Shown here in pieces: positions 1 to 64,000 of a stretch of DNA of 64,000 bases (positions are counted from its first letter, which is position 1; the number at the start of each line of letters is the position of its first letter). The DNA is from Acidobacteriota bacterium (GTDB taxonomy: Bacteria > Acidobacteriota > UBA6911 > RPQK01 > JAJDTT01): positions 4,608,001 to 4,672,000 of the forward strand of contig OZ253580.1 of assembly GCA_965263035.1 (NCBI GenBank). The letters are read 5' to 3'. The translations under genes were made by a program, and so were the position numbers. The notes beneath the pieces were generated by a model. The model saw nothing but the letters and a program-made list of their open reading frames with translations, did not search any database and was not told where the DNA came from.

Positions 1-1
1 C

Positions 2-850
2 GCCGAAGTCCACAACGGCAGCTCGCTGTTCACGGGCCATGCCGGACAGGGGGAGAGCAACATCCGCCGCTGGATCATCGAGAACGACTGGTTGGAGACG
101 GTCGTCGCCCTGCCTCTCAACATGTTCTACAACACCGGCATCGCCACCTATGTCTGGGTACTCACCAACCGGAAACCCGATCACCGGAAGGGCAAGGTGC
201 AGCTGATCGACGCTACGAAGAGATACGAGCCGTTGCGGAAGAATCTGGGGAAGAAGAACTGCGAACTCAGCGAGAAGGATATCGATTGGATCTGCGAGAC
301 GTTCCTCGCATTTGAGGAGAGCGAACAAAGCAGGATTTTTGACAACGCCACGTTCGGCTACTGGAAGGTGACGGTGGAAAGGCCGTTGCGCCTCGAAGGT
401 GTCGATTCCGACCGCTCGTACAAGGCTGCGGAGATCAGGAGACTGAAAGCAAGCGGGAAGCGGAGCGAGACGGCGTCGGCCGTGATCAGAAGGATCCACA
501 AGCGGGGGACGAAAGCTGATCCGCTGCACGGCTTGTTCGCTACCACCGTCAACGGGCGATCTGTCGTGGTGGAGTATGAACCGGACACCAATCTGCGCGA
601 TACGGAGCAGATCCCGCTGCTGGAGGAGGGAGGCATCGACGGGTTCCTGAGTCGCGAGGTCCTCCCCTATGCCGGCGACGCTTGGTATCCGCCGAACAAA
701 GTGAAGATCGGCTACGAGATCAGTTTCAATCGATATTTCTACAAGCCGAAGCCCATGCGGACGTTGGAGGAAATTCGTGCGGACATCCTGGCACTGGAGC
801 ACGAGACGGAAGGATTGCTCGCCGATATCCTGCGCGACATGAGGCCATGA
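2..850 (+). CDS. hsdM: Type I restriction-modification methyltransferase subunit M, 3' part (starts before the window)
   Basis: Frame is open from nt 2: HNGSSLFTGHAGQGESNIRRWIIENDWLETVVALPLNMFYNTGIATY. C-terminus GYEISFNRYFYKP...LEEIRADI is typical of HsdM. Stop overlaps the hsdS ATG (ATGA 847-850). Confidence 0.95.
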   Translation, partial: AEVHNGSSLFTGHAGQGESNIRRWIIENDWLETVVALPLNMFYNTGIATYVWVLTNRKPDHRKGKVQLIDATKRYEPLRKNLGKKNCELSEKDIDWICETFLAFEESEQSRIFDNATFGYWKVTVERPLRLEGVDSDRSYKAAEIRRLKASGKRSETASAVIRRIHKRGTKADPLHGLFATTVNGRSVVVEYEPDTNLRDTEQIPLLEEGGIDGFLSREVLPYAGDAWYPPNKVKIGYEISFNRYFYKPKPMRTLEEIRADILALEHETEGLLADILRDMRP

Positions 851-2301
851 TCGCCAATCAAAAGCCCTATTCGGCCTACAAGGATTCCGGCGTGGAGTGG
901 CTTGGCGAGGTGCCACAGCATTGGGAAGTGGTTCCACTTAAGCGAGTCGGCTGGTTCAGTAGTGGTGCTGGTTTCCCGATCTCTGCTCAGGGGAACGTTC
1001 AGGGAGAGATTCCGTTCGCAAAAGTTTCCGACATGAATCGTCCTGGTAATGATCGCGAGATCGTCAGTGTGGCCAATGCCGTAACAAGAGAGGTTGCTGA
1101 TGAACTCGGAGCTAATGAGTTCCCGCAAGGTACGATAGTTTTTCCGAAGGTCGGAGGGGCACTTCTCACCAACAAACGACGTATCCTTGTACGTGGGACG
1201 TGCATTGACAACAATCTTATGGGTTGTGTGGTCACCGGAGCAGATACGGAGTTCACGTTCCGGATATTGCGGTGGCTTGACCTTGGTCGGATAGCCAAGC
1301 CTGGACCTGTACCAGCAATCAGCGAGGGCGAAATCAAGGAACTGCGCGTTCAGCTTCCGCCCCTCTCCGAACAATTCGCCATCGTCCGCTTTCTCGACCA
1401 CGCCGAGCGTCGCATCCGGCGCTACATCCGGTCCAAGGAAAGGCTGATCGAGCTTCTGGAGGAGCAGAAGCAGGCCATCATCCACCAAGCCGTGACGGGC
1501 CAGATCGATGTCCGAACCGGCCAGCCCTATCCGGCATACAAGGACTCCGGCGTGGAGTGGCTCGGCAAGGTGCCGGTTCACTGGCACGTTATTGCACTAA
1601 AGCGGATCCTTGATTTACTGGTTGACTGCGAACACAAGACAGCGCCGGCCGTTGATGAAAGTGAGTATCGGGTCGTTCGCACGACAGCTGTTCGCAGGGG
1701 CCGACTCAGGTGGGAAGGAACTTACTGTACGAGTAAGGAAGCTTTTTTGGATTGGACTAAGCGGACAAGTCCGGAGCCGGGAGATGTTGTTTTCACGAGA
1801 GAGGCCCCGGTTGGCGAATCGTGTGTCGTACCGGAGGGCACACGAGTTTGTCTTGGTCAGCGTACGGTCCTCATGAGACCTATACGCGGCGAATATGACC
1901 CCGATTTCCTGGTTCACGTGATCTACACCGGACCACCGAGGCATCAAGTCCGATTGGCATCACAGGGATCCACGGTAGGTCATTTCAACATGAAGGACAT
2001 TGGGTCATTGCGGGTGCTCAAACCACCTTTCGACGAACAGCTACGGATCAAAAACGAGATAGGTAAGCAGATGTACGATCTGGACTTGGCAGTGGCTCGT
2101 ACGGTCCGACAGGTCAGTCTTCTCCAGGAATACCGCACCCGCTTGATAGCCGATGTCGTCACCGGCAAGCTCGATGTCCGTGAGTTGGCGGCCTCGCTAG
2201 CCGAGGTCGAACCCCTGGCAGCAGTGGAAGACACCCTGGATGGATCCGTTAGAGGAATTCCAGAAGCAAATTTAGATAAACTGAATCCCACCCTCGCATA
2301 G
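847..2301 (+). CDS. hsdS: Type I R-M specificity subunit S
   Basis: Two conserved repeats (YKDSGVEWLGEVPQHW / YKDSGVEWLGKVPVHW), two variable TRDs, PPLSEQ/PPFDEQ and EYRTRLIADVVTGK. True start is the ATG at 847, coupled to the hsdM stop. Confidence 0.95.
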   Translation: MIANQKPYSAYKDSGVEWLGEVPQHWEVVPLKRVGWFSSGAGFPISAQGNVQGEIPFAKVSDMNRPGNDREIVSVANAVTREVADELGANEFPQGTIVFPKVGGALLTNKRRILVRGTCIDNNLMGCVVTGADTEFTFRILRWLDLGRIAKPGPVPAISEGEIKELRVQLPPLSEQFAIVRFLDHAERRIRRYIRSKERLIELLEEQKQAIIHQAVTGQIDVRTGQPYPAYKDSGVEWLGKVPVHWHVIALKRILDLLVDCEHKTAPAVDESEYRVVRTTAVRRGRLRWEGTYCTSKEAFLDWTKRTSPEPGDVVFTREAPVGESCVVPEGTRVCLGQRTVLMRPIRGEYDPDFLVHVIYTGPPRHQVRLASQGSTVGHFNMKDIGSLRVLKPPFDEQLRIKNEIGKQMYDLDLAVARTVRQVSLLQEYRTRLIADVVTGKLDVRELAASLAEVEPLAAVEDTLDGSVRGIPEANLDKLNPTLA

Positions 2302-2309
2302 TCTCATAT

Positions 2310-5300
2310 ATGACTACGGACACAACCGAACGCGGCCTCGAACGCCTGATCTGTAAGGCCTTGACTGGCGATCCCTGCGACCCTCCTGCCGATTGCACGA
2401 TTGGCGACCCGCCCGCCGGGTACGGTGGCGTCGGCTGGTCCTGCGGCAACCACCGCGACTACAACCGTGAGTACTGCGTCGACCTGGTCCAACTCCGCGC
2501 CTTTCTGAACACCACCCAACCCGAAGCCGCCACGGCCCTGCGACTGACCGAAGACGGCCCCGGACGCCGCAGGTTCCTTGCCCGGTTGCAGGGCGAGATC
2601 TCCAAACGCGGCACCATCGACGTCCTCCGAAACGGCATCCGGCACGGTCCCCACGAAATCGATCTCTTCTACGGAACCCCCTCGCCCGAGAACGAGCAGG
2701 CCAAGCAGCGCTTCTGGCAGAATCGTTTCACCGTCATCCGTCAGCTCCGCTACGGCCGGCACGGCACCCAGCGCGCACTCGACATCGGACTCTTCATCAA
2801 CGGTCTTCCCGTCTTCACCTTCGAACTCAAGAACCGCCTGACCAAGCAGACGGTGAGCGACGCCATGGAGCAGTACAGGAAGGACCGCAACCCGCGCGAG
2901 AAGCTCTTCGAGTTCGGCCGTTGCGCGGCCCACTTCGCGGTGGACGAGAACGAGGTCCATTTCTGCACCCATCTCAAGGGGAAGGCCTCCTGGTTCCTGC
3001 CCTTCAACCGGGGTTGGAACGACGGTGCGGGAAACCCGCCCAACCCCAACGGCCTGCGGTCGGACTACCTGTGGCGCCAGGTGCTGACCCGCCGGAGCCT
3101 GACCAACATCCTGGAGAACTACGCCCAGGTCGTGGAATCGAAGGACGCCAAGACGGGGAAGAAGCGGCGAGTCCAGATCTGGCCGCGCTATCACCAGATC
3201 GACGCGGTGCGCGAGCTCCTGGCCGACGCGGGAGCCCGCGGGGCGGGGAAGCGTTACCTGGTCCAGCACTCGGCGGGCAGCGGCAAGAGCTTTTCGATCG
3301 CTTGGCTGGCCCACCAACTGATCCGGCTGGAAAAGGACGACGCTCCGGTCTTCGACTCCATCATCGTCGTCACCGACCGCCGCATCCTCGACCGGCAGAT
3401 CCGAGACACGATAAAGGAAATACGCCCAGGTGCGCTCGACGGTGGGACACGCCGAGCGTTCCGGCGATCTGCGACGGTTCATCGAGTCCGGCAAGAAGAT
3501 CATCATCACGACGATCCAGAAGTTCCCCTTCATTCTCGATGAGATCGGCAACGAACATCGCGGGAGGCGCTTTGCCATCATCATCGACGAGGCCCACTCA
3601 AGCCAGGGCGGCCGCACCGCCGCAGCCATGGCCAAGGCGCTGGGCAAGGCGGGAGAAGCCGAGGACGAGGAGACCTACGAGGATCGGATCAACCGCGCGA
3701 TGGAATCGCGCAAGATCCTCCCCAACGCCAGCTACTTCGCCTTCACCGCCACGCCCAAGAACAAGACGCTGGAGATCTTCGGCGACGCGGACCCGCAGAG
3801 CGACGGTACGGTCCGGCATCACGCCTTTCACACCTACAGCATGAAGCAGGCGATCCAGGAGGGTTTCATCCTGGACGTGCTGCGCCACTACACGCCGGTC
3901 AAGAGCTACTACAAGCTCGCCAAGATGGTGGACGACGATCCCGAGTTCGACGTCAAGAAGGCCCGCAGGAAGCTGCGGCGCTACGTCGAGGGGCACGACC
4001 ACGCGATCCGCCTCAAGTCGGAGATCGTGGTGGACCACTTCCACACCCAGGTCCTGTCCCATGGCAAGATCGGCGGCAGCGCCCGGGCGATGGTCGTCAC
4101 CAACGGGATCGAACGGGCGATCCAATACTACCATGCCATCCGCGACTACCTGAAGGAACGAAAGAGCCGCTACCAGGCCATCGTGGCCTTCTCGGGGAAG
4201 CATGAGTACGGCGGAGCGAAGCTGAGCGAGTCCAAGCTGAACGGCTTTCCGTCGAACAAGATTGCCGAGAGGTTCCGGGAGGATCCGTACCGCTTTCTGG
4301 TCTGTGCGGACAAGTTCCAGACCGGCTACGACGAACCTCTGCTGCACACGATGTACGTGGACAAGACGCTCTCCGGCATCAAGGCGGTTCAGACCCTCTC
4401 CCGGCTCAACCGGGCGCACCCCAAGAAGCACGATGTGTTCGTGCTGGATTTCCTGAACGAGTCGGACACCATCCGAGACGCCTTCGCCGACTACTATCGA
4501 GGGACGATCCTGTCCGAAGAAACCGATCCCAACAAGCTGCACGACCTCCAGACCGACCTGGACAGCGCCCAGGTCTATTCATCCGAGCAGGTCAAAGACT
4601 TCGTGTCGCGCTATTTGGCCGACGAGGACCGCGAAGAGCTGGATCCCATCCTGGAGGCTTGCGTAGAGGTGTACCTGCAGGACCTGGACGAAGACGGGCA
4701 AGTTCAGTTCAAGCGCCAGGCCAAGGGATTTTTGAGAACCTACGCCTTCCTCTCTTCGATCCTGCCGTACAACAACGCCAGGTGGGAAGAACGCTCGATC
4801 TTCCTGAACTTCCTGGTCTCGAAGTTACCGTCCCCGCGTGAGGAGGGTATGTCCAAGGGCATCCTCGACGCCATCGACATGGACAGCTACCGGGTCGAGA
4901 AGAAGGCGATGCAGAAGATCCTCCTGCCGGATGATGATGCCGAGATCGACCCCAGTTCGGACTCCGGTTCCGGTGGCCGTGCCGAGCCCGAGCTGGACCT
5001 CTTGTCCAACATCATCAAGGCTTTCAACGATCTCTTTGGCAACATTCCCTGGGAGGACGGAGACCGGGTGCTCCAACTCATCACCGAAACGATTCCGTCG
5101 CGAGTCGCGCAGGACACCGCTTTCAGGAACGCTCAGAAGAACTCGGACCGGGAGAACGCCCGTATCGAGCACGACAAGGCTCTCCTACGAGTCATGATGG
5201 CGGTGATGAAGGACGACACCCAACTGTTCAAGAAGTTCATGGACGATCCGGATTTCAAGCAGTGGATGAGCAATCTGTCGTTCCGGCAAACGTACAAACC

Positions 5301-5316
5301 GACGGGGCCGCCGTAA
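2310..5316 (+). pseudogene. hsdR: Type I R-M restriction subunit R, split by a 1-nt frameshift near 3415-3420 (real or sequencing error)
   Basis: ORF 2310-3542 has ELKN and QHSAGSGKS; ORF 3430-5316 has DEAHSSQ, FTATP and KFQTGYDEP. The frames join at ATAAAGGAAATACGCCCAG (DTIK-x-YAQVRSTVGH). Confidence 0.9.
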
Positions 5317-5317
5317 A

Positions 5318-5380
5318 CTCGGATTATTCATGGAACAAGTTGATAAGGGCTTCCAGCGCGACATTTTCGTGCCGTCGCAT
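5318..5380 (-). mobile_element. Degenerate right end of an IS1380-family element
   Basis: CTCGGATTATTCATGGAACAAGTTGATAAGGGCTTCCA closely matches the reverse complement of the right end of the IS at 22498-24493 (CCCAGATTATTCATGGGACATGTTGATAAGGGCTTCCA). Confidence 0.75.
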
Positions 5381-5698
5381 CCCCGTGGTTTGCTCGGCTC
5401 CCTCCTGCACAACCATGGGGTCCCGCATTGCTATTGACGCCATTCGCTCAGTTGGACACGCGCCGCAAGACAAGGGCTTCAACTAACTTCGCGTCGTCAG
5501 GCGCGCTTCTGCTCAGGCCAGCGGGGTCCCCGTGCGCTCCCTCCCAGGGATGCTTGCCGGTGTTCAGGCTTTTATCTTCACGACACGGAGCTGCTCCGGC
5601 GACAGGTCGTCGTAGCCGTCTTCATAACCGTTGACCACCACGCGCAAATCGGCAGCGTGATTCTGCAATATGCTCATCAGTTCCGCTACGGTCACGGC

Positions 5699-5920
5699 TC
5701 ACCCCGCTGCCGCTGAAACTTCCACAACGTCGGAGGTAGCCTGCGGCTCCGGGATGGGTTCGCCGTCTTCGCGCATACCCTCGATGTGAAACTCGATGGC
5801 CTCCCGGATCTCCTCCAACAGCTCGCCGCGGGTGCTCGCCGTAACCACGCAGCCGGGCAGGTCCGGCACGTAAGCTGCAAAGTTGTTCGGGGTCCTTTCA
5901 ATCACGACGGTGTACTTCAT
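5699..5920 (-). CDS. hicB: HicB-family antitoxin (orphan)
   Basis: MKYTVVIE...[44 protein letters not shown] is the HicB RNase H-like signature. Confidence 0.85.
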
Positions 5921-5939
5921 GACGTTGTTTCCTTCCTTG

Positions 5940-6046
5940 TGCTTGTATTCGGCTGCATCCATCGAGCCGCGGAGCGCATCGGCCATCGCCCACAACTCGG
6001 CCTCGTAGCCTGTCGTCGCACCGCCATCGGTTTGTCTGTTTGCCAT
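5940..6046 (-). pseudogene. 5' fragment of another hsdM, in frame with hicB
   Basis: [24 protein letters not shown] is the characteristic HsdM N-terminal motif. Confidence 0.75.
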
Positions 6047-6535
6047 CTTCCTTGCTGTCTTTATTCTCCCTTCGCCCAAGACGATTTCCCGGAACCGGGT
6101 CGCAGCCAAAATACGACATATGGCGCGCCGGTACACACCTTGTCGGGGCAGGTTGCAATCTTACAGAGATTATCGGCCCGCACTTGGCCGATTGGTGCGA
6201 AAGTCGGTAGAGGGATCCCGATTGGACAGGAAGACGTGAGGGGCGAATTGTTGATGGTCGTTCTGACGGAGTCCCGTCACCAGTAGTCCTGACTCGGCGA
6301 CAAGGCGGGGCAAGCGAGATCGGTTCTGCAAGTCCGACCCCGCTGACGCATAGGAATGATACGCTCCCCCTCCGGAACGATCGGAAATGGGGTAAGCAAC
6401 AGGAGCGGTGGGCCGTAGACGATCGAAGCTGATCCTGCCCATGGTCCCGGCTCTCAGAGGGACGCCGGTCCTTCGTCCACTGTGGTGATTCGGTTTCCGG
6501 ACAGGGCACGCCAAGAAATTTCTTGAGTTCGTACA

Positions 6536-7402
6536 GTGTCTCGCGCCGCGCAGTTATGCATTCATGATCCCGTGAAGTTCAGATACCGGGGTGTCTGGAT
6601 CAGCGGGCACATCGCCCGCAAGACTCCTCAGAAAGCCGATATCGTGGGATCTGACGGCGGCGAGTACCGAGTGCCATGGGACCTCCTCGCTCAAAACGAA
6701 GCCGAAAGTCGAAAGCGAGTGACTCTGAGGCGAGACCAGCTCAAAGCCCAATTCCGCCCGGATGACGAGGTCTTGATCCCGCACGGTCAGGGCAGGATCG
6801 AGGGCATCCTCGCGCGTCTCGGGCCCAAGCGCGCCCTGGTCGCCACGGAGCACGGAAGCTACTACGTTCCGTATGGTCTGCTGACTCGAGCCGGACCGAA
6901 TCCTGATCGCGACGATGGCCGGCGATTGGCCGAAGTTGCGGCGGAGGCTGAGCGGCTGATGAGTCGGCACGGACTCACGGGATGGAGCTTTCAGTTCGAG
7001 GATGCCTCCAAGCAGGCGGGAGTCTGCGTTTTCGGCCTCAAGGTCATTGGACTCTCCCGCCTCTATTGCCTTCACGCAACCGACCGGCAAGTAAGGGACA
7101 CGATTCTCCACGAGATCGCTCATGCCCTGGTCGGCCCGAAGCATAATCATGATGCCGCCTGGAAGGCAGTCGCGCGTTCGATCGGATGCGCCGGCGACCG
7201 TTGCCACAAAGTGGAGTTTGCCCCGCCTCGCTATATTGCGCGGTGCATCACGTGCGGCTGGGCCGTCAAACGAAATGTCAGGAAACGGGGAGCGATCTGC
7301 AAGGCTTGCAGGACCCCCGTGAGCTACGTCACATACACGAAGAAGGGGTGGGAACTGGCAACAAATGCATCTGACGAGCGGATGGAGACTTGTTCTCGGT
7401 GA
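6536..7402 (+). CDS. SprT-like zinc metalloprotease with two N-terminal beta-rich repeats and a C-terminal Zn ribbon
   Basis: DTILHEIAHAL (HExxH) followed by HDAAWK, then CITC and CKAC pairs. Confidence 0.8.
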   Translation: MSRAAQLCIHDPVKFRYRGVWISGHIARKTPQKADIVGSDGGEYRVPWDLLAQNEAESRKRVTLRRDQLKAQFRPDDEVLIPHGQGRIEGILARLGPKRALVATEHGSYYVPYGLLTRAGPNPDRDDGRRLAEVAAEAERLMSRHGLTGWSFQFEDASKQAGVCVFGLKVIGLSRLYCLHATDRQVRDTILHEIAHALVGPKHNHDAAWKAVARSIGCAGDRCHKVEFAPPRYIARCITCGWAVKRNVRKRGAICKACRTPVSYVTYTKKGWELATNASDERMETCSR

Positions 7403-7424
7403 TCAGCTTCTTGACGGGAAACAC

Positions 7425-7696
7425 CTGGGGAAGAAGAACTGCGAGCTCGGCAAGGAGGGCATCGCTTGGATTTACGAGACATTCCTCGCGTTCAAGGAGA
7501 ACGAGCACAGCAAGATCTTCGACAATGCCGCCTTCGACTACTGGAAGGTGACGGTGGAAAGGCCGTTGCGCATCGAAGGCATCGATCCCAACTGCGCATA
7601 CAAGCCTGAGCCGATGCGGACGCTGGAGGAGATTCGAGCGGATATCCTGGCGCTGGAGAAAGAAACGGACGGGCTGCTTGACGAGATTCTTGGCCG
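7425..7696 (+). pseudogene. hsdM 3' remnant with an internal deletion
   Basis: LGKKNCEL...YWKVTVERPLR joined directly to YKPEPMRTLEEIRADILALE; paralogous to nt 245-840. Confidence 0.85.
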
Positions 7697-7788
7697 TCAA
7701 CCGATCAATCAGGCCGCTCCGGGCTCAGGAGCGGAAACCATTCACAACAGGGAGTCACGGAACTGACGGAAGGAAAACGATCAGGCCA

Positions 7789-7992
7789 ATGGAGATCATA
7801 TTCGAGGTGACCGAGGCGGTCGAAGGTGGATACGATGCCAGGGCGCTTGGCTATGACATATTCACGCAGGGGGACGATTGGGACGACCTGAAGGCCATGG
7901 CTCGAGATGCGGTGCGCTGTTACTTCGAGGGAGGCAGTGCATCCAAGGTGATTCGGCTCCATCTCGTCACGGAAGAGACCACCGCGGTGTGA
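7789..7992 (+). CDS. Small HicB-like antitoxin
   Basis: MEIIFEVTEAVEGGYDARALGYDIFTQGDDWDDLKAMARDAVRCYF has a HicB-like pattern. No intact partner toxin follows. Confidence 0.6.
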   Translation: MEIIFEVTEAVEGGYDARALGYDIFTQGDDWDDLKAMARDAVRCYFEGGSASKVIRLHLVTEETTAV

Positions 7993-8118
7993 AGCTGCAG
8001 AGTGTCGAAACATGAAGTCCGCGAGCAGCCGTTCGGATAGTCACCTGATCTCTGATTGCCGCTTTGGCAACTCACGTGGTATCAGCCCTACCTTGGACAA
8101 CTTCGGGTTCCGCCACCG

Positions 8119-8400
8119 CTGGAGGAGATTCGCGGTAACATCCTGCCAATGGAGAGGGTGACCAAAGCGCTGCTCGGCGAGATCCTGGGCGAGGTGAGGT
8201 CATGATCGCCAACCTCACGCCCTGTACGGCCTACAGGGACTCCGGCGTTGAGTGGTTGGGGGAGGAGCCGGAGCATTGGGGGTGGCGGCGTTGCGTCATC
8301 TCGCCACGAAGTTCGGTTCAGGAAGCACACCCCGTGGTGGAGCAACCGTCTACGTACCGAGAGGCGTTCCGTTTCTGAGAAGTCAGAACGTGCATTATGC
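8119..8400 (+). pseudogene. hsdM-hsdS junction remnant carrying the start of a different TRD
   Basis: LEEIRGNILPME...EILGEVRS* overlaps MIANLTPCTAYRDSGVEWLGEEPEHW (ATG 8202); after a frameshift it reads GSGSTPRGGATVYVPRGVPFLRSQNVH. Confidence 0.85.
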
Positions 8401-8433
8401 GACCGAACACGACATTGCGAAGGAGGCCGTCCC

Positions 8434-8661
8434 ATGACGAACTGGAACACCTGCCCGGCCGTCGAGCGGGTCCCGGGAAGGGTGAGCGGGGCCTGGGTCT
8501 TTTCGGGCACACGGATTCCACTGTTCGCGCTCTACGAGAACCTTGCCAGCGGCGCGACGATCGACGAGTTCGTCGAGTGGTTTCCGGGCGTCGATGAGTG
8601 GCAAGTCCGTGCGGTGCTCGAACACGAGGCGAAGGCGCTGAGAACAGCGGTGGCGCGTTGA
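8434..8661 (+). CDS. DUF433-family antitoxin
   Basis: PGRVSGAWVFSGTRIP...GATIDEFVEWFP motif; AGGAGG RBS upstream. Confidence 0.85.
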   Translation: MTNWNTCPAVERVPGRVSGAWVFSGTRIPLFALYENLASGATIDEFVEWFPGVDEWQVRAVLEHEAKALRTAVAR

Positions 8662-8984
8662 AGCTGCTCTTCGATCAGGGCACGCCCGCACCGTTGCGGA
8701 GACACCTGCACGGGCACTCCGTGGACACGCTGGCGGAGAAGGGCTGGTCCCAGAAGGGCAACGGCGAGTTGCTCGATCTGGCGGAGCGCGACGGGTACGA
8801 CGTTCTGGTGACAACCGACCAGAGCCTGCCCCACCAACAGAATCTGGCCCGGTGGCGAGTCGGTGTCGTCGTGCTGCTGTCAACGGATTGGTCCAGGGTT
8901 CGGCTCTGCACCGGAGAGATCGCCCGGGGCATCGAGGCGGTGCGCCCCGGCCAAGCCGTCGAAGTGCGCATCCGGCCCGAGTGA
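8658..8984 (+). CDS. DUF5615-family PIN-like toxin
   Basis: TTG start overlaps the DUF433 stop; LLFDQ...NGELL...VLVTTDQSL motifs. Confidence 0.8.
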   Translation: MKLLFDQGTPAPLRRHLHGHSVDTLAEKGWSQKGNGELLDLAERDGYDVLVTTDQSLPHQQNLARWRVGVVVLLSTDWSRVRLCTGEIARGIEAVRPGQAVEVRIRPE

Positions 8985-8985
8985 C

Positions 8986-9175
8986 GTGACGACCGACCTC
9001 GCCGAAGCAGGCCTCGAACGCCTGATCTGCGAGGCACTCACCGGCGACCCGTGCGAGCCGGCATCGGGGGCCACGGTCGGCGAGCCGTCCCCCGGATGCG
9101 GCGGTGGCGGCTGGTCCCCCGGCAACCGTCACGACTACGATCGCGAGTACTGCGTCGACCTCTGCCAACTCCGCA
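8986..9175 (+). pseudogene. hsdR 5' remnant
   Basis: TTDLAEAGLERLICEALTGDPC...GNRHDYDREYCVDLCQLR parallels the N-terminus of hsdR at 2310, then diverges. Confidence 0.85.
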
Positions 9176-9303
9176 TTGAGTTAAAGTTGAACGCCAAATC
9201 CAAGAACGCTCGTTGGAAGAATATACTTAGGTTTGGCCCATACACTTGGTGTCGATGTGCGAGAGATTCTAGTTGGAATTTATCGGACGTGATGGACACT
9301 GAT

Positions 9304-9540
9304 CTACAACTCCCGTATTTGCCTGGAACCGGCTATCCGAGCTTCGTAAACTATCCGCTTGAGATGCTCCGGATCGTGCATTCCGATCCATCCGTCAGCT
9401 GACGCCCTGAGCGACTCGACGACGCTGGCCGGGGATACGACCTCCCCTACGGACACGACTACTTCCTTGCCTTCTTCGAGGTAAATCCTCTCTTGCGGAA
9501 CGAACACACCCTTTGAATACTTCGCTTTGATCCTTCTCAT
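9304..9540 (-). CDS. DUF104/AF2212-like antitoxin (orphan)
   Basis: IKAKYSKGVFVPQERIYLEEGKEVVV matches the family pattern; paralogous remnants lie at about 36.2 kb and 42.2 kb. Confidence 0.65.
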   Translation of the reverse strand: MRRIKAKYSKGVFVPQERIYLEEGKEVVVSVGEVVSPASVVESLRASADGWIGMHDPEHLKRIVYEARIAGSRQIREL

Positions 9541-9764
9541 CGCTACAGGTCTTTTCCATAAAACCTTGAATTGCGACATCTTAGCAATTTGCGAGTCCGG
9601 GATCTTGAATCCACCGGCTGCCAACACGATGCCAGAACGTCGCCAGACACGCCGAATCCCGGCGAGCGGAATTCACCTCGACGCCTTCTTTGTGTCGTCG
9701 AAGTCTTGGGCTTCCGACATGGCTGATCCGACATGATGCGGAAGCGCGGGAAGACTTGAAAACC

Positions 9765-9912
9765 ATGCCCCTGACACGGAACTTCAGCGAATCGATCCTG
9801 GCGCGCATCGAGCGTGATCCTGTGTTCCGCGAGGAGTTGCTCAAGGCAGCGGTCGAGTGCCTCCGTTCTGGCGACGTGGATACCGGGAGGGCGGTATTGA
9901 GCAAGTATGTTG
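9765..9912 (+). pseudogene. Truncated addiction-module antidote gene
   Basis: MPLTRNFSESILARIERDPVFREELLK...DVDTGRAVL parallels 40837-41154 and is cut by an IS fragment. Confidence 0.8.
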
Positions 9913-9919
9913 AAGCCAC

Positions 9920-10425
9920 TGCTGGAGGCCGGGGTTCGACCCCACAACGAAGTCTTGTTCCTGCTGAATCTGCTGGGGTACGGGATCCTGCACCTGGGTC
10001 GGGTGCTGATGGAGCAGGCGACGCGTCGGGGCTGGAGTCTGCGTCGTTTTCGCGAGCGGGTGTTGCGAGTGGCGTCTCGGGCGCTACGCCAGGGGAGGCG
10101 ATTGATTTTCGTCATCAGTCAAGGGGCGACGGACTGGAAGCGGTTGTGGAAGAGCCTGGCGCGGGTGTCCTGGGCGCCGGGATAGGGGACGGAGGAGGAA
10201 TCGGGCCCGTGGAAGGGACCGAAACGGTGGGAATTTCTCACCGGAAAGTCAACCTGTCGGCGGGTGACGGTCCCCCTGGCCGGAAAACGGTTTATGACAG
10301 GTTCAACAGTCCTGTTTTTGAGCCGATTCAGTCGAATCGACAGAGGTTCAAGAGAAACCGGGCTCCGACCGCACGAAAATGCCGGGTTGGAATCCCTTAT
10401 CAACATGTCCCATGAATAATCTGGG
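9920..10425 (+). mobile_element. IS1380-family 3' fragment with right TIR
   Basis: Near-identical to about 23990-24493; ends in TGAATAATCTGGG. Confidence 0.9.
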
Positions 10426-10575
10426 ATAATGTAGCCGAACTCTCACCTCTTGTAAAATGGTGTTCTACCTTCTCTGCCACGTCTGACTTCGTTCCTCTTC
10501 TGCCTCGCCGCGTCACCCTGCCGACTAAAACTAAGCGGTAAGCCCGACGGAGGAGGGGACAGTCACCTTCTCTAT

Positions 10576-11188
10576 CTCTTCTCCAAGGCCACCGTGCCCT
10601 GATCGCTCCGGCTCGCCACCCGCAGGCTCGGGTCCCGGCGCAGGCGGTCGGCATCGGACTGGTCCCCTCAGCCCAGCCCCGGCAGCAGGAGTCGAGTCCG
10701 CAACACATCTGGAAGCGTATAGCGCACCCCGTCAGGGTTTCGCGGATCGTGTAGACGCTCGGTCAACCAGTCGATGAGGCCACTTCGATCCAGCATCTCC
10801 CATTGCACCAATGTTCCCGCCTCGGCACTGAGTAGCTCGGACCGCATCTCGATTCTGAGGGACCGGTTGAATGAGGGCCGGATCTGGGGTAAGGTTTCAA
10901 GCATGGCGTGCTCCATTGTTTGTGTTTGTTTATGTGACACTGGAATTATAACATAAATGACGGAGACGCTGCTTCTTTTTCCTTCTCTTGAAGGACGAGA
11001 AAACCGATGGAAATGCTCGGCTTAATGACCCCCTTAACCCAATGATCAGGCGGAAGTCGAAGACAAAGATAGCGTTTTACCAGCGGGGGGACTTGGCCTT
11101 TTTCGGTGGTTGTCTGGTAACATTCTGATTCGACTCGACATGACGGGCATGTTTGCCCATTTTTTAATTACGTGATGAATAATCTGGG
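10576..11188 (-). mobile_element. IS1380-family 5' fragment (diverged paralog) with left TIR; transposase pseudogene
   Basis: MLETLPQIRPSFNRSLRIE... parallels the 22781 transposase and has an internal stop; the TIR is at 11176-11188. Confidence 0.85.
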
Positions 11189-11450
11189 GATCTTCAGCTC
11201 CCGTTAGGTTTCCACAGCCAGTACAGGACATTGTTATCCGCGCCCGTACTCCGTGAGTCCCGATTCCTCGTGGTTCCGATGAACGTGCGGTTGAGCAGAG
11301 TGCCAGAATGGGCGGACTCACACGAAGTGTTTCGGAAAGGAAGTCCCGCAACGGCTCTGCGATTGCTAAGTGCAGGAATCCTGCGAAGACGTTTGTCTTG
11401 CCTGGCAGAGGAGGTTCCTTTGAGACATTGCAATAGACGACAGTTGAAAT

Positions 11451-13004
11451 ATGGGCAATGAGCAAGGTTTCTCTATCGTCGCACTCGACAACTTCATACG
11501 CGCGACACGCGACTCGGGCTACAAGGGTACGGCGAGCGCCGTGGCCGAACTAATAGACAACTCGCTGCAAGCGAGAGCTACCGAGATTTCGGTCAACGTG
11601 AAGGTAGACGTAGAACAGCGCGAATACCCGCTCGTGCTAACCGTACTCGATAACGGTACGGGGATGGGCGCGACGACACTCCGCACAGCATTACGTTTCG
11701 GCGGAAGCACACGGTTCGATGATCGCCTTGGCTTAGGCCGCTACGGAATGGGGTTGCCCAATAGTTCACTTAGCCAAGCCAAACGGGTCAACGTTCATTC
11801 CTGGGGATCGAGCCGTGGAGATGTATTACATTCGTATCTGGACGTCGACGAGATCGCCTCTGGCGCAATGACCGAGGTTCCAGAACCTCAAAGGGTACTG
11901 CGGCCGTCCTTTTTGAACGGACACGTCACCGGAACTGCTGTCACCTGGACTCGTTGTGACCGCTTGGACAACAGGCGGGTATCGACACTCACGAGGAAGC
12001 TTTTGTTCTCGCTTGGTCGCCAGTTTCGCTTTTTCCTGTGGGATGGCGTCTCGATCCAAGTTAATGGCGATGCAGTCGAACCGATCGACCCGCTGTTTCT
12101 GCATCCTCATTCGTGCTTCAGCGGAGCGGCTCAGTTCGGCAAGGATCTAGTGTACAGGATCGCGGCGGATCGCAATGACAGGCGCCGGACTGGCACCGTC
12201 CGGATCCGCTTTTCGGAACTTCCTGTCGGCGAGTGGTCAAAGCTGAGCAATAAGGAAAAGCGTGTCAGGCGTATTACAAAGGGTGCAGGTGTCTCGGTGG
12301 TTCGTGGCGGCCGAGAGGTGGACTATGGCTGGTTCTTTCTTCGTAGGAAGCGCCGGGAGAACTACGACGACTGGTGGCGTTGCGAGATACAGTTCGACCC
12401 GGTACTTGACGAGGCGTTCGGAATCACCCATACAAAGCAACAGATCCGACCCAGGCCACATCTGCGAGAGGCTTTGACTTCTGATATCGAGTCGGTGGCA
12501 CGAGTCCTAAACACGCGCGCTCGCAAGGCTCATCAGACCGTGAAAGTCGCCGAACGCTTCAGCGCGTCAGAGGAACGAGCCGCCCGAAAAGATGCCATGC
12601 TGACGCCTCTGCCTCGACATCGCCGTCCTCGGGACGAGCAGGTGCTCGCTGCCTTGGGGCTCACGATAGATCCACCACTGACAGAAGCCGGCTCGAACAA
12701 ACCGTCCACCGAATACAGAATTCTGTCTTCAGCACTCAGCGAGACGTCGTTCTTCAACTACGCGCGCGATGACGGACGGCTCGTGCTCATCGTCAATCCC
12801 GAACACCCTTTTTTCAAGGTTGTATACGGCAAGCTTCTCGATTCCGATTCTCCTCACGACATCGCGCTTCGATCACAGATTGATTTGCTGCTCCTCGCGG
12901 CAGCGCGTAATGAGGCCCTGCTGGACGACCAGCGGTCAATCGACGTAGCGGAATCTATGCGTAAAGGGTGGAGTGACACCTTGGCGACGTACCTGAGCGG
13001 GTGA
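11451..13004 (+). CDS. Prokaryotic MORC-like GHKL ATPase
   Basis: Bergerat-fold motifs ELIDNS, DNGTGM, GRYGMG and GTAV; later FGITHTKQ and VNPEHPFF. Confidence 0.85.
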   Translation: MGNEQGFSIVALDNFIRATRDSGYKGTASAVAELIDNSLQARATEISVNVKVDVEQREYPLVLTVLDNGTGMGATTLRTALRFGGSTRFDDRLGLGRYGMGLPNSSLSQAKRVNVHSWGSSRGDVLHSYLDVDEIASGAMTEVPEPQRVLRPSFLNGHVTGTAVTWTRCDRLDNRRVSTLTRKLLFSLGRQFRFFLWDGVSIQVNGDAVEPIDPLFLHPHSCFSGAAQFGKDLVYRIAADRNDRRRTGTVRIRFSELPVGEWSKLSNKEKRVRRITKGAGVSVVRGGREVDYGWFFLRRKRRENYDDWWRCEIQFDPVLDEAFGITHTKQQIRPRPHLREALTSDIESVARVLNTRARKAHQTVKVAERFSASEERAARKDAMLTPLPRHRRPRDEQVLAALGLTIDPPLTEAGSNKPSTEYRILSSALSETSFFNYARDDGRLVLIVNPEHPFFKVVYGKLLDSDSPHDIALRSQIDLLLLAAARNEALLDDQRSIDVAESMRKGWSDTLATYLSG

Positions 13005-13007
13005 GTT

Positions 13008-15041
13008 GTGGATCTCTCGACACATAACGATTGGTTACCTCTGTCTCCATTGCTTGGCAAGTCTAATTCTGCCCATGCCATCTTCCGGGAATATGCTAGG
13101 CGACTATCAGATGCCATTGAGGATGACACCGGCATTAAGTCCCAGCGTTCGCTGGGCGAATCCGTTGCCATGGCACCTAGCGGGCAGATTCACCAGGCCC
13201 TTCGTGCGGCGCTCGGTGTGTTGATGGACCTTGCCCGGCAACGCTGGTCAATCCGCGTCACTGGCGAAGGCTTTGTCGAGGTCAAGCGTCCCGAGGGGGA
13301 GAGGATCGATTCCCTCCGGGAAAAGGCCAGAATTCGGCAGCAAGAACTTGTCAAACGTGACGAACAGCTCCGGGAACCGGCGACTCGGAGGTTCGTCCGC
13401 AGGATGGAGAGTAGTGTTATCTACGAAAACCAGCCGGTCTCGGTGTTTTCGTTGTTTCGAGATGGTCCCGAACTCGCCCACTCGTTGAGAAGTGCCCGCA
13501 CGCTGCCACCACACCGACGAGATGAAGGTCTTCGTGCGGCGCTGGATCCATACCTCCAGTTCGTCGACGACTCCGCTGCATGTGAACATACGGGCCTCCG
13601 CCTTCAGGACATCTGGCGGTATTTCCGTCATACTTGGTCCAACCAGTACACAAGCACCCCGGGACGCCGGATGGCATTTCTGGTCCGCGATCGTGCTCGC
13701 ACGTTTCACCCCGTCATGGGAATCGGTGCCATCGGCAGCCCGATCGTACAGATCCGGGAGCGCGACGTATGGATCGGTTGGGATGCTGGGACCTTTCTAG
13801 AATCTGTCGCGGAGGCGCCTTCTACCGAACTTGTGCCATGGCTTAGAAGAATCGTGGATCGTGCGATCAACGAACTCTTCATTGAAGACTTTCTGGAAGA
13901 GCAACTCCTCGACCGACGGGATCTCAAGGAGCCGTCGTTGGAGATAATCGCCCGCTTGAAGACCCATGGCACGAGGCAGCGGGCGCTGCATCACCGGTTC
14001 GTAAGCTCGCAGGAACATAAGTCTTGGCCGGAGGGTAACGAGAGAGCATGGAGGCAGCGAGCCCTGACACATCTTTACCGTAGCAAGCGCGCACTGTCCC
14101 TCTCCCAGCTACTACGTGCTCGCCGGACGTTGCGCGAATTCTTCGGAAAGCGACCTATTAGCACGTCCGTCCGTGCGTTCATTAGAAACCGCGAAGGACG
14201 TCGGACTGTGAGATCCATCCTGCGGAAGGCCAAAGCAGACCGCGTCGGCATCGCCATTGCCGACATTACCGTGTGCGGCGCTATAGAACCGTACAGCCAG
14301 ATTCTCGTCGGCAAGCTCGTTTCGATGCTGGCCGCGAGTCCAGAGGTGATACTCGCCTACCGTAACAAGTACTTGGAGCAAGAAAGCGAGATCGCATCGT
14401 CGATGGCCGGACGTCCTGTTATCCGGCCTTCGCATCTAGTTTTTTTGGGAACGACCTCGCTCTACGGTGTGGGCTCGAGCCAGTACAACAGGCTTAAGAT
14501 GCCAGCCGAACTCTTGGGTGGGCTTCCGGGCGAGCACCTCGAGTACCAGCACCTCGGCAAGTCGAAATCCTACGGCACGTCGCACTTCAGCACCCACACA
14601 GTCGATGCACTCGTCACGTTGGTTGAGCAGACCAGTAATGGCCAGCGCGTGAACAGCATCTTCGGCGAAGGGGTGAGCCCAAAGCTGCGAAAGGTTCGCG
14701 ACGGATTGGGCGTACTCGGACTTCGAGCCAGCGAACTACTTCAGCACGGCAGACAGAGGATCGTCTACGGAGTACGTCTCGTGCGGAACGTTCGGGAGTT
14801 TCTCCTGGGCTTAAATGAGGAACCCAACTACTTGTTTGACTTGACGGACCCCAAAAAAGGGACTGCTGTCATCATGGACTGGTGGACGAGACGGTGGCTA
14901 TCGAAACGTGTCATGAACGACGAAATTCTGGCACGCCTTGATGAGCATTCCCTCGTCCGACCCATTCGCCACGGCGCTCGCGTTCCCCTTCCACGAACCA
15001 GCCCCGAGCAGGGATCGTTCTTCGAGGATATTGAAGGCTAA
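13008..15041 (+). CDS. druA: DUF4338 protein, DruA-like
   Basis: WS...PGRRMAFLVRD, RDVWIGW, GAIEPY..LVGKLVSML..SPEV, TTSLYG..SSQYNRL and GTSHF match the DUF4338/DruA pattern as I recall it. Confidence 0.7.
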   Translation: MDLSTHNDWLPLSPLLGKSNSAHAIFREYARRLSDAIEDDTGIKSQRSLGESVAMAPSGQIHQALRAALGVLMDLARQRWSIRVTGEGFVEVKRPEGERIDSLREKARIRQQELVKRDEQLREPATRRFVRRMESSVIYENQPVSVFSLFRDGPELAHSLRSARTLPPHRRDEGLRAALDPYLQFVDDSAACEHTGLRLQDIWRYFRHTWSNQYTSTPGRRMAFLVRDRARTFHPVMGIGAIGSPIVQIRERDVWIGWDAGTFLESVAEAPSTELVPWLRRIVDRAINELFIEDFLEEQLLDRRDLKEPSLEIIARLKTHGTRQRALHHRFVSSQEHKSWPEGNERAWRQRALTHLYRSKRALSLSQLLRARRTLREFFGKRPISTSVRAFIRNREGRRTVRSILRKAKADRVGIAIADITVCGAIEPYSQILVGKLVSMLAASPEVILAYRNKYLEQESEIASSMAGRPVIRPSHLVFLGTTSLYGVGSSQYNRLKMPAELLGGLPGEHLEYQHLGKSKSYGTSHFSTHTVDALVTLVEQTSNGQRVNSIFGEGVSPKLRKVRDGLGVLGLRASELLQHGRQRIVYGVRLVRNVREFLLGLNEEPNYLFDLTDPKKGTAVIMDWWTRRWLSKRVMNDEILARLDEHSLVRPIRHGARVPLPRTSPEQGSFFEDIEG

Positions 15042-15188
15042 AGGGTTGCTGGTTGTGAACCGAGTCCGTCCATTATGAAAACGTCCTGTAACGGATTTCG
15101 TGGTCACAATAACAGTGAGCCAGACGTCAACCCAGCCGACTAATTGGCAGATTACCGCAACTCCTGCATCTCTCTTTAGCCAGGATCG

Positions 15189-18100
15189 ATGACCATGTCT
15201 TACTCGGTCAGCATACGGGAGGCCGAAAGGAGCCTTGCGAGCCACTTTGCCAAGCTGCGCGACAGTCGCACCGGCCCGATCTTCTTTATCGAGCACGGTC
15301 TTTCCGAGCCAGACTCGCGAAAACTCCGTGACTTTGTCAGCCAGGCGGCGAGGTACCGGCTAATTCAGAGCGGATGGTGGCGTGAGTATCCTCTTCCCCT
15401 TCTCGTGACTGCAACCGAAGTGGGGTACAGATACCGCGGAACAGGTACGGATTTCTGGCCGAAGCTCGAATCGAAACTCAAGATAGACATCGGTGCAGCG
15501 GCACGCCAACAGGTGCGGGAACTCTTCGTAAGCTGCTCGGAATGGTATAGGGGTGCGAAACCGGCGGATACGCCGTGGACAACCAACTTCTGTCTCATCG
15601 CCTGGCCAATTACGCACGCTCTTGTTCCTGTGGAGTTTCATCGTCAGCTTGCGGCGGCTCTCGCGAACCTGCGTTTAAGCGCCTATTCACTTGACAATGA
15701 AGACCTCCACGCTGCGGTTCGGATCGCCGCAGGACAGCCGTCGGCACGCTTTCATACGTTCCTGGAGGACGCCAGCCTAGCCGTCCCAGTCATTCGCGCT
15801 TTGTTAGGCGAAGGGAATGGCGAGATCTCTCCGGGCTCAATCGATCGGATCGCAAAGGATCTGGAGTCGGACTCGGATGCACATCAGAACATCAAGATCG
15901 CGAAACAAGTCCAGCGCCGTCTTCAATCCCGCAAATCACGAGCGAACAAAACTATCGAACTGGTCGAGCCGGAGGCTGTCAAGGGAGTCCTTCAATTGCG
16001 AGTCCGTGAAGGAGACCGGATTGGGGTTGAGGCCCTGTTCCCGCGACGCGAGGGGCCTGAAACCGATCGGCTCCGACGAACACTTCGCAGACGCCGTTTC
16101 GCGCCTAAGCTCTGGGGGCTGACCTCCCAGGTGCCTAGCGAGAGGCTGTTTTCCGGCGTGCCCTTTCCAATAAACTTGCGGTCGTTACCGGACATTGGTG
16201 CACCCTTATTCCCCGGACTGCGCGAACTCGGGATTGAGAACGACCTTGTAATCACTCTAAATTCGTTTCAACTCAACTTCGAGTTGCCCCTACTATTCGC
16301 TGCAAATGGCGAGAGAAACCTAGCCCGCATGGTGCGTGGTTTCGATATTTCGGCGTATCGTGAATACTGGTTATTGGGAAAGCAGGGCACGCTTGAGTCA
16401 TTCACTGGAATTGTGCAGTTCAAGATAAACGAACCGTTCGTCTGCTACAGAGTGAAACCGCTCCAATCGGGTGTCCAAGAGGTGCTTAGGGGATTAGGAT
16501 ACACAGTCCGCCACGGCGTCTCGGTCTCGATCGCGGGTGCCCCTACAATTGACGAGCACGACGGTTTATCCCGCTTCAACGTAGGAGACGAGCGGATTGT
16601 GGTGCCCAGGCGGCGGCACTCGGCCGAGACGTTTGTCGAGTTTGGCGGCAAAACGGTCGAGTTGAACGATGACTTGGTCCGGGTACGCACAGGAGAAGGG
16701 AGACAACACTCTTTCGATCTACAGCCGGGGAACGTTATGGCAGGACCAGTTCGAAGGTGTACCGGCCGCCGCCACAACCGCCAAACATCCGGTTTGTTGG
16801 TTTGAGCTATCTGCAGATGAAATGACAGTGCAGGCACTTCTTGCAGGCAACATTTCTTTCGGTGTCCACGGACCAGCGCCGCTTGAGGGCCTAACAATAA
16901 CGCTGGAACTGGAGGCCGGCGGTCGGCGATCGGGTGTCTCCACCTCACTCGATCCGCTTCCCCATATGTTCCTCGCAGAGGACGAAATTTGGCTCAGCCT
17001 CCTCAACCCAGCAACTCGCGCACGCCTGCTGGAGGATCCGAGTCCGGTTCTGCACGCCCGTGTGGATTCTCTCGCTGCGGAATCGTGGACCCTTGAACAA
17101 CGCATTCGGCCATGTTGGTGGCGGGGCAGTCCATCCTCCCTCGTCCTTGAGAGCGAGCTTGGACCGCTGGACTATGGAGCAATCCCTATTTCAACCCCGG
17201 CTTCGCAACCGGTTCCAGCGGAACACGGTGCGGGATCCGACGCGGTTCTGCTTGCACCGTTAAGACCCGATAAATCGGTCCTCGGACCGGCCGCAAGCTT
17301 CGTTACATTTTGCGTTGCGCCCGAAAGAACCACTCTATCGTTGCCGCGAATAGAGAGCCCGAGGCTATGCCGATCCCGTCGGGGCAGGTCCGGATCTATG
17401 GGGGTAGAAGACCTCGTTGAAGCGTGGTTTCGGTGGTCTCTCGCGGAGGCCGATTCTCTAACTGCTCAAATCCGGAAGGCACAAGCAAGTTCCACACTAG
17501 ACCGTTGGCTCGCGGAACTCTCCTGCGGCGAAGTATGGGCGCGGCGTGAAACTTACATTAATGCTGGATTTCGCGATCCTTGGAAGCTGTTCGCCGACGA
17601 GTGCCGAAAGAGCCGACTTGGACTTGACGATTTCGTCGAACTTGGCGAACGTGACGAAGTCCAGGTCGTTCGATACGCTGAGGCCGAGATTCGGCGCACC
17701 CAACCGCAACTCTGGGTACGAGTTGGCCCGCTCCCACATCTAGATAATGACACGCGCAGATCCTTGCTAGACGACGACGAATACGCAGTCCTTGATGCAG
17801 CGTTTGAAGGAGGCTACCAGAAACTCGCCTCGAGATACCGAAGGGCAGGCAACGTCCGGTTGGCAAGGAAAATCGAACAAGCTGACCCAGGGGCTGGGCC
17901 GGATCAATGGGATCCGGTTCTCGATGCTGTTCGGTCGAAATGGGAACTCCACGAGCTGGCTGAGTTGCTGTACCCGACTGACACCGCACAGTGGCTGACG
18001 ACTCTTGACCTGACGCTGATGGCGCTCAACGATATCGCTGATGAATTACATCGCTGGGCTACCGCATCTCGTAACGCTCTCGCTGCCGATGTCCCGTCCC

Positions 18101-18270
18101 ACCAGGCTCTCATGGCAGTCCTCGCCATCTGGATCGCTCCAAGCACAGCGGTTAGTTTGGACTGGCGTGGTGCGCTCGACACTTTGGTTGCCGATAGATC
18201 GCTTTCCCGCGCAGTTCGATACCTTGCTTTAAGGGCCCGCAGCGCTCGCATTGAATTTGAATCGAAATGA
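15189..18270 (+). CDS. Large unknown protein (~1020 aa if joined); two ORFs overlapping by 137 nt, probable frameshift near 16692-16702
   Basis: ORFs 15189-16805 and 16669-18270. Removing one base in GGAGAAGGGAGAC gives RVRTGEGDNTLSI. The stop is coupled to the SNF2 ATG. Confidence 0.6.
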
Positions 18271-21200
18271 GAAACGCTTACACTGAACTCTGTCTGTCAG
18301 TGCAGGCATTGAGGCGGCAATTCGAAGGATTGCGTACGCCGCTCGCACCCGCGACCGGCGTTGCTGCATTTGTATACACCCACCAAGTAGCGAATGTCTT
18401 TCGCGTGCTGACCGACGTTCGGGTGCGGCACCTCCTGGCCGATGAAGTCGGTCTGGGCAAGACTGTCCAGGCCCTAATGATCCTCAATGCTCTCCGATAC
18501 CAAAGGAAGGATCTTCAGGCTCTCATTATCGTTCCGGATGCGCTCGTGCCCCAATGGCGCGACGAAATCACGATTCGGGCCCACTCCGTTCCAATCGGCG
18601 ATGAAACAGGTGGTGAGGGCCAGCAATACATCCGGTTGGCCTGGGAAGCCCAGTTGAAGAGGTCGGCTACTGGGCGGACTCGCGGCTGGACGCTTGCCGA
18701 CATCGATCCCGACAAATACGATATCCTTGTGGTCGACGAATTCCACCGCCTTCGCACGGACCTTCAGGAGCGCATCGCCCGGGTGGCGGATGGATTCGAA
18801 CATCTGCTGCTACTAACCGCGACTCCTTCATTTCAGGATGTCAAGCGGCATGCCCAACTGTTCACCCTTTTAGAGCCGGAACGCAGTTTTTTGGCCAAAA
18901 GGCGCGATGGGACAGACGGTGGCGTGGTCGAAGGCATTCTCAATCGGGACAGGCGCGAAGCATTGTCATGCACTCCTAAGGACCTAACTGCAGCCGCGCT
19001 GGCTCACTGTGCCTATCGACGCATCATCCGCACCAGACGAGCCGATTACGAGGGGGTACTACCCAAAAGAAAGCATACCCCTCGCAGAACGCGACCGTTA
19101 GGTGCTGAAGAAGAACGTCAGTCGCTGATGTGGAAGTACTTCAGGCGCCTCGACGACGTGCGCCTTGCAGTCGACCCAGTGAGATTGGCCAAACGTGTCG
19201 TCCTAAGTCCACCATCTCTTGAGCAGCGAGTCGACTTCCTACGTCGCAGGGGCCACGAACGAGAGGGCCTACTTGAGCGTGCGAAGCCTCTCGTTCACCG
19301 CACACAGGGCGACTCGCGGGCAGACGCGCTTGTAGATCTACTTGCCGAAATCTGGACCAAAGATGCATCCGAGCATGTCCTCGTGGCCGCGCAGGACAAC
19401 TTGACCGTCGACTATCTGTTTGACATCGTCCGGGCCCGGTTGCCACTCATAGGCCGGATTGGAAGCCGAGTGCCGCTAGTCGCGGCCCGAGTCAGGCAAG
19501 GAATGATGACCGAGGCCGTCGAGGATCTTGCCGGTTTCAAGAACGAAACAAATGAGAACCTCGAAGCGTTCCAGAGAGGGGATGCCCAAGTGCTGTTTGC
19601 TCCAGAAGCAGCACAGGTGGGACTGAACCTCCAGTGCGCACGGATACTGGTGCTCTACAGCGTACCCTGGCGGCCAGAAGAGGTGGACCAGTGGATCGGC
19701 CGGCTGGACAGGATTGGCAATGCCGTTGCCTTTGCGCCGGAAGAAGAGACCAAAACCATCGACATCTACACCATTGCACAAAAGGGGTTGGTCGATGATA
19801 AAGTCGTGACCGTTCTGCAACGGTTCCATGCGTTTGAGCGTAGCGTGAACCTGGATGGGACTCACCTGAAGAAAGTGTCTCAGACGATCGAAACTGCCGC
19901 GCTGAGACCTGAACAAGCGAACTGGAACGCAATTGAGAACGCGACCGAAACGATGGCTTACGAGGACGAGATTAAAGAATTGGATTCGGATCTCTGTCCG
20001 CACCTTCCCTGGAATGTTAAGTGGGCGACGGAAGTACGGAGAAGCCTAGCGAACCTTGAACCAGCTCCGCTGGCACTTGAGTCGTTCCGACGATTTACTG
20101 CCGGGCCGGGTTCGTGGGACCGTGCTTTTGAAGGTATGTTGAAACTCCTCGCTCGATCAAAGGAGTACGCCATATGGCTGAATGAAGACCCGTACGGGGG
20201 GAAGTTCCGATCACTTTGGTACCGGTTCGGACCTCATGGAATATACGGAGTCAGGGAAGTACTCTCCAAGGTTTTGTTCTCTTTCGGACAAGATCCTGGC
20301 AGCGGCCGAAGCCCCAGGCACGCTCACGCATACATCACCCGGCGTGGGGACATCTCATCGCCTCCTAGACGTCACGTGACATTGACCTTCGACGAGCAAG
20401 AGTTTCGTCGCCCTCTCCACTTCGTGAGCTTCGGGAACGCCCTTCACGACGAAATTGTCACCGGCTGGCAGCCGAACTCGGCCGAGACATACTCGGCAGA
20501 CATCTACCTTTCGGGAGACCATCCTTTCTTTGGATACGGAGAGACCGGGATCTACATAGTTCGGCTGTCGGTTCTCGACCCGGCGTCATGTCTACAAGCT
20601 GCGACTGTCGTCGAACGGGCGTTAGGAGCCATTTTCGAGGCATCTGTCCGAGTTTCGTCAAACCATTCGACTACTTTAATGCGTCTCTTCCAACGCGCAG
20701 TGCGATGCGGAATTGAGGCGGATATCCGATGGGTACGGGGAACTCTGACCGCGGAACTGTGCATCCAAGGGCTAAAGGCGACGCAGGGTAGTTGGAAAGT
20801 CGCTACTATTGATGAAGTAACCGCGCTTTTTAATCCGCTCATCCATTCGAGCACTGGAGTGCCGTTGGTTGCCGAATGGACGCCGTCGGAACGGTTAAGA
20901 GATCGTATCAGCGGAATGCTGGAACAGCTACGCCACTTGGACCAAAATACGGCCCAGAATACCTGGGGTTCTCGATTGGCGAATTTAAAATCAGCTCTGG
21001 ACATAAGACGCGAGGTGATCCGCAACGAAGCCCAAGACGCCGTCGAGTTGGCTGAATTCAAATTGGCCAAAACCCGAATCGACCTAGGCACGGCTCTCGC
21101 GCGGGGCATTCAAGGACAGATAACTCGCGCGCGAAACTTGCGTGATATAGCGGCGGACACTGTAGACATGACGAGAGTTCTTTGGGAACAGCGAATTGCT

Positions 21201-21287
21201 TGGCTTGAGGAGTGCTGTGCGGCGGTTCCGACGGCTTTGCCTGAGGAACGGCTTACTGCGGTGCTAAGAGTTAGCCGGCTGAACTAA
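18267..21287 (+). CDS. SNF2/RapA-like SF2 helicase
   Basis: LLADEVGLGKT, VVDEFH, LLLTATP, VGLNLQ and QWIGRLDRIG. Confidence 0.9.
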   Translation: MRNAYTELCLSVQALRRQFEGLRTPLAPATGVAAFVYTHQVANVFRVLTDVRVRHLLADEVGLGKTVQALMILNALRYQRKDLQALIIVPDALVPQWRDEITIRAHSVPIGDETGGEGQQYIRLAWEAQLKRSATGRTRGWTLADIDPDKYDILVVDEFHRLRTDLQERIARVADGFEHLLLLTATPSFQDVKRHAQLFTLLEPERSFLAKRRDGTDGGVVEGILNRDRREALSCTPKDLTAAALAHCAYRRIIRTRRADYEGVLPKRKHTPRRTRPLGAEEERQSLMWKYFRRLDDVRLAVDPVRLAKRVVLSPPSLEQRVDFLRRRGHEREGLLERAKPLVHRTQGDSRADALVDLLAEIWTKDASEHVLVAAQDNLTVDYLFDIVRARLPLIGRIGSRVPLVAARVRQGMMTEAVEDLAGFKNETNENLEAFQRGDAQVLFAPEAAQVGLNLQCARILVLYSVPWRPEEVDQWIGRLDRIGNAVAFAPEEETKTIDIYTIAQKGLVDDKVVTVLQRFHAFERSVNLDGTHLKKVSQTIETAALRPEQANWNAIENATETMAYEDEIKELDSDLCPHLPWNVKWATEVRRSLANLEPAPLALESFRRFTAGPGSWDRAFEGMLKLLARSKEYAIWLNEDPYGGKFRSLWYRFGPHGIYGVREVLSKVLFSFGQDPGSGRSPRHAHAYITRRGDISSPPRRHVTLTFDEQEFRRPLHFVSFGNALHDEIVTGWQPNSAETYSADIYLSGDHPFFGYGETGIYIVRLSVLDPASCLQAATVVERALGAIFEASVRVSSNHSTTLMRLFQRAVRCGIEADIRWVRGTLTAELCIQGLKATQGSWKVATIDEVTALFNPLIHSSTGVPLVAEWTPSERLRDRISGMLEQLRHLDQNTAQNTWGSRLANLKSALDIRREVIRNEAQDAVELAEFKLAKTRIDLGTALARGIQGQITRARNLRDIAADTVDMTRVLWEQRIAWLEECCAAVPTALPEERLTAVLRVSRLN

Positions 21288-21292
21288 GCTAG

Positions 21293-22315
21293 CTAACTGA
21301 GCATGGACCAAGGATCAAGCGCACCATCGTTCACTCTCCAGGACCATCCGGATCGTCGTTGCCCCAACAAGTCCATCACTGCGACGAATTGGTCTGGGGC
21401 AGGGAAAGTCAACTGAACAACACCGTTCCGTCTCTCGACTCTCTCTTCAACTCTGGTTGACTTACCCCGCGCTAGCAGAGCCCAGCACCACTCGTCCGTG
21501 TCATATAGGTCCAGTGCACGAAGATGACCACCGTCAATCGCCACGATAATCGGGTGCCAATGAGCTTGGTTGTATCCGCGTCGATATGCGCACCAGATTC
21601 CATCCACTGCGCCTTCGGTCCAGCGACCCTCGCATGCCTCCGAATTGTGCCTTCCAAAATACTTTCCGGGGTCGTCGCAAACTAACCGGACCTCAGCGTC
21701 GTTTCCCAACGGCAGGCCTTCTTCCTGTACTGCGGAGACGAGTAGTTCCCAGAACTGGGCCAGACTTAGCTCGTCGCTACGGATCAGCCTGGCCTCTCTC
21801 CGCATCGCATGCAGGAGATACTCGTTTGGTCGTAACCACTCTTCAAGCGAAGTCTCGCGAACTCCTGCTAAGTGCAAGTCTGCTTGCTCTTGTTCGTCCC
21901 GAACGAAGATACGCCGCACAATATCCCTTCTCCAGGTATCCGGGAACTGTTCGACTATCCCGTCGGGAACAGGCTCTACGCCGAGCAGGGTGGCAGATTC
22001 GTACCCGCTTCGGATCCATTGCGGCCGTGCCGGGGCGATATATGTCTCGCCGTCAATGTGAACCTCAACGCATTCCTTTAAGCGCACCATCTGTCTCAAG
22101 ACCTTCGCCAGTTTCCCGGACGCTTCGTCCCTGAGGCCAGCGGCCTCCAGTTGGGTTCTGGCATAGCTCAGCACTTTTATCCGTGTACTCAGTCCCCAGC
22201 GAGCCAACGGTAAACGTAACAAATCTGCCAGAGCTCGAATCGAGATCTCACCTGCTTCCGAGATCAGACCAATTTCGCGCGCATAAGATTCGCGCGTGAT
22301 CGACTCCAAAGTCAT
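21293..22315 (-). CDS. Hypothetical protein (340 aa), last gene of the minus-strand helicase operon
   Basis: Long ORF whose ATG overlaps the restored stop of the NERD-helicase gene (22312-22315). Confidence 0.75.
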   Translation of the reverse strand: MTLESITRESYAREIGLISEAGEISIRALADLLRLPLARWGLSTRIKVLSYARTQLEAAGLRDEASGKLAKVLRQMVRLKECVEVHIDGETYIAPARPQWIRSGYESATLLGVEPVPDGIVEQFPDTWRRDIVRRIFVRDEQEQADLHLAGVRETSLEEWLRPNEYLLHAMRREARLIRSDELSLAQFWELLVSAVQEEGLPLGNDAEVRLVCDDPGKYFGRHNSEACEGRWTEGAVDGIWCAYRRGYNQAHWHPIIVAIDGGHLRALDLYDTDEWCWALLARGKSTRVEERVERRNGVVQLTFPAPDQFVAVMDLLGQRRSGWSWRVNDGALDPWSMLS

Positions 22316-22497
22316 ATCTCCGCCTCCGAGACCAGTGAAGCTTTTTCAAGCACTGCCAGACACTCGTCCCCGTGGGCAATGGCGATCAGCAGAAACCTTG
22401 CGCGGGTGCATGCAACGTATAGGTCCTTCTTTTGGAACAGCTTTCCAAAATCACCCAAATCGTAGAGCAGAATGACATCTGCCTCAAGCCCTTTAAA

Positions 22498-24493
22498 CCC
22501 AGATTATTCACCACGCAAACATAAAATGAGCAAGCGTGCCCGTCATGTCGAGTCGGATCAGAGGGTTACCGGATACCCACAGAAAACGGCTGAGACCCGA
22601 CCTGGGTGAAACGCTATATTTGTTTTCAACGTCGGTTTAACCCCAGGATTCAAGTGGGGCCGAAACCCAAGCATTTCCACGGTTTTCGTCCCCTCCAAGG
22701 GCGGCATAAAGAGACGGCGTGCCCGTCATTTGTGGTATGATTATAGTGCTAAGAAACAACCACAATAAACGGAGCACGCCATGCCTGAGACGATACCGCA
22801 GATCCGGCCCTCATTCAACCGATCCCTCCGCCTCGAGACCCGCCCCGAGTTGCTCAGTGCGGACACGGGAGCCCTGGTGCAACGGGAGCTGATGGAGCGC
22901 AGCGGCCTCATCGACTGGTTGACCGAGCGGTTGCACGATCCGCGACACCCGAGTTCGATCCGCTATCCGCTGTCGGATCTGCTGCGGACTCGACTCCTGC
23001 TGCTGGGTCAGGGCTGGCGCGACCAGTCCGACGCCGACCGCCTGCGTCAGGATCCGAGCTTGCGGGTGGCGAGCCAGACCCGTCGGGGCACGGCGGCCTT
23101 GGAGGAGGGCCAGGGGCTGGCATCGCAGCCGACCTTGTCCCGACTGCTGGACACGCTCAGCCGGGAGGAGAACCTTTCGGTCCTGCACCAGGCGGTGACG
23201 GAGCTGGCGTGCCGTCGGATCGAGATGATCGAAGGCCGGCGGCGAAAACGGGGGAAAAAGACCCCACGGAAGAAGAGACGGAAAAAGACGATGTACCTGG
23301 ACGTGGACGGTCTCCCGGTCGAGGTCCATGGGCATCCCCCGGGAAGCGAATGGAACGGATACTATCGCCAGCGGATGTACCACGGGTTGGTGGCGAGTTG
23401 TGCCGAGACGGGGGACCTGATCGACGGGGAGATTTTTCCGGGAGCCAGCTACCTGGGGAAAAAGGCGCTGAAGTTGACGCTGCGGGTGGTGGACCGCTGT
23501 CGGGGGCGTCTGTGCGGCTCGATGATCGTGCGGATGGATGCGGGGTTCCCGGAGCCGGGGCTGCTGAAGGGGCTGGAGTCGAGAAGCGTGCCCTATATCG
23601 CTCGAATCCGCAAGAATGAGGTCCTGAACCGGATGGCGAAGCCCTACTTGACCCAGCCGGCGGGGCGATCCCCGGATGCACCACCGAAGCTCTGGTTCCA
23701 TGAGCTGACCTACCAGGCGGGGACGTGGGATCGGGCGCGCCGGGTGGTGCTGGTGGTGCGGGAGCGACCGGGGGAGTTGTATCCGGATCATTTCTGGTTG
23801 CTGACGAGCCTGAGCCGGAAGCGTTATGAGGCGGAAGCGCTGCTGACACAGTATCGAAAGCGGGGGAAGGCGGAAGGGCACATGGGGGAGTTGATGGACG
23901 TGCTCGATCCGGCCTTGTCCTCCGCGAGCCGGCCCAAGACGCACTACCGGGGGAAGCCGCTGAAGCCGGGAGCGAAGCCGGAAGCGACGACGGAGGCCGG
24001 CGTTCGACCCCACAACGAAGTCTTGTTCCTGCTGAATCTGCTGGGGTACGAGATCCTGCACCTGGGTCGGGTGCTGATGGAGCAGGCGACGCGTCGGGGC
24101 TGGAGTCTGCGTCGTTTTCGCGAGCGGATGTTGCGAGTGGCGTCTCGGGCGCTGCGCCAGGGGAGGCGATTGATTTTCGTCATCAGTCAAGGGGCGACGG
24201 ACTGGAAGCGGTTGTGGAAGAGACTGGCGCGGGTGTCCTGGGCGCCGGGATAGCGGACGGAGGAGGAATCGGGCCCGTGGAAGGGACCGAAACGGTGGGG
24301 ATTTCTCACCGGAGAGTCAATCTGTCGGCGGGTGACGGTCCCCCTGGCCGGAAAACGGTTTATGACTGGTTCAATCGTCCTGTTTTCGAGCCGATTCAGT
24401 CGAATCGACAGAGCTTCAAGAGAAACCGGGCTGCGACCGCACGAAAACGCCGGGTTGGAAGCCCTTATCAACATGTCCCATGAATAATCTGGG
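22498..24493 (+). mobile_element. Complete IS1380-family element (1996 bp)
   Basis: Perfect 13-bp TIR CCCAGATTATTCA; 5-bp TSD TTAAA at 22493-22497 and 24494-24498. Confidence 0.92.
22781..24253 (+). CDS. IS1380-family DDE transposase
   Basis: LASQPTLSRL, YLDVD, VRMDAGF and YRKRGKAEGHMGEL. Confidence 0.92.
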   Translation: MPETIPQIRPSFNRSLRLETRPELLSADTGALVQRELMERSGLIDWLTERLHDPRHPSSIRYPLSDLLRTRLLLLGQGWRDQSDADRLRQDPSLRVASQTRRGTAALEEGQGLASQPTLSRLLDTLSREENLSVLHQAVTELACRRIEMIEGRRRKRGKKTPRKKRRKKTMYLDVDGLPVEVHGHPPGSEWNGYYRQRMYHGLVASCAETGDLIDGEIFPGASYLGKKALKLTLRVVDRCRGRLCGSMIVRMDAGFPEPGLLKGLESRSVPYIARIRKNEVLNRMAKPYLTQPAGRSPDAPPKLWFHELTYQAGTWDRARRVVLVVRERPGELYPDHFWLLTSLSRKRYEAEALLTQYRKRGKAEGHMGELMDVLDPALSSASRPKTHYRGKPLKPGAKPEATTEAGVRPHNEVLFLLNLLGYEILHLGRVLMEQATRRGWSLRRFRERMLRVASRALRQGRRLIFVISQGATDWKRLWKRLARVSWAPG

Positions 24494-26057
24494 TTAAAGG
24501 ATCTCGATGTAGTAACTAGGACTCCCCTGCCGTCGTACCAATCTTCCGAGTTCGTAATCAGAGGCACTGCTTTCACTTTATCTACGCTTGCAAGACTACC
24601 TTTTGCTTTCGATCTTGGCCCTATCAATGCGATTTGTCGTGGTTTGATGCCACCGTCAGTGAAAAGCCGCCTTAGTTCCCGCAGCACAAGATCATATTGT
24701 TCCCGAGAAGATCTGGCTCGGAGTATTCGCATGGTCGTGCCAGCCGGTGCGCGAGCAAAACTTCGGGATTCCAACTTCATTAACGAAGCGCTCGCTGCTG
24801 CGATTTTTCGGGTATTCCTGCAATTGATCTTTAGCGAAAATGTCGTATCGAATTCGATCGGGGGACGTTCGACCTCGCCTCGGAGAGACTGATTCGGGTC
24901 CATAAATGCGTAGACCGGGCTATCTTCCCCTCGGAGTAGAGATTGCGTCAGAGCGTACCACCAGCCTAATGAAAAGTCCTGAGCCTCATCAACGACCATA
25001 GCGCCGTACCTAACATCGATTCCTCTTATGTCATGATCTAGAATCGCCTGTTCCAGTAAGTCTGGAACTTCTTCGTCCCAAAACTTAGGCGTCAACGATC
25101 CTCCCTGTGCAGGGCGAAATCTCACTCCAACTTTGGCAGCCATTTCCTTCGCTAGCGAATGAAAGTTCTGCACCGTAAGAAAAGATCGATACTCTCGCGT
25201 CCGAGGGTCTCCTTCCACCTGTCGGCGAAGCCACGCAGCAAGGGCACTGTTGTAGCAGATGAACAGCGTGCGAATGCCAGCACGTGCGAATGCGAGCGCC
25301 CGTTCCAGGGCAAGAAAAGTTTTTCCGGACCCCGCGACCCCTTCCACCAGCACCCTATCCTGAATGTAAAGGCCCTCGAATACCTGCGCCTGTTGCTGTG
25401 TCAGTTCCAACAGTATCTCGGACGCGGACGCAATGTCTGGACCGATTCTGCGGATGATCTTGAACTTGGGCATTAGGCAGTCGTAAAGCAAAATCCGATA
25501 TTCGTCGCCTCGCAACTCCCGCAATCCAGTGCGCCAAGCCCTGAATGCCCTCATGAGCGCCTGATCGATGAACGGCAAGTGGCGTCGAGAAAGCACGATC
25601 GCTGATTCAGCATGTGGTGGTGGCGTGCCGCCATAGTCAGCGTGCGGGAACATGACTGCATAGCCGTAGACGAAATCCCCCCTGTTTATCCTGTTTCCCG
25701 AACGCTGCTGGACAATGTCTAGAAGCGCGTGCATATTCCGTTGAGCCTGACGGAATGGGTCTTGGAACTCTCTTGGACCATGAGCGCTGTGCCGGAACCA
25801 CCGGCCTCCTTCATATCGGATGTCCTGTCCGCCCTTGACCTCAAGCACCAAAAGGCCGTGGCGAGGGTGAAGGACCACGAAATCAGCCTCGCCCTCAGCA
25901 ATAGCTGCGTTTTTCCTCCAGCGACGGAGCCAGGGATACGAGTGAAGCACGACGAAATCATCGGAAAGCTGGTCGCGAAGGGCTTTGTAAACGGGGACCT
26001 CAGAACTGTGTTCGAGTTGAGCGGTATCGAAGTTGGGAATCATCCGTGCCATAAGAC

Positions 26058-29000
26058 TCAGCGGATTCGCTCTAAGGCCCCATCGATAAACACACCGAAC
26101 GCTTTCCCTACAACTCGTATCTCTGATTGACGCGCCATCTCGGAGCGTGGTGCCTCATACGAGTAATAGAGAATGTGGACCTTGTCCTCACGCTTTCTTG
26201 GCAATCCGAAGGTCCAGCGCTCGCCGGTAGCATTGAAAGCACCGATACGGCTCGTCAGTAGGCGCGGTAATCGGTCGTTTCCGACATTCACGATTGTACT
26301 TTCTTCAGTAGGCACAAATACGACCCACGCTCCTCGCGGGAAAAGGGCCTTCGGCATGCGCTCGAGTGTCGGTCGTGTTAGCTGCACGAGGAAAGCGTCT
26401 GAAGGCACACCGTCTACCCTCACAGTTGCCAATGGCGATGGCCGCGCGTCGTATTCAAACATTGACGAAGTGTAAACTGGACACCCTTCTGGATCTTCCT
26501 GTAGGAATTCAGGCACGGAAGGTCCTTCCGGAGTCGTGTTGTCGACACCGGTAACGGCCCTGACAGCGGCAGGCAACGCGTTATCCACGAGCAGTGAGTC
26601 CACGACGTATACATCGTGATCTGTAGCTAGGACTCGTCCCGCGACGGTCCCAGGCTGGCTCGGAATAAGGGGGTGACCTAGAATTACGTAACGATCATAG
26701 TCGACTAGCCGGATACCACCGCCGATTTCTTCTACCAACTGTCCAGATTCCACAAGATCAAGGGCAAGTGAGTGGAGCATTCGTCGCTCGTCGACTTCAG
26801 GAATAGTCGGGATTTCTCCGTGGACAACGTGGCGGAGCAATGCGGCGCCAAGAGTGCGATGGAGGTGCTTATGGTCCCACCTGTTTTTATAACTTCTTAG
26901 GCACTCGTAGCAGGAGTGCGTGCAGTTGCATGATTCCAATCTGTTGAGGGCGGAGTCGAAAAGCGCGACGGGGTCTCCAACGGCGGCTCGTACGAATCCG
27001 GCGCCGCCAGGAGTCAAATCGTACAGGTATACCTCGGCCTCTTTACCGGTCCGGCCACCTTCAGTCATGGCCACCCGATACTCTGCACCAATATCGGATT
27101 CTTCAATGTCCTGAAGTCGTGCCGCCGCCGTCGACAGCGCCTCAGCGACGGTGGTGAGCACGATCTCTGCGACCGTGGATCCTGGGGTTAACTTGGCCTT
27201 ACCCGCCAGCCGGAACCGGATGAGACCTATGTCGGTTTCGAATTCGTTGCCGAAAACGACTTTGGTCGAATACCCATTACAACTGGACCCATGGGGGAAA
27301 TGGTCCGGAAATGGTTTAAGGTGTCCACCTCTCTGTCTCAGCTCCCCCGCTGACCAGCCGTTCGGTTCGGTCCTTCCGCAGAGTGGGCAATGTAGAAAGC
27401 CGGGTTTCCACGGGTCGCGAGACCCGGTGTTTGTAAGCACGAGTCTCTGCTTTTCCGTCCAGATATCGTATCCGGCACCGTTCGCTGCGGTCTCCGATGC
27501 ACTCGTAGACCCGGTATCCGTGAACGGGGCGCTCAGTTTTGCCCGGGTTGACCGGGTAGGCGTTGGACTATCCGCAAGTGGCAGTTCTGCCTCAATATCC
27601 ACGGGATGTGCAAAGCCGGGAGGTCTAATCCATTGCATGCCCACGCCGAGCGACCCCTCGGTACCGCAGGCAGGACAATTCAGGACCTGGTCCACAAAAA
27701 AGTCATCTCCACGCGGTTCGACCTTTGCATATCCACAGCGGCTACACTCAAAGTAGACCTTACTCCGGTTCCATGCTCGCCAGCATTCTCGACTTCTGAA
27801 CGGGGTCCACACGGCGAATGAATAATGGCGCTCGCCATTGACCCAAACCTCACGTCCAGGAGCGTAGCTCGAAAGTGCTTGATTCAGACCTAGTTGTGGT
27901 GTGTATCGAAGCTTCGCTCGCCGCTCCGTACTCTGTGCCTTGTCAAATATATGAAATGTGACAACATCAGTAGGAAACGCGTATCTAGGCAACACACCGC
28001 GGTCAAATAGTCGGTCAAGAAGCTTCTCGGGATCCATGCCTTGTTCGGGAGATTCCTCAAGCCCGCTCTCGGACTCAACGTAACTTTCGGGACCAAGATC
28101 GATTCGCTCCCCCCAATCCAGGCTGACGACTCCGCCTCTCCCTCCGCGACTCGTTACTTCGTTCAGAATATCGTCGTTGGAGGGAGGTGTCTGCGCGGCG
28201 ATTTCATGGGCCCGTAATGGTCCAGCACCGACGCTTCTAAGGGCAGCGAGTAGCGAGTCCGAGACCTCGTCTATGAAATCCGGTGTCTTGTCCAGCACGT
28301 TGGTCGGGACAATGTCGGTAAGAGTTTCTCGTAAACTGGACCGGGTATCTAACAGCCAAGACTTAAGGCCCGCATAGGAAAACTCGTCACGATGTCCTTG
28401 CTGAAAGTCTCGAAGTGTTCCGAGGCTATCGAACACGTTGGCACTAACCTCCCTTCCCTCACCAAGGTCTGGAATGGCGCTCTGTTGGAAGAGGCTCATC
28501 AGTAAGGCAAAACAATGACGCCGTACAATCTCGATATTGTCGAGGTTCAACGTGGGAACCGGAACCGGCCCGCTCACCATCCCAGCCGGGTCCGCATAGA
28601 ACTGCTGGTCATGGCTGTCAGCACCACAGTACGTGATTACTGTCGAGAGTGCTGAACCACGCCGACCAGCGCGGCCGGCCCGTTGCTGATAGTTCGCACG
28701 GCCGGGAGGAACGTTTCGAAGTGCGACAGCGGTCAAACTGCCAATGTCAATGCCAACTTCCATGGTTGTTGTGCAGGAGAGCACATCTATCGGCCCCTCG
28801 CGTCTGCTCTCCGGTCCTTCGACATCGAGGTCTTGAAATCGGAGTTCGTGCCATTCAGCCCGTGCCACATCCGTCCGGTCACCGCTAGCGTTGAGCGCTG
28901 CCGAGTGCTCCGCTGCGACAAAGGGGTGCGGCGCATAGCCAGGCTCGCTCTCGAGTCGCTCGAAATGCCGACGATAATGGCCCTTGCGAGAGACAAAAAC

Positions 29001-32000
29001 GGGATCCGCTGTCGGATCAAGAGATTGCGTCTTTCCCGAGCAATATCGATTGCCGACCCGAACTGTGCAGAGGTGTCCGGCAATCGGGTTACTCGGCTGT
29101 GCGGTAGTGCATCTGTTGCAACGCCTCCACGAGATGCCATCGTGGACGACCCGCAGTTTGGCTGCACGCAGAACAAACCCGTTCGCGGTATGCGAAACAC
29201 CAAGAGTGCGGGAGACGAACTTCACCCAAGGAGGCTCGTGGCCCCCTCTTCGGCGAAGATTTCTGCTAAACCAAGGAGACCCGACCAAATCCCTCAAGAT
29301 TTTGGGAAACGTGCCCTTCACTCGACGGATCTTTGCTCCGGATTTCGAATCCAACCATTCGCTGGGCGTCGTGGGCAATAATAGGGCATGCCTCGCGACG
29401 GCATCCGCCACCCATAGGTTCAGCAGGGCCTGACGTAGCTCTTGGGTACTTAGGTGACTGGGGCTAGGGGGAACGGGTAACTGCGAGAGGACACGCTCGT
29501 CCGCAGCACTGAGACTCGCCCGAATTGCTGCAAGCCCCAACGCACTCAGTCCGGTGTGGCGGTCGTTGAGCACCGGATAAACGGCGAGCATCAGGGACTT
29601 GTTCGTTCGGAGATGGTTGAATTCACCGGATGCCTCAAGAAAATCTTGCTTTTCGGCCGGCGGGTTGGCGATCAGCAATTCCCGAATGGCAGTAAGGTCT
29701 TCATCAAAGTGGGGTGCTTGGATTGGACGCAAGTTGACACCGTGAAGTACACATCCAGCAAGAAGAGCAGCATACGAATGGTCGAGGGCCACGGGGGTTG
29801 AATAGAGGCGCTCTAACTCGGTAATGCCCGCAAGAAGCAACGGACGTACAGCGTCCTGCATGGAGTACTGCTGGAGTCGACCTGCCAGGCGTGAAGCTGC
29901 CTGACGACCGTCCGAGAAGATGAGAGACTTCCTGCCCCTTAGTGGCGTGTGAACGTTTGCCCGAGGTGGCTGCTCGAGTAGTTGGGCAGAAATGATTTCC
30001 TGGAAAGGCTGGTCACCCTTAGTAACGTGATTTGATATGCTCATGGTGCCGTTGGCTCCGCAAACCGGGCACTTCGCAAACATTCCAGGATCAGTGGTAT
30101 TCCCACCCAGTGGGGAGAGCCAGACCTCACGGGCCGCGCTATTTCCAGAACCGAGTCGTCCGGACACCGGATCAAGGAATTGAAACCGGGCACCAGATCC
30201 GTCGGGAGGGTCCTCAAGCAACAGGTGCACGGGTTTGATGACACCCGTGTATTCGTCATCGATCGAATCCATTTCCTCGGTCCAGAGATATTTGGGATTG
30301 TCGGCGTCGAATGCGTAAGCGTTCAAGTATGCTGTTCCGCAGTCCCGGCAGGTGTGGATTTCAAACACTCGTGCACCACACTCGCAGTTGCGCCTTGGCT
30401 GGGGATAAAGAACTCCTGTCGGGGGTAGTTCGTCTCCCCATTTATCGCGCAGGTGGGTCGGGACCTCACTACACGTCGGGTCGGCGCACGCCCACAATCC
30501 GGGTAGTCCTCGAAGAAACATGTGCACACGTGCCGCCAACAGAGGCCGCCCCTTACCGCGACGCGCCATCGAAGCCAGTTCAATCAGCCTGTCTGTCGCC
30601 TCACGGGACAGACCTGGGTCTACAGCAGGGAAGAGGCGCGGTCCGAGTGCATAGACAGCCTGTGCCGGGCCGGCACCGGACGGGTCTGTTTCGTTATCTC
30701 CGGCGGCTTGCGCCCCACTTGTGAGGTTGCGTAAGCGGCCCGTGACCGGCAATTGACTCAGGCAACTATGGAGAATTCTCGCGACCGGATCCTGGCTGCT
30801 TTCCAACTGCACACCGGATGACTCGTTTATGCGAAGTTCCGGTACTCCGCCGACGTTGACCCGCACGGATTCCGTGCTTGTGCCGCCGACGATTGCGATC
30901 ACGTCGCGCGGCAGTTCCTCTGGTGCTGGGGAGAGACGAAAGCCAAGGTTGATTATTTCACACTCGGAAGTGAGGCATCGCAAATCTGCATTGGTACCAA
31001 CTGGCCCCACGACCGTAAGTGAAGCATATTCTCTCGGTGCTGCAAGATTGAGGACCGGCATTACAGCTTGTATGCGTGCTTCTAGGTCGTCTTTACGTAG
31101 CGCCTGGAGGTCTACGGACACGAGTGCGATTGCCATCGCTTGGTCGCCCGGTCCCGAAGGGCGCGCGGCACGCTTGTTGCCGGTTAACGGCACAAATCCC
31201 GACACTGGCTTGCCGGTTAAGTCGGCCGCGAAGTCGCAAGCGGCATCCGGATTAGAGAAGGAAGCACTCGTGCAGACAACCTGTATCTGCCCCATAGACA
31301 GACCAAGGCGATTTCGGAGACGCCGAATCAGCATCCCCACCTCCGTTCCCTGGGCTCCTCGATAAAGGTGTGCTTCATCCAGAACAAGCATCAGTCGCTG
31401 GCTCGGATTGGCAGCATAGTACTCCGCAGTCGTGCTAAAGATCTCGCGCTCGACAGGACGCAGCAACATGTATTCGAGCATTGAGTAATTTGTCACTAGG
31501 AGATCGGGCACACCCTCGTGGACTTCTTGTCGAAGAAACAGTTCCGGATCCTCTGGTCGCTCGATGGTACGTACCCACCGGCCCTCTTTTTTCCACCTAC
31601 CCCTCCCGTACCAAGAGGAAATACCATCCTCAATTCCCGATCTACTGGCAGGTTTAGAGGGCCACTTGCCTCGCTTCTGAAGTTCGGCAATCAATGCTCC
31701 GGCCTCAAGATCTGTCGTGGCTTGGTGTTCGAGGTCCAAATAGAACTTCAGACTCTGTAATCGTTCCCGATGCTTATCCGTACTCTCTTTTCGGCGCCCC
31801 GGATATAGAGTTCGCCCGGTATATCGGGCGAACTTCATGGGACGCCCGGCGTGCTCTTCGAACCACGTAGCCAACGTGCGTTGCCCAAAAAGAAGACGCA
31901 AGCGCCCGAGCTGGTCATTGACCAAGGCATTCATGGGATAGAGCAACAAGGATCTCAAGGCGCGCGTTCCGAAGCTATTGCAAACCCTCGCCTCCTCCGC

Positions 32001-32378
32001 AAGACGTCCCAAAATAGGAAGCAGGAATGCTTCTGTCTTTCCTGAGCCTGTGCCAGTCGTCACGACGAGATCGCTGAACGGAGGATTGAGCGCCAGTTCC
32101 AGAGCTTCGGCTTGGTGATCGTACGGCGGATCGAAGATCACCCCGTTTTCGCCCAAGTTAACCAACAGGTCCGTTACACCTAGTGGAAGCGAGAGATCGC
32201 GGAAGCTGCGTGAGCCCTCATAGCGAGCCGTACTTTCGACGTACGGTTGTTGGGCGAGTGTGCCGTCCCGCGCGAGGAGTTCTGCCCTCATATCCACCAA
32301 AGCAGGATTGGACAAGTGATATGTGGACGTGATGTATGTCCGGAGTGAGTCGCGTAAACGTTTCAGTTCTTGGTACAT
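26058..32378 (-). CDS. Giant DEAH-box helicase with Zn ribbons and DUF1998 (DruE-like), 2106 aa
   Basis: YDHQ, TGTGSGKT, YPMNALVNDQ, TNYSMLEYML, DEAH, TTTMEVGIDIG, QRAGRAGRR and DUF1998 YD..PGGAGF...CNCTHSCYECL. Confidence 0.88.
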   Translation of the reverse strand: MYQELKRLRDSLRTYITSTYHLSNPALVDMRAELLARDGTLAQQPYVESTARYEGSRSFRDLSLPLGVTDLLVNLGENGVIFDPPYDHQAEALELALNPPFSDLVVTTGTGSGKTEAFLLPILGRLAEEARVCNSFGTRALRSLLLYPMNALVNDQLGRLRLLFGQRTLATWFEEHAGRPMKFARYTGRTLYPGRRKESTDKHRERLQSLKFYLDLEHQATTDLEAGALIAELQKRGKWPSKPASRSGIEDGISSWYGRGRWKKEGRWVRTIERPEDPELFLRQEVHEGVPDLLVTNYSMLEYMLLRPVEREIFSTTAEYYAANPSQRLMLVLDEAHLYRGAQGTEVGMLIRRLRNRLGLSMGQIQVVCTSASFSNPDAACDFAADLTGKPVSGFVPLTGNKRAARPSGPGDQAMAIALVSVDLQALRKDDLEARIQAVMPVLNLAAPREYASLTVVGPVGTNADLRCLTSECEIINLGFRLSPAPEELPRDVIAIVGGTSTESVRVNVGGVPELRINESSGVQLESSQDPVARILHSCLSQLPVTGRLRNLTSGAQAAGDNETDPSGAGPAQAVYALGPRLFPAVDPGLSREATDRLIELASMARRGKGRPLLAARVHMFLRGLPGLWACADPTCSEVPTHLRDKWGDELPPTGVLYPQPRRNCECGARVFEIHTCRDCGTAYLNAYAFDADNPKYLWTEEMDSIDDEYTGVIKPVHLLLEDPPDGSGARFQFLDPVSGRLGSGNSAAREVWLSPLGGNTTDPGMFAKCPVCGANGTMSISNHVTKGDQPFQEIISAQLLEQPPRANVHTPLRGRKSLIFSDGRQAASRLAGRLQQYSMQDAVRPLLLAGITELERLYSTPVALDHSYAALLAGCVLHGVNLRPIQAPHFDEDLTAIRELLIANPPAEKQDFLEASGEFNHLRTNKSLMLAVYPVLNDRHTGLSALGLAAIRASLSAADERVLSQLPVPPSPSHLSTQELRQALLNLWVADAVARHALLLPTTPSEWLDSKSGAKIRRVKGTFPKILRDLVGSPWFSRNLRRRGGHEPPWVKFVSRTLGVSHTANGFVLRAAKLRVVHDGISWRRCNRCTTAQPSNPIAGHLCTVRVGNRYCSGKTQSLDPTADPVFVSRKGHYRRHFERLESEPGYAPHPFVAAEHSAALNASGDRTDVARAEWHELRFQDLDVEGPESRREGPIDVLSCTTTMEVGIDIGSLTAVALRNVPPGRANYQQRAGRAGRRGSALSTVITYCGADSHDQQFYADPAGMVSGPVPVPTLNLDNIEIVRRHCFALLMSLFQQSAIPDLGEGREVSANVFDSLGTLRDFQQGHRDEFSYAGLKSWLLDTRSSLRETLTDIVPTNVLDKTPDFIDEVSDSLLAALRSVGAGPLRAHEIAAQTPPSNDDILNEVTSRGGRGGVVSLDWGERIDLGPESYVESESGLEESPEQGMDPEKLLDRLFDRGVLPRYAFPTDVVTFHIFDKAQSTERRAKLRYTPQLGLNQALSSYAPGREVWVNGERHYSFAVWTPFRSRECWRAWNRSKVYFECSRCGYAKVEPRGDDFFVDQVLNCPACGTEGSLGVGMQWIRPPGFAHPVDIEAELPLADSPTPTRSTRAKLSAPFTDTGSTSASETAANGAGYDIWTEKQRLVLTNTGSRDPWKPGFLHCPLCGRTEPNGWSAGELRQRGGHLKPFPDHFPHGSSCNGYSTKVVFGNEFETDIGLIRFRLAGKAKLTPGSTVAEIVLTTVAEALSTAAARLQDIEESDIGAEYRVAMTEGGRTGKEAEVYLYDLTPGGAGFVRAAVGDPVALFDSALNRLESCNCTHSCYECLRSYKNRWDHKHLHRTLGAALLRHVVHGEIPTIPEVDERRMLHSLALDLVESGQLVEEIGGGIRLVDYDRYVILGHPLIPSQPGTVAGRVLATDHDVYVVDSLLVDNALPAAVRAVTGVDNTTPEGPSVPEFLQEDPEGCPVYTSSMFEYDARPSPLATVRVDGVPSDAFLVQLTRPTLERMPKALFPRGAWVVFVPTEESTIVNVGNDRLPRLLTSRIGAFNATGERWTFGLPRKREDKVHILYYSYEAPRSEMARQSEIRVVGKAFGVFIDGALERIR

Positions 32379-32841
32379 GCTACGTGTTTGTCCTTCGCGG
32401 GAATACCTAACCGGGGTACCCGAGATGACTAGCTTCCATGGTAAAAGTTATCAATCTCCATTGAAACTACAATACTGGAAACGTCAATGGAAAACTAAAG
32501 CGGCGTGATCACGCAATTTTGACCCACCTCATGGAAGAAATAGGCCAAGATCGACAGTAATTTCCTGTTCAACGAGTTTGTGTCCTGACGGCCCCGTTCC
32601 GACTGAATTCCTGACGCATGTTTTCTGCCGCGCCAAGAATTTCTCCCAGCCGAACCGGTGCCCAGTCGAGATTCACCAATTCTCGTTGGAACTTACCTGT
32701 CTGAAATGGTCTTGAAACCCTCGGATCTCGTCCTTTCTCGTTCGCCAATACTCTATATCTGGCGAGACCCCGCCCGAGTTCACGTTCGACCACAGCCCAA
32801 CACCGACGCAGACCCCGCAGAAAATTTGTTATCAGGAAAGT

Positions 32842-35169
32842 ATGGTCATCTCCTATGGAACCTCCTCCCTGGCCCTCCTCCTCTTCCTGGCGCGCGCAGG
32901 CCCCGCCTCCGGCGAGACCACCGGAGCCTTGACGGGAACCGTCGTCGACGAGACCGGGGGAGTCCTTCCCGGTGTCGTCGTCAACCTCCAGGCTGCCGGC
33001 GCCGAGCTCACCTCCGTCACCGACGACACGGGGCAGTGGCGCATCGACCGAGTCCCCACGGGACCGGCCACCCTGACTTTCCGGCTGTTCAACTTCGCCA
33101 GCGCCCACCGTGAGCTAACCGTGGCCCAAGGCGAGGTCTTTACGGTGGATGTCGTCCTGGTGCTCTCATTGACCGCTGACGTCGTGGTAACCGCCAAGCG
33201 CACCTTCCGGAACATCGCCGACCTTCCGAAGCCGGCGGAGAACCTGGTCGGGATCGCCTCCGCAGCCAGCGTCGGCGCCATCACCGCGGCCCAGCTCCAA
33301 GCGCGGCCCATCATGCAGCCGGGCGAAGTGCTGGAGACGGTTCCGGGCCTGGTCATCAGTCAGCACAGCGGCGAGGGAAAGGCCAACCAGTACTACCTGC
33401 GCGGCTTCAACCTGGATCATGGAACGGATTTCGCGACCACCGTCGCCGGAGTGCCTCTGAACATGCCGTCCGTCGCCCACGCCTCCGGCTACTCGGACTC
33501 CAACATGATCATTCCCGAGTTGGTGAGCGGCATCCAGTTCAGGAAGGGACCGTACTTCGCGGAAGACGGTGACTTTTCCGCCGCCGGCTCGGCCAACGTC
33601 AGCTACATGAACCTGCTGGAGCAGCCGGTGGCCAGCATCAGCACCGGCGGCCAAGGCTGGAGCCGCTTTTTTGGCGCCGCGTCACCGCACGTGGGCGACG
33701 GCAACCTGCTCATCGGCGTCGAAGTGGGCAGAAACGACGGTCCCTGGGTCGAGCCCGACGACATGCGCAAGGTGAACGGCATCCTGCGCTACAGCCGGGG
33801 AGACACGCGAAACGGCTTCTCCGTCACCGGCCTGAGCTATTCGGCGAATTGGCATGCAACGGACTAGGTGCCGGTCCGGGCCATCGAATCCGGCCGGATC
33901 GAGGGCATCGATACCACCGGCGGCGGACGGACCTACCGGCATGGCATCGTCGCCGACAGTCTGCGCTCGAACGGAGAGACCTCGACCCGAATCACCGCCT
34001 TCGGCATGCGTTACGGACTGAACCTGATCCAGAATTTTACCTATTTTCTGGCCAATTCCGTCGACGGGGATCAGTTCGAGAAGGTGGACCGCCGTACCTC
34101 GACAGGTGGCAAGGTCATCCACCGGCGCCTGCGGCAGTTCCTTGGACGGCCCATGGAATGGAAGGCCGGCACCCAGTTGCGCCACGACGACTCCAGTGTC
34201 ATCGGTCTGTACGACACGGTTAGGCAGCACCGCACCAACACGGTGCGTGAGGACGCGCTGCGCCAGACGTCGCTGGGCCTGTTCGGCGAGGGCGTGCTCG
34301 ATTGGACTTCATATTTCCGGACCTCGGTCGGGATTCGAGCCGACATCTATCGATTCGCCGTCGACGCCAACAATCCGTTGAACGCCGGCGCCGGCGTGGA
34401 TTCCATCGTCAGCCCCAAGCTGACGGCGATCCTGGGGCCGTGGCAGCAGACCGAGTTCTACGCCAATTGGGGAGAAGGCTTCCACAGCAACGACGTGCGC
34501 TGTGCGACGATCCGGGTTGACCCGCGCACCGGCGAGCCGGCCGAGAGGTTCCGTCCGCTGGTCAAGGCGCGCGGGGGCGAGATCGGCGTGCGGACGGTGA
34601 GGCTGCACGGGCTGCATTCGACGGTGGCATTCTGGTATCTGGACTTCGATTCGGAGTTGGTCTTCCTGGGCGATGCGGGCGTGACGGCCGCCAGCCGTCC
34701 AAGCTACCGCTACGGCATCGAGTGGGCGAACTATATGCTGCTCACACCCTGGATGACGGTCGAGGCCGACCTCGCGTTCACCTCTGCGCGGTTTTCGGAC
34801 GACGACCCCGCCGGACCGCGGATTCCAGGTTCGCTCAACCGCGTTTTCTCCGGCGCCCTCACGTTCGAGCCGGTGAAGCGCTTGTTCGGGAGCGTTCGCG
34901 TGCGCCATTTCGGACCTCGACCCTTCATCGAGGACAATTCCGTGAGGTCCGATTCGACGACCGTGTGGAACGGGCAGTTCGGCATCCGCTTCAACCGGCG
35001 CGTCACCGTCTCGTTTGAAGTGTTCAACCTCCTGAACTCCCCGGTGTCGGACATCGACTACTTCTATACGTCGCGTCTCCAGGGAGAACCGTTGGAGGGG
35101 GGGGACGACGTGCATACCCATCCCTCCATCCCGCGGACCGCGCGCGTCGCACTGCAAATGAGGTTTTAG
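32842..35169 (+). pseudogene. TonB-dependent receptor with an in-frame TAG at 33865-33867
   Basis: N-terminal carboxypeptidase-regulatory-like domain, plug LETVPG...YYLRGF and C-terminal Phe. Both ORFs are in the same frame, separated by one stop. Confidence 0.85.
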
Positions 35170-35346
35170 CCAGAGCCGGAGCGGTAGCCGCGTTGTCACG
35201 AAACCAAGAAATCCAGGCCAAGCGTCGGACTGTTGGGGGCCGGCCGGATCGGGCAGGATCAACGACGTCAGTTTGGTCGCCCCTGGAAAACTACCGGACA
35301 CCGGCGAACGAACCGTCGCTATCCCTCACGCACGAAAATTAAGGAG

Positions 35347-35367
35347 TAGAGAAGGTGACTGTCCCCT
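35347..35367 (+). repeat. GTGACTGTCCCCT-family motif (other copies at 10554 inverted, 36607, 43990 and 47147)
   Basis: TAGAGAAGGTGACTGTCCCCT; exact inverted copy at 10554-10574 and a one-mismatch copy at 36607-36627. Confidence 0.8.
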
Positions 35368-35379
35368 TCTCCCACGTCG

Positions 35380-35724
35380 TCACCGTTTACCAGACCGCAG
35401 CGCAGGTCGAGTGCCGCGGCGGCTCTCGCCAGGGGCTGCCAAGGCCGCAGCCGTTTGAATGTCGCCGATCAGTCGATTCCTGTCCCCCGCCAGCTTGCGA
35501 AAATCGCACTCGACTTGGATGCCATGCCAGAACTTGTCCGACTGACCGAAGAAGGCGCCAAAACGAATCGACATGGGCGGAGTGATCGACCGCCGCCCAA
35601 GGACGATTTCGTTGATCGCCCTTGGGGAGACACCGATGGCGCGGGCCATTGCATTCTGTGAAATCCCCATCGGTTTAAGGTATTCCTCAAGCAAAATCTC
35701 TCCGGGCGTGATGGGCTCTTTCAT
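35380..35724 (-). CDS. higA: HigA antitoxin, copy 1
   Basis: [15 protein letters not shown]...[12 protein letters not shown]...FW..Q HTH signature. Confidence 0.88.
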
Positions 35725-35756
35725 GTCTATATCCTGTAACGTCATAGGGTCACGAG

Positions 35757-36035
35757 TCAACGATAATCTATGATTGCCACCTGTTCTGGTCCGGCATCAG
35801 TCCACCTGAAGACAACGCGCCACCGGTTGTTGACTCGAATGGAATGAAAGCTCGAAAGGCGACCCTTAAGAGCTTCAAGCCGGTTGCCGGGCGGGATGGC
35901 AAGATCCCGTAGTTCACGGGCCTGATTCATCTGGATCAATTTTCGCAGCGCGACTCGCGAAATAGTTGCGAACCGGCGGTTGGTTTCAGATTAGAAAAGC
36001 TCTTTGGTGTCCTCATCCGAGAATGATTGAATCAT
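35757..36035 (-). pseudogene. higB: HigB toxin, copy 1, premature TAA
   Basis: [17 protein letters not shown]...[11 protein letters not shown]; copy 2 has GAA at the same codon. Confidence 0.85.
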
Positions 36036-36109
36036 CGCTAACGCATGGGACACAGGCATTTCTGCCTGAACAGGTGGTGGATGGCCCACTCCGTGACCAC
36101 CGGATACTG

Positions 36110-36353
36110 GATGCCGTTTCAACTCCGGCGCTTGTCTGGAGCCGGATACCCGAGCTTTGCAGATCATCCGCTTGACCTGCTCCGGGTTGTGCATTCCAAC
36201 CCAGCCGGCCGCTGCCTACCTGAGCCCTGTGACGGCGCCGTCCGAGCATGAACCGTCCGTGATAGCCACGACCACTTCCTTGCCTTCTTTAACGTGGAGC
36301 CCCTCTTGCGGAATGAACAAATCCTTTGAAAACCTCGTCGTGATCTCTCTCAT
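36110..36353 (-). pseudogene. DUF104-like antitoxin with an internal TAG
   Basis: Paralog of 9304-9540 with a stop at 36216-36218. Confidence 0.65.
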
Positions 36354-36710
36354 CGTTACCAATCGCTTCCACAGACCCTGGAAGTGACGCAACTGAGAAA
36401 TTCTGGATTTCGAATTCGTGAATCCCCCGTTTCTCAGTACGACATCCGGAACCGGACCCGACACGCCGAATCGCCACGATGGATTTCCGATTCGAAGGGT
36501 TCTGCGTATCCTTTACTTCCCAGGTATCTGGTGAGGCTGACACGGTCTGAAGCGGAAGCGACGGGAGACATGACACCCATGCCGCTGACACGAGGGGTAC
36601 GAGGGGTAGAGAAGGTGACTGTCTCCTTTTTCGCGTACGCTCACGGAGCCTGGATCGGCTGAATTCGTGCTTTGAGAATCATCCGGGAGCACGGCCCTCA
36701 TACCCGGGAC

Positions 36711-36737
36711 CGGGAAAGGGACAGTCTATTTCTCCCG
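36711..36737 (+). repeat. CG(G/A)GAAAGGGACAGTCT..TTCT(C/T)CCG motif (other copies at 40412, 41354 and 42361)
   Basis: Four same-orientation 27-bp copies with partly self-complementary ends. Confidence 0.8.
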
Positions 36738-36769
36738 AGGTTGGGCTCTCCTCACGCTCGCGGAATCCC

Positions 36770-37648
36770 TCATTCACCTGCGACTTCGATCAGCAGGCGG
36801 CAGTGGTCACTTGCACCCCACTCTTTGACGGCGTTCATGGCGCGAACCTTGACGCTCTTGTGGAAGCCGCGGGAGGCGAACGCATAGTCAAGCTGAAGCT
36901 GGGCGGTCTCGGGGAACTGGCGGATCGTGTGGTAGGTAGGCACGTTCCGAGTATCGGTCGGCAAGCCCCCGGGTGTTGGGTGCGCCTGCCGTCCCGCAGG
37001 AAATTTAGGTCCCATGAACTCCAAGCCGAGCGCGTCCATTCTGTCAAATACGCTGCCGTCGCGGGACATGGGTGCCGACGGACCGTCGTCGGTACCGCCG
37101 TAGACCATATTGAGGTCGCCCGCCGCCAGTATTCGATGTGTGCTTGGATCAAAGTTGCCTATGAATGCCGAAATGTCCGAGATAATGCGGTGGGCTGAAC
37201 CGTCGGCATAGCCTACGCTCCACTTACTCTTCGTAGACGGGTGCGGCCTTATCCAGCGCGCATACATGGACACAGCGATACACGGCGGGGCATCTGGTGG
37301 GATGATCCTGGCCGCGGCAATCGTAGCGATTCCGCTGACGGCGATCTCGTCCTCCATCGTTTGGCTGATCGGGCTAACCTGCTTGAACCATTCGACTTGG
37401 ACCCGGTCGGAGAGTTTCACGACCATAGGGAAGCGGTCGTATAGTCTTTTGAATCGACCCTCATACCAACGCGAATTCCATACGTGTGGGTCCCAATGTT
37501 CCGCGTTACCGGTCTGGACCCTGCCGGCAACGCCGTTTGGTACTTTTCCGGCTTCTTGGAGCAAGGCGACGCCAGCATCCATTTTCACGAGTTGCTCCCA
37601 TGGTTTGCGACGCTTACCGATGTTCCAGCACACTATTTTTGTTGCCAT
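36770..37648 (-). CDS. Endonuclease/exonuclease/phosphatase-family protein
   Basis: WNI, LLQE, AGDLN, QLDY and SDH catalytic motifs. Confidence 0.85.
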   Translation of the reverse strand: MATKIVCWNIGKRRKPWEQLVKMDAGVALLQEAGKVPNGVAGRVQTGNAEHWDPHVWNSRWYEGRFKRLYDRFPMVVKLSDRVQVEWFKQVSPISQTMEDEIAVSGIATIAAARIIPPDAPPCIAVSMYARWIRPHPSTKSKWSVGYADGSAHRIISDISAFIGNFDPSTHRILAAGDLNMVYGGTDDGPSAPMSRDGSVFDRMDALGLEFMGPKFPAGRQAHPTPGGLPTDTRNVPTYHTIRQFPETAQLQLDYAFASRGFHKSVKVRAMNAVKEWGASDHCRLLIEVAGE

Positions 37649-37821
37649 TTCTACCTCTGAAGTCGTAATCGCTGGTAGTGTAGCAAGGTCATTTTTAACA
37701 CTCTCTCTGAGCCAGATCCTTTTCGCTCCCCAGGCCGGAAACCTATTCCGACTCCTTATTCCATAGCGTCTGAGTTAATCTTCTTGCACAGGATCCCTCG
37801 TTCAACATCTGGAGGCATCTG

Positions 37822-38793
37822 ATGAACCGACTCGCCGTGCTGTCTTTATTCGCTGCGTCAACGGTCTTCGCGAGCGACCATCAACTGAAACCGGTCCGGA
37901 TTGCTGTCCCGGTCGACGGGCACATTCACCCGGCGGCCTGTGTCACCCGCTCGGGGACGATCGTTGTGACGTACGGGCGAGTGAATCACGTGGACCTGCG
38001 CATCACTCGATCATCGGACGGAGGAATGACATGGTCCGAACCTGTGCCGTTCGTCCATACCGTCGATAAGACGTATTACCCGGGCTCGCTGACGACGCTG
38101 AGCGACGGCCGCCTGTTGCATTGCTGGAACCGTTGGGATACGCCGGTCACTCAGAAAGAACCGCGGTCTGTTTTGTACTCACTGTCGAATGACGACGGAG
38201 TATCGTGGAGCGACCCGCAGCCATTCCCGCGTGATCCCGAAGTCAGATCCGTCATCCGGCACCCCATTACCGAACTGAAGTCAGGGCAATGGCTCGTGTC
38301 GTTGATAGACCGGACGTTCGTGTTTGATCCGGCCACTTCCAACGCGACACCGTTCGGCGACGGCCGTATGCATGGGTTGGTCCCGATTGTTCAGACTCCG
38401 CGAGGCACGTTCGTCAGCGGCGCCGGCATCCGATCAACGGACGACGGCGAGACGTGGAAGATCATCGAAGGCTTTCCGGACATCAGTACGCAGGGCTGGC
38501 GGCACGAAATGGTCGGTCTGAAAAATGGCTGGCTGCTGGCCTCGGAGATTCTAGGACCAGGCTTTGGCGGGGAGCGCATCCGCTATCGCCTCTCATACGA
38601 CGACGGGCAGACATGGGATGGCGTGTTTGAGTACTACAACCCTGGCCGGGCGATCAACGGCCGGGCCTGCCCCCGAACAGTGCAACTCGACGATAAGACA
38701 ATCGGCGTGGTCTTTTACGACATCGACAAAGATCAGGAGGGCGGACCGGGTTTGTTCTTCCTGCGAATCCCGATTGCGAAGCTAGGGCCGTAG
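37822..38793 (+). CDS. Secreted BNR-repeat (sialidase-like) protein
   Basis: Signal peptide; Asp boxes SSDGGMTW, SNDDGVSW, STDDGETW and SYDDGQTW. Confidence 0.85.
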   Translation: MNRLAVLSLFAASTVFASDHQLKPVRIAVPVDGHIHPAACVTRSGTIVVTYGRVNHVDLRITRSSDGGMTWSEPVPFVHTVDKTYYPGSLTTLSDGRLLHCWNRWDTPVTQKEPRSVLYSLSNDDGVSWSDPQPFPRDPEVRSVIRHPITELKSGQWLVSLIDRTFVFDPATSNATPFGDGRMHGLVPIVQTPRGTFVSGAGIRSTDDGETWKIIEGFPDISTQGWRHEMVGLKNGWLLASEILGPGFGGERIRYRLSYDDGQTWDGVFEYYNPGRAINGRACPRTVQLDDKTIGVVFYDIDKDQEGGPGLFFLRIPIAKLGP

Positions 38794-38831
38794 AGTAGCG
38801 TCATCGTCAGCTCCGGGCTAAGGGTCGGCTA

Positions 38832-38904
38832 GGAGGGGCGATTTCCAGTCGCCCATTCCGCCATGCTCCACCGGAGTTCGGCGGTTGGAAACCGCCGCTC
38901 CTCC
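38832..38904. repeat. REP-like inverted pair between convergent genes
   Basis: GGAGGGGCGATTTCCAGTCGCCC ... GGCGGTTGGAAACCGCCGCTCC. Confidence 0.7.
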
Positions 38905-38939
38905 CCTTTTTCTACCGGGTGTCACCATCAGCGCCCGTT

Positions 38940-40355
38940 TCAAGGTGGGGTGGCCAGATACACGAGTTCGCCGGCCTTGTAGACGGCGGCCACCGAGCGG
39001 GTGTTGCGGATGTCCGCCAGTGGATCCGCCGAGAGTACGACCAGGTCGGCCAGCTTCCCGGCTTCGACGGTTCCGAGCCGATCCTCCAGACCCAGGCCCT
39101 CGGCACCGTTTCGGGTCGCCATGACGATCACGTCAGCCTCGTCGATGCCCGCCTGGACCAGGAGCTCCAGCTCCCGATGCAGGCTCACGCCTGGCGTCAT
39201 CCAGGGCATTCCCAGGTCGCTCCCTGCAGTCAGCCTCACTCCCCCCTCATGAAGCCTCCGCACGATCTGGAGTGCGACGGGGAATACGTCCTTGCCGGAC
39301 GTGAAGTCCTGAGCGATTCCCACGGGGTTGGTGAAGACGAACGGGTTTCGCTGCTGCCAATCCGAACCCCAGAGCGAGACGACCGAGGGCGGAGCCCGCT
39401 GAGGTTCGAGCCGCTCGAGAACCTTCGGGTCGTCACCGAAGTAGAGGCTCTCCATCACGACCAGGGTCGGGTCGACCGTCACATCGTTGGCAACGAGGGC
39501 GGCAATCAAGGAGCTCATCAGTTCGCCGTCAAGCTCCACCAACTCGATCCAACGGGCGTAGTACTCCGGGTAGGGCAGTGCCCTCAGTTGGTCCCGGTGC
39601 CTTTCGGGGACCAGCTCCCAGGTCGGCCCGTCTGCACCGCTGTGGACCAGGGAATCGATTCCCATTCGTGCCGCCTGGGTCCAGCTCGTTGCCCGGAGGT
39701 GGCCGGCGACCCTCAGACCGAGCGTGTGGGCCTCTTCGATCGCAGCGGCCATCAGCTCTGGGGTCACGTCCCAGTACAACTTGATCATGTCCGCACCCGC
39801 CGCAGCCTGTTGTCGAACCACGTCCCGGATCTCATCCGGTGTCGCCACGGGCACCGTCCAGTCGAATCGGCTCGGAGACCCGTCGATGAAGGCGGCGCCG
39901 GTAATCATCCGCGGTCCGCGAATCCGGCCCGCCTCGATCTGATCCCGGAGCTCGACGCCGGCGCCTTGCGCGGCGCCCGGGCTGCGTACCGTGGTCACTC
40001 CGAACTCAAGCAACGCCTGCACGGTCTCGATCCGGGCCTCGGGGTGAACATGGACGTGCATGTCGATGAATCCCGGAAGCACGAAGTGGCCCGAAACGTC
40101 TCTTCGCCGTGCCGAGTCGGGGCAATGGAAATCACCCGCGCTGCCGATCCTGAGGATTCGGTCGCCGTCCACCACAACGACGCTGTCCTCGAGCGGTGCG
40201 GTGCCGATTCCGTCAATCAGAGTGGCTCCTTCGAGGACAAGAAGCCCATCGCCCACAAGCACCTCAGCGGGTTCACCGCACGCGGCACAAGCCAGGGTAA
40301 GTGCGAGAGCGCTCGCAATAAGTGGTCTGCTGCGCGATCCTGCTGCTCCTGACAT
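38940..40355 (-). CDS. Amidohydrolase-family protein
   Basis: PGFIDMHVH, AGSD and GTVEAGKLADLVVL; the start codon is uncertain. Confidence 0.88.
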   Translation of the reverse strand: MSGAAGSRSRPLIASALALTLACAACGEPAEVLVGDGLLVLEGATLIDGIGTAPLEDSVVVVDGDRILRIGSAGDFHCPDSARRRDVSGHFVLPGFIDMHVHVHPEARIETVQALLEFGVTTVRSPGAAQGAGVELRDQIEAGRIRGPRMITGAAFIDGSPSRFDWTVPVATPDEIRDVVRQQAAAGADMIKLYWDVTPELMAAAIEEAHTLGLRVAGHLRATSWTQAARMGIDSLVHSGADGPTWELVPERHRDQLRALPYPEYYARWIELVELDGELMSSLIAALVANDVTVDPTLVVMESLYFGDDPKVLERLEPQRAPPSVVSLWGSDWQQRNPFVFTNPVGIAQDFTSGKDVFPVALQIVRRLHEGGVRLTAGSDLGMPWMTPGVSLHRELELLVQAGIDEADVIVMATRNGAEGLGLEDRLGTVEAGKLADLVVLSADPLADIRNTRSVAAVYKAGELVYLATPP

Positions 40356-40501
40356 CGACGGCCTACCGTGGTGGCATTGGATCACATCTTCGCCGACAGG
40401 GTCGTTGGGAACGAGAAAGGGACAGTCTACTTCTTCCGACCAGGCAAGAATCTTGACTCCGGGCCACTTATCAGTGGTAACATATAAGAAACCATAAAGT
40501 G

Positions 40502-40831
40502 ATGATTGAGATCAGGGAGTACCTGGACACCGAAGGCCGCAGTCCGTACGGCAGTTGATTCAATCGGCTGAATCCTCGCGCTGCAGCCAAGGTCGCTACC
40601 GCCTTGGTTCGTATGGAGCATGGAAACCTCTCCAACGTCAAGGGTGTCGGTGCCGGTGTTCTCGAGTGTCGGATTGACTTCGGTCCGGACTATCGTGTGT
40701 ATTTCGGAAAGGACGGCGATGTCCTGATCATCCTGTTGGGCGGAGGAACCAAGAAACGCCAGCAGAGGGAGATCGCGGCCGCCCGTAGACTCTGGCAAGA
40801 ATACCGGCGACGCAAACGGCGGGAGACCTGA
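40502..40831 (+). pseudogene. Addiction-module killer (RelE/HigB-like) toxin with a premature TGA at 40556
   Basis: MIEIREYLDTEGRSPYGS*FNRL...ECRIDFGPDYRVYF...LLGGGTK. Confidence 0.85.
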
Positions 40832-40836
40832 AAACC

Positions 40837-41154
40837 ATGCCTTTGACACGAGACTTCAAGGAAACGATTCAGGCGCGCATCGAGAGCGATCCGGTGTTCC
40901 GCGAAGAACTGCTCAAGGAAGGGATTGAGTGCCTCCTTTCGGATGACGTGGATACGGGGAAGGCAGTACTACGCGATTACATCAACGCCACGATTGGCTT
41001 TCAGGCGCTTGGCGGATTGACCGAGAAATCTCCCAAGAGCCTGATGCGGATGTTCGGTCCCAAAGGCAACCCCCAAGCCCGAAACCTGTTCCAAATCATC
41101 GGCTTCCTTCAGAAACAAGAGGGGTTGCGCCTAAAGGTGGACGTGATTCGTTAG
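40837..41154 (+). CDS. Addiction-module antidote (HTH) protein
   Basis: MPLTRDFKETI...KSLMRMFGPKGNP; directly follows the toxin gene. Confidence 0.8.
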   Translation: MPLTRDFKETIQARIESDPVFREELLKEGIECLLSDDVDTGKAVLRDYINATIGFQALGGLTEKSPKSLMRMFGPKGNPQARNLFQIIGFLQKQEGLRLKVDVIR

Positions 41155-41477
41155 GTCAATCCGCACTCTTAAGATCCAATAAATCATTTTGATCGGGTCC
41201 AAAACCCAGGTGGGGCCAATCGGAGATCGGTTTTTTCGTTGCAGAGTCAGCCAGGAGCCTTACCGCCGGGCTGCTCGGCTAAATGAGGGAGGTTCTTCCC
41301 GGTGCCATCGTCAATGCTGGATACGGTGGTACTGGCGCTCCGCCTGGATGGACCGAGAAAGGGATGGTCTACTTCTTCCGCGCCTGTGCTTCCGGCGCTG
41401 GGTCCGCGGTTTGCGGACGCGGGGGCTCTCGTTGAAGCGTCATGAGGTCAGGGGTGACGCCTGGGGGCCACCTGTCG

Positions 41478-41822
41478 TTACCGTTCACCAGAATGCTGCG
41501 CTGGTCGAGTGGCGTGGAGCCTCTCGCCACGGGCTGCCAGTGCCGTGGCCGGTTGAATGCCGGCAATCAGTCGGTTCCTGTCACCTGCGAGCTTGCGAAA
41601 GTCGCACTCGACTTGGATGCCATGCCAGAACTTGTCCGACTGACCGAAGAAAGCGCCAAAGCGAATTGACATGGGCGGAGTGATCGACCGCCGCCCAAGG
41701 ACGATTTCGTTAATCGCCCTCGGGGAGACACCGATTGCGCGGGCCATGGCATTTTGTGAAATCCTCAGCGGCTTGAGGTATTCCTCAAGCAAAATCTCAC
41801 CGGGCGTGATGGGCTCTTTCAT
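41478..41822 (-). CDS. higA: HigA antitoxin, copy 2
   Basis: Near-identical paralog of 35380-35724. Confidence 0.88.
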
Positions 41823-41854
41823 GGCTATATCCTGTAACGTCATAGGGTAACACG

Positions 41855-42133
41855 TCAATGATAATCTACGATTGCCACTTGTTCTGGTCCGGCATCAGTC
41901 CACCTGAAGACAATGCGCCATTGGTCGTTGATACGAATCGAATAAAGGCTCGAAAGGCGACCCTTGAGAGCTTCAAGCCGGTTGCCGGGCGGGATGGCAA
42001 GATCCCGTAGCTTACGGGCCTGATTCATTTGGATCAATTTTCGCAGCGCGACTCGCGAAATAGTGGCGAACCGGCGGTTGGTTTCCGATTCGAAAAGCTC
42101 TTTGGTGTCTTCGTCCGAGAATGATTGAATCAT
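41855..42133 (-). CDS. higB: HigB toxin, copy 2, intact; a DUF104 fragment starting at 42316 is in frame upstream
   Basis: MIQSF...[11 protein letters not shown]...[14 protein letters not shown]...VDYH. Confidence 0.88.
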
Positions 42134-42428
42134 CGTTAACGCATGCGGCACAGGCATTCCAGCCCAACCGACCGCGGATTCCCTGCGCCCCGTGACGGCA
42201 CCGTCCGAGGATGCACCGTCCGTGATAGCCACGACTACTTCCTTGCCTTCCTTAACGTGGAGCCCCTCCTGCGGAATGAACAAATCCTTTGAAAACTTCG
42301 TCTTGATCTCTCTCATCGCTACGGATCGCTTCCACAGACCCTGGAATTGTCGCGGCGGACCGGGAAAGGGACAGTCTGCTTCTCCCGTGACAGACAGACC
42401 CACATTCCTGGAACGACATGAGTGCTAG

Positions 42429-42587
42429 GAGCCTGCGCCGCAGAAATTGATCTCCTGCGAAAGCGGTAGAATCGGTCCATATTTCCCCGATTTCTCGGCG
42501 AATAGAACGACTATGCACCTCAAAATCGAGAAAATCTGGCCTCGATTCCCCACTTTCTCGCTACGATCATTTCTACCGCGCAGACTC
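42429..42587. mobile_element. MITE, 159 bp, flanked by CTAG on both sides
   Basis: Imperfect TIRs GAGCCTGCGCCGCAGAAAT / GAGTCTGCGCGGTAGAAAT; a second copy starts at 63965. Confidence 0.8.
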
Positions 42588-42697
42588 CTAGGAGGGGACA
42601 TTCCTGTCCCCCTCTTCACTTGTATACTCGACTGCGCAGTTGAGCCGGGTGTCAACTTCAGCGCCCGCCACATCGTCACGCAACCAAGGGGAATTCC

Positions 42698-43696
42698 ATG
42701 CTCAAGTTCGGACTTTTCGGAGTCGGCAGGATCGGCCGGATGCGCGCAAGAATCCTCGCGGCAAACAACCGTGTGCAACTCGTGGGGATCTACGATGTCG
42801 ATACCGCCGCCGCCTCCTCCGCCGCAACTGAGACCGGGTCCGTTTCCGTCGATTCCGTCGATGCCCTGCTCGGTGATCCCACCCTCGATGCCGTTTGTAT
42901 CTCCTCCTCCACGAGTACCCACTGCGATCTGATCGAAGGCGCGGCGCGGGCCGGGAAGGCGGTGTTCTGCGAAAAACCGATCCACCTGGACATGGAGCGG
43001 GCGGACGCCTGCGGGGCAGTTCTCGCTGAGACCGGTGTGCCGTTTCAAATCGGATTCAACCGGCGCTTCGACCCCGGCCACAGCGCGGTGCACCGGGCTG
43101 CCCGCAACGGCGAGATCGGCAGCCTGGAGCAGGCCGTAATCAGCAGCCGGGATCCATTCCCGCCGCCCCTGAGATTTCTTCAGGGTTCCGGGGGGCTGTT
43201 CCGGGACATGATGGTCCACGACTTCGACATGGCCCGCTTCCTGTTCGGTGAAGAGCCCGTGGAGGTCATGGCCATGGGCAGCGTGCTGTTCGATGCGCGT
43301 GCCGGAGAACTCGGCGACGTGGACAGCGCCATGGTCGTCTTGCGGATGGCCTCGGGCGCTCTCTGCCACGTCAACTGCTCGCGCCATTGCTCCTTTGGCT
43401 ACGACCAGCGGATCGAGCTGTTCGGAGAACGCGGCATGCTGGTCTCCGCCAATCCGACCCGGACCAGCGTCGAACGCTACACGGAAGCTGGGACCGCCGC
43501 CCGCGACCGGCTGCACCCCTTTTTCATCGAGCGGTACCAGGAAGCGTTCACTCGGGAGATCGACGCCTTCGTGGATGCCGTGGAGCGAGGCGTCAAGCCG
43601 TCACCCGGCTTCGAGGACGGGAGGCGCGCCCTGCGAGTTGCCGACGCCGCGGAAGAATCAGCCAGCAGCGGCCGGGCCGTCCGAGTGAGCGCCTGA
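42698..43696 (+). CDS. iolG: Inositol 2-dehydrogenase-like Gfo/Idh/MocA oxidoreductase
   Basis: GVGRIG, CEKP, GFNRRFDP, GGLFRDMMVHDFDMARF and GYDQRIE. Confidence 0.82.
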   Translation: MLKFGLFGVGRIGRMRARILAANNRVQLVGIYDVDTAAASSAATETGSVSVDSVDALLGDPTLDAVCISSSTSTHCDLIEGAARAGKAVFCEKPIHLDMERADACGAVLAETGVPFQIGFNRRFDPGHSAVHRAARNGEIGSLEQAVISSRDPFPPPLRFLQGSGGLFRDMMVHDFDMARFLFGEEPVEVMAMGSVLFDARAGELGDVDSAMVVLRMASGALCHVNCSRHCSFGYDQRIELFGERGMLVSANPTRTSVERYTEAGTAARDRLHPFFIERYQEAFTREIDAFVDAVERGVKPSPGFEDGRRALRVADAAEESASSGRAVRVSA

Positions 43697-43977
43697 ATCC
43701 GCGCCGTCCGTCCCCCGGCTGGCGGCATCACCCACCACCAGCACCAGGACATGTCCGATCATCCCGATGGTCATGGGCATCCAGAGAAAGTTGTAGGCGC
43801 CCGGATCCAGCAATGGGATCTGGCTTTTGGGCATCTCCACCCGGGTCAGGGCCGCCCAGAGTGTGAACAGGACGCACGCGGCGAGGCCGGTGTAGGCCCC
43901 CTTGGACGTGGCCTTGGGAAAGAGCCATCCCAGGGCGAAGAGCCCCAGTTTTCCTCCCGAGACGACCAGCCCAGACC
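43530..43977 (+). repeat. ~450-bp diverged direct repeat (second copy 47176-47624)
   Basis: Both copies contain the iolG 3' end and the SSS symporter 3' end. Confidence 0.88.
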
Positions 43978-44121
43978 GAGCGCGAAAACGTGACTGTCCC
44001 CTTCTCTCTGTTCGTGGAATCCATGACCCCGGCACGGAAATTCGAGGAAGCGATCCGTGCTCGTATCACGCGTGATCCGGTCCCGGAAAAGGCGGCTGGA
44101 CCCGTCCGGCTCCGATTGGCG

Positions 44122-44334
44122 TCACTCGCTCCGGGTCACGACGGACCACAAGTAGAGAAGCATGCCCGCTCCGGCCAGACCGACTCCCAAGGTCAGGAAC
44201 AGGAACAGGGAAATCGGATGGTTCCAGAACAGGGTGCCCAACTCCACCACGATCCCGGCCGCGATCAGCAATCCAGCGAGTTGGAGGCGGCCAGCGAGTC
44301 CAGCCCGCAAACCCAGCGATCGAATCCGGCTCAT
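44122..44334 (-). CDS. Small two-helix membrane protein
   Basis: 70 aa, hydrophobic; ATG coupled to the NapC-like stop. Confidence 0.65.
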   Translation of the reverse strand: MSRIRSLGLRAGLAGRLQLAGLLIAAGIVVELGTLFWNHPISLFLFLTLGVGLAGAGMLLYLWSVVTRSE

Positions 44335-44948
44335 GGCGTCGCCTCCGGGTCCCAGCGCCCGAACCGGTCCAGTTTCGTGACCTCGTGGATCAGGTTGTGA
44401 CACATCAGGCACGATTTCGTGCCGGCGATCAGCTCGGTCCGAAACGGTGCGTGAACCGTGTTTTCCTCGTAGGACCTGGCTCCTTCGTGGCATTCCAGAC
44501 AGGCCCGGTTCTCATACGGCTCATAGAGCTTCACCGGATCGGACGGGGAACCCATCACGCTGTGCCAGACGTGCCTCACGCCGCGGATCTTGTCGTCCAC
44601 GTCCCCGAACATGGTGTAACTCGTGTGACACGTGTAGCAGGCCTTGTCGGCGGGGATGAGTTTGTTCTGGTAGTGAGCGGCGGGAAGGAACCGCGGATGG
44701 TCGATGTAAAGGCTCTCTCCGTAGGGTTGAATGACGTGACAGGAGAGACAGAAGCTGGTCGTCTTGGCCTGTTCGTAGTGTCGGCCGGCTCCGCCCACAA
44801 GCAAGAGCCCCGGTAGAGCCAAGAGTGCAAGAAACGCGAGAATCTTGCCCCTGACTCCGTTTGTCCACTCGGGCCGGCGGACGAGCACCGCGATCACCGC
44901 GAGGGTTGCGGTCCCCAGGACGCTCAGGATGACGACTTCACCCGTCAC
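44331..44948 (-). CDS. NapC/NirT-family tetraheme cytochrome c
   Basis: N-terminal TM helices; CLSCH, CYTCH, CLECH and CLMCH. Confidence 0.88.
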   Translation of the reverse strand: MTGEVVILSVLGTATLAVIAVLVRRPEWTNGVRGKILAFLALLALPGLLLVGGAGRHYEQAKTTSFCLSCHVIQPYGESLYIDHPRFLPAAHYQNKLIPADKACYTCHTSYTMFGDVDDKIRGVRHVWHSVMGSPSDPVKLYEPYENRACLECHEGARSYEENTVHAPFRTELIAGTKSCLMCHNLIHEVTKLDRFGRWDPEATP

Positions 44949-46324
44949 TCAGCGGAACTCCGCACCGGCGGCTGGTGCTTGCCACGCAATTCCTGCGCCA
45001 GGGTCCTGATCTCGGTCAAGTCCTGCAGCATCTCGCTCCAACCGTACCAGAGCGCGTAGTCCGGATTGTTGTGGAACGCGCCCTGAAACGCCCGCATCCG
45101 GTGTTCCAGGTGCATCTTGAAGAGGCGCTGTTCGATCGTCGAGGGAGCGTCGTGGAAAGCCAGCAAATCCGGGAAGTTGTAGGCATAGTGGTCCGGCTTG
45201 CGCAAGATGCCGTCGCGGTAGAGGGAAGCGATGATGCGAATCGCCTCGGCCAGCAGCCGGTCGGTCTCCCGAATCATCTCATCGCCCTTTTTCAGCTCCG
45301 CTTTCACCAGGTTTGACGAGTGGCACTGCTCGCAGATTCGGATCATGCGGTCGCGCTCGTGTTGCCAGTCCTCTTGGGTCAGCCGGGCGACATCGGCTTG
45401 CTTGACCACCTCCAACCGGGGCGTCGGTTTGCCCTCCGGGTCCAAGACGCCGAGGGCCTGGAGAATCGTGGCTCGATCGGCCGCCCACTCCTGATCCTCC
45501 GGCATGGGTAGCCGCACGGCCAGGAAGCCCCACGCCGTCCGCACCCCATGGTCCCCCTTGGGCATGTGGCAGGTCTGGCACGTGGGTGCCGCCGCCTGTT
45601 CCGGCAGGATCCCCGTCTGCTTGAGCAGATGCCGGACGCCGTGCTTGGACGAGGAGTACATCTCCCACTGAGGATGGTCGATTCCCATGTGACAGGTCCG
45701 GCAGGCTTGGGGTTCACGAGCCTCCTTGACGGAAAAGAGGTGACGCGTGTGGCAAGTGTCACATGACGCCAAGCCGAACATGACGCCGTCGGCCTTCAAC
45801 TGCTGGATCTCTTCCTCGCTCTTGAGCCCGACTCGATGGCAGCCGCCGCAGCCCTTCATGCCTTCGGTCAGGGCCATGGGGAGCCAATGCGTCGTGGGCA
45901 TGGCGTTCATGCTGACCCAGGCCAGGGCGTGCTTGCCCCCTTGGAACTGCTCCGTCTGAATCGGATGGCAGGTGGCGCAGACATCGGGGGTCGCGGTCTT
46001 CACCAGCGCCACGTCCTCCGCCGTACGATGCTCGTCGCCATGGCAGAGGGAACAGTCCACTCCCTCGGCATGGTGACGGCTCAACTCCCAGTCCGTGACG
46101 ATGCCGGGAGTGACGTCGCGGTGGCACTCGACGCAGTCCGAGGAGACCTGTTTAGAAGTCTCGCCGCCGCATGAGACCAAGGCCAGAACGGCCAACGGTA
46201 GGAAAAAGCGGATGCGGTGCAGCCCTCCGGTCCCGGTCCGGTTGCGGAGCGGCCGCCGTCGGAAGTCGAACAGCTCGCGAACGCAGAGTCCTGACACTCG
46301 CTTCCCTTCAGTAGATATTATCAC
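44945..46324 (-). CDS. Octaheme cytochrome c, HAO-like
   Basis: Eight CxxCH motifs, CHTRHLFS, CHMGIDHPQWEMY..SKHG and a helical C-terminus; start uncertain. Confidence 0.85.
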   Translation of the reverse strand: MIISTEGKRVSGLCVRELFDFRRRPLRNRTGTGGLHRIRFFLPLAVLALVSCGGETSKQVSSDCVECHRDVTPGIVTDWELSRHHAEGVDCSLCHGDEHRTAEDVALVKTATPDVCATCHPIQTEQFQGGKHALAWVSMNAMPTTHWLPMALTEGMKGCGGCHRVGLKSEEEIQQLKADGVMFGLASCDTCHTRHLFSVKEAREPQACRTCHMGIDHPQWEMYSSSKHGVRHLLKQTGILPEQAAAPTCQTCHMPKGDHGVRTAWGFLAVRLPMPEDQEWAADRATILQALGVLDPEGKPTPRLEVVKQADVARLTQEDWQHERDRMIRICEQCHSSNLVKAELKKGDEMIRETDRLLAEAIRIIASLYRDGILRKPDHYAYNFPDLLAFHDAPSTIEQRLFKMHLEHRMRAFQGAFHNNPDYALWYGWSEMLQDLTEIRTLAQELRGKHQPPVRSSAE

Positions 46325-46440
46325 TCATTTCTCGCCTTCGGGCCGCCCGGCACAGTCCGTTTTGGACCGAAGAGGCCCCCCACAAAGGGCGCCCCTACCA
46401 AGAATTCTCCTCCTCTTGAGCCGGATCCGCCAAAGTGGTA

Positions 46441-46455
46441 TATGACTCAGTCATA
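46441..46455. promoter_or_regulatory. Palindrome, candidate autoregulatory operator of the TA operon
   Basis: TATGACT-C-AGTCATA immediately before the AAGGAGG RBS. Confidence 0.5.
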
Positions 46456-46469
46456 CCAAGGAGGTGCGG

Positions 46470-46739
46470 ATGACCGTCAAAACGACCCTCAGCTTTACGG
46501 ATCGCCACCATCGGTACCTTTCGGAGAAGGTGGGCCAAGGCGTGTTTGCTACTCGGAGCGCTGCGGTGGCGGCGGCCATCGAACAGATGATGCAGGACGA
46601 GACCGAGCGAAACGTAGCGCTTTCGGCTCTGGCCGAAGAAATCCGCATGCGTATGCAGACACCGCGTTCCGAGTTCGTGGACCAGGATCACGTTTTCTCA
46701 ACCGCTCGCGCCACTATTGGGACTGATCCGAAGACGTGA
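46470..46739 (+). CDS. ParD-like RHH antitoxin
   Basis: KTTLSFTD...GVFATRSAAV pattern; overlaps the toxin start. Confidence 0.7.
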   Translation: MTVKTTLSFTDRHHRYLSEKVGQGVFATRSAAVAAAIEQMMQDETERNVALSALAEEIRMRMQTPRSEFVDQDHVFSTARATIGTDPKT

Positions 46740-47059
46740 CGTATCGCATCCGTTTCCATCCGCTGGTGGCACGTGATCTTCGAGTCATCGTCCAATGGGT
46801 CCTCGATTACGCGGGGCCGGTGGCGGCTGATCGGACGCTGACCGGGATTGAACGGACCATCACGGGATTGGCACAAACCCCTCACATGGGATCCATCCGT
46901 AACGAAATAGCATCCGGTTTGCGGGCGATCCCTGCCGGGAGAAAAGCCGTCGTAGCCTTTACGGTCGACGACAAAGCCTGCGAGGTGCTCATTCATGCGG
47001 TCACCTATGCTGGAGCAGACTGGGTCGCGCGTATACCGCAAAGGCAGGACGAGAAGTGA
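46736..47059 (+). CDS. RelE/ParE-family toxin
   Basis: YRIRFHPLVARDL...LAQTPHMGSIR...GLRAI...VTYAGADW. Confidence 0.8.
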   Translation: MTYRIRFHPLVARDLRVIVQWVLDYAGPVAADRTLTGIERTITGLAQTPHMGSIRNEIASGLRAIPAGRKAVVAFTVDDKACEVLIHAVTYAGADWVARIPQRQDEK

Positions 47060-47303
47060 GGAGTGAGGAAAGCTTCGGGAATCCTCTCGACCCCTGACCA
47101 GTTCCGGAAAGACGCCCCCCCAAGTCGACGAAGAACGAGCGAGAACGTGACTGTCCCCTTTTGGCGTCCCCTTTTAGCGGTACCAGGAATCGTTCATGGA
47201 GGAGATCGACGGCTTCGTGGATGCCGTCGAGCGAGGCGTCAAGCTGTCTTCCGGCTTCGATGACGGGAGGCGCGCCCTGCAAGTTGCCGTCGCCGCGGAA
47301 GAA

Positions 47304-48821
47304 TCAGCGAGGAGCGGCCGGACCGTCCGAGTGAGCGCCTGAACCCGCGCCGTCCTTCCCCCGGCTGGCGGCATAACCTACCCCTAGCACCAGGATGTGT
47401 CCGATCATGCCGATGGTCATGGGCATCCAGGGAAAGTTGTAGGCGCCGAGATCCAGCAACGGGCTCTGGCTGTTGGGCATCTCCACCCGGGTCAGGGCCG
47501 CCCAGAGTGTGAACATCACGCAGGCGGCAAGGCCGGTGTAGGCTCCCTTGGACGTGGCCTTGGGGAAGAGCCATCCCAGGGCGAACAAGCCCAGTTTTCC
47601 CCCCGAGACGACCAGAGCCAGACCCAGTGAGTACTTCACCAGAGACTCGATGCCGATCCACTGTTGCGCCAGGAAAATGGACAGCAGCCCGCCGACCACG
47701 ACCCCGGCCCGGCCCACCATGAGCTGGCGTCGCTGGGCGGCTCCAGGTCTCATCCGGCGATAGAAATTCTGCAGCACCACTGCCGCCACGCTGTTGAGGT
47801 CCGAGTCCATGCTGGACATGGCCGCCGCCAGCAGCCCCGCCAGGAGCAGTCCCAGAAGCCCCGGCGGCAACTCGGTCAGGATGAAGTGGGGAATGATGTT
47901 GTCCTTCACCTGTCCGACCTCCGGGGGAAGCGCCGAGGGGTCGGCCTGGTAGAAGGCCCAGAGCAGCCCCCCCAGGAACATGAACAGGAGCCAGATCGGG
48001 ACGCAGGAGAGGATGCCCAGCATGGCGCTGCGGCGGGCCTCCCGGTCGCTCCGCGCCAGCAGGTACCTCTGCACCATGTTCTGGTCGGTCCCGAAAGACT
48101 GCAGGAAGTGGAAGATCCCTCCCACGAACAGGAGCCAGAAATTGTCCTCGATCAGGCTGGGTTCCCAGCTTCCCAGGGTGAACTTGCCTCCCTCCCAGGC
48201 GGTGGTGAGGAGCTGGCCGGCGTCCCCGCGGCCCAGGATCAGGGCCGCGCAGAGCAGGCCTCCGCCCACCAGCAGGATTCCCTGCAGGAAATCGGTCCAG
48301 ACGACCCCCCGGATGCCACCCGCCAGGGTATAGGCCACGGTCAGGAGGCCCACCACCAGGATCACCCACCACACGTCCCATCCGGTGACGAAGGCCAGGG
48401 CCAGCCCCAGGAAATAGACGGTCAGGCTCATGTCCAGGATCCGGCTCACGATGAAGGAGGCCGAAGCATAGGCCTGAGCGGGATAACCGAATCGAGTTCC
48501 CAGGTACTCGTAAGGGCTCATTCGAAGCGTGCGGCGGTAAAAGACCACGAACCGCCCCACCGTCAGAAGGACCACCACCGGCAGGGCCAGGTGGTAGGCG
48601 AAGGCCCACATGTCGCTGAAGAAGACGTTGCCGGGATGGCCCACGAAGGTGGCGCTGCTCACCACCGTCCCCATGATGGAGAACCCCACGACCCAACCGG
48701 GCAGGTTGCGCCCGGCCAGGAAGTAGTCTTCCGCCGATTTCTGGCGCCGGGAGAAGTGGAAGGCCAAGCCGCCGATAAATGCCAGATAGACGACCAGGAC
48801 CGCGATGTCGAGTGGGCTCAT
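47304..48821 (-). CDS. Sodium:solute symporter
   Basis: YFLAGR.LP, GG..GVVWTD..Q, DQNMVQRYL and AAMSS.DS. Confidence 0.9.
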   Translation of the reverse strand: MSPLDIAVLVVYLAFIGGLAFHFSRRQKSAEDYFLAGRNLPGWVVGFSIMGTVVSSATFVGHPGNVFFSDMWAFAYHLALPVVVLLTVGRFVVFYRRTLRMSPYEYLGTRFGYPAQAYASASFIVSRILDMSLTVYFLGLALAFVTGWDVWWVILVVGLLTVAYTLAGGIRGVVWTDFLQGILLVGGGLLCAALILGRGDAGQLLTTAWEGGKFTLGSWEPSLIEDNFWLLFVGGIFHFLQSFGTDQNMVQRYLLARSDREARRSAMLGILSCVPIWLLFMFLGGLLWAFYQADPSALPPEVGQVKDNIIPHFILTELPPGLLGLLLAGLLAAAMSSMDSDLNSVAAVVLQNFYRRMRPGAAQRRQLMVGRAGVVVGGLLSIFLAQQWIGIESLVKYSLGLALVVSGGKLGLFALGWLFPKATSKGAYTGLAACVMFTLWAALTRVEMPNSQSPLLDLGAYNFPWMPMTIGMIGHILVLGVGYAASRGKDGAGSGAHSDGPAAPR

Positions 48822-48827
48822 GACGAC

Positions 48828-49676
48828 TCAGGCCGTTTGGGAGACCAGCGTGATCTCGGTGACTTCCGGTGGACAGTTCAGGCGGAGCGGCGCCGTCACG
48901 CCGATGCCCACGTTGGTGTAGAGCCACCCCTGGCCGACGCGGTACAGGCCCTGGTCGTACTTGCGCCCGTACAGGGGCAGGAAGGGGGAGCCGATGAAGG
49001 GGAAACGGACCTGACCTCCGTGGCTGTGGCCCGAAAGCTGGAGCAGGACCCGGCCATCGGCCAGGAAGTCGTCGGCAAAGTCCGGTTCGTGCATCAGGAG
49101 CAGGGTCGGATCCTCGCCGTTGCGATTCGCCAGCGATTTCTCGAGGTCGTGGCGCCGGACCCAGCCGTCATCTACGCCGGCCAGATAGAGCGGTTGGCGG
49201 CCGACCGACAGGGTCAATCCTTCGTTCATGAAGACGTGAATGCCGGAGCGAGTCAGTCCGTCGATCACCGCATCCGAGTTCTTCCAATGGTCGTGGTTGC
49301 CCAGCACGGCGAAGACGCCGTATTTTGCGTCGAGGCGGCCCAGGGCCGGCGCCAGCTCGTAGATGGATTCGGCCGTGGAGAGCACGTAGTCGCCGCCCAG
49401 CAGGGCCAGGTCGGGCCGGCACTCGTTGGCCAATTCCACGGCGGCGTCGATGAGTTCGATCTGCGTGTGGGGGTAAAGATGAAAGTCGCTCAGCAGGACG
49501 ATCCGCAGGCCGTCCAAGGATCCAGGCAAGCTTGGGATGGGCACTTGGACCCGCTCCAAACGCAGCCGCTTCGTCTCGACTCTCGTCGCGTAGAGCCAGG
49601 TTCCGCTCAGTCCGGCCCCTCCGGAACCCAAACCGACGCCCACGGCCTTCAGGACTTTCCTGCGGGTGAGCTTCAT
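48828..49676 (-). CDS. Metallophosphoesterase (YkuE-like) with a twin-Arg leader
   Basis: SDFH, GGDY, LGNHDH and GHSHGGQ; the upstream ORF extension only reads through REP repeats. Confidence 0.88.
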   Translation of the reverse strand: MKLTRRKVLKAVGVGLGSGGAGLSGTWLYATRVETKRLRLERVQVPIPSLPGSLDGLRIVLLSDFHLYPHTQIELIDAAVELANECRPDLALLGGDYVLSTAESIYELAPALGRLDAKYGVFAVLGNHDHWKNSDAVIDGLTRSGIHVFMNEGLTLSVGRQPLYLAGVDDGWVRRHDLEKSLANRNGEDPTLLLMHEPDFADDFLADGRVLLQLSGHSHGGQVRFPFIGSPFLPLYGRKYDQGLYRVGQGWLYTNVGIGVTAPLRLNCPPEVTEITLVSQTA

Positions 49677-49740
49677 GAGATCCGGAATGAGACCAAGAGA
49701 CTTGTTCGGTCCGAAACGGCCCCAATCATAGCACCCGTCA

Positions 49741-49941
49741 GGAGCGGCGGCTTTCTTGCCGCCGAAGGGGAGCGGCGATTTCCAATCGCCGACCAGGAGC
49801 GGCGGTTTCCAACCGCCGAACGGGAACGGCGGTTTCCAACCGCCGAACTCCCAAGGAAACAACGGAGAGCGACTTTATGGGTGAATCGAAGAGGGGGCGA
49901 CTGGAAATCGCCCCTCCGGGGACAAGAATGTCGCCCCTCCT
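49741..49941. repeat. Cluster of REP-like palindromes
   Basis: Tandem GGAGCGGCGG(C/T)TT.C...CCGCC units (four in 49741-49845) plus two further hairpins. Confidence 0.8.
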
Positions 49942-50010
49942 GCCGGGGTTGCCAACGGGTTTACGCCGACGTACCCTCGCCCGGAGTCGAGGCATCCAAG
50001 CGGGAACCGG

Positions 50011-51867
50011 TTGCCCGTTGTGCAGTCCGCCTCGGCCGGTTTCCGCTACGAGGAGAGTCCGATTCAACCCCTTCTGACCTTGGCCACAACCCCCGTGCGT
50101 GTCGACCGCTACGACGGTTTGCAGACCGTCGACTACGTGGTGGTCGCCGTCTACTTCGCGTGCGTCCTGCTCTTGGGCTACTACTTCAGCAAGCGGCAGA
50201 AATCGGCGGACGAGTACTTCCTGGCCAGCCGCAAGATGCCCTGGTTCGTGGTGGGGCTGAGCATGTACGCCTCGCTGCTCTCCACCATCGCCTATCTCTC
50301 GGAGCCGGGAGAGTTCATCAAGAACGGCATCGGTGTCTGGGGCCGGCAGATGCACGTCCCCTTCAGCGTGACGGTGGCCATCCTGGTGCTCGTCCCCTTC
50401 TTCATGCGCAAGCGGCTGACCAGCGCCTACGAGTACCTGGAGGAGAAGTACGGTCTCGGCGCGAGAATGTTCGGATCGACCCTGTTCCTGCTGATCCGGC
50501 TCTCCATGATGGGGATGATCGTCTACACCGCCGCCATCGCCATGTCCAAGATGGCCGACCTGCCCTTCACCTGGGTGGTGCTCGGCGTCGGGGTGATCGC
50601 CGTGGTCTACACCGTGTTGGGCGGGATGCGGGCCGTCATGTGGACCGATCTGGTCCAGTTCATCATCCTCTTCGGGGGCCTCCTCTTCACCATCGGCTAC
50701 GTCTTCTACGACACCGGGACGGGCCCCATCACCTGGCTCCAGGACATCCTGGCGGCGGACCACGAGCCGCAGCCCTTCTTTCGCCTGGACCCGTACGTCC
50801 GGGTCAGCGTGCTGGGGATGGCCATCTACGCCTTCATCTGGTGGGTCTCCACCTGCGGCTCGGATCAGCTCATGGTGCAGCGGTACCTGGCCACCGGATC
50901 GCTCCGTGCGGCCCGCCGTTCCATATTGGCCAACCAGGCCGCGGACGTGAGCGTCGGCATCCTCCTGGGCCTGGGCGGAATCGCCCTCTACTCCTACTAC
51001 AAGGCCCAGCTTCCGGGAGCGCCCGACGAGGTCTTTCCCCATTTCATCGCTCACACCCTGCCCCGAGGCCTGGCCGGCCTGGTGGTGGCCGCCCTCTTCT
51101 CCACCGCCATGGCCGCGCTGGATTCCAGCATGCACGGAGTCGCCACCGTCCTGACCGTCGACTTCGTGGGACGCTTCCGCAAGAAACCGCTCTCCCAGAG
51201 CGCCCTGCTCAGGCTGGCCCGGCTGTTCACCTTGGGAGCCGGCATCTACGCCGTCCTCTTCTGCCTCTTCCTGAACACCATCCCGGAGGGTTCCCGGGGC
51301 AACATCTTCGATCTCACGACCCGGATCATCGCCTACGTCATCGGAACCTTGGGGGGCATGTTCGTGGCCGCGTTTCTGCGATTTCGGGCCAGCGGCACCG
51401 CCATGGTGCTAGGGGCCTTTCTGGGGCTCTCGGCCGGGTTTTACCTGTCGCTGGGACACTGGTTCCAGGATCACCCCGACATCTTTCTCTACGTCCTGGA
51501 GGAGGGGCGGGAACCGACGCGGTGGGAGCCTCTGCCGGACACGTCCAACGCCATCGGCTCCAAACCCGAAGGCAACCGCTTCGTCCTGAACGGAGATGGG
51601 GTGGCGCCCCGGCACGCGGATGTGGAGAAAACGCCCGAGGGCTGGTCGATTCGGAGTCTGACCGGGGATGCGGAGGTCAGGGTCAACGACCGTCCCGGTT
51701 CACCCGCCGTCATCGGCCCCGACGACATGGTGACCCTGGGATCGCGCCGTCTGCTGGTCCGGCTCAAGGCCGTTTCCTGGATGTGGCCGCTGCCGGTGGC
51801 CTTCATGGTCACGCTGCTGTCGACTCTCGTTCTGGGTTGGCTGCCTCTATTCAAACGAAGGGGCTGA
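50011..51867 (+). CDS. Sodium:solute symporter with an inserted FHA-like domain (start possibly TTG 50119)
   Basis: SSS motifs YFLASR.MP, VMWTD..Q and DQLMVQRYL; a soluble beta-rich insert precedes the last TM helix. Confidence 0.85.
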   Translation: MPVVQSASAGFRYEESPIQPLLTLATTPVRVDRYDGLQTVDYVVVAVYFACVLLLGYYFSKRQKSADEYFLASRKMPWFVVGLSMYASLLSTIAYLSEPGEFIKNGIGVWGRQMHVPFSVTVAILVLVPFFMRKRLTSAYEYLEEKYGLGARMFGSTLFLLIRLSMMGMIVYTAAIAMSKMADLPFTWVVLGVGVIAVVYTVLGGMRAVMWTDLVQFIILFGGLLFTIGYVFYDTGTGPITWLQDILAADHEPQPFFRLDPYVRVSVLGMAIYAFIWWVSTCGSDQLMVQRYLATGSLRAARRSILANQAADVSVGILLGLGGIALYSYYKAQLPGAPDEVFPHFIAHTLPRGLAGLVVAALFSTAMAALDSSMHGVATVLTVDFVGRFRKKPLSQSALLRLARLFTLGAGIYAVLFCLFLNTIPEGSRGNIFDLTTRIIAYVIGTLGGMFVAAFLRFRASGTAMVLGAFLGLSAGFYLSLGHWFQDHPDIFLYVLEEGREPTRWEPLPDTSNAIGSKPEGNRFVLNGDGVAPRHADVEKTPEGWSIRSLTGDAEVRVNDRPGSPAVIGPDDMVTLGSRRLLVRLKAVSWMWPLPVAFMVTLLSTLVLGWLPLFKRRG

Positions 51868-51880
51868 ACTGGTATTTTTC

Positions 51881-52723
51881 ATGGAAGAGACGAAGATGGA
51901 AGTCCAAGCCGAATCGACCTCCAGTGGCGGATTGGGACAGACGCCCCCGCGCCTGAGGCGAAAATATTACGAATCGGAGCTCCGGCGCCTGCAGGCGGAG
52001 CTGACCAAGCTCCAGGACTGGGTGGCCCGGGAGGGGCTCAAGGTCGTGGTTCTCTTCGAGGGAAGGGACGCGGCCGGCAAAGGGGGCGTCATCAAGCGGA
52101 TCAGCCAGACGCTGAACCCCCGCCAGGTCCACGTGTCCGCCCTGGCCAAGCCCACCGAGCGCGAACGGACTCAATGGTATTTTCAGCGCTACGTGGCTCA
52201 TCTGCCGGCCGCCGGTGAGATCGTGCTCTTTGACCGGAGCTGGTACAACCGGGCCGGAGTCGAGCGGGTCATGGGATTCTGCACCGAGGAGGAGTACTGG
52301 GAATTCCTCTACTCCTGCCCCCGGTTCGAGCGGATGCTGCTCCGGTCCCACATCCACCTGATCAAGTACTGGTTCTCGGTGAGCGACGAAGAACAGGAAA
52401 GCCGCTTCCAGGCCCGGATCCGGGATCCGCGAAAGCGCTGGAAGCTGAGTCCCATGGATCTGGAGTCCCGGTTGCGCTGGGTCGAGTACTCCAAGGCCAA
52501 GGACGCCATGTTCGACAAGACGGACATTCCCGACGTGCCCTGGTACGTGGTCAACGCCGACAACAAGCGCCGGGCCCGGCTCAACTGCATCTCCCACCTG
52601 CTGAGCCGGTTCAACTACAACCAGGACGATCCGCCCGAACTGGAGCTCCCGCCCCGCCAGGAGGATGGGGGGTACGTCCGGCCGCCCATGGGTATCCAGA
52701 GGTTCGTTCCGGAAGCCTACTGA
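51881..52723 (+). CDS. ppk2: Polyphosphate kinase 2
   Basis: FEGRDAAGKGG, WYFQRY, FDRSWYNRAGVERVMGF and WKLSPMD. Confidence 0.95.
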   Translation: MEETKMEVQAESTSSGGLGQTPPRLRRKYYESELRRLQAELTKLQDWVAREGLKVVVLFEGRDAAGKGGVIKRISQTLNPRQVHVSALAKPTERERTQWYFQRYVAHLPAAGEIVLFDRSWYNRAGVERVMGFCTEEEYWEFLYSCPRFERMLLRSHIHLIKYWFSVSDEEQESRFQARIRDPRKRWKLSPMDLESRLRWVEYSKAKDAMFDKTDIPDVPWYVVNADNKRRARLNCISHLLSRFNYNQDDPPELELPPRQEDGGYVRPPMGIQRFVPEAY

Positions 52724-52741
52724 GACCGCCGGTCACCGGTA

Positions 52742-53638
52742 GTGCCGAGACCGAATCATCGCGTGACAATGACCTTTCCCAGAGCCGGCTTCTTTCCCAT
52801 CGAAGTGACGGAGACCGAGAAGGAATATGAAGTCAAGATCGCTCCCGGTGAAAAAGAGCGGGCTAAAAAGATACCTGGCCGTCGATGGGATCCGAACCGA
52901 ACGCGTTGGGTGTATCCGAAGACGATAGCGTGTTATCGCGCTTTGAAGAGAGAGTTCGGACGCGATGCTGCGCTCTTTGACTTGCGGGAACCTGCCTCGA
53001 AACGGCTCCCGACGCCGGCTCCTCTTGATCCGACGCCCGGTGAACCAACGGTACGGAAGCGTTTGGAAGACCTCGACGAAGGCGTGAGAACGATTCTCAG
53101 CATTGTGGACAACGTCGAGAAGTCGACTCGGAAAACGCAGAAGCTGGTGGAGGACGCTCACCAGCCCTCAGAATCACGGACTGACGGCGAAATCGATCTC
53201 ACTAAGCGAACGAATCTCCAAGACCTGGAAAGGATGCTCAAGGAGTTGGCTTATCAGGTATCGGGAGACCCCTCCTTCAAGGTGTGGATGAGGGAGATGG
53301 AGCCCATCATGTATCCCCGTGAGTTCGTCGAGAGCACTCATGAAGAAATCAAAAGGAACTTTCAACAGATGCTCGGACTGGAAACCTCTGCCAGATACTC
53401 CTTTCCGGAAATCGTCTCCAAACTGCAAACGGAAGATCTTCTGCCCATGGATTCTGTTCCGAGGGCGTCCTACGTGCTTCGCACCATGAACGACCACAGA
53501 AACCGTTTTGCGCACGCTCGCCGCCATGATTTTTCAGACGCGGAACGCCTCACTCGTTCCATCATCTACCTTTTCAATCTGGCCCTTGTCTGGAACTACG
53601 TGGCTTCCGAGCCGATAGACGAAAATGGCGTGGAGTAG
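52742..53638 (+). CDS. Hypothetical protein with a C-terminal HEPN-like R-x4-H motif
   Basis: RNRFAH in a helical C-terminal domain; N-terminal IPGRRWDP..W; central coiled coil. Confidence 0.55.
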   Translation: MPRPNHRVTMTFPRAGFFPIEVTETEKEYEVKIAPGEKERAKKIPGRRWDPNRTRWVYPKTIACYRALKREFGRDAALFDLREPASKRLPTPAPLDPTPGEPTVRKRLEDLDEGVRTILSIVDNVEKSTRKTQKLVEDAHQPSESRTDGEIDLTKRTNLQDLERMLKELAYQVSGDPSFKVWMREMEPIMYPREFVESTHEEIKRNFQQMLGLETSARYSFPEIVSKLQTEDLLPMDSVPRASYVLRTMNDHRNRFAHARRHDFSDAERLTRSIIYLFNLALVWNYVASEPIDENGVE

Positions 53639-53686
53639 GGGCGGCTTTCCAGCCGCTGAAATCCGTGCTGCGGCAGGTCCGACCGG

Positions 53687-55540
53687 TCAGGGCAGCGCGT
53701 AGGCCACCAGCCCGTCGGAGGTGACGTCGCTGAACACGTTGCCGCCGCCCGCTGCGATCACCACGTACTGCTTGCCGCTCTTCTCGCCCCAGTAGGTCAT
53801 GGGGGTGGCATGGGCGTTGGCCTCCAGCAGGTCCACCCAGAGCTCCTCGCCGCTGGCGGCGTCGAAGGCCCGGAAACGGCGGTCGTTGGTGCCGCCGATG
53901 AAGACCAGCCCGCCGGCGGTGACGATGGAGCCTCCCAGGTTCGGGGTCCCCGTCTTGGGGACGCCCTTCTCCATCAGCTCGTCCACCACGCCGAGGGTGC
54001 TCTTCCAGACGATCTCGCCCCGGTTCAGATCCACGGCGTTGAGAGTGCCCCAGGGGGGTTCCTGGCAGGGCCATTTGTTGTCCTGCCAGAATCGGCGGCC
54101 CGCGCCGCGCGCGTTCCCCAGCTCGGTGACGTTCACGTAGAGGATCCCGGTCGTGGGATCGAACGAGGATCCGGACCAGTTGGCTCCGCCCAGGGATCCG
54201 GGCAGCATGAGGGTCGGCCCCTCTTGGCGGGGCGTGTAGATGCCCTCGTAGTGGAGCGAGTCGAAGAGCTCCAGACAGAATTCGTAGGACTCGGGCGTCA
54301 CCCGGCTCACCTCGTCCCGGGTCAGGTTGTGCCGAACCAACGGCGGCGGCTTGACGGTAATAGGCTGGGTGGGCCAGTTGTATCCACCCCCGGTCTGGGG
54401 CACCGGGCGCTCCTCCACCGGGAGCAACGGTTGGCCGGTCAGCCGATCCAGCACGAAGACCATGCCCATCTTGGTGGGCTGAGCCACCGCCGGGACCTCT
54501 CGTCCGTCTCGTTCCAGGGTCACCAGCGCGGGCTGAGCCGGGAGGTCGTAGTCCCAGGTGTCGTGGCGGACCATCTGGTAGTGCCAGATAAGTTTTCCGG
54601 TGAGGGCGTCAAGCACCAGCAAGGTGTTCCCGTAAAGATTCTGACCGTCACGGTCACCTCCCAGGGGCGACGCCGTGGGGGCGAACACCCAACCTCGCTC
54701 CGTGTCCACGCTGATGATGGACCAGGCGTTCGCGCCGGAACGGTCCGTCCAGGAGTCTCCCTCCCAGGTCTCGTTTCCCGGTTCGCCGGGGCGGGGAACG
54801 GTGTGGAACTCCCAGATCAGGTCACCCGTGAGCACGTCCCAGGCCCGGACCTTTCCGCTGGGTCCCTTCTTCTCCTGACCGGAGCTGAGCCGGGATCCGG
54901 TGACCACCACGTTCTTGTAGACGGCCACCGGGGAAGTGACCGTGTAGATGCCCTTGGGCCAGCGGGCGGTCATGCCCCCGTCCAGGTCCACCGACCCGCC
55001 CTCGCCGAATTCGGGGATCAATTGGCCCGTGCCGGCATCCAGCGCCAGCAGCCTGGCGTCTCCCGTCCCCATGAGGATCCGCCGCTGGGGTTTTCCGTCG
55101 ACGGTTCCCTCCCAGTACGAGACGCCCCGGTGTTGGAGGTAATAGCGGTCGTCGGTGCGGCCCTCCTGCGGGTCGAACTCCCAGAGCTCCCGGCCCGTCT
55201 CCGCCTCCAGGGCGATGATCCGGTTGGAAGGGGTGGACAGGTAAAGGACTCCATCCACCGCCAGAGGCGTGCATTCCCACGGCGCTTGCATCCGGTCGGG
55301 GATGGTCCGATGCGGGCGCTTCACCTCGCCCATCCGGTAGATCCAGGCCACCTCGAGTTCCTGGACGTTGGTGCGGTTGATCTGGGCCAGAGCGGAGTAC
55401 CTGGTCCCGCCCGCGTCCTTGCCGTAGTGGCGCCAGTCGTTGTCGTCGGAGGGATCGGGCGCCGGGACGCAAGCCGCCAGCAAGAGCGGGAGCAGGAAAA
55501 GGGTGTATGTCGATCTTATGCGGGATTTCATAGGGACCAT
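53687..55540 (-). CDS. PQQ-dependent glucose/quinate dehydrogenase family (probable lipoprotein)
   Basis: RYS.L.QIN..NV, ECTP, HDTWDYDLP and TAGGLVF; lipobox LAAC. Confidence 0.88.
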   Translation of the reverse strand: MVPMKSRIRSTYTLFLLPLLLAACVPAPDPSDDNDWRHYGKDAGGTRYSALAQINRTNVQELEVAWIYRMGEVKRPHRTIPDRMQAPWECTPLAVDGVLYLSTPSNRIIALEAETGRELWEFDPQEGRTDDRYYLQHRGVSYWEGTVDGKPQRRILMGTGDARLLALDAGTGQLIPEFGEGGSVDLDGGMTARWPKGIYTVTSPVAVYKNVVVTGSRLSSGQEKKGPSGKVRAWDVLTGDLIWEFHTVPRPGEPGNETWEGDSWTDRSGANAWSIISVDTERGWVFAPTASPLGGDRDGQNLYGNTLLVLDALTGKLIWHYQMVRHDTWDYDLPAQPALVTLERDGREVPAVAQPTKMGMVFVLDRLTGQPLLPVEERPVPQTGGGYNWPTQPITVKPPPLVRHNLTRDEVSRVTPESYEFCLELFDSLHYEGIYTPRQEGPTLMLPGSLGGANWSGSSFDPTTGILYVNVTELGNARGAGRRFWQDNKWPCQEPPWGTLNAVDLNRGEIVWKSTLGVVDELMEKGVPKTGTPNLGGSIVTAGGLVFIGGTNDRRFRAFDAASGEELWVDLLEANAHATPMTYWGEKSGKQYVVIAAGGGNVFSDVTSDGLVAYALP

Positions 55541-55576
55541 ATGATGCCACCTGAGAGAGGTGTTGTCAGTGACCTT

Positions 55577-55785
55577 GGGAGGGCGGTTTTCTTGCCGCCC
55601 ATTGGGACAGGCGACTTTCTTGTCGCCTGCCAGGAGGGGCGACTTTCTTGTCGCCCACTGGGACAGGCGACTTTCTTGTCGCCTGCTCTTCTTTTACTGC
55701 TATGCAATTCCGTGGCCGGAATGTGTAGAGTGGGGACTCCGTCCCCCCTGCCCCCCTGTTCGGCGCCAAGAAAGCCGCCGCTCCC
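55577..55785. repeat. Cluster of REP-like palindromes
   Basis: Three GGCGACTTTCTTGTCGCC copies plus variants. Confidence 0.8.
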
Positions 55786-55787
55786 AA

Positions 55788-56327
55788 CTACTGCCGAACA
55801 TGACAAACGTCGCAGCCGTTGGAAGCCTTGTGGGCCGCGTGACAGTCCATGCAGAAGGCCATGGAGGTGGGCTTCTCCTGAACCAATACCTCCCGCTTGG
55901 CCACCGGACCGTGGCAGGCGGCGCATTCGATCTTGGCGTCCACGGCGTGCAGCGCGTGTGAGAACCAGACATAGTCGGGGACCCGGTAGATCCGGACCCA
56001 CGGAATCGTCTCACCCGCTTTCACGGCCTTGGCCAGCTTCAGGATGTCCGGACTGTCGCTCTTGACGGCGGTGTGGCAGACCATGCACTTGGACTCGGCG
56101 GGCAGACCGGCCGTGAACCCCGGATCCTCGATGGGGTGGCAGAAGGCACACTTCAAGCCGGCGGCCATATGGACCTTGTGGCTGAAGGGGATGGGCTGAG
56201 GCTCCGGGGCCTTGTCTTCCGAGCGGGCAGCCCCGGTCGGGACACCGAGGAACAGAATCAGGCCAGCGACTCCAAGGCGTCGGCCCCGGGAGACCGGCTC
56301 AAGCCAGCGCGAAGGCCACGAACTCAT
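55788..56327 (-). CDS. Pentaheme cytochrome c (c3/ActA-like)
   Basis: QPIPFSHKVH; CAFCH, CMVCH, CAACH, CMDCH and CDVCH. Confidence 0.85.
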   Translation of the reverse strand: MSSWPSRWLEPVSRGRRLGVAGLILFLGVPTGAARSEDKAPEPQPIPFSHKVHMAAGLKCAFCHPIEDPGFTAGLPAESKCMVCHTAVKSDSPDILKLAKAVKAGETIPWVRIYRVPDYVWFSHALHAVDAKIECAACHGPVAKREVLVQEKPTSMAFCMDCHAAHKASNGCDVCHVRQ

Positions 56328-58200
56328 CGCCCGAATTGGAAACAGCCTGGCCGCCCCCGGCGGCGATGACCACATACTGCCGGCCCTCCGCCTCGTAGGT
56401 GGACGGGGTGGCGAAGCCGCCGGCGTTCAACTGATGCTCCCAGACCACGCGGCCGTTGCTGGAGTCGTAGGCGCGGAACTTCTTGTCGAAACTTCCCCCC
56501 ACGAAGATCAGGCCGCCGGCCGTGGCGATGGTCCCGCCGTGCATGGGGCTCCCGGTCCCGGTGATGCCACGGGCTTCCAACTCCGGGATCCTGCCCGCCA
56601 CCACTCGCCAGGCGAAGTCCCCCGAGTCCAGATCGATGGCCGTCAGGTAGCCCCACGGGGGCTTGATGACCGGGTACTTATCCGGATCCGACAGCTGGGC
56701 CCGCTCCGGCAGGGCGTAGTCGAAGGGCTGATCTTCCCGCGCCGGGGCCAACGTGATCCGGTTGGTCCATTCGCTGGTGTTGACGAAAAGCCGATTGGCC
56801 GCCGGGTCGTAGCTGCATCCGCCCCAGAGAGCTCCACCCCGGAAGCCCGGATGGATGATGGTCCCCTGGAGGCTGGGCGGAGTGTAGAGTGCGCCGACGC
56901 GGGAGCGGTCGTAGATCTCCTTCACGAAGGCGTGGGCTTCGGGCGTGATGTCGGTGATCTGGTCCGGCATGAACCCCTGCCGGCAGAGGGGAGGAGGCTT
57001 CACGGGAAAGGGCTGGGTGGGCCAGAGCTCCTCGCCCGGAACGTCCGAGGCGGGCATGGGCCGCTCCTCGACGGGGAAGACCGGTTTGCCCGTCTCCCGA
57101 TCGAAGAAGAAGGTCATCCCCATCTTGGTGGGCTGGACCACCGCCTCGAAAGTCCGCCCGCCCTGGGTCATGGTGATGAGGGCCGGCTGGCACGGAAGGT
57201 CGTAGTCCCAGACGTCGTGGTGGACGGTCTGGAAGTGCCATTGCCGCTCCCCGGTGGAGGCGTCGAGGGCCAGGACGCAGTTGCCGAACAGGTTGGCGCC
57301 CTTGCGGTTGCCCCCGTAGAAGTCGAAGGCGGGCGAGCCGACGGAGGCGAAGACCCAGCCCCGGGCCGGGTCCAGGCTCATGCCGCCCCAGTTGTTGGTC
57401 CCGCCCGTGGTTTTCCACGAGTCGCCTTCCCAGGTGTCGTTTCCGAACTGTCCCGGACGAGGCGTGGTGTGGAAGATCCAGCGCCGCTTTCCGGTGGCGG
57501 CGTCGTAGCCCCGGATGTGGCCCGGCGCCTCCGGGTAGGGGCCCTCCGCGCCGCCGCCTCCCACGATGATCAGGTCCCGGTAGGCCACCACCGGACTGGT
57601 CACGTTGAAGGAGAGTCCGGTCATGTCGTGGTCGAAGTCCTGCTTCAGGTCGATGACCCCGTCCTGGCCGAATCCGGGCGTCAGCTTCCCGGTGCCGGCG
57701 TCGATGGAGTAGAGCATGTCCTTGTCCGGCAGGAAGATCCGGCGGTCGTCCGGCCGGGTGGGGTTCTGCCAGTAGGTGACTCCCCGGTTGACGCCCGGGG
57801 ATCTCCGCAACGGCTTGCCGCCCTGGGGATCGAAGCTCCACAGTTTCCGGCCCGTGGCCGCATCCAGCGCATGCGCCCGGAGCTGGGCCGTGGAGATGTA
57901 CATCCGGCCGTCCACCACAATGGGCGTGCACTCGATGGTGGTGGCCGGTTTCCGTATGGCGTCGCCGGTGCGGTGGGTCCAGGCCACCTTCAGCTCGGAA
58001 ACGTTGGTCCGGTTGATCTGGTCCAGCGGTGAGTAGCGGCTGGCGCCCGCGTCTCCGCCATAGTTCTGCCACTCCCGGGCGGCCGGGTCCACAGCTTGCC
58101 GGGCCGGGGCGCAGGCGCTCCAGACGGCGGCCAACGCAGAGCTCGTCTTCAGAAAATGACGGCGGTCGATGGGGCCCTTCATGCCGGATGGGGCGGTCAT
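56299..58200 (-). CDS. PQQ-dependent dehydrogenase with a Tat signal
   Basis: DRRHFLK, RYSPLDQIN, ECTP and HHDVWDYDLP; ATG coupled to the upstream cytochrome stop. Confidence 0.88.
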   Translation of the reverse strand: MTAPSGMKGPIDRRHFLKTSSALAAVWSACAPARQAVDPAAREWQNYGGDAGASRYSPLDQINRTNVSELKVAWTHRTGDAIRKPATTIECTPIVVDGRMYISTAQLRAHALDAATGRKLWSFDPQGGKPLRRSPGVNRGVTYWQNPTRPDDRRIFLPDKDMLYSIDAGTGKLTPGFGQDGVIDLKQDFDHDMTGLSFNVTSPVVAYRDLIIVGGGGAEGPYPEAPGHIRGYDAATGKRRWIFHTTPRPGQFGNDTWEGDSWKTTGGTNNWGGMSLDPARGWVFASVGSPAFDFYGGNRKGANLFGNCVLALDASTGERQWHFQTVHHDVWDYDLPCQPALITMTQGGRTFEAVVQPTKMGMTFFFDRETGKPVFPVEERPMPASDVPGEELWPTQPFPVKPPPLCRQGFMPDQITDITPEAHAFVKEIYDRSRVGALYTPPSLQGTIIHPGFRGGALWGGCSYDPAANRLFVNTSEWTNRITLAPAREDQPFDYALPERAQLSDPDKYPVIKPPWGYLTAIDLDSGDFAWRVVAGRIPELEARGITGTGSPMHGGTIATAGGLIFVGGSFDKKFRAYDSSNGRVVWEHQLNAGGFATPSTYEAEGRQYVVIAAGGGQAVSNSGDEFVAFALA

Positions 58201-58595
58201 TTGGCGAACGTTCGGATGAAGTTCACAAGTTGCCACCGCTCCTCGTCGGAGAGCTTTTTCTGGTAGCCGGGCATGGGATCCTTGCCGTTGGTGATCTTCC
58301 AGAAGAACTCACCGTCGGTGACCTTGGCCATGGCTTCGGCGTCGTTGAACGGAGGGGGCTTCTCCTTGAGCATGCCTGCCACCGGACCATCCGCTCCTCC
58401 CGTATCACCGTGGCAGAACTTGCAGTTCTCGTCGTATTGCGTCCTCGCCGTGGCCATGGATTCGTCGGTGGCAGCATGGGGGTTCGTCATCTTCTTGGCC
58501 TCTTCGGGCGCCTCCCAATCGTGGGCGCCGGCGGCCAACAGGAGCAGGCAACTCCCCATCAGGCTCAGGATGAATCGAGTCGTGAATCTTCGCAT
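58197..58595 (-). CDS. Monoheme cytochrome c
   Basis: Signal peptide, CKFCHG and distal MP. Confidence 0.88.
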   Translation of the reverse strand: MRRFTTRFILSLMGSCLLLLAAGAHDWEAPEEAKKMTNPHAATDESMATARTQYDENCKFCHGDTGGADGPVAGMLKEKPPPFNDAEAMAKVTDGEFFWKITNGKDPMPGYQKKLSDEERWQLVNFIRTFAK

Positions 58596-58715
58596 GGATC
58601 CTATTCTCCGCAACTTCGTGGAATGTGCCGTGTGCCGGCATGATCCCGGTTTCGCCGGCCACGAGATTGTAACACTTCGGTTCTGCGCCGAACCGCTTGC
58701 CGCTGGCCGGTCGGG

Positions 58716-60596
58716 TCATTCCGGAACGGTCAGAACCAGCGCCGAGGCCCGGCCCGGGGCCTGGTAGACACTGTTCACCGCCGTCTTCAAGTGGGTGTGG
58801 CGTCCCAGGAACTCGCCCGTGTTGGGGTTGACGTCATAGAAGGGAAAGTTGCTGCCGGAGATGTCCAGGCGGACCCGGTGCCCCTTGTGGAACCGGTTCG
58901 CCGTGTCCCAGAGGTCGATCTCGACCCGGTAGACGGTGCCCGGCTCCATCAGCTCTTCCCGTTCCCGGGATTCGCGGAAACGCATCCTGAGGATGCCGTC
59001 TTCCAGGTTCATGGCGTACCCCTCCGGATAGTCGGACGAAGGCGGATAGACGTCCATGAGCTTCGCCGTGAAGTCGGTGTCCCTGGCCGTGGAGGAGACC
59101 CAGAGCTCCACCCGCATGGGACCGGCGATCTCCAGGTCCTCTTCCAGGGGCGGCGTCTGAAAGGAGAGCACGTCGGAGCGGGACGAGAGAGGGAGCTGGT
59201 CGGTGGCGGCGAACTCTCCCTCGATCGGGACCTGGTTCCGGGCGCCCCGCCGCACCAGTTGTTTCCCCGAGTCGATGTTGCCCCCGATGGTGGGCACCGG
59301 TTTCCTGGGATCGTACTCGAACCCGCTCCTGCCCGGTTCCTGAGGCGACTCGCGGCGAAGGCTGCCGTCGGGGTGCAGATACAGGCGCAGTTGCCGCGAC
59401 CCCGCGGGGGGCCAGGTACCGGAGCTCTTCCAGGCGCCGCTGCTCTGGAGCCTCCCCTTGTCGTTGCGTTTCGCCGATTCGGCGCCCATGACGAAGTACC
59501 GGACCGGAGGCTGCCGCTCCAGGTCCAGGTCCTTTCCCTTGAGGAACTGGTCGAACCACTTCACCGCCTTCTTCCGGAGCGTCATCTTCACCTCCGGCCC
59601 GAAGTCGACGTCCCCGGCGTACGTCCGCCCCGTGGAGTGGGTCCAGGGGCCAACCAGGAGATGGACGTAACCCTGGCGGCCGGTCAGGCCCTGAAAGTTC
59701 CTCAAGGTCCCCCGTTTGAAGATGTCGTACCAGCCGCCGATGAAGCAGATGGGGATGTCCGGGTATTGGGAGTGTCGCTCCTCGAAGTTGTAGCCGTTCT
59801 GCTTCCAGTAGTCGTCGTAGGTGGGATGCGCTCTCCAGTCCGCGTACCAGCGGGCATAGGAGGGCGTCCAGGACAACGGCGAGGTGGACTTGAGGGGCGC
59901 CGCCATGAGCCAGCTCGCCAGTTGCTCGTTGGCGCGGTTCAGGGCCGCCAGGGTGGGGATTTCCTCTTCCGCATCCGGGTCCCCGGATTGGGCCTCCTTG
60001 CCCCACTGCGCCAGGCGGAACCCGTAGGCCATGTTGTGCAGCAAGGCGAATGCACCCCCTCGGCCCGCTCCGTCCTCGATGTAGTTGGAGGTGCCCACGT
60101 AGGCGAACATGGTCTTCAGGTGAGGCGGTCTCAGGACCGCCAGAGCGTTCTGGCAGGCGGCCCCATAGGATCCACCGTAGGTCCCCACGTCGCCGCTGGA
60201 CCAGGGTTGGGCGGCGATCCATTCCACGGCGTCGTATCCGTCCTCGCCCTCGTTGACGTAGATGTAGAATTCCCCCTCCGAATCGTACCGACCCCGCGTG
60301 TCCTGGATCGCCACCGCGTAGCCGTGGGTGGTGAAGAACTCGGCGGGCGCGGCCGATCTGCTCTTCCCGTAGGGGTGCCGAATGAGGATGGTGGGGAAGG
60401 GGCCGGGAGGCGTGGTCTCGCCATTGGGCAGGTAGACGTCGGTCGCCAGGCGGACGCCGTCTCGCATCGGCGCCATGACGTTCTTCCAGATCCGGACCTG
60501 AATCGGGCCCTCGGGAGGCCGGGCATGGGAAGTGAGAGTCAATCCGATGGCGACGGCGGCCGCAGCCACCAGCAACCAGATTCGTTGTGCCGTCAT
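58716..60596 (-). CDS. CocE/NonD-family serine hydrolase
   Basis: MRDGVRLATDVYLP, GGSYG, GGWYD and GPWTH. Confidence 0.9.
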   Translation of the reverse strand: MTAQRIWLLVAAAAVAIGLTLTSHARPPEGPIQVRIWKNVMAPMRDGVRLATDVYLPNGETTPPGPFPTILIRHPYGKSRSAAPAEFFTTHGYAVAIQDTRGRYDSEGEFYIYVNEGEDGYDAVEWIAAQPWSSGDVGTYGGSYGAACQNALAVLRPPHLKTMFAYVGTSNYIEDGAGRGGAFALLHNMAYGFRLAQWGKEAQSGDPDAEEEIPTLAALNRANEQLASWLMAAPLKSTSPLSWTPSYARWYADWRAHPTYDDYWKQNGYNFEERHSQYPDIPICFIGGWYDIFKRGTLRNFQGLTGRQGYVHLLVGPWTHSTGRTYAGDVDFGPEVKMTLRKKAVKWFDQFLKGKDLDLERQPPVRYFVMGAESAKRNDKGRLQSSGAWKSSGTWPPAGSRQLRLYLHPDGSLRRESPQEPGRSGFEYDPRKPVPTIGGNIDSGKQLVRRGARNQVPIEGEFAATDQLPLSSRSDVLSFQTPPLEEDLEIAGPMRVELWVSSTARDTDFTAKLMDVYPPSSDYPEGYAMNLEDGILRMRFRESREREELMEPGTVYRVEIDLWDTANRFHKGHRVRLDISGSNFPFYDVNPNTGEFLGRHTHLKTAVNSVYQAPGRASALVLTVPE

Positions 60597-60827
60597 GGAA
60601 ATCCCTCCAGTCGTGGATTCACAAGGAATCCACAGGCGATCGACAGGAAACCCACCGGCAATCCACAAGTGTTTCCAAGCCGATCGACGAATTGTTGCCG
60701 ATGGAACGGTCCATCATAACCAGAGGCATCAAAAGTGAGAACCAGCCACCCGCTCCTCTCTCCTCATTTTGCGGTATCTTGAGGCCGGTTTGGACAACTG
60801 AGAGACAACCATTTGGGAGCATAACGA

Positions 60828-61871
60828 ATGACGAATCAATCGCATCGGGCAGTGATCATGGGTCTGGGCTACATCGGCGGCGCGGACCAGGTCTCGGGAG
60901 ACGCGCTGGGCCAGTTGGTGGTGGACCTGGACGGGACCCACATCGACGCCCTGGCCAACCATCCGCGGGTCGAGGTGGTGGCCGGCAGCAGCCGGGACCT
61001 GGGCCGGCGGGAACGGTTCACCGAACGGACCGGAATCGGGACCTATGCCGACTGGCGGGAGATGCTGGAGAAGGAAAAGCCCGACGTGGTGAGCGTAGCC
61101 ACCTACACTCCGGTCCACAAGGAGATGACGGTGGTCTGTGCCCGGCAGGGGGCCCGGGCCATCCTCTGCGAGAAACCCATCGCCAATACCGTGGCCGATG
61201 GTCACGACATGGTGGACGCCTGCGAGGAGTCGGGCTCGTTGCTGGCCATCAACCACAACCGGCGTTTCAATCCCAACTACCGGAGGCTGCGGGACCATAT
61301 CGCCGCCGGAGGACTGGGCGAGTTGACCTCGGTGACGGCCCAGTGGAGCAGCGGACGCCTGGGAAACGTGGGGACCCACGTCTTCGACGCCATCCGGCTC
61401 ATCACTGGGCGCCGGGTCGAAGCCGTCTCGGGGACGCTGGACCTGGCCGGGAAGCCCGACTGCCGGGGACCCGCGTTTCAGGACCCGGGAGGATGGGGCG
61501 TGATGCGGTTGGAAGGAGGCCTCATGACCACGGTGGACGCCGCCGACTACGCCCGGGTCCCCATGGCCATCGGCTTCAACGGCACCGAGGGCCGAGCCAC
61601 CACCGGAGGTGAGGAGGTACGGATCGAGTACTGGGACGGCCGGAACGAGGAGTGGCCGAGTCCCCGGACCCAAGCCACCTCAATGGACGTGGCGGTAGGC
61701 GAGATCGTGGATTGGCTGGAGGGGACCGCCCCCTTCCCCTATCCGGCCGTGGAAGCGGTCGAGACCCTGGAAGCCATCGCCGGCTTCCACCTCTCCCACG
61801 CCCGCTCGGGCGCCTGGGTGGAGCTGCCGCTCGAAGGCGAGGACCGGAACACCGTAGTCAATAGCGGATAA
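60828..61871 (+). CDS. Gfo/Idh/MocA oxidoreductase
   Basis: GLGYIG, CEKP, NHNRRF and GTHVFD. Confidence 0.88.
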   Translation: MTNQSHRAVIMGLGYIGGADQVSGDALGQLVVDLDGTHIDALANHPRVEVVAGSSRDLGRRERFTERTGIGTYADWREMLEKEKPDVVSVATYTPVHKEMTVVCARQGARAILCEKPIANTVADGHDMVDACEESGSLLAINHNRRFNPNYRRLRDHIAAGGLGELTSVTAQWSSGRLGNVGTHVFDAIRLITGRRVEAVSGTLDLAGKPDCRGPAFQDPGGWGVMRLEGGLMTTVDAADYARVPMAIGFNGTEGRATTGGEEVRIEYWDGRNEEWPSPRTQATSMDVAVGEIVDWLEGTAPFPYPAVEAVETLEAIAGFHLSHARSGAWVELPLEGEDRNTVVNSG

Positions 61872-61977
61872 AGGAGGGGCGATTTCTAATCGCCCGCTGG
61901 GAGGGGCGACTTTCTTGTCGCCCATTCTTCTTTCTCTTTCGTCGATAAAGAAATCGGCGGCAAGAAAGCCGCCGCTC
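61872..61977. repeat. REP-like palindromes; the last one is the intron target
   Basis: GGAGGGGCGATTTCTAATCGCCC, GGAGGGGCGACTTTCTTGTCGCCC and inverted GGCGGCAAGAAAGCCGCCGCTC. Confidence 0.8.
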
Positions 61978-62607
61978 GTGCGCCCGACATGGGCTGTATC
62001 TAAGGGATGAAAGATCCCAAGGGAGGTGATGGGACCAACCCTAGCCGAACCGCAAGGCGTAGCCGCGAGGTGAAGCTGAAGGAAGCGGAAGGCAAACCCA
62101 CGACCGCAGGAACACGAACCGGCAGCGAGGCCGGGTGCGGGCGGTGAGCTGGTGAGCAACAGCGAAACCCGAACCCCATCCAGACGTACCAGGTAGAGCC
62201 GGGCGGCCCGGGGGGAAAGATGCAGCACCTTACTCGGGGAGATCTCAAGGGTGAGAGCCTTTGAGAAGTCAGCAGAGGTCATAGTAGCGAAGAAGCCGGA
62301 TAATGCCGGTGGAGCGAAGGACCGAAGGAGTCGGACTGGCCCTATGGTGGACTCGTCAGCGGGATCGCAACTACCTCCGGAAACGGGGCGGGGGGAGGCC
62401 CCTCGGACCCGGCACGGAAGGCCCAAGGGTGGAACCCGTCAAGCCGGAAGGGCGGAGATCAAGTCCCAGCGGCGGCGAAAACCGGAAAGAAAGGCCCTTT
62501 ACGAGGCTCGAAAGAGCCTCGAGTGACTCCAACCGCCGGATACTGAAAACGGTACGTCCGGTGGTGTGGGAGGGTGCAGGGGCGCAATCCCCTGCACTCG
62601 ACCCGAT
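61978..62607 (+). ncRNA. ORF-less group II intron, class C-like (630 nt)
   Basis: 5' GTGCG; domain V ACCGCCGGATAC...GTACGTCCGGTGGT with CGC triad; domain VI hairpin ending ACCCGAT; AAGTCAGCAGAG...GAAGGACCGAA domain III context; no RT ORF. Confidence 0.85.
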
Positions 62608-63945
62608 CTACCCGGCCTCGGCTTGGGCTCTGGCGATGGCCCGGCCGGTCGCTTCGATCAGTCCGTCGATGTCGGCGTCGGTCATGGGAACCGAGAGCGC
62701 GCACATGCCCAGCGTGTGACCCAGGAAGTAACCCTCTTGCAGCAACGCCAGGAAGGTGGGAGCGATCAGCGAGCCGTCGAGGGCGGCCAGGTCGCGGTAG
62801 TTCCGCAGTTCGCCTTGGCTGAAGTAGATGCTGAAGACGGAGCCGGTGTTGACGGCCTGGGCTACGATCCCTTCGCGGGCAAACAGCTGGTTGAGTCCGT
62901 TGGTGAGCCGGTCCCCCAGCAGGTTCAGATGAGCGCAGGCTTCGGGCGTCAGTTCCTGGAGCATCGCCAAGCCGGCCGCCATGGCCAGGGGATGGGCGCT
63001 GAAAGTACCGCTCTGGGAAAAACCGCTCCCCGGCTTGCTGCTGTCCAGGAGGTCCATCAGGTCGGCCCGCCCCCCGAAGGCCCCGACGGGAAAACCGCCT
63101 CCCACGATCTTCCCGAAGCAGGTCAGGTCGGGATCGATTCCGAATACGGCCTGGAGCCCCCCCGGAGCCGAGCGGAAGGCGACGATCTCGTCGAAGATGA
63201 GCAGGACGCCGTTTTCCCGCGTGATCCGCCGTACTGCCTGCGCGAACTCGGGCCGGATGCGCAGGATCCCGCACTTGGGATCGAAAATGACGCAGGCCAG
63301 TTCGTCCCGGTTCTCCACGATGAGCCGCTCCACCGCCTCTTCGTCGTTGTAGGGCAGGATCAAGACCTCATCGGCCACGCTGGGGGAACTCCCCCCCGCC
63401 CCCGGAACCGAGTTGGGCGCATGGGCCGGACCCGCCTTGGCCAGAGGGGGCGCGACGCTGACTTCCACCGGATCATGACTGCCGTGATAGCCCCCTTCGA
63501 ACTTGGCGATCTTCGTCTTCCCGGAAAACCCGCGGGCCAGCCGAATCGCGTGCAGGGTGGCTTCGGTTCCTGAATTGACGAAGCGGATCCGATCCAGGGA
63601 GTCGACCCTTCGGCACATCTCCTCGGCGATGGGGGCTTCCGTCCCCATGGGAGCGCCCACGGCCAAGCCCCTGGGGATCTGGGCGTAGACGGCCTCCATC
63701 ACTCGAGGATGGTTGTGCCCGAGGACCTGGGCCGTGTGGTGATTGGCGCAGTCCAGGTATTCGTTCCCGTCCACGTCCCAGAGACGGGTGCCCTCTCCCC
63801 GGTCCATGCTGAGGGGATAGGGACGGTAGTAGTAGGCTCCCTTGGCCGGACCCGCCGTGTACTCGCTCCCCCCCTCGTACAGCTCCCGGGAACGAGGCGT
63901 CCGGGCTCGAAAACTCTCCACTATCGTCGCAACGCCCTGAGTCAT
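62608..63945 (-). CDS. Class III aminotransferase (glutamate-1-semialdehyde aminomutase-like)
   Basis: WDVDGNEYLD, NSGTEA, YHGS, FDEI, FGKIVGGGFPVGA and SGTF. Confidence 0.88.
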   Translation of the reverse strand: MTQGVATIVESFRARTPRSRELYEGGSEYTAGPAKGAYYYRPYPLSMDRGEGTRLWDVDGNEYLDCANHHTAQVLGHNHPRVMEAVYAQIPRGLAVGAPMGTEAPIAEEMCRRVDSLDRIRFVNSGTEATLHAIRLARGFSGKTKIAKFEGGYHGSHDPVEVSVAPPLAKAGPAHAPNSVPGAGGSSPSVADEVLILPYNDEEAVERLIVENRDELACVIFDPKCGILRIRPEFAQAVRRITRENGVLLIFDEIVAFRSAPGGLQAVFGIDPDLTCFGKIVGGGFPVGAFGGRADLMDLLDSSKPGSGFSQSGTFSAHPLAMAAGLAMLQELTPEACAHLNLLGDRLTNGLNQLFAREGIVAQAVNTGSVFSIYFSQGELRNYRDLAALDGSLIAPTFLALLQEGYFLGHTLGMCALSVPMTDADIDGLIEATGRAIARAQAEAG

Positions 63946-63964
63946 GAATTTCTCCTCACTCTAG

Positions 63965-64000
63965 GAGCCTGCGCCGCAGAAATTGATCTACTGCGAAAGC
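63965..64000. mobile_element. Left end of a second MITE copy (runs off the window)
   Basis: CTAG + GAGCCTGCGCCGCAGAAATTGATC..., one mismatch versus 42425-42464. Confidence 0.8.

Follow-up and report, generated by a model that had tools for sequence, protein, structure and literature searches.

A conserved seven-gene locus of two convergent operons, a putative expanded variant of Druantia type I, is interrupted in an Acidobacteriota genome

We analysed a stretch of 64,000 nt from an Acidobacteriota bacterium (contig OZ253580.1, positions 4,608,001 to 4,672,000; hereafter the window), in which two operons, one on each strand, meet tail to tail across a gap of 5 bp (21288-21292). A sequence-only reading had proposed that seven gene families occupy the two strands at 11451-32378 and that the two units end 5 bp apart; the open reading frame (ORF) coordinates, the domain calls and the measured gap agree with both points. 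The locus and its immediate flank comprise the following features:

9924-10429 and 10578-11188: IS remnants lying immediately upstream of the system, matches to one IS
11451-13004, plus: GHKL/MORC-like ATPase, 517 aa
13008-15041, plus: long DruA (DUF4338), 677 aa
15189-18270, plus: U, ~1000 aa, now two ORF pieces (15189-16805 and 16669-18270)
18267-21287, plus: SNF2-family helicase, 1006 aa
21293-22315, minus: P340, a 340-aa protein
22312-22492, minus: C-terminal piece of the NERD-UvrD helicase, whose translation matches the C-terminus of the intact-family alignment
22493-24493, plus: IS of ~2 kb inside the gene for the NERD helicase; its DDE_Tnp_1_4 transposase occupies 22781-24253 (plus)
24494-26052, minus: N-terminal part of the NERD-UvrD (SF1) helicase-nuclease (ORF called as 24187-26052)
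26058-32378, minus: DruE, a YprA-family DEAH helicase with MZB/DUF1998, 2106 aa

The genes are closely packed, and the junctions that had been described as ATGA-coupled or 3 to 5 bp long are so: GHKL and DruA lie 3 bp apart, DruE and the NERD helicase 5 bp apart, U and SNF2 have an ATGA in common, and the NERD stop and P340 start share another when the IS is disregarded. The block has a GC content of 0.563, compared to 0.596 for positions 1-9923 and 0.627 for positions 32379-64000, in keeping with the earlier impression that it is less GC-rich than the downstream genes. The neighbouring type I restriction-modification (R-M) locus is likewise present, upstream of the block (HsdS at 682-2301 and a split HsdR at 2310-5316).

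The GHKL ATPase matched Pfam HATPase_c_3 (1.8e-21), and its closest solved structures were MORC2, MORC3 and MORC4 (E 2e-5). Its ATP-binding stretches, which we take to be the N-box, G1 and G2, were largely conserved across nine sequences. An MzaB identity was rejected at 78.5 bits against an NCBIfam cut-off of 850, and PADLOC matched no other Mza models in the block. DruA matched the PADLOC DruA1 model (PDLC00001, 3.2e-199) across almost its full length as well as Pfam DruA (PF14236, 2.9e-32, 112 bits vs. a cut-off of 27), and it aligned with canonical short DruA at 25-27% identity. DUF4338 is called a GNAT domain in the available portion of PMC10853773, an assignment that was not reproduced when the DruA sequence was compared with solved structures (best E 0.08). 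All 16 loci listed encode U in one ORF, some 940-1130 aa long, and at E ≤ 1e-3 its family numbers 905 clusters, for which neither PADLOC nor Pfam offers a model. An AF2 model of U (pLDDT 69.5) predicts a helical N-terminus, an Ig-like beta-sandwich middle and a helical C-terminus, and fold comparison returned generic Ig-like matches only. The SNF2 helicase (Pfam SNF2-rel_dom, 4.1e-14, plus Helicase_C) has an invariant GLGKT, a largely conserved DEFH (D-E and H invariant) and a C-terminal extension of ~500 aa. Its best PADLOC matches were DpdE (2e-37), BrxHI/HII (4e-28) and DrmD (2e-22); identity with DpdE or DrmD was rejected, all scores being under the NCBIfam cut-offs.

On the minus strand, DruE scored 1441 bits with the PADLOC DruE1 model (PDLC00013) vs. 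at most 547 for DruE2 (547), DruE3 and DruE4. It contains Pfam DEAD, Helicase_C and MZB (the former DUF1998), its DEAH box and QRAG-AGRRG motif are invariant, its GSGKT stretch is largely conserved, and relatives with solved structures are 9tu7 and 9wae. The NERD helicase, about 577-582 aa when intact, matched Pfam NERD (3.3e-11) and the PADLOC models RTasNERD-Hel (3.4e-52) and NERD+UvrD (1.1e-32), with GajB-like matches also; D...EVK, GSGKT and DEAQ were invariant in 15 sequences, and the C-terminal piece at 22312-22492 holds the conserved LYVACTRA stretch.

The P340 family comprises 153 clusters and has no Pfam model. Its AF2 model (pLDDT 92.4) predicts an N-terminal winged helix at residues ~16-112 (Z up to 11.5). 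When the P340 profile was aligned by hhalign with 32 canonical DruD sequences, the match reached 70.7% (E 3.8e-5, 194 columns) and the controls 0.1-0.5%, and the Leisingera homologue of P340 matched PADLOC DruD1 (PDLC00010) at 1.3e-5. The window's P340 gave no PADLOC DruD match even at E 10, and hhalign with the single Nitrosococcus DruD gave 0.7%. P340 is probably a remote DruD homologue, the link being of moderate strength.

Two of these genes are interrupted in this strain. In U, a 1-nt insertion at about 16696 breaks the gene, and the IS, with a duplication of about 5 bp, splits that of the NERD helicase. Both lesions are additions to the sequence-only description. The IS bears terminal inverted repeats, its transposase matches Pfam DDE_Tnp_1_4 at 1e-65, and the genome holds 14 full-length copies, this one included. 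In X1, a related strain from another study, the extra base in U is absent and the contig runs from 22492 straight into 24494, which represents an empty IS site. The debris upstream of the system (genome positions 4617924-4618429 at 96% identity and 4618578-4619188 at 77%) belongs to one and the same IS as that in the NERD gene. It occupies, at 9924-11188, the position that a small HTH_17 regulator gene takes in some other carriers; such a gene stood directly upstream of GHKL in all four fetched flanks (L061-L064), and tblastn gave no match to it within the window. With U and the NERD helicase both disrupted, the system in this strain is, judged from its reading frames, non-functional, and a broken copy says nothing about activity. 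Its loss here could mean that the system is costly or dispensable.

To collect related loci, we ran the P340 profile over 185,579 species genomes and obtained 19, a set that, having been found via P340, does not sample carriers of only one half. The carriers belong to Acidobacteriota, Alpha-, Beta- and Gammaproteobacteria, Myxococcota and Sumerlaeia (counted as at least five phyla). All seven families occurred in the window's order and orientation in 11 of the 19 loci, while six were cut by contig ends and agreed with the window in their visible part. As far as the contigs reach, every locus retains the same genes save L013, in which DruA is divergent and on the opposite strand and GHKL was not found with this query. 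The convergent two-operon layout was seen in the window and in 19/19 loci. The seven families also co-occur in a second order, with GHKL>DruA shifted upstream of DruE, in L008 (53-62% identity) and on plasmids of Leisingera and Paracoccus (24-46% identity). The sequence-only reading had named separate occurrence of the two halves as the finding that would speak against it; they occur together, in the reshuffled order too. Several of the carriers are plasmids.

The two halves also diverged in step, with pairwise identities co-varying between SNF2 and DruE (r 0.89), U and DruE (0.89) and the NERD helicase and DruE (0.95). At the junction, the 3' ends of SNF2 and P340 overlapped by 8-51 nt in 11/17 loci and lay 5-28 nt apart in 6/17; the NERD stop overlapped the P340 start in 16 of 19. 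Homology with a carrier of the same genus (G553) reaches the start codons of GHKL and DruE and ends precisely there. The distribution is patchy (among other genomes, one of 400 in the phylum and one of eight in the genus), and the neighbours of carrier loci include R-M, toxin-antitoxin and DarT genes. Conserved recurrence and correlated divergence indicate one unit and not a chance cluster; we conclude that the block is one conserved, horizontally mobile unit.

Druantia type I ranks among the broadest-acting defence systems reported and reportedly consists of DruA-DruB-DruC-DruD-DruE. The locus resembles it in pairing DruA (DUF4338) with a DruE1-type YprA helicase, type I models matching best, and in encoding a protein of DruD size that is probably a remote DruD homologue. 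It differs in a DruA that is about 270 aa longer, in the additional GHKL ATPase, SNF2 helicase, NERD-UvrD helicase and U, and in its two convergent operons as opposed to a single co-directional operon of five genes. Canonical type I loci were co-directional A-B-C-D-E in 37/37 cases, and none of the 37 had a match to SNF2, the NERD helicase, U or P340; one had a GHKL match. The sequence-only statement that known Druantia loci are co-directional and do not include SNF2, NERD or MORC genes thus agrees with these loci, apart from that one GHKL match.

DruB and DruC are absent: no ORF gave a PADLOC match to either even at E 10, and by hhalign the U profile reached 0.25% with 32 DruB sequences and 0.08% with a 20-sequence DruC profile. 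U takes their place. Nitrosococcus watsonii pNWAT01 carries a type I variant of four genes, DruA-U'-DruD-DruE (L065), in which U', of 955 aa, occupies the DruB/C position; U aligned with U' over 736 columns (hhalign 99.45%, E 4.5e-22), and the two are homologues. DruA, DruD and DruE of L065 match the PADLOC type I models; L065 differs from our locus in its short DruA, its co-directional genes and its lack of GHKL, SNF2 and NERD helicase. These two links, the probable DruD relationship of P340 and the homology of U with U', add to the earlier suggestion of a new Druantia subtype, and the sequence comparisons point to an expanded variant of Druantia type I. A full match to a described system was not obtained, in line with the earlier expectation: PADLOC finds only DruA1, DruE1 and generic helicase models, neither PADLOC nor Pfam has a model for U or the window's P340, and we found no published description of this architecture and, in the papers retrieved, no mechanism for Druantia type I.

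Other multi-motor systems share parts of the locus. ARMADA type II, according to the available text of PMC12458937, consists of ArmA (SNF2/BrxHII-like), ArmB (a PglX methyltransferase), ArmC (YprA-like) and ArmD (UvrD/GajB-like with RelE). Our locus has the same triad of motors, namely an SNF2, a YprA-family and a UvrD-family helicase that bears a nuclease-type domain at its N-terminus (matching BrxHI/HII at 4e-28, DruE, and NERD+UvrD at 1.1e-32), but this domain is NERD and not RelE, DruE is of the type I clade, DruA, GHKL, U and the DruD-like protein are extra, and no ORF matched a methyltransferase such as ArmB/PglX in Pfam, PADLOC or NCBIfam. The SNF2 helicase resembles DrmD of DISARM (2e-22), whereas the DrmA/DrmB split, DrmC and a methylase are absent; DISARM membership was rejected on weak DrmA/DrmD similarity (DrmD 96 bits vs. 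a cut-off of 610), with no PLD or methylase found. A DISARM-like locus on an Azospirillum plasmid (L067) does combine U-like, SNF2 and NERD helicase genes with DrmA/DrmB. Membership in Dpd (7-deazaguanine) was rejected as well, the NCBIfam scores being 150.7 vs. a cut-off of 500 for DpdE and 93.7 vs. 800, far short, for DpdJ, and among the Pfam families of the block none was of the tgt or queuosine type. In the available text of Iyer et al. (2008, PMC2292703), MORC/paraMORC ATPases are grouped with nucleases and SFII helicases as parts of R-M-like systems. The locus is similar in that its GHKL ATPase is MORC-like, has conserved ATP-binding motifs and is encoded together with an SFII helicase of the SNF2 family and a nuclease of restriction fold (NERD), all within one conserved block. 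It differs in lacking a methylase and in its DUF4338, DUF1998-helicase and NERD components, which are not among the partners named in that text, where "nerd" and "acetyltransferase" occur 0 times.

Taken together, the block is likely one horizontally mobile immune system of seven genes that targets DNA and is related, in expanded form, to Druantia type I; we infer both its defence function and its mechanism. Three gene sets stay together, GHKL with long DruA, U with the SNF2 translocase, and DruE with the NERD-UvrD helicase and the DruD-like protein. The SNF2 translocase, U as a scaffold, the MORC-like protein as an ATP-driven clamp and a GNAT-like DruA would survey or license DNA, after which DruE would load onto DNA that is foreign or replicating, at its ssDNA/dsDNA junctions; type III DruE acts at forked or ssDNA junctions according to the available parts of the 2026 type III preprints. 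According to the accessible text of Bell et al. (2025, PMC12458937), the only nuclease domain of type I DruE is Vsr-like and inactivated, so the NERD nuclease fused to a UvrD-like motor would supply cleavage, which the winged-helix DruD-like protein would guide or regulate, and the outcome would be direct degradation of the invading DNA. Several findings count against this explanation: the divergence of L013, the generic fold of U, the moderate P340-DruD link, the GNAT assignment of DruA that comparison with solved structures did not reproduce, and the failure of Pfam, PADLOC and NCBIfam to detect a methyltransferase or other self-marking enzyme, which leaves discrimination of self from non-self without an explanation in the model.

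Two separate systems lying side by side, for example a MORC-SNF2 restriction-like system and a Druantia-like DruE-NERD system, would fit the division into convergent operons, the re-sorting of gene pairs (GHKL-DruA is found on either operon), the association of U-SNF2 and the NERD helicase with DrmA/DrmB in place of DruE on the Azospirillum plasmid, the nearby type I R-M locus and the MORC-SNF2 associations known on their own from the available text of PMC2292703. We regard such a pairing as unlikely, since DruA lies in one operon and DruE with the DruD-like protein in the other, although canonical Druantia I needs one operon; moreover, all seven genes persist through reshuffling down to 24-46% identity, the divergence of the halves is correlated, homology with the congeneric carrier stops exactly at the outer start codons, and the 3' ends of the operons overlap in 11/17 loci.

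Pfam, PADLOC and NCBIfam returned no genes for a methyltransferase, for deazaguanine or for phosphorothioation, and the DpdE and DpdJ matches fall far under their cut-offs, which makes it quite improbable that the locus works epigenetically in the manner of BREX or DISARM. Under that explanation, DruA (as a GNAT-like protein) or U would install or read a DNA or protein mark, the three motors would restrict unmarked DNA, and the mechanism would centre on discrimination by modification and not by structure of the DNA. It draws on the GNAT label given to DruA (PMC10853773, available portion), on the resemblance of SNF2 to BrxHII, DrmD and DpdE of modification-linked systems, and on altered m6A motifs described with Druantia type I in the available text of 10.1101/2024.04.14.589459, with no methylase domain present, although this is a preprint and concerns canonical type I. 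A role in housekeeping or mobile-element maintenance (DNA repair, replication restart or plasmid/ICE competition) and not in anti-phage immunity appears very unlikely. The occurrence of several carriers on plasmids would suit it, as would the repair functions of YprA/MrfA helicases (PMC12458937) and the repair origin of the MutL-UvrD-Vsr analogy (PMC2292703), as far as the available text of each goes; the distribution is far too sparse for it (1/400), DruE groups with defence-type DruE1, defence genes (R-M, toxin-antitoxin and DarT) are among the neighbours, and the system was readily lost in this strain.

Returning to the reading as a Druantia-related immune system, the locus keeps DruA, DruE and a DruD-like protein while DruB and DruC are swapped for a MORC-like clamp, an SNF2 translocase and a NERD-UvrD nuclease-helicase, giving testable handles on the type I parts and on the nuclease reportedly missing from type I DruE. 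The shared motor triad ties Druantia to ARMADA and DISARM. More tentatively, we speculate that U-SNF2-NERD/UvrD might be an exchangeable cassette for YprA-family helicases (DruE here, DrmA/DrmB on the Azospirillum plasmid), that the MORC-like clamp and GNAT-like DruA might form a movable licensing pair found on either operon, that the seven-gene system might be an evolutionary and mechanistic bridge joining Druantia I, DISARM and ARMADA in a single class of multi-motor DNA-surveillance machines, and that U might be their unrecognised common scaffold. Two protein families missed by current defence-finder models, U (about 900 clusters) and the DruD-like winged-helix protein, emerge from the analysis. 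The natural knock-out in this genome and the intact copy in a close relative provide a ready pair for studies of cost and loss.

An ORF map and family scans recovered the gene list that the sequence-only reading had given for the block at 11451-32378, as follows.

11451-13004, plus strand: GHKL ATPase; HATPase_c_3 at 1.8e-21, nearest solved structures MORC2, MORC3 and MORC4
13008-15041, plus strand: DruA (DUF4338), 677 aa; PADLOC DruA1 (PDLC00001) at 3.2e-199 over almost the whole length
15189-16805 and 16669-18270, plus strand: U, the protein between DruA and SNF2, as two overlapping ORFs without a family
18267-21287, plus strand: SNF2 helicase, 1006 aa; top PADLOC matches DpdE, BrxHI/HII and DrmD
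21293-22315, minus strand: P340, a 340-aa protein without a family
22312-22492, minus strand: C-terminus of a NERD + UvrD-like helicase, interrupted by an insertion sequence (IS) of ~2 kb
26058-32378, minus strand: DruE (MZB/DUF1998 helicase), 2106 aa; PADLOC DruE1, 1441 bits

The SNF2 matches to DpdE, BrxHI/HII and DrmD were all well under the NCBIfam cut-offs. The tight packing seen earlier was borne out: 5 bp separate the ends of the two units, the GHKL/DruA and DruE/NERD gaps are 3 bp and 5 bp, and U and SNF2 share an ATGA junction. The C-terminus of the NERD helicase is likewise ATGA-coupled to P340. The block is also lower in GC content (0.563 versus 0.627 downstream and 0.596 upstream) and adjoins the type I R-M locus described by that reading (682-5316), whose HsdR (2310-5316) is split into two ORFs and may be a further pseudogene. 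The TonB-dependent receptor gene at 32842-35169 is also split into two ORFs, a possible pseudogene in this strain. The tRNA-Gln (ttg) that ARAGORN calls at 18156-18234 falls within the conserved U ORF, in its 3' part, and is probably spurious.

We used the P340 family, which is tight (153 clusters, 336-340 aa, no Pfam domain), as the profile against 185,579 species genomes and mapped the window proteins onto the 19 loci found. These loci span Acidobacteriota, Alpha-, Beta- and Gammaproteobacteria, Myxococcota and Sumerlaeia. A failure of the two halves to co-occur, which had been named as a sign of chance clustering, was looked for; all seven families were present in the order and orientation of the window (DruE>NERD>P340> <SNF2<U<DruA<GHKL) in 11 of the 19. 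Another six (L003, L010, L016, L018, L019 and L020) run into contig or locus ends, and their visible parts agree. Of the remaining two, L008 has the same five-gene core, with GHKL>DruA placed instead upstream of DruE on the same strand, and L013 has the five-gene core and a divergent DruA on the opposite strand, with no GHKL found using the window's query. Plasmids of Leisingera sp. S132 and Paracoccus versutus (pTAV4) carry all seven families at 24-46% identity in the L008-type order, while a Roseivivax plasmid retains GHKL-GHKL-DruA followed by IS30. Among cultured organisms, Arsenicitalea aurantiaca 42-50, Aromatoleum anaerobium LuFRes1, Corallococcus exercitus SDU142 and Roseomonas oleicola ROY-5-3 are candidate carriers of an intact locus in the order of the window. 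These layouts indicate that the groups GHKL-DruA, U-SNF2 and DruE-NERD-P340 stay linked despite changes in their order.

Pairwise identities in one half track those in the other (SNF2-DruE, r 0.89; U-DruE, 0.89; NERD-DruE, 0.95), and those of SNF2 and U correlate at r 0.96; those of DruA show little correlation (r 0.05-0.23), the outlier L013 being part of that set. In 11 of 17 loci the 3' ends of SNF2 and P340 overlap, by 8-51 nt; in the other six a gap of 5-28 nt separates them. When the window was compared with G553, the one further carrier in its genus, homology ended at the start codons of GHKL and DruE, and neither G553 flank, over about 15 kb each, matched anything in the rest of the 64-kb window. 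No conserved gene was found upstream of DruE across the loci. Carriers are patchy and rare, comprising one of 400 other sampled genomes of the phylum and one of eight others of the genus.

We have filed the seven-gene block as a putative new, expanded subtype of Druantia type I with a predicted role in defense, because it shares DruA, DruE and probably DruD with type I and lacks DruB, DruC and the co-directional operon form. The earlier proposal of a new Druantia subtype or a single multi-motor system thus survives as an expanded type I subtype of seven co-conserved families, its anti-phage function being a prediction from sequence. PADLOC confirmed a canonical system on Ralstonia plasmid pUW163a, in which all five genes, DruA to DruE, match at E<=1e-150. 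Among metagenome loci retrieved with a DruC profile, 37 of 37 were co-directional A-B-C-D-E as far as their contigs reach. Leaving aside DruA and DruE, none of these 37 matched SNF2, the NERD helicase, U or P340 of the window; one GHKL match was found among them. A canonical DruD search of 400 genomes of one class returned a single weak match, only two plasmids with canonical DruD were found, and no canonical DruC was found in viral contigs. The literature searched gave no link of Druantia or DUF4338 to MORC, GHKL, SNF2 and NERD partners; the supplements of Bell et al. 2025 and Doron et al. 2018 could list such loci. The PADLOC paper gives type IV as the sole Druantia addition.

We asked how U and P340 relate to the Druantia proteins. 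The U family is large: a search of 1.84 billion representatives gave 905 clusters at E<=1e-3. None of 31 sampled members matched PADLOC and nine of ten full-length members scanned had no Pfam match, the tenth (P0341, a 392-aa partial match) giving weak RNA_pol_A_CTD only. The predicted model of U (pLDDT 69.5) has helical ends and an Ig-like beta-sandwich middle; Foldseek found no match in the PDB at E<=1e-3, and a wide VIA search returned generic Ig, FN3 and PKD beta-sandwiches only (Z<=7.5), which was uninformative. A fused or divergent DruB+DruC was ruled out as the identity of U by hhalign (0.25% against DruB, 0.08% against DruC); the value against DruD was 0.16%, and BLASTP gave noise only. 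A four-gene locus on Nitrosococcus watsonii pNWAT01 encodes DruA, a 955-aa protein, DruD and DruE, three of the four matching PADLOC type I models. By hhalign the 955-aa protein is clearly homologous to U (99.45%, E 4.5e-22, 736 columns), and U is therefore a true alternative to DruB/DruC at their position in type I-like systems.

P340 is probably a DruD relative. Against a 32-sequence DruD profile, hhalign gave 70.7% (E 3.8e-5, 194 columns from the N-terminus; controls 0.1-0.5%), or 64.8% when a smaller P340 alignment was used, and the Leisingera homologue matched a second PADLOC DruD model (PDLC00010) at 1.3e-5. However, the window's P340 had no PADLOC match at all and gave only 0.7% by hhalign against the single Nitrosococcus DruD, and we therefore grade the relationship as probable rather than proven. 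In an AF2 model (pLDDT 92.4), residues ~16-112 are predicted to form a winged helix (Z up to 11.5), whose structural matches include many DNA-binding winged helices. The P340 profile had no matches among solved structures.

The copy in the window carries two lesions that the sequence-only reading had not detailed. The reading frame of U shifts at about 16696, and the NERD helicase (576-582 aa in intact homologues) is interrupted by an IS with terminal inverted repeats and a DDE_Tnp_1_4 transposase (22493-24493), beyond which the C-terminal piece, with a conserved LYVACTRA stretch, resumes at 22312-22492. That U might be two separate genes, U3 and U4, was ruled out because it is one ORF of about 940-1130 aa in 16 of 16 listed related loci and because contig set X1, from a related strain in a separate study, lacks the extra base. 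X1 has one base fewer at 16696, which restores the frame; its contig across the SNF2 gene differs from the window at 78 of 3,400 letters (about 2%), and another joins 22492 to 24494, an empty IS site. An assembly error behind the frameshift is unlikely, since three other public sets of read-derived contigs (X2, X3 and X4) also have it; these come from two studies, possibly including that of the source sample, match the window exactly and are interrupted at the IS. The 6.2-Mb genome holds 14 full-length copies of this IS, including this one, at 95-100% identity, plus fragments, two of which lie directly upstream of the GHKL gene (9924-10429 and 10578-11188). A further two copies show 100% identity, pointing to recent IS activity. 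We conclude that both lesions are real and strain-specific and that the seven-gene copy in the window is inactivated. In a Bryobacterales carrier (L005, about 528-2325), ~1.8 kb of other DNA splits the DruE match at residue 129, and that system may also be interrupted.

Judging by their conserved motifs, all four NTPases and the PD-(D/E)xK site of the NERD protein would be active in intact copies. Published sources describe an inactivated Vsr-like nuclease in type I DruE and an ARMADA II system in which a methylase accompanies SNF2, YprA-like and UvrD-like helicases (PMC12458937), forked or ssDNA-containing DNA as the substrate of type III DruE (2026 type III preprints), DUF4338 as a GNAT-fold domain (PMC10853773), and MORC/paraMORC ATPases as partners of SFII helicases and nucleases in restriction-like systems, a pairing likened to MutL-UvrD and MutL-Vsr (PMC2292703). 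The GNAT fold was not reproduced by sequence comparison of DruA with solved structures: DruA alone gave no matches, and its profile a best E of 0.08. From these motifs and published facts we propose that an SNF2 translocase, a U scaffold, a MORC-like clamp and DruA would form a surveillance and licensing part. The effector part would consist of DruE, which would unwind DNA, the NERD-UvrD helicase, which would cut and degrade it, and the winged-helix DruD-like protein as a guide; invading DNA would be degraded directly. No modification enzyme for sparing self was detected in the block with Pfam, PADLOC or NCBIfam.

Some carriers have additional genes. An HTH_17 gene (81-101 aa, excisionase/MerR-like; PADLOC mad1 at 1.4e-9) lies directly upstream of GHKL in four of four fetched flanks (L061-L064, from G001, G002, G003 and G005, which are proteobacterial, myxobacterial and Sumerlaeia carriers) and is absent there in the window genome and G553, the two Acidobacteriota carriers. 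A weaker HTH_17 paralogue sits directly upstream of DruE in L003 and L004 (about 1904-2050). Between DruA and U, four loci (L006, L009, L010 and L019; e.g., L009 17071-18126) contain an extra ORF of ~351 aa that matches no Pfam or PADLOC family. Corallococcus exercitus has a second GHKL, 35% identical, just past the DruE start (G003:C1:9183281-9184918; L009 170-1678), and a tandem GHKL pair also occurs on the Leisingera and Roseivivax plasmids.

Related parts recur in other arrangements. On an Azospirillum ramasamyi plasmid (L067), a DISARM-like DrmA/DrmB pair has a GajB-like UvrD helicase, a NERD helicase and DarT at its flanks and faces a U-like protein and SNF2; this locus is an unusual DISARM variant that has three partner families in common with the seven-gene system. 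Plasmids of a Natrialbaceae member (L071) and a Hymenobacter (L021) combine a long DruA with hypothetical proteins and a large FtsK/SpoIIIE-like translocase, an architecture that may represent yet another DruA-based system; in L071, from an archaeon, a divergently oriented 1807-aa DEAD/DEAH helicase is a further partner.

Follow-up and report, generated by a model that had tools for sequence, protein, structure and literature searches.

Gene and repeat content of the window

The window, a 64,000-nucleotide stretch of an Acidobacteriota genome (G000; the related genomes compared with it are G001-G008), carries HigBA and ParD/ParE modules, cytochrome, amidohydrolase and oxidoreductase genes and several gene fragments, interspersed with copies of a 24-nt pseudo-palindromic repeat unit, GAGAAG-GGGACAGTC-ACCTTCTC (Table 1). 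All nine copies that a preliminary description had reported in two subtypes exist. Seven hold an exact GGGACAGTC core, against 0.77 +/- 0.86 in shuffles (0 of 100 shuffles reach seven). The motif GTGACTGTCYCCT is found five times with at most one mismatch, at 10554 (minus strand), 35355, 36615, 43990 and 47147 (0.21 expected), and four 27-nt 'B' copies are located at 36711, 40412, 41354 and 42361. Most positions given previously stand, including those of the four 27-nt copies; 35347 and 36607 were each 8 nt too low (35355 and 36615 here). Orientation along the array is not uniform and reads - - + + + + - -.

Table 1. Site copies and modules in the window (positions in nucleotides of the window)
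Feature	Position	Strand	Remarks
Site copy, A type	10550..10573	+	exact core 10556-10564; truncated IS1380-type transposase fragment begins at 10578
Site copy, A type	35348..35371	-	exact core 35357-35365; 4 nt beyond HigBA copy-1 homology start (35376)
Module, HigA, disrupted HigB and antitoxin-like remnant	35376..36592	-	HigA 35380-35760
Site copy, variant core	36608..36631	-	core GAGACAGTC, 36617-36625
Site copy, B type	36712..36735	+	exact core 36718-36726
Module(s), EEP-like, BNR-repeat and amidohydrolase genes	36770..40385	.	different placement in relatives
Endonuclease/exonuclease/phosphatase-like gene	36770-37648	-	
BNR-repeat gene	37822-38793	+	
Amidohydrolase gene	38940-40385	-	
Site copy, B type	40413..40436	+	exact core 40419-40427; orthologous in G001, G003, G008
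Module, Gp49-like (HigB-type) toxin, then small gene	40604..41154	+	
Degenerate site copy	41355..41378	+	core GGGATGGTC, 41361-41369
Module, HigBA copy 2	41474..42353	-	
Site copy, B type	42362..42385	+	exact core 42368-42376
Module, full oxidoreductase gene, then symporter-gene 3' fragment	42698..43980	.	fragment end 43980 exactly at site
Full GFO/IDH/MocA oxidoreductase gene	42698-43696	+	
Site copy, A type	43983..44006	-	exact core 43992-44000
Module, cytochromes and ParD/ParE	44331..47059	.	orthologous in relatives, sites in other positions there
NapC/NirT-type and multi-haem cytochrome genes	44331-46324	-	
ParD/ParE genes	46464-47059	+	
Site copy, A type, with extra upstream half-site	47140..47175	-	exact core 47149-47157; half-site 47165-47175

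The truncation of genes at site copies (IS1380 transposase, antidote, SSS and iolG), likewise claimed before, is borne out by fragments at 10578, 36592, 43980 and 47176. Of the full copy at 22781-24253, the IS1380-type (PF13701) fragment covers just the initial portion, the antitoxin-like region ceases to align with its paralogue (9307-9778) at 36592, and the sodium:solute symporter fragment as well as the 3' fragment of the oxidoreductase gene, which starts at 47176 beside the last copy, are each 90% identical to the full gene. The first HigBA module, in which HigB (35757-35939) is a partial domain only, is 90% identical to HigBA copy 2 across 691 nt. HigBA copy 1 directly abuts a site, copy 2 and a third copy lie about 100 nt away from one, and two further copies occur without a site. 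The site copy beside copy 1 (35348..35371) has orthologues in G001, G003 and G008, where they lie behind the TonB receptor gene. Neither a tyrosine recombinase nor a Y1 transposase is matched within the window, in agreement with the earlier statement that it holds no cognate enzyme, and Rfam models at gathering thresholds (without the IntegronFinder attC model) detect only group II intron domains there.

Structure and copy number of the site

The consensus is an 11+1+11 near-palindrome, composed of a strongly conserved stretch of 15 nt, RARAAG-GGGACAGTC, followed by about three variable nucleotides and TTCTC. Inverted arms of about 8 bp surround a near-invariant GACAGTC centre, the site has a direction, and its conservation is lopsided, the left inner arm being much stronger than the right. 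Information content is restricted to positions -11 to +12 (101 copies), and flanks beyond +/-12 carry none. A profile search of the genome detects about 101 copies of the family, mostly intergenic. Exact cores number 173 genome-wide against about 75 expected, and 101 of them fall in DNA that we classed as intergenic, which makes up 15% of the genome. Extra half-sites are present upstream in 21 of the 101 copies and downstream in 11.

Arm complementarity within copies (584 pairs) is close to that obtained with arms shuffled between copies (570 +/- 9.4), i.e. there is no compensatory covariation, and single-strand folds of -1.9 to -7.3 kcal/mol (z from -1.75 to +1.22) do not outperform shuffled sequences in eight of nine window copies. 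Since both arm covariation and hairpin stability are absent, the site most likely works as duplex DNA.

Distribution, clustering and gene context

The site is restricted to one genus and nearly absent elsewhere. All eight same-genus genomes carry it, in 10-63 copies each (a reversed-pattern control yields 0), 22 more distant genomes possess 0-2 copies each, and the exact 23-mer occurs, among the species genomes scanned, in Acidobacteriota MAGs only (15 loci). Its core is kept in orthologous copies across species differing by about 10%.

Copies are clustered and polar, with 56 neighbour pairs at up to 5 kb, against 7.9 +/- 2.7 under random placement, and a median spacing of 1.1 kb; 52 of these 56 pairs have the same orientation, compared with 14 of 24 pairs more than 50 kb apart. 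The arrays are rich in toxin-antitoxin genes, as had been proposed, and in defence genes, and HTH (XRE) genes are frequent in them. The gaps holding copies are convergent (24), divergent (21) or tandem (39), and a link to gene direction is absent both near stop codons (19 co-oriented, 24 opposed) and near start codons (18 and 28). No obvious strand or replication-direction bias is found among the copies of the genome.

Breakpoints and comparison with relatives

Homology breaks at the edges of the site. Paralogous DNA is present within 500 nt of the site in 66 of 102 copies, with no alignment crossing it; homology on the right mostly begins at +15 to +21 and that on the left mostly stops at -13 to -38, and left and right paralogues are side by side elsewhere for none of 48 copies. 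Orthologue homology stops at the site edges as well. The genome-wide count and breakpoint check place the copies at homology breakpoints and module boundaries, clustered and not evenly spread. Many junctions set the outer edge of the site against arbitrary positions within genes, fragments beside copies frequently stem from local duplication of a gene close by, and the symporter fragment's own sequence supplies no site arm.

Inserts at orthologous places are variable, and some are flanked by copies. At locus L004 13463, between two conserved genes, G000 has one copy and G002 two tandem copies, and the interval is enlarged in G001 (2.9 kb, with eight profile hits at E<=1), G003 (9.1 kb), G004 (0.77 kb) and G005 (3.4 kb). 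In two of these four enlarged genomes, G001 and G004, the insert has a full or degenerate copy at both ends; the left junction of the G005 insert shows no recognisable site. The interval from the TonB receptor gene to the symporter gene ranges from 7.3 to 13.9 kb across six relatives, with some copies orthologous and others varying in number or position, and the cytochrome-ParD gap holds 0, 1 or 2 copies depending on the genome. In the orthologous presence/absence case, sequence has been replaced rather than simply inserted or deleted. The right arm TTTCTCCCG of the copy at 36712..36735 is found in G002, G003 and G005 at the homologous place without the core. With a right arm, at 36729, that is ancestral flank DNA, this copy would be a hybrid site, the pattern expected from joining to a look-alike secondary site.

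Candidate enzymes

Among the families searched, none could be connected with the site as its recombinase. For the integron integrase model (TIGR02249), which has a cut-off of 265 bits, the best match of the genome scores 78.7, and the matches skip model positions 185-241. A family of Xer-like paralogues is weakly linked to the site. It has nine copies in G000, only one array starts beside one of them, and 27 of 30 loci have no site within 1.5 kb; G004 and G005 possess fragments only and G008 none, all three carrying the site, and motif-free genomes of the sister genus hold homologues that are 54-66% identical. The dif-type site of the genome, found by a pattern search, is located at 5,875,250 beside the skew-inferred terminus, and its arms are unrelated to the motif.

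Comparison with known systems

The attC sites of integrons have a conserved structure and a variable sequence, an imperfect palindrome of 57-141 nt that folds as a single-strand hairpin, with the outer core boxes RYYYAAC and GTTRRRY bracketing it at 50-140 nt. In contrast, conservation here spans a mere 24 nt and lies in the centre, while the arms vary. The R''/R' boxes bracket 0 of 101 copies (0.3 +/- 0.5 at random intergenic positions), and the absence of a stable hairpin, of covariation and of any IntI above cut-off in the genome likewise speaks against attC or CALIN identity, so that the non-attC character proposed earlier holds. CALINs are clusters of attC sites without integrase (PMC4889954). 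Like such clusters and integron arrays, the arrays consist of co-oriented sites about 1 kb apart with one- or two-gene modules, are rich in toxin-antitoxin genes and occupy fixed chromosomal places, differing between species, with inserts at occupied positions flanked by copies on both sides. Unlike in integrons, junctions are often imprecise, cutting into genes, and modules face either way. The integron-like character claimed before applies to the way the arrays are built and to insertion at resident copies; many junctions are imprecise, however, and a cognate recombinase could not be linked with the motif.

Acinetobacter plasmids carry dif modules with pdif (XerC/XerD) sites, in which short sites bound accessory modules including toxin-antitoxin pairs and modules are shuffled between replicons or loci without a dedicated adjoining integrase (PMC6449649, PMC13141974). 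Short recombinase-type sites around discrete shuffled modules and the lack of an adjacent integrase are common to both systems. However, the copies here are co-oriented and not alternating or inverse, the arrays are chromosomal and genus-wide, and dif or pdif identity is rejected as the motif is unlike the dif-type site (11+6+11) of the genome. In loxP, FRT, dif and att cores, inverted arms enclose a short asymmetric centre, and an identical centre in both partners sets direction. The site shares the arms and the direction-setting centre, and differs in its lopsided conservation.

Interpretation

The motif resembles a joining site used by a gene-shuffling system not described before, because same-direction arrays sit at the joints of swapped, duplicated and cut-off modules. 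Our preferred reading, a tentative one with somewhat less than an even chance of being correct, is a recombination junction site for a putative site-specific recombinase. Such an enzyme would read the site as duplex DNA, and the inverted arms and near-invariant centre fit a core-type site. A DNA segment inserted at a resident copy would leave one copy on either side, segments between co-oriented copies could be duplicated or lost, and through repeated events toxin-antitoxin, defence and accessory modules would accumulate in polar arrays at fixed hot spots of the chromosome. Where a site is now and then joined to non-cognate DNA, or where a deletion starts from it, a cut-off gene would remain beside it. 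In this reading, we infer the recombinase, the point of crossover and the circular intermediates. Junctions at the outer edge and inside genes argue against it, as precise site-by-site exchange would not create them; non-constant HigBA module boundaries, mixed orientation in the window, the left G005 junction without a copy and the failure to link any enzyme with the site are also counted against it. Circles and excision joints are not seen either, in contig data that could not reveal them.

Rather unlikely, to our judgement, is a selfish REP- or MITE-like mini-element that multiplies itself by transposition or templated copying and prefers dispensable DNA, the mosaic being a by-product of adjacent deletions and of recombination, homologous or slipped, among short copies of like orientation. 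REP/BIME elements are mobilised by RAYT (Y1) transposases, and like them the motif is a short, lineage-specific extragenic near-palindrome that numbers about a hundred copies, stands in tandem at some places and goes along with rearrangement. Varying copy number at one orthologous spot (cytochrome-ParD gap, L004 13463), the excess of upstream half-sites, junctions at outer unit edges with arbitrary sequence on either side and the local duplicates of neighbour genes would all agree with such an element, but there is no clean insertion (0 of 48 copies with contiguous flanks at a paralogous locus, replaced sequence in the orthologous case), no conserved flanking target is seen, and random insertion of a near-palindrome would not yield the strong co-orientation of neighbours. 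The motif also differs from REP/BIME elements in lacking hairpin stability and covariation and in its strong polarity within clusters, and the RAYT genes of the genus have REPs of their own. A terminal repeat of an IS or MITE is rejected on the missing flank information and the lack of contiguous flanks; nearby TnpB and IS1380-type elements have their ends elsewhere, and the motif does not correspond to an end of any known IS, a point raised with the initial proposal.

That proposal had also considered an HUH (RAYT-like) cleavage site, which the comparison does not support. A single-strand hairpin signal for an HUH-type enzyme (RAYT, IS200/IS605 or IS91-like), with cleavage beside the hairpin mobilising adjacent DNA by one-ended or rolling-circle copying, would account for the variable-length gene fragments that abut the motif, and is suggested by the near-palindromic consensus, by Y1 (PF01797) genes that match the motif in distribution (at least 61% identical in 8 of 8 genus genomes, distant homologues only in the sister genus) and by a 10-nt string common to the motif and one RAYT-associated REP family. 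We regard it as distinctly unlikely, given that none of 15 RAYT loci (two in G000, 13 in five sister genomes) has a match to the motif model at E<=1, all 15 being flanked by other, GC-rich perfect REP hairpins, that arms do not covary, that folds are weak and resemble those of shuffles and that TnpB elements terminate elsewhere. A search for Y2 (PF04986) gives no match in the genome, and likewise none in 14 control genomes. Very unlikely is a site bound by a dimeric protein without a recombination role (for acquired genes, an operator, an insulator or a nucleoid-structuring site), whose coincidence with module boundaries would just reflect its intergenic position. Half-sites that are palindromic but lack structural covariation, the core conserved across species and the frequent HTH (XRE) genes are compatible with it; position and orientation relative to genes are neutral, however, and a passive role would not explain homology ending exactly at the edges, abutting cut-off genes and copy-flanked orthologous inserts.

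Implications

Integrons are the textbook route by which bacteria stockpile and reshuffle single-gene modules. It is possible, if on the whole doubtful, that the recombination junction reading extends to integron-analogous gene capture independent of IntI/attC, in which a lineage-specific 24-bp duplex core-type site and a putative recombinase build polar arrays at hot spots, as one local version of a wider, undescribed class in the phylum, each lineage having its own junction site. If true, an unrelated second system of site and enzyme in Acidobacteriota would mean that cassette arrays evolved more than once, and an unexplored pool of recombinases and sites would be opened. The junctions of a site with a cut-off gene would then be snapshots of the birth of new cassettes, to our knowledge an open question for integrons as well, and the many junctions of sites with gene fragments could inform cassette origin. 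If the motif is a selfish mini-repeat instead, it would be a lineage-specific repeat driving local rearrangement, of use in annotation but otherwise unremarkable. In practice, the 24-nt site sharply marks the variable islands in genomes of an uncultured genus, together with the toxin-antitoxin and defence genes that they contain.

Sequence and symmetry of the junction site

The 9-mer GGGACAGTC occurs seven times in the 64-kb window versus 0.77 ± 0.86 times in shuffled sequences, none of 100 of which reaches seven, and the 13-mer GTGACTGTCYCCT, with at most one mismatch, occurs five times versus 0.21 expected. Two copies with degenerate cores, GAGACAGTC at 36617 and GGGATGGTC at 41361, complete the nine copies of the preliminary description, two of whose starts were 8 nt too low (35355 and 36615 are correct, not 35347 and 36607). 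Copies aligned on their cores yield the 24-nt consensus GAGAAG-GGGACAGTC-ACCTTCTC, an 11+1+11 near-palindrome whose centre is the A of GAC-A-GTC and whose positions ±4 form a constant G/A mismatch. The information content is limited to positions -11 to +12 and unevenly distributed: strong conservation over the left 15 nt gives way to variable positions +4 to +6 and then to TTCTC. As the profile was built from copies chosen with the model, its edges tell more than its peaks. The sole difference between the two subtypes distinguished previously lies at +4 to +6 (AC.. versus TA/TG..). An extra upstream half-site resembling AAGGGGAC accompanies about a fifth of the copies (21 of 101), and 11 have the same pattern downstream.

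Compensatory changes between the arms are not borne out: Watson-Crick pairs between arms of the same copy amount to 584 of 1010, versus 570 ± 9.4 with arms shuffled among copies. As single strands, the nine copies of the window fold at -1.9 to -7.3 kcal/mol (z -1.75 to +1.22 versus shuffles). Given this lack of arm covariation and the weak folds, the palindromy looks like two half-sites for a putative dimeric protein on duplex DNA rather than a selected hairpin.

Copies in the genome: clustering, polarity and gene context

The source genome (G000) is a single 6.198-Mb contig (C1) of 62% G+C. It holds 173 exact cores versus ~75 expected from base composition, 101 of them in the 15% left intergenic by a simple home-made gene call. 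The profile search gives 106 matches at E<=1; ~101 were kept as family copies after removal of an unrelated REP family sharing the 9-mer by chance and of one palindromic copy counted twice. Neighbour pairs within 5 kb number 56, versus 7.9 ± 2.7 under random placement, and 52 of these 56 share the same orientation, as do 14 of 24 pairs more than 50 kb apart. Spacing within arrays has a median of 1.1 kb (quartiles 0.39 and 1.94 kb). The main exception to the polarity is the window array, with the order - - + + + + - -. Among the genes of five other clusters are HigB/HigA, further XRE-type genes, a TumE pair, AbiEii-like ATPases, a GmrSD nuclease, HNH and Schlafen-type proteins, GNAT and P450 genes, fragments of IS elements and genes of ordinary metabolism.

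Convergent gaps have 24 copies, divergent gaps 21 and tandem gaps 39, roughly the proportions of these gap types in the genome. Near stop codons 19 are co-oriented with the neighbouring gene and 24 opposed; near start codons the counts are 18 and 28. A promoter or terminator is ruled out by this spread over all gap types and by an orientation unlinked to the adjacent gene. An RNA element is likewise ruled out, with no Rfam match in the window between 35 and 47 kb and no strand link to genes. By GC skew, the origin lies at ~2.9 Mb and the terminus at ~5.85 Mb; either orientation is present on both replication arms, which rules out a replication-linked polarity.

Features of the window array, the source genome and its relatives (plain coordinates are window positions; C1, contig coordinates)
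Feature	Position	Content or state	Basis
TonB-dependent receptor gene	32842-35169		Pfam
Remaining window array genes, in order		HigBA copy 1 (disrupted HigB); endonuclease/phosphatase-like; BNR; amidohydrolase; Gp49-type toxin pair	Pfam
Window array genes, continued		HigBA copy 2; GFO/IDH/MocA oxidoreductase; two cytochromes; ParDE; sodium:solute symporter	Pfam
Cytochrome and ParDE segment	43981-47175	3.2 kb; same-orientation site copy at both ends	
Left duplication copy	43530-43980	whole oxidoreductase gene and symporter fragment retained	
Right duplication copy	47176-47627	oxidoreductase fragment and whole symporter gene retained	
93-nt repeat	38831-38923	between BNR and amidohydrolase genes; ~40 genomic copies, 75-96% identity	
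167-nt repeat	42425-42591; also 63961-64000 and beyond	~200 genomic copies, 94-99% identity	
Tandem GC-rich hairpins	49717-49794; 55581-55686; 61876-61925	28-nt period (GGGCGAC-TTTCTT-GTCGCCC type)	
Group II intron domains D1-D4	62059-62322	RF02001 79.6 bits; RF01998 47.2 bits	Rfam
Xer-like family, G000	C1 2087369-2088337; 5656001-5656966; 3683196-3684164; 5708306-5709208; 2913462-2914358; and fragments	~330 aa	
dif-type site, G000	C1 5875250-5875277	ACGTCGCATAA-TGAATA-TTATGTAAACT	
Tandem units (L013), G002	C1 234055-236153	three identical 697-nt units	
Position L004 13463, G000		one copy	
Position L004 13463, G002		two tandem copies	
Position L004 13463, G001		2.9 kb, eight profile matches (E<=1), and duplicated 346-nt end of neighbouring gene	
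Position L004 13463, G003		9.1 kb	
Position L004 13463, G004		0.77 kb	
Position L004 13463, G005		3.4 kb	

Joints at the site within the genome

The gene map drawn from the sequence alone proved essentially right in the Pfam check. The cytochrome and ParDE segment is flanked by a 451-nt direct duplication, the two copies being 90% identical. Homology of HigBA copy 1 to four other copies starts at 35376, directly at the site; two of the other copies have ~100 nt between site and homology, and two have no site. The copy of the IS1380-type transposase at 10578 is truncated at approximately codon 109. The 167-nt repeat begins 38 nt past the site copy at 42368. In the TonB-dependent receptor gene, an in-frame TAG at 33865-33867 separates ORFs of 341 and 433 aa; the gene's DNA is found over its full length at 89-93% identity in six relatives, and the TAG may mark a pseudogene, a sequencing error or read-through.

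A genome search with the 1 kb around 102 copies found paralogous DNA for 66 of them, and none of the alignments runs across the site. On the right, homology starts peak at +15 to +21; on the left, the ends are scattered from -13 to -38. Flank paralogues lie close to the site in 48 copies, and in none of these are the left and right paralogues adjacent elsewhere. Rather than a simple insertion into pre-existing sequence, the site therefore represents a junction of unrelated segments. The preliminary proposal that the motif delimits modules is supported; copies are clustered and paralogous homology stops at the site. At 5548261, the first of 12 co-oriented copies begins exactly where a Xer-like recombinase gene breaks off, five codons short of its end; the 1.945-1.959-Mb cluster has two further fragments of this family and a 375-nt repeat bracketed by copies.

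Orthologous positions in related genomes

The stretch from the TonB receptor to the symporter is a variable island in every relative with both genes on one contig, at 7.3-13.9 kb versus 12.1 kb in G000. Two copies, one behind the receptor gene and that at 40419, are orthologous and each common to the relatives G001, G003 and G008. Between the cytochrome and ParD genes there is no copy in G000, one in G003 and two in G002; the G000 copy beside ParE has no counterpart at that place in G002 or G003. The right arm at 36729, TTTCTCCCG, consists of flank DNA that G002, G003 and G005 have without the core; joining to a look-alike secondary site would give such a hybrid. A public-run contig of one relative carries a site copy between positions 46702 and 47356. 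Contigs from four public runs, compared with the window island at contig level only, gave joints with short sides (20-40 nt) at repeated DNA, which speak neither for nor against excision.

The clearest interspecies case is L004 13463, an orthologous position between two conserved genes in a cluster outside the window array. Its inserts in G001 and G004 have a complete or degenerate copy at both ends; that in G005 has no copy at the left junction. Across the 18-kb region of this position, most ends of syntenic alignments with five relatives lie within ~40 nt of one of the region's eight copies. The G002 locus L013 shows tandem amplification of a module: each unit comprises a 100-aa XRE-type HTH gene and one site copy, and the units are flanked by a peptidase M16 gene and a TonB-type receptor gene. 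A relocated HTH cassette in G001 has no directly adjoining site; in G004, a site lies 13 nt from a partial copy of it.

A degenerate-pattern search gives 10-63 matches in each of the eight same-genus genomes, none when the pattern is read backwards, and 0-2 in 22 genomes from the sister genus and from elsewhere in the order. The exact 23-mer occurs at 15 loci in a one-genome-per-species collection, all in Acidobacteriota MAGs, with no match in viral or metagenome contigs; the sole match in the plasmid collection is a distant RelE/ParE gene. In a full-text literature search, neither such a site nor non-integron cassette arrays in Acidobacteriota were found described.

Candidate enzymes and mobile elements

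The genome contains no integron integrase; with a cut-off of 265 bits for TIGR02249, the best match reaches 78.7, and the IntI-specific stretch is missing from the matches. Two PF01797 (Y1/RAYT) genes, L001 and L002, both appear disrupted and are each flanked by their own GC-rich REP hairpins (GGGGGACA..TGTCCCCC and GGCGGC..GCCGCC types), and 13 RAYT loci in five sister genomes are likewise flanked by other GC-rich REP hairpins. RAYT genes, at >=61% identity in all eight genus genomes, have a distribution that fits the site; their REPs are nevertheless different. The earlier RAYT/REP idea is accordingly rejected, as none of the 15 RAYT loci (two here, 13 in sister genomes) matches the motif model. 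The tandem hairpins of the window represent the REP family flanking L002; ~130 nt downstream of the last of them start the group II intron domains, which recalls introns homing behind hairpins. The REP family flanking L001 (GGGGGACA-N4-TGTCCCCC) has a 10-nt string in common with the junction site.

A Xer-like tyrosine recombinase family, with six full and three partial copies in G000 (60-92% identical) and many truncated copies across the genus, is the sole recombinase with any link to the site: an array begins next to one copy, and several fragments lie directly against sites. Just upstream of its start codon each copy has a conserved AT-rich near-palindrome; the homology extends exactly to the stop codon. 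As cognate enzyme the family was set aside as a weak candidate, given this weak link and a distribution that does not match. Across the genus 27 of 30 Xer-like loci lack a site within 1.5 kb, G004 and G005 possess fragments only and G008 none, and homologues at 54-66% identity occur in motif-free sister-genus genomes. The single canonical-looking dif-type site of the chromosome, beside the skew-inferred terminus, is unrelated in sequence to the junction site. TnpB (IS605-type) ends are ruled out (copies are nearby at only two of ten TnpB loci and do not coincide with the IS boundaries, 1946000-1947246), as is the IS110 family (one of 17 copies near a site). A search for Y2 (IS91) transposases gave no match in this or any control genome.

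Nature of the junction site

Core-type sites of site-specific recombinases serve as a template for comparison of centre, arms and polarity. The near-invariant centre, degenerate inverted arms, array polarity and inserts bounded by a copy on either side fit this type, and the junction site may quite possibly be the core-type site of a putative site-specific recombinase, a reading that we hold tentatively. Circles or segments with one copy would then enter at a resident copy. At many junctions the outer edge of the site meets an arbitrary position within a gene, which does not follow from precise exchange; a second process would be needed for these, be it joining to secondary sites, deletions starting from the site, or mobility of the site itself. 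The same junctions speak for a selfish mini-repeat, an alternative that we retain as rather unlikely, and they keep the assignment to a core-type site at its tentative level.

Every defining molecular feature of the integron/CALIN and pdif families that was tested is absent from the junction site. Integron cassette arrays and CALINs (PMC4889954) are closest to the site arrays in architecture, and the pdif modules of Acinetobacter plasmids (PMC6449649, PMC13141974) in logic. The best-supported statement is that these bacteria possess a direction-bearing recombination junction site.
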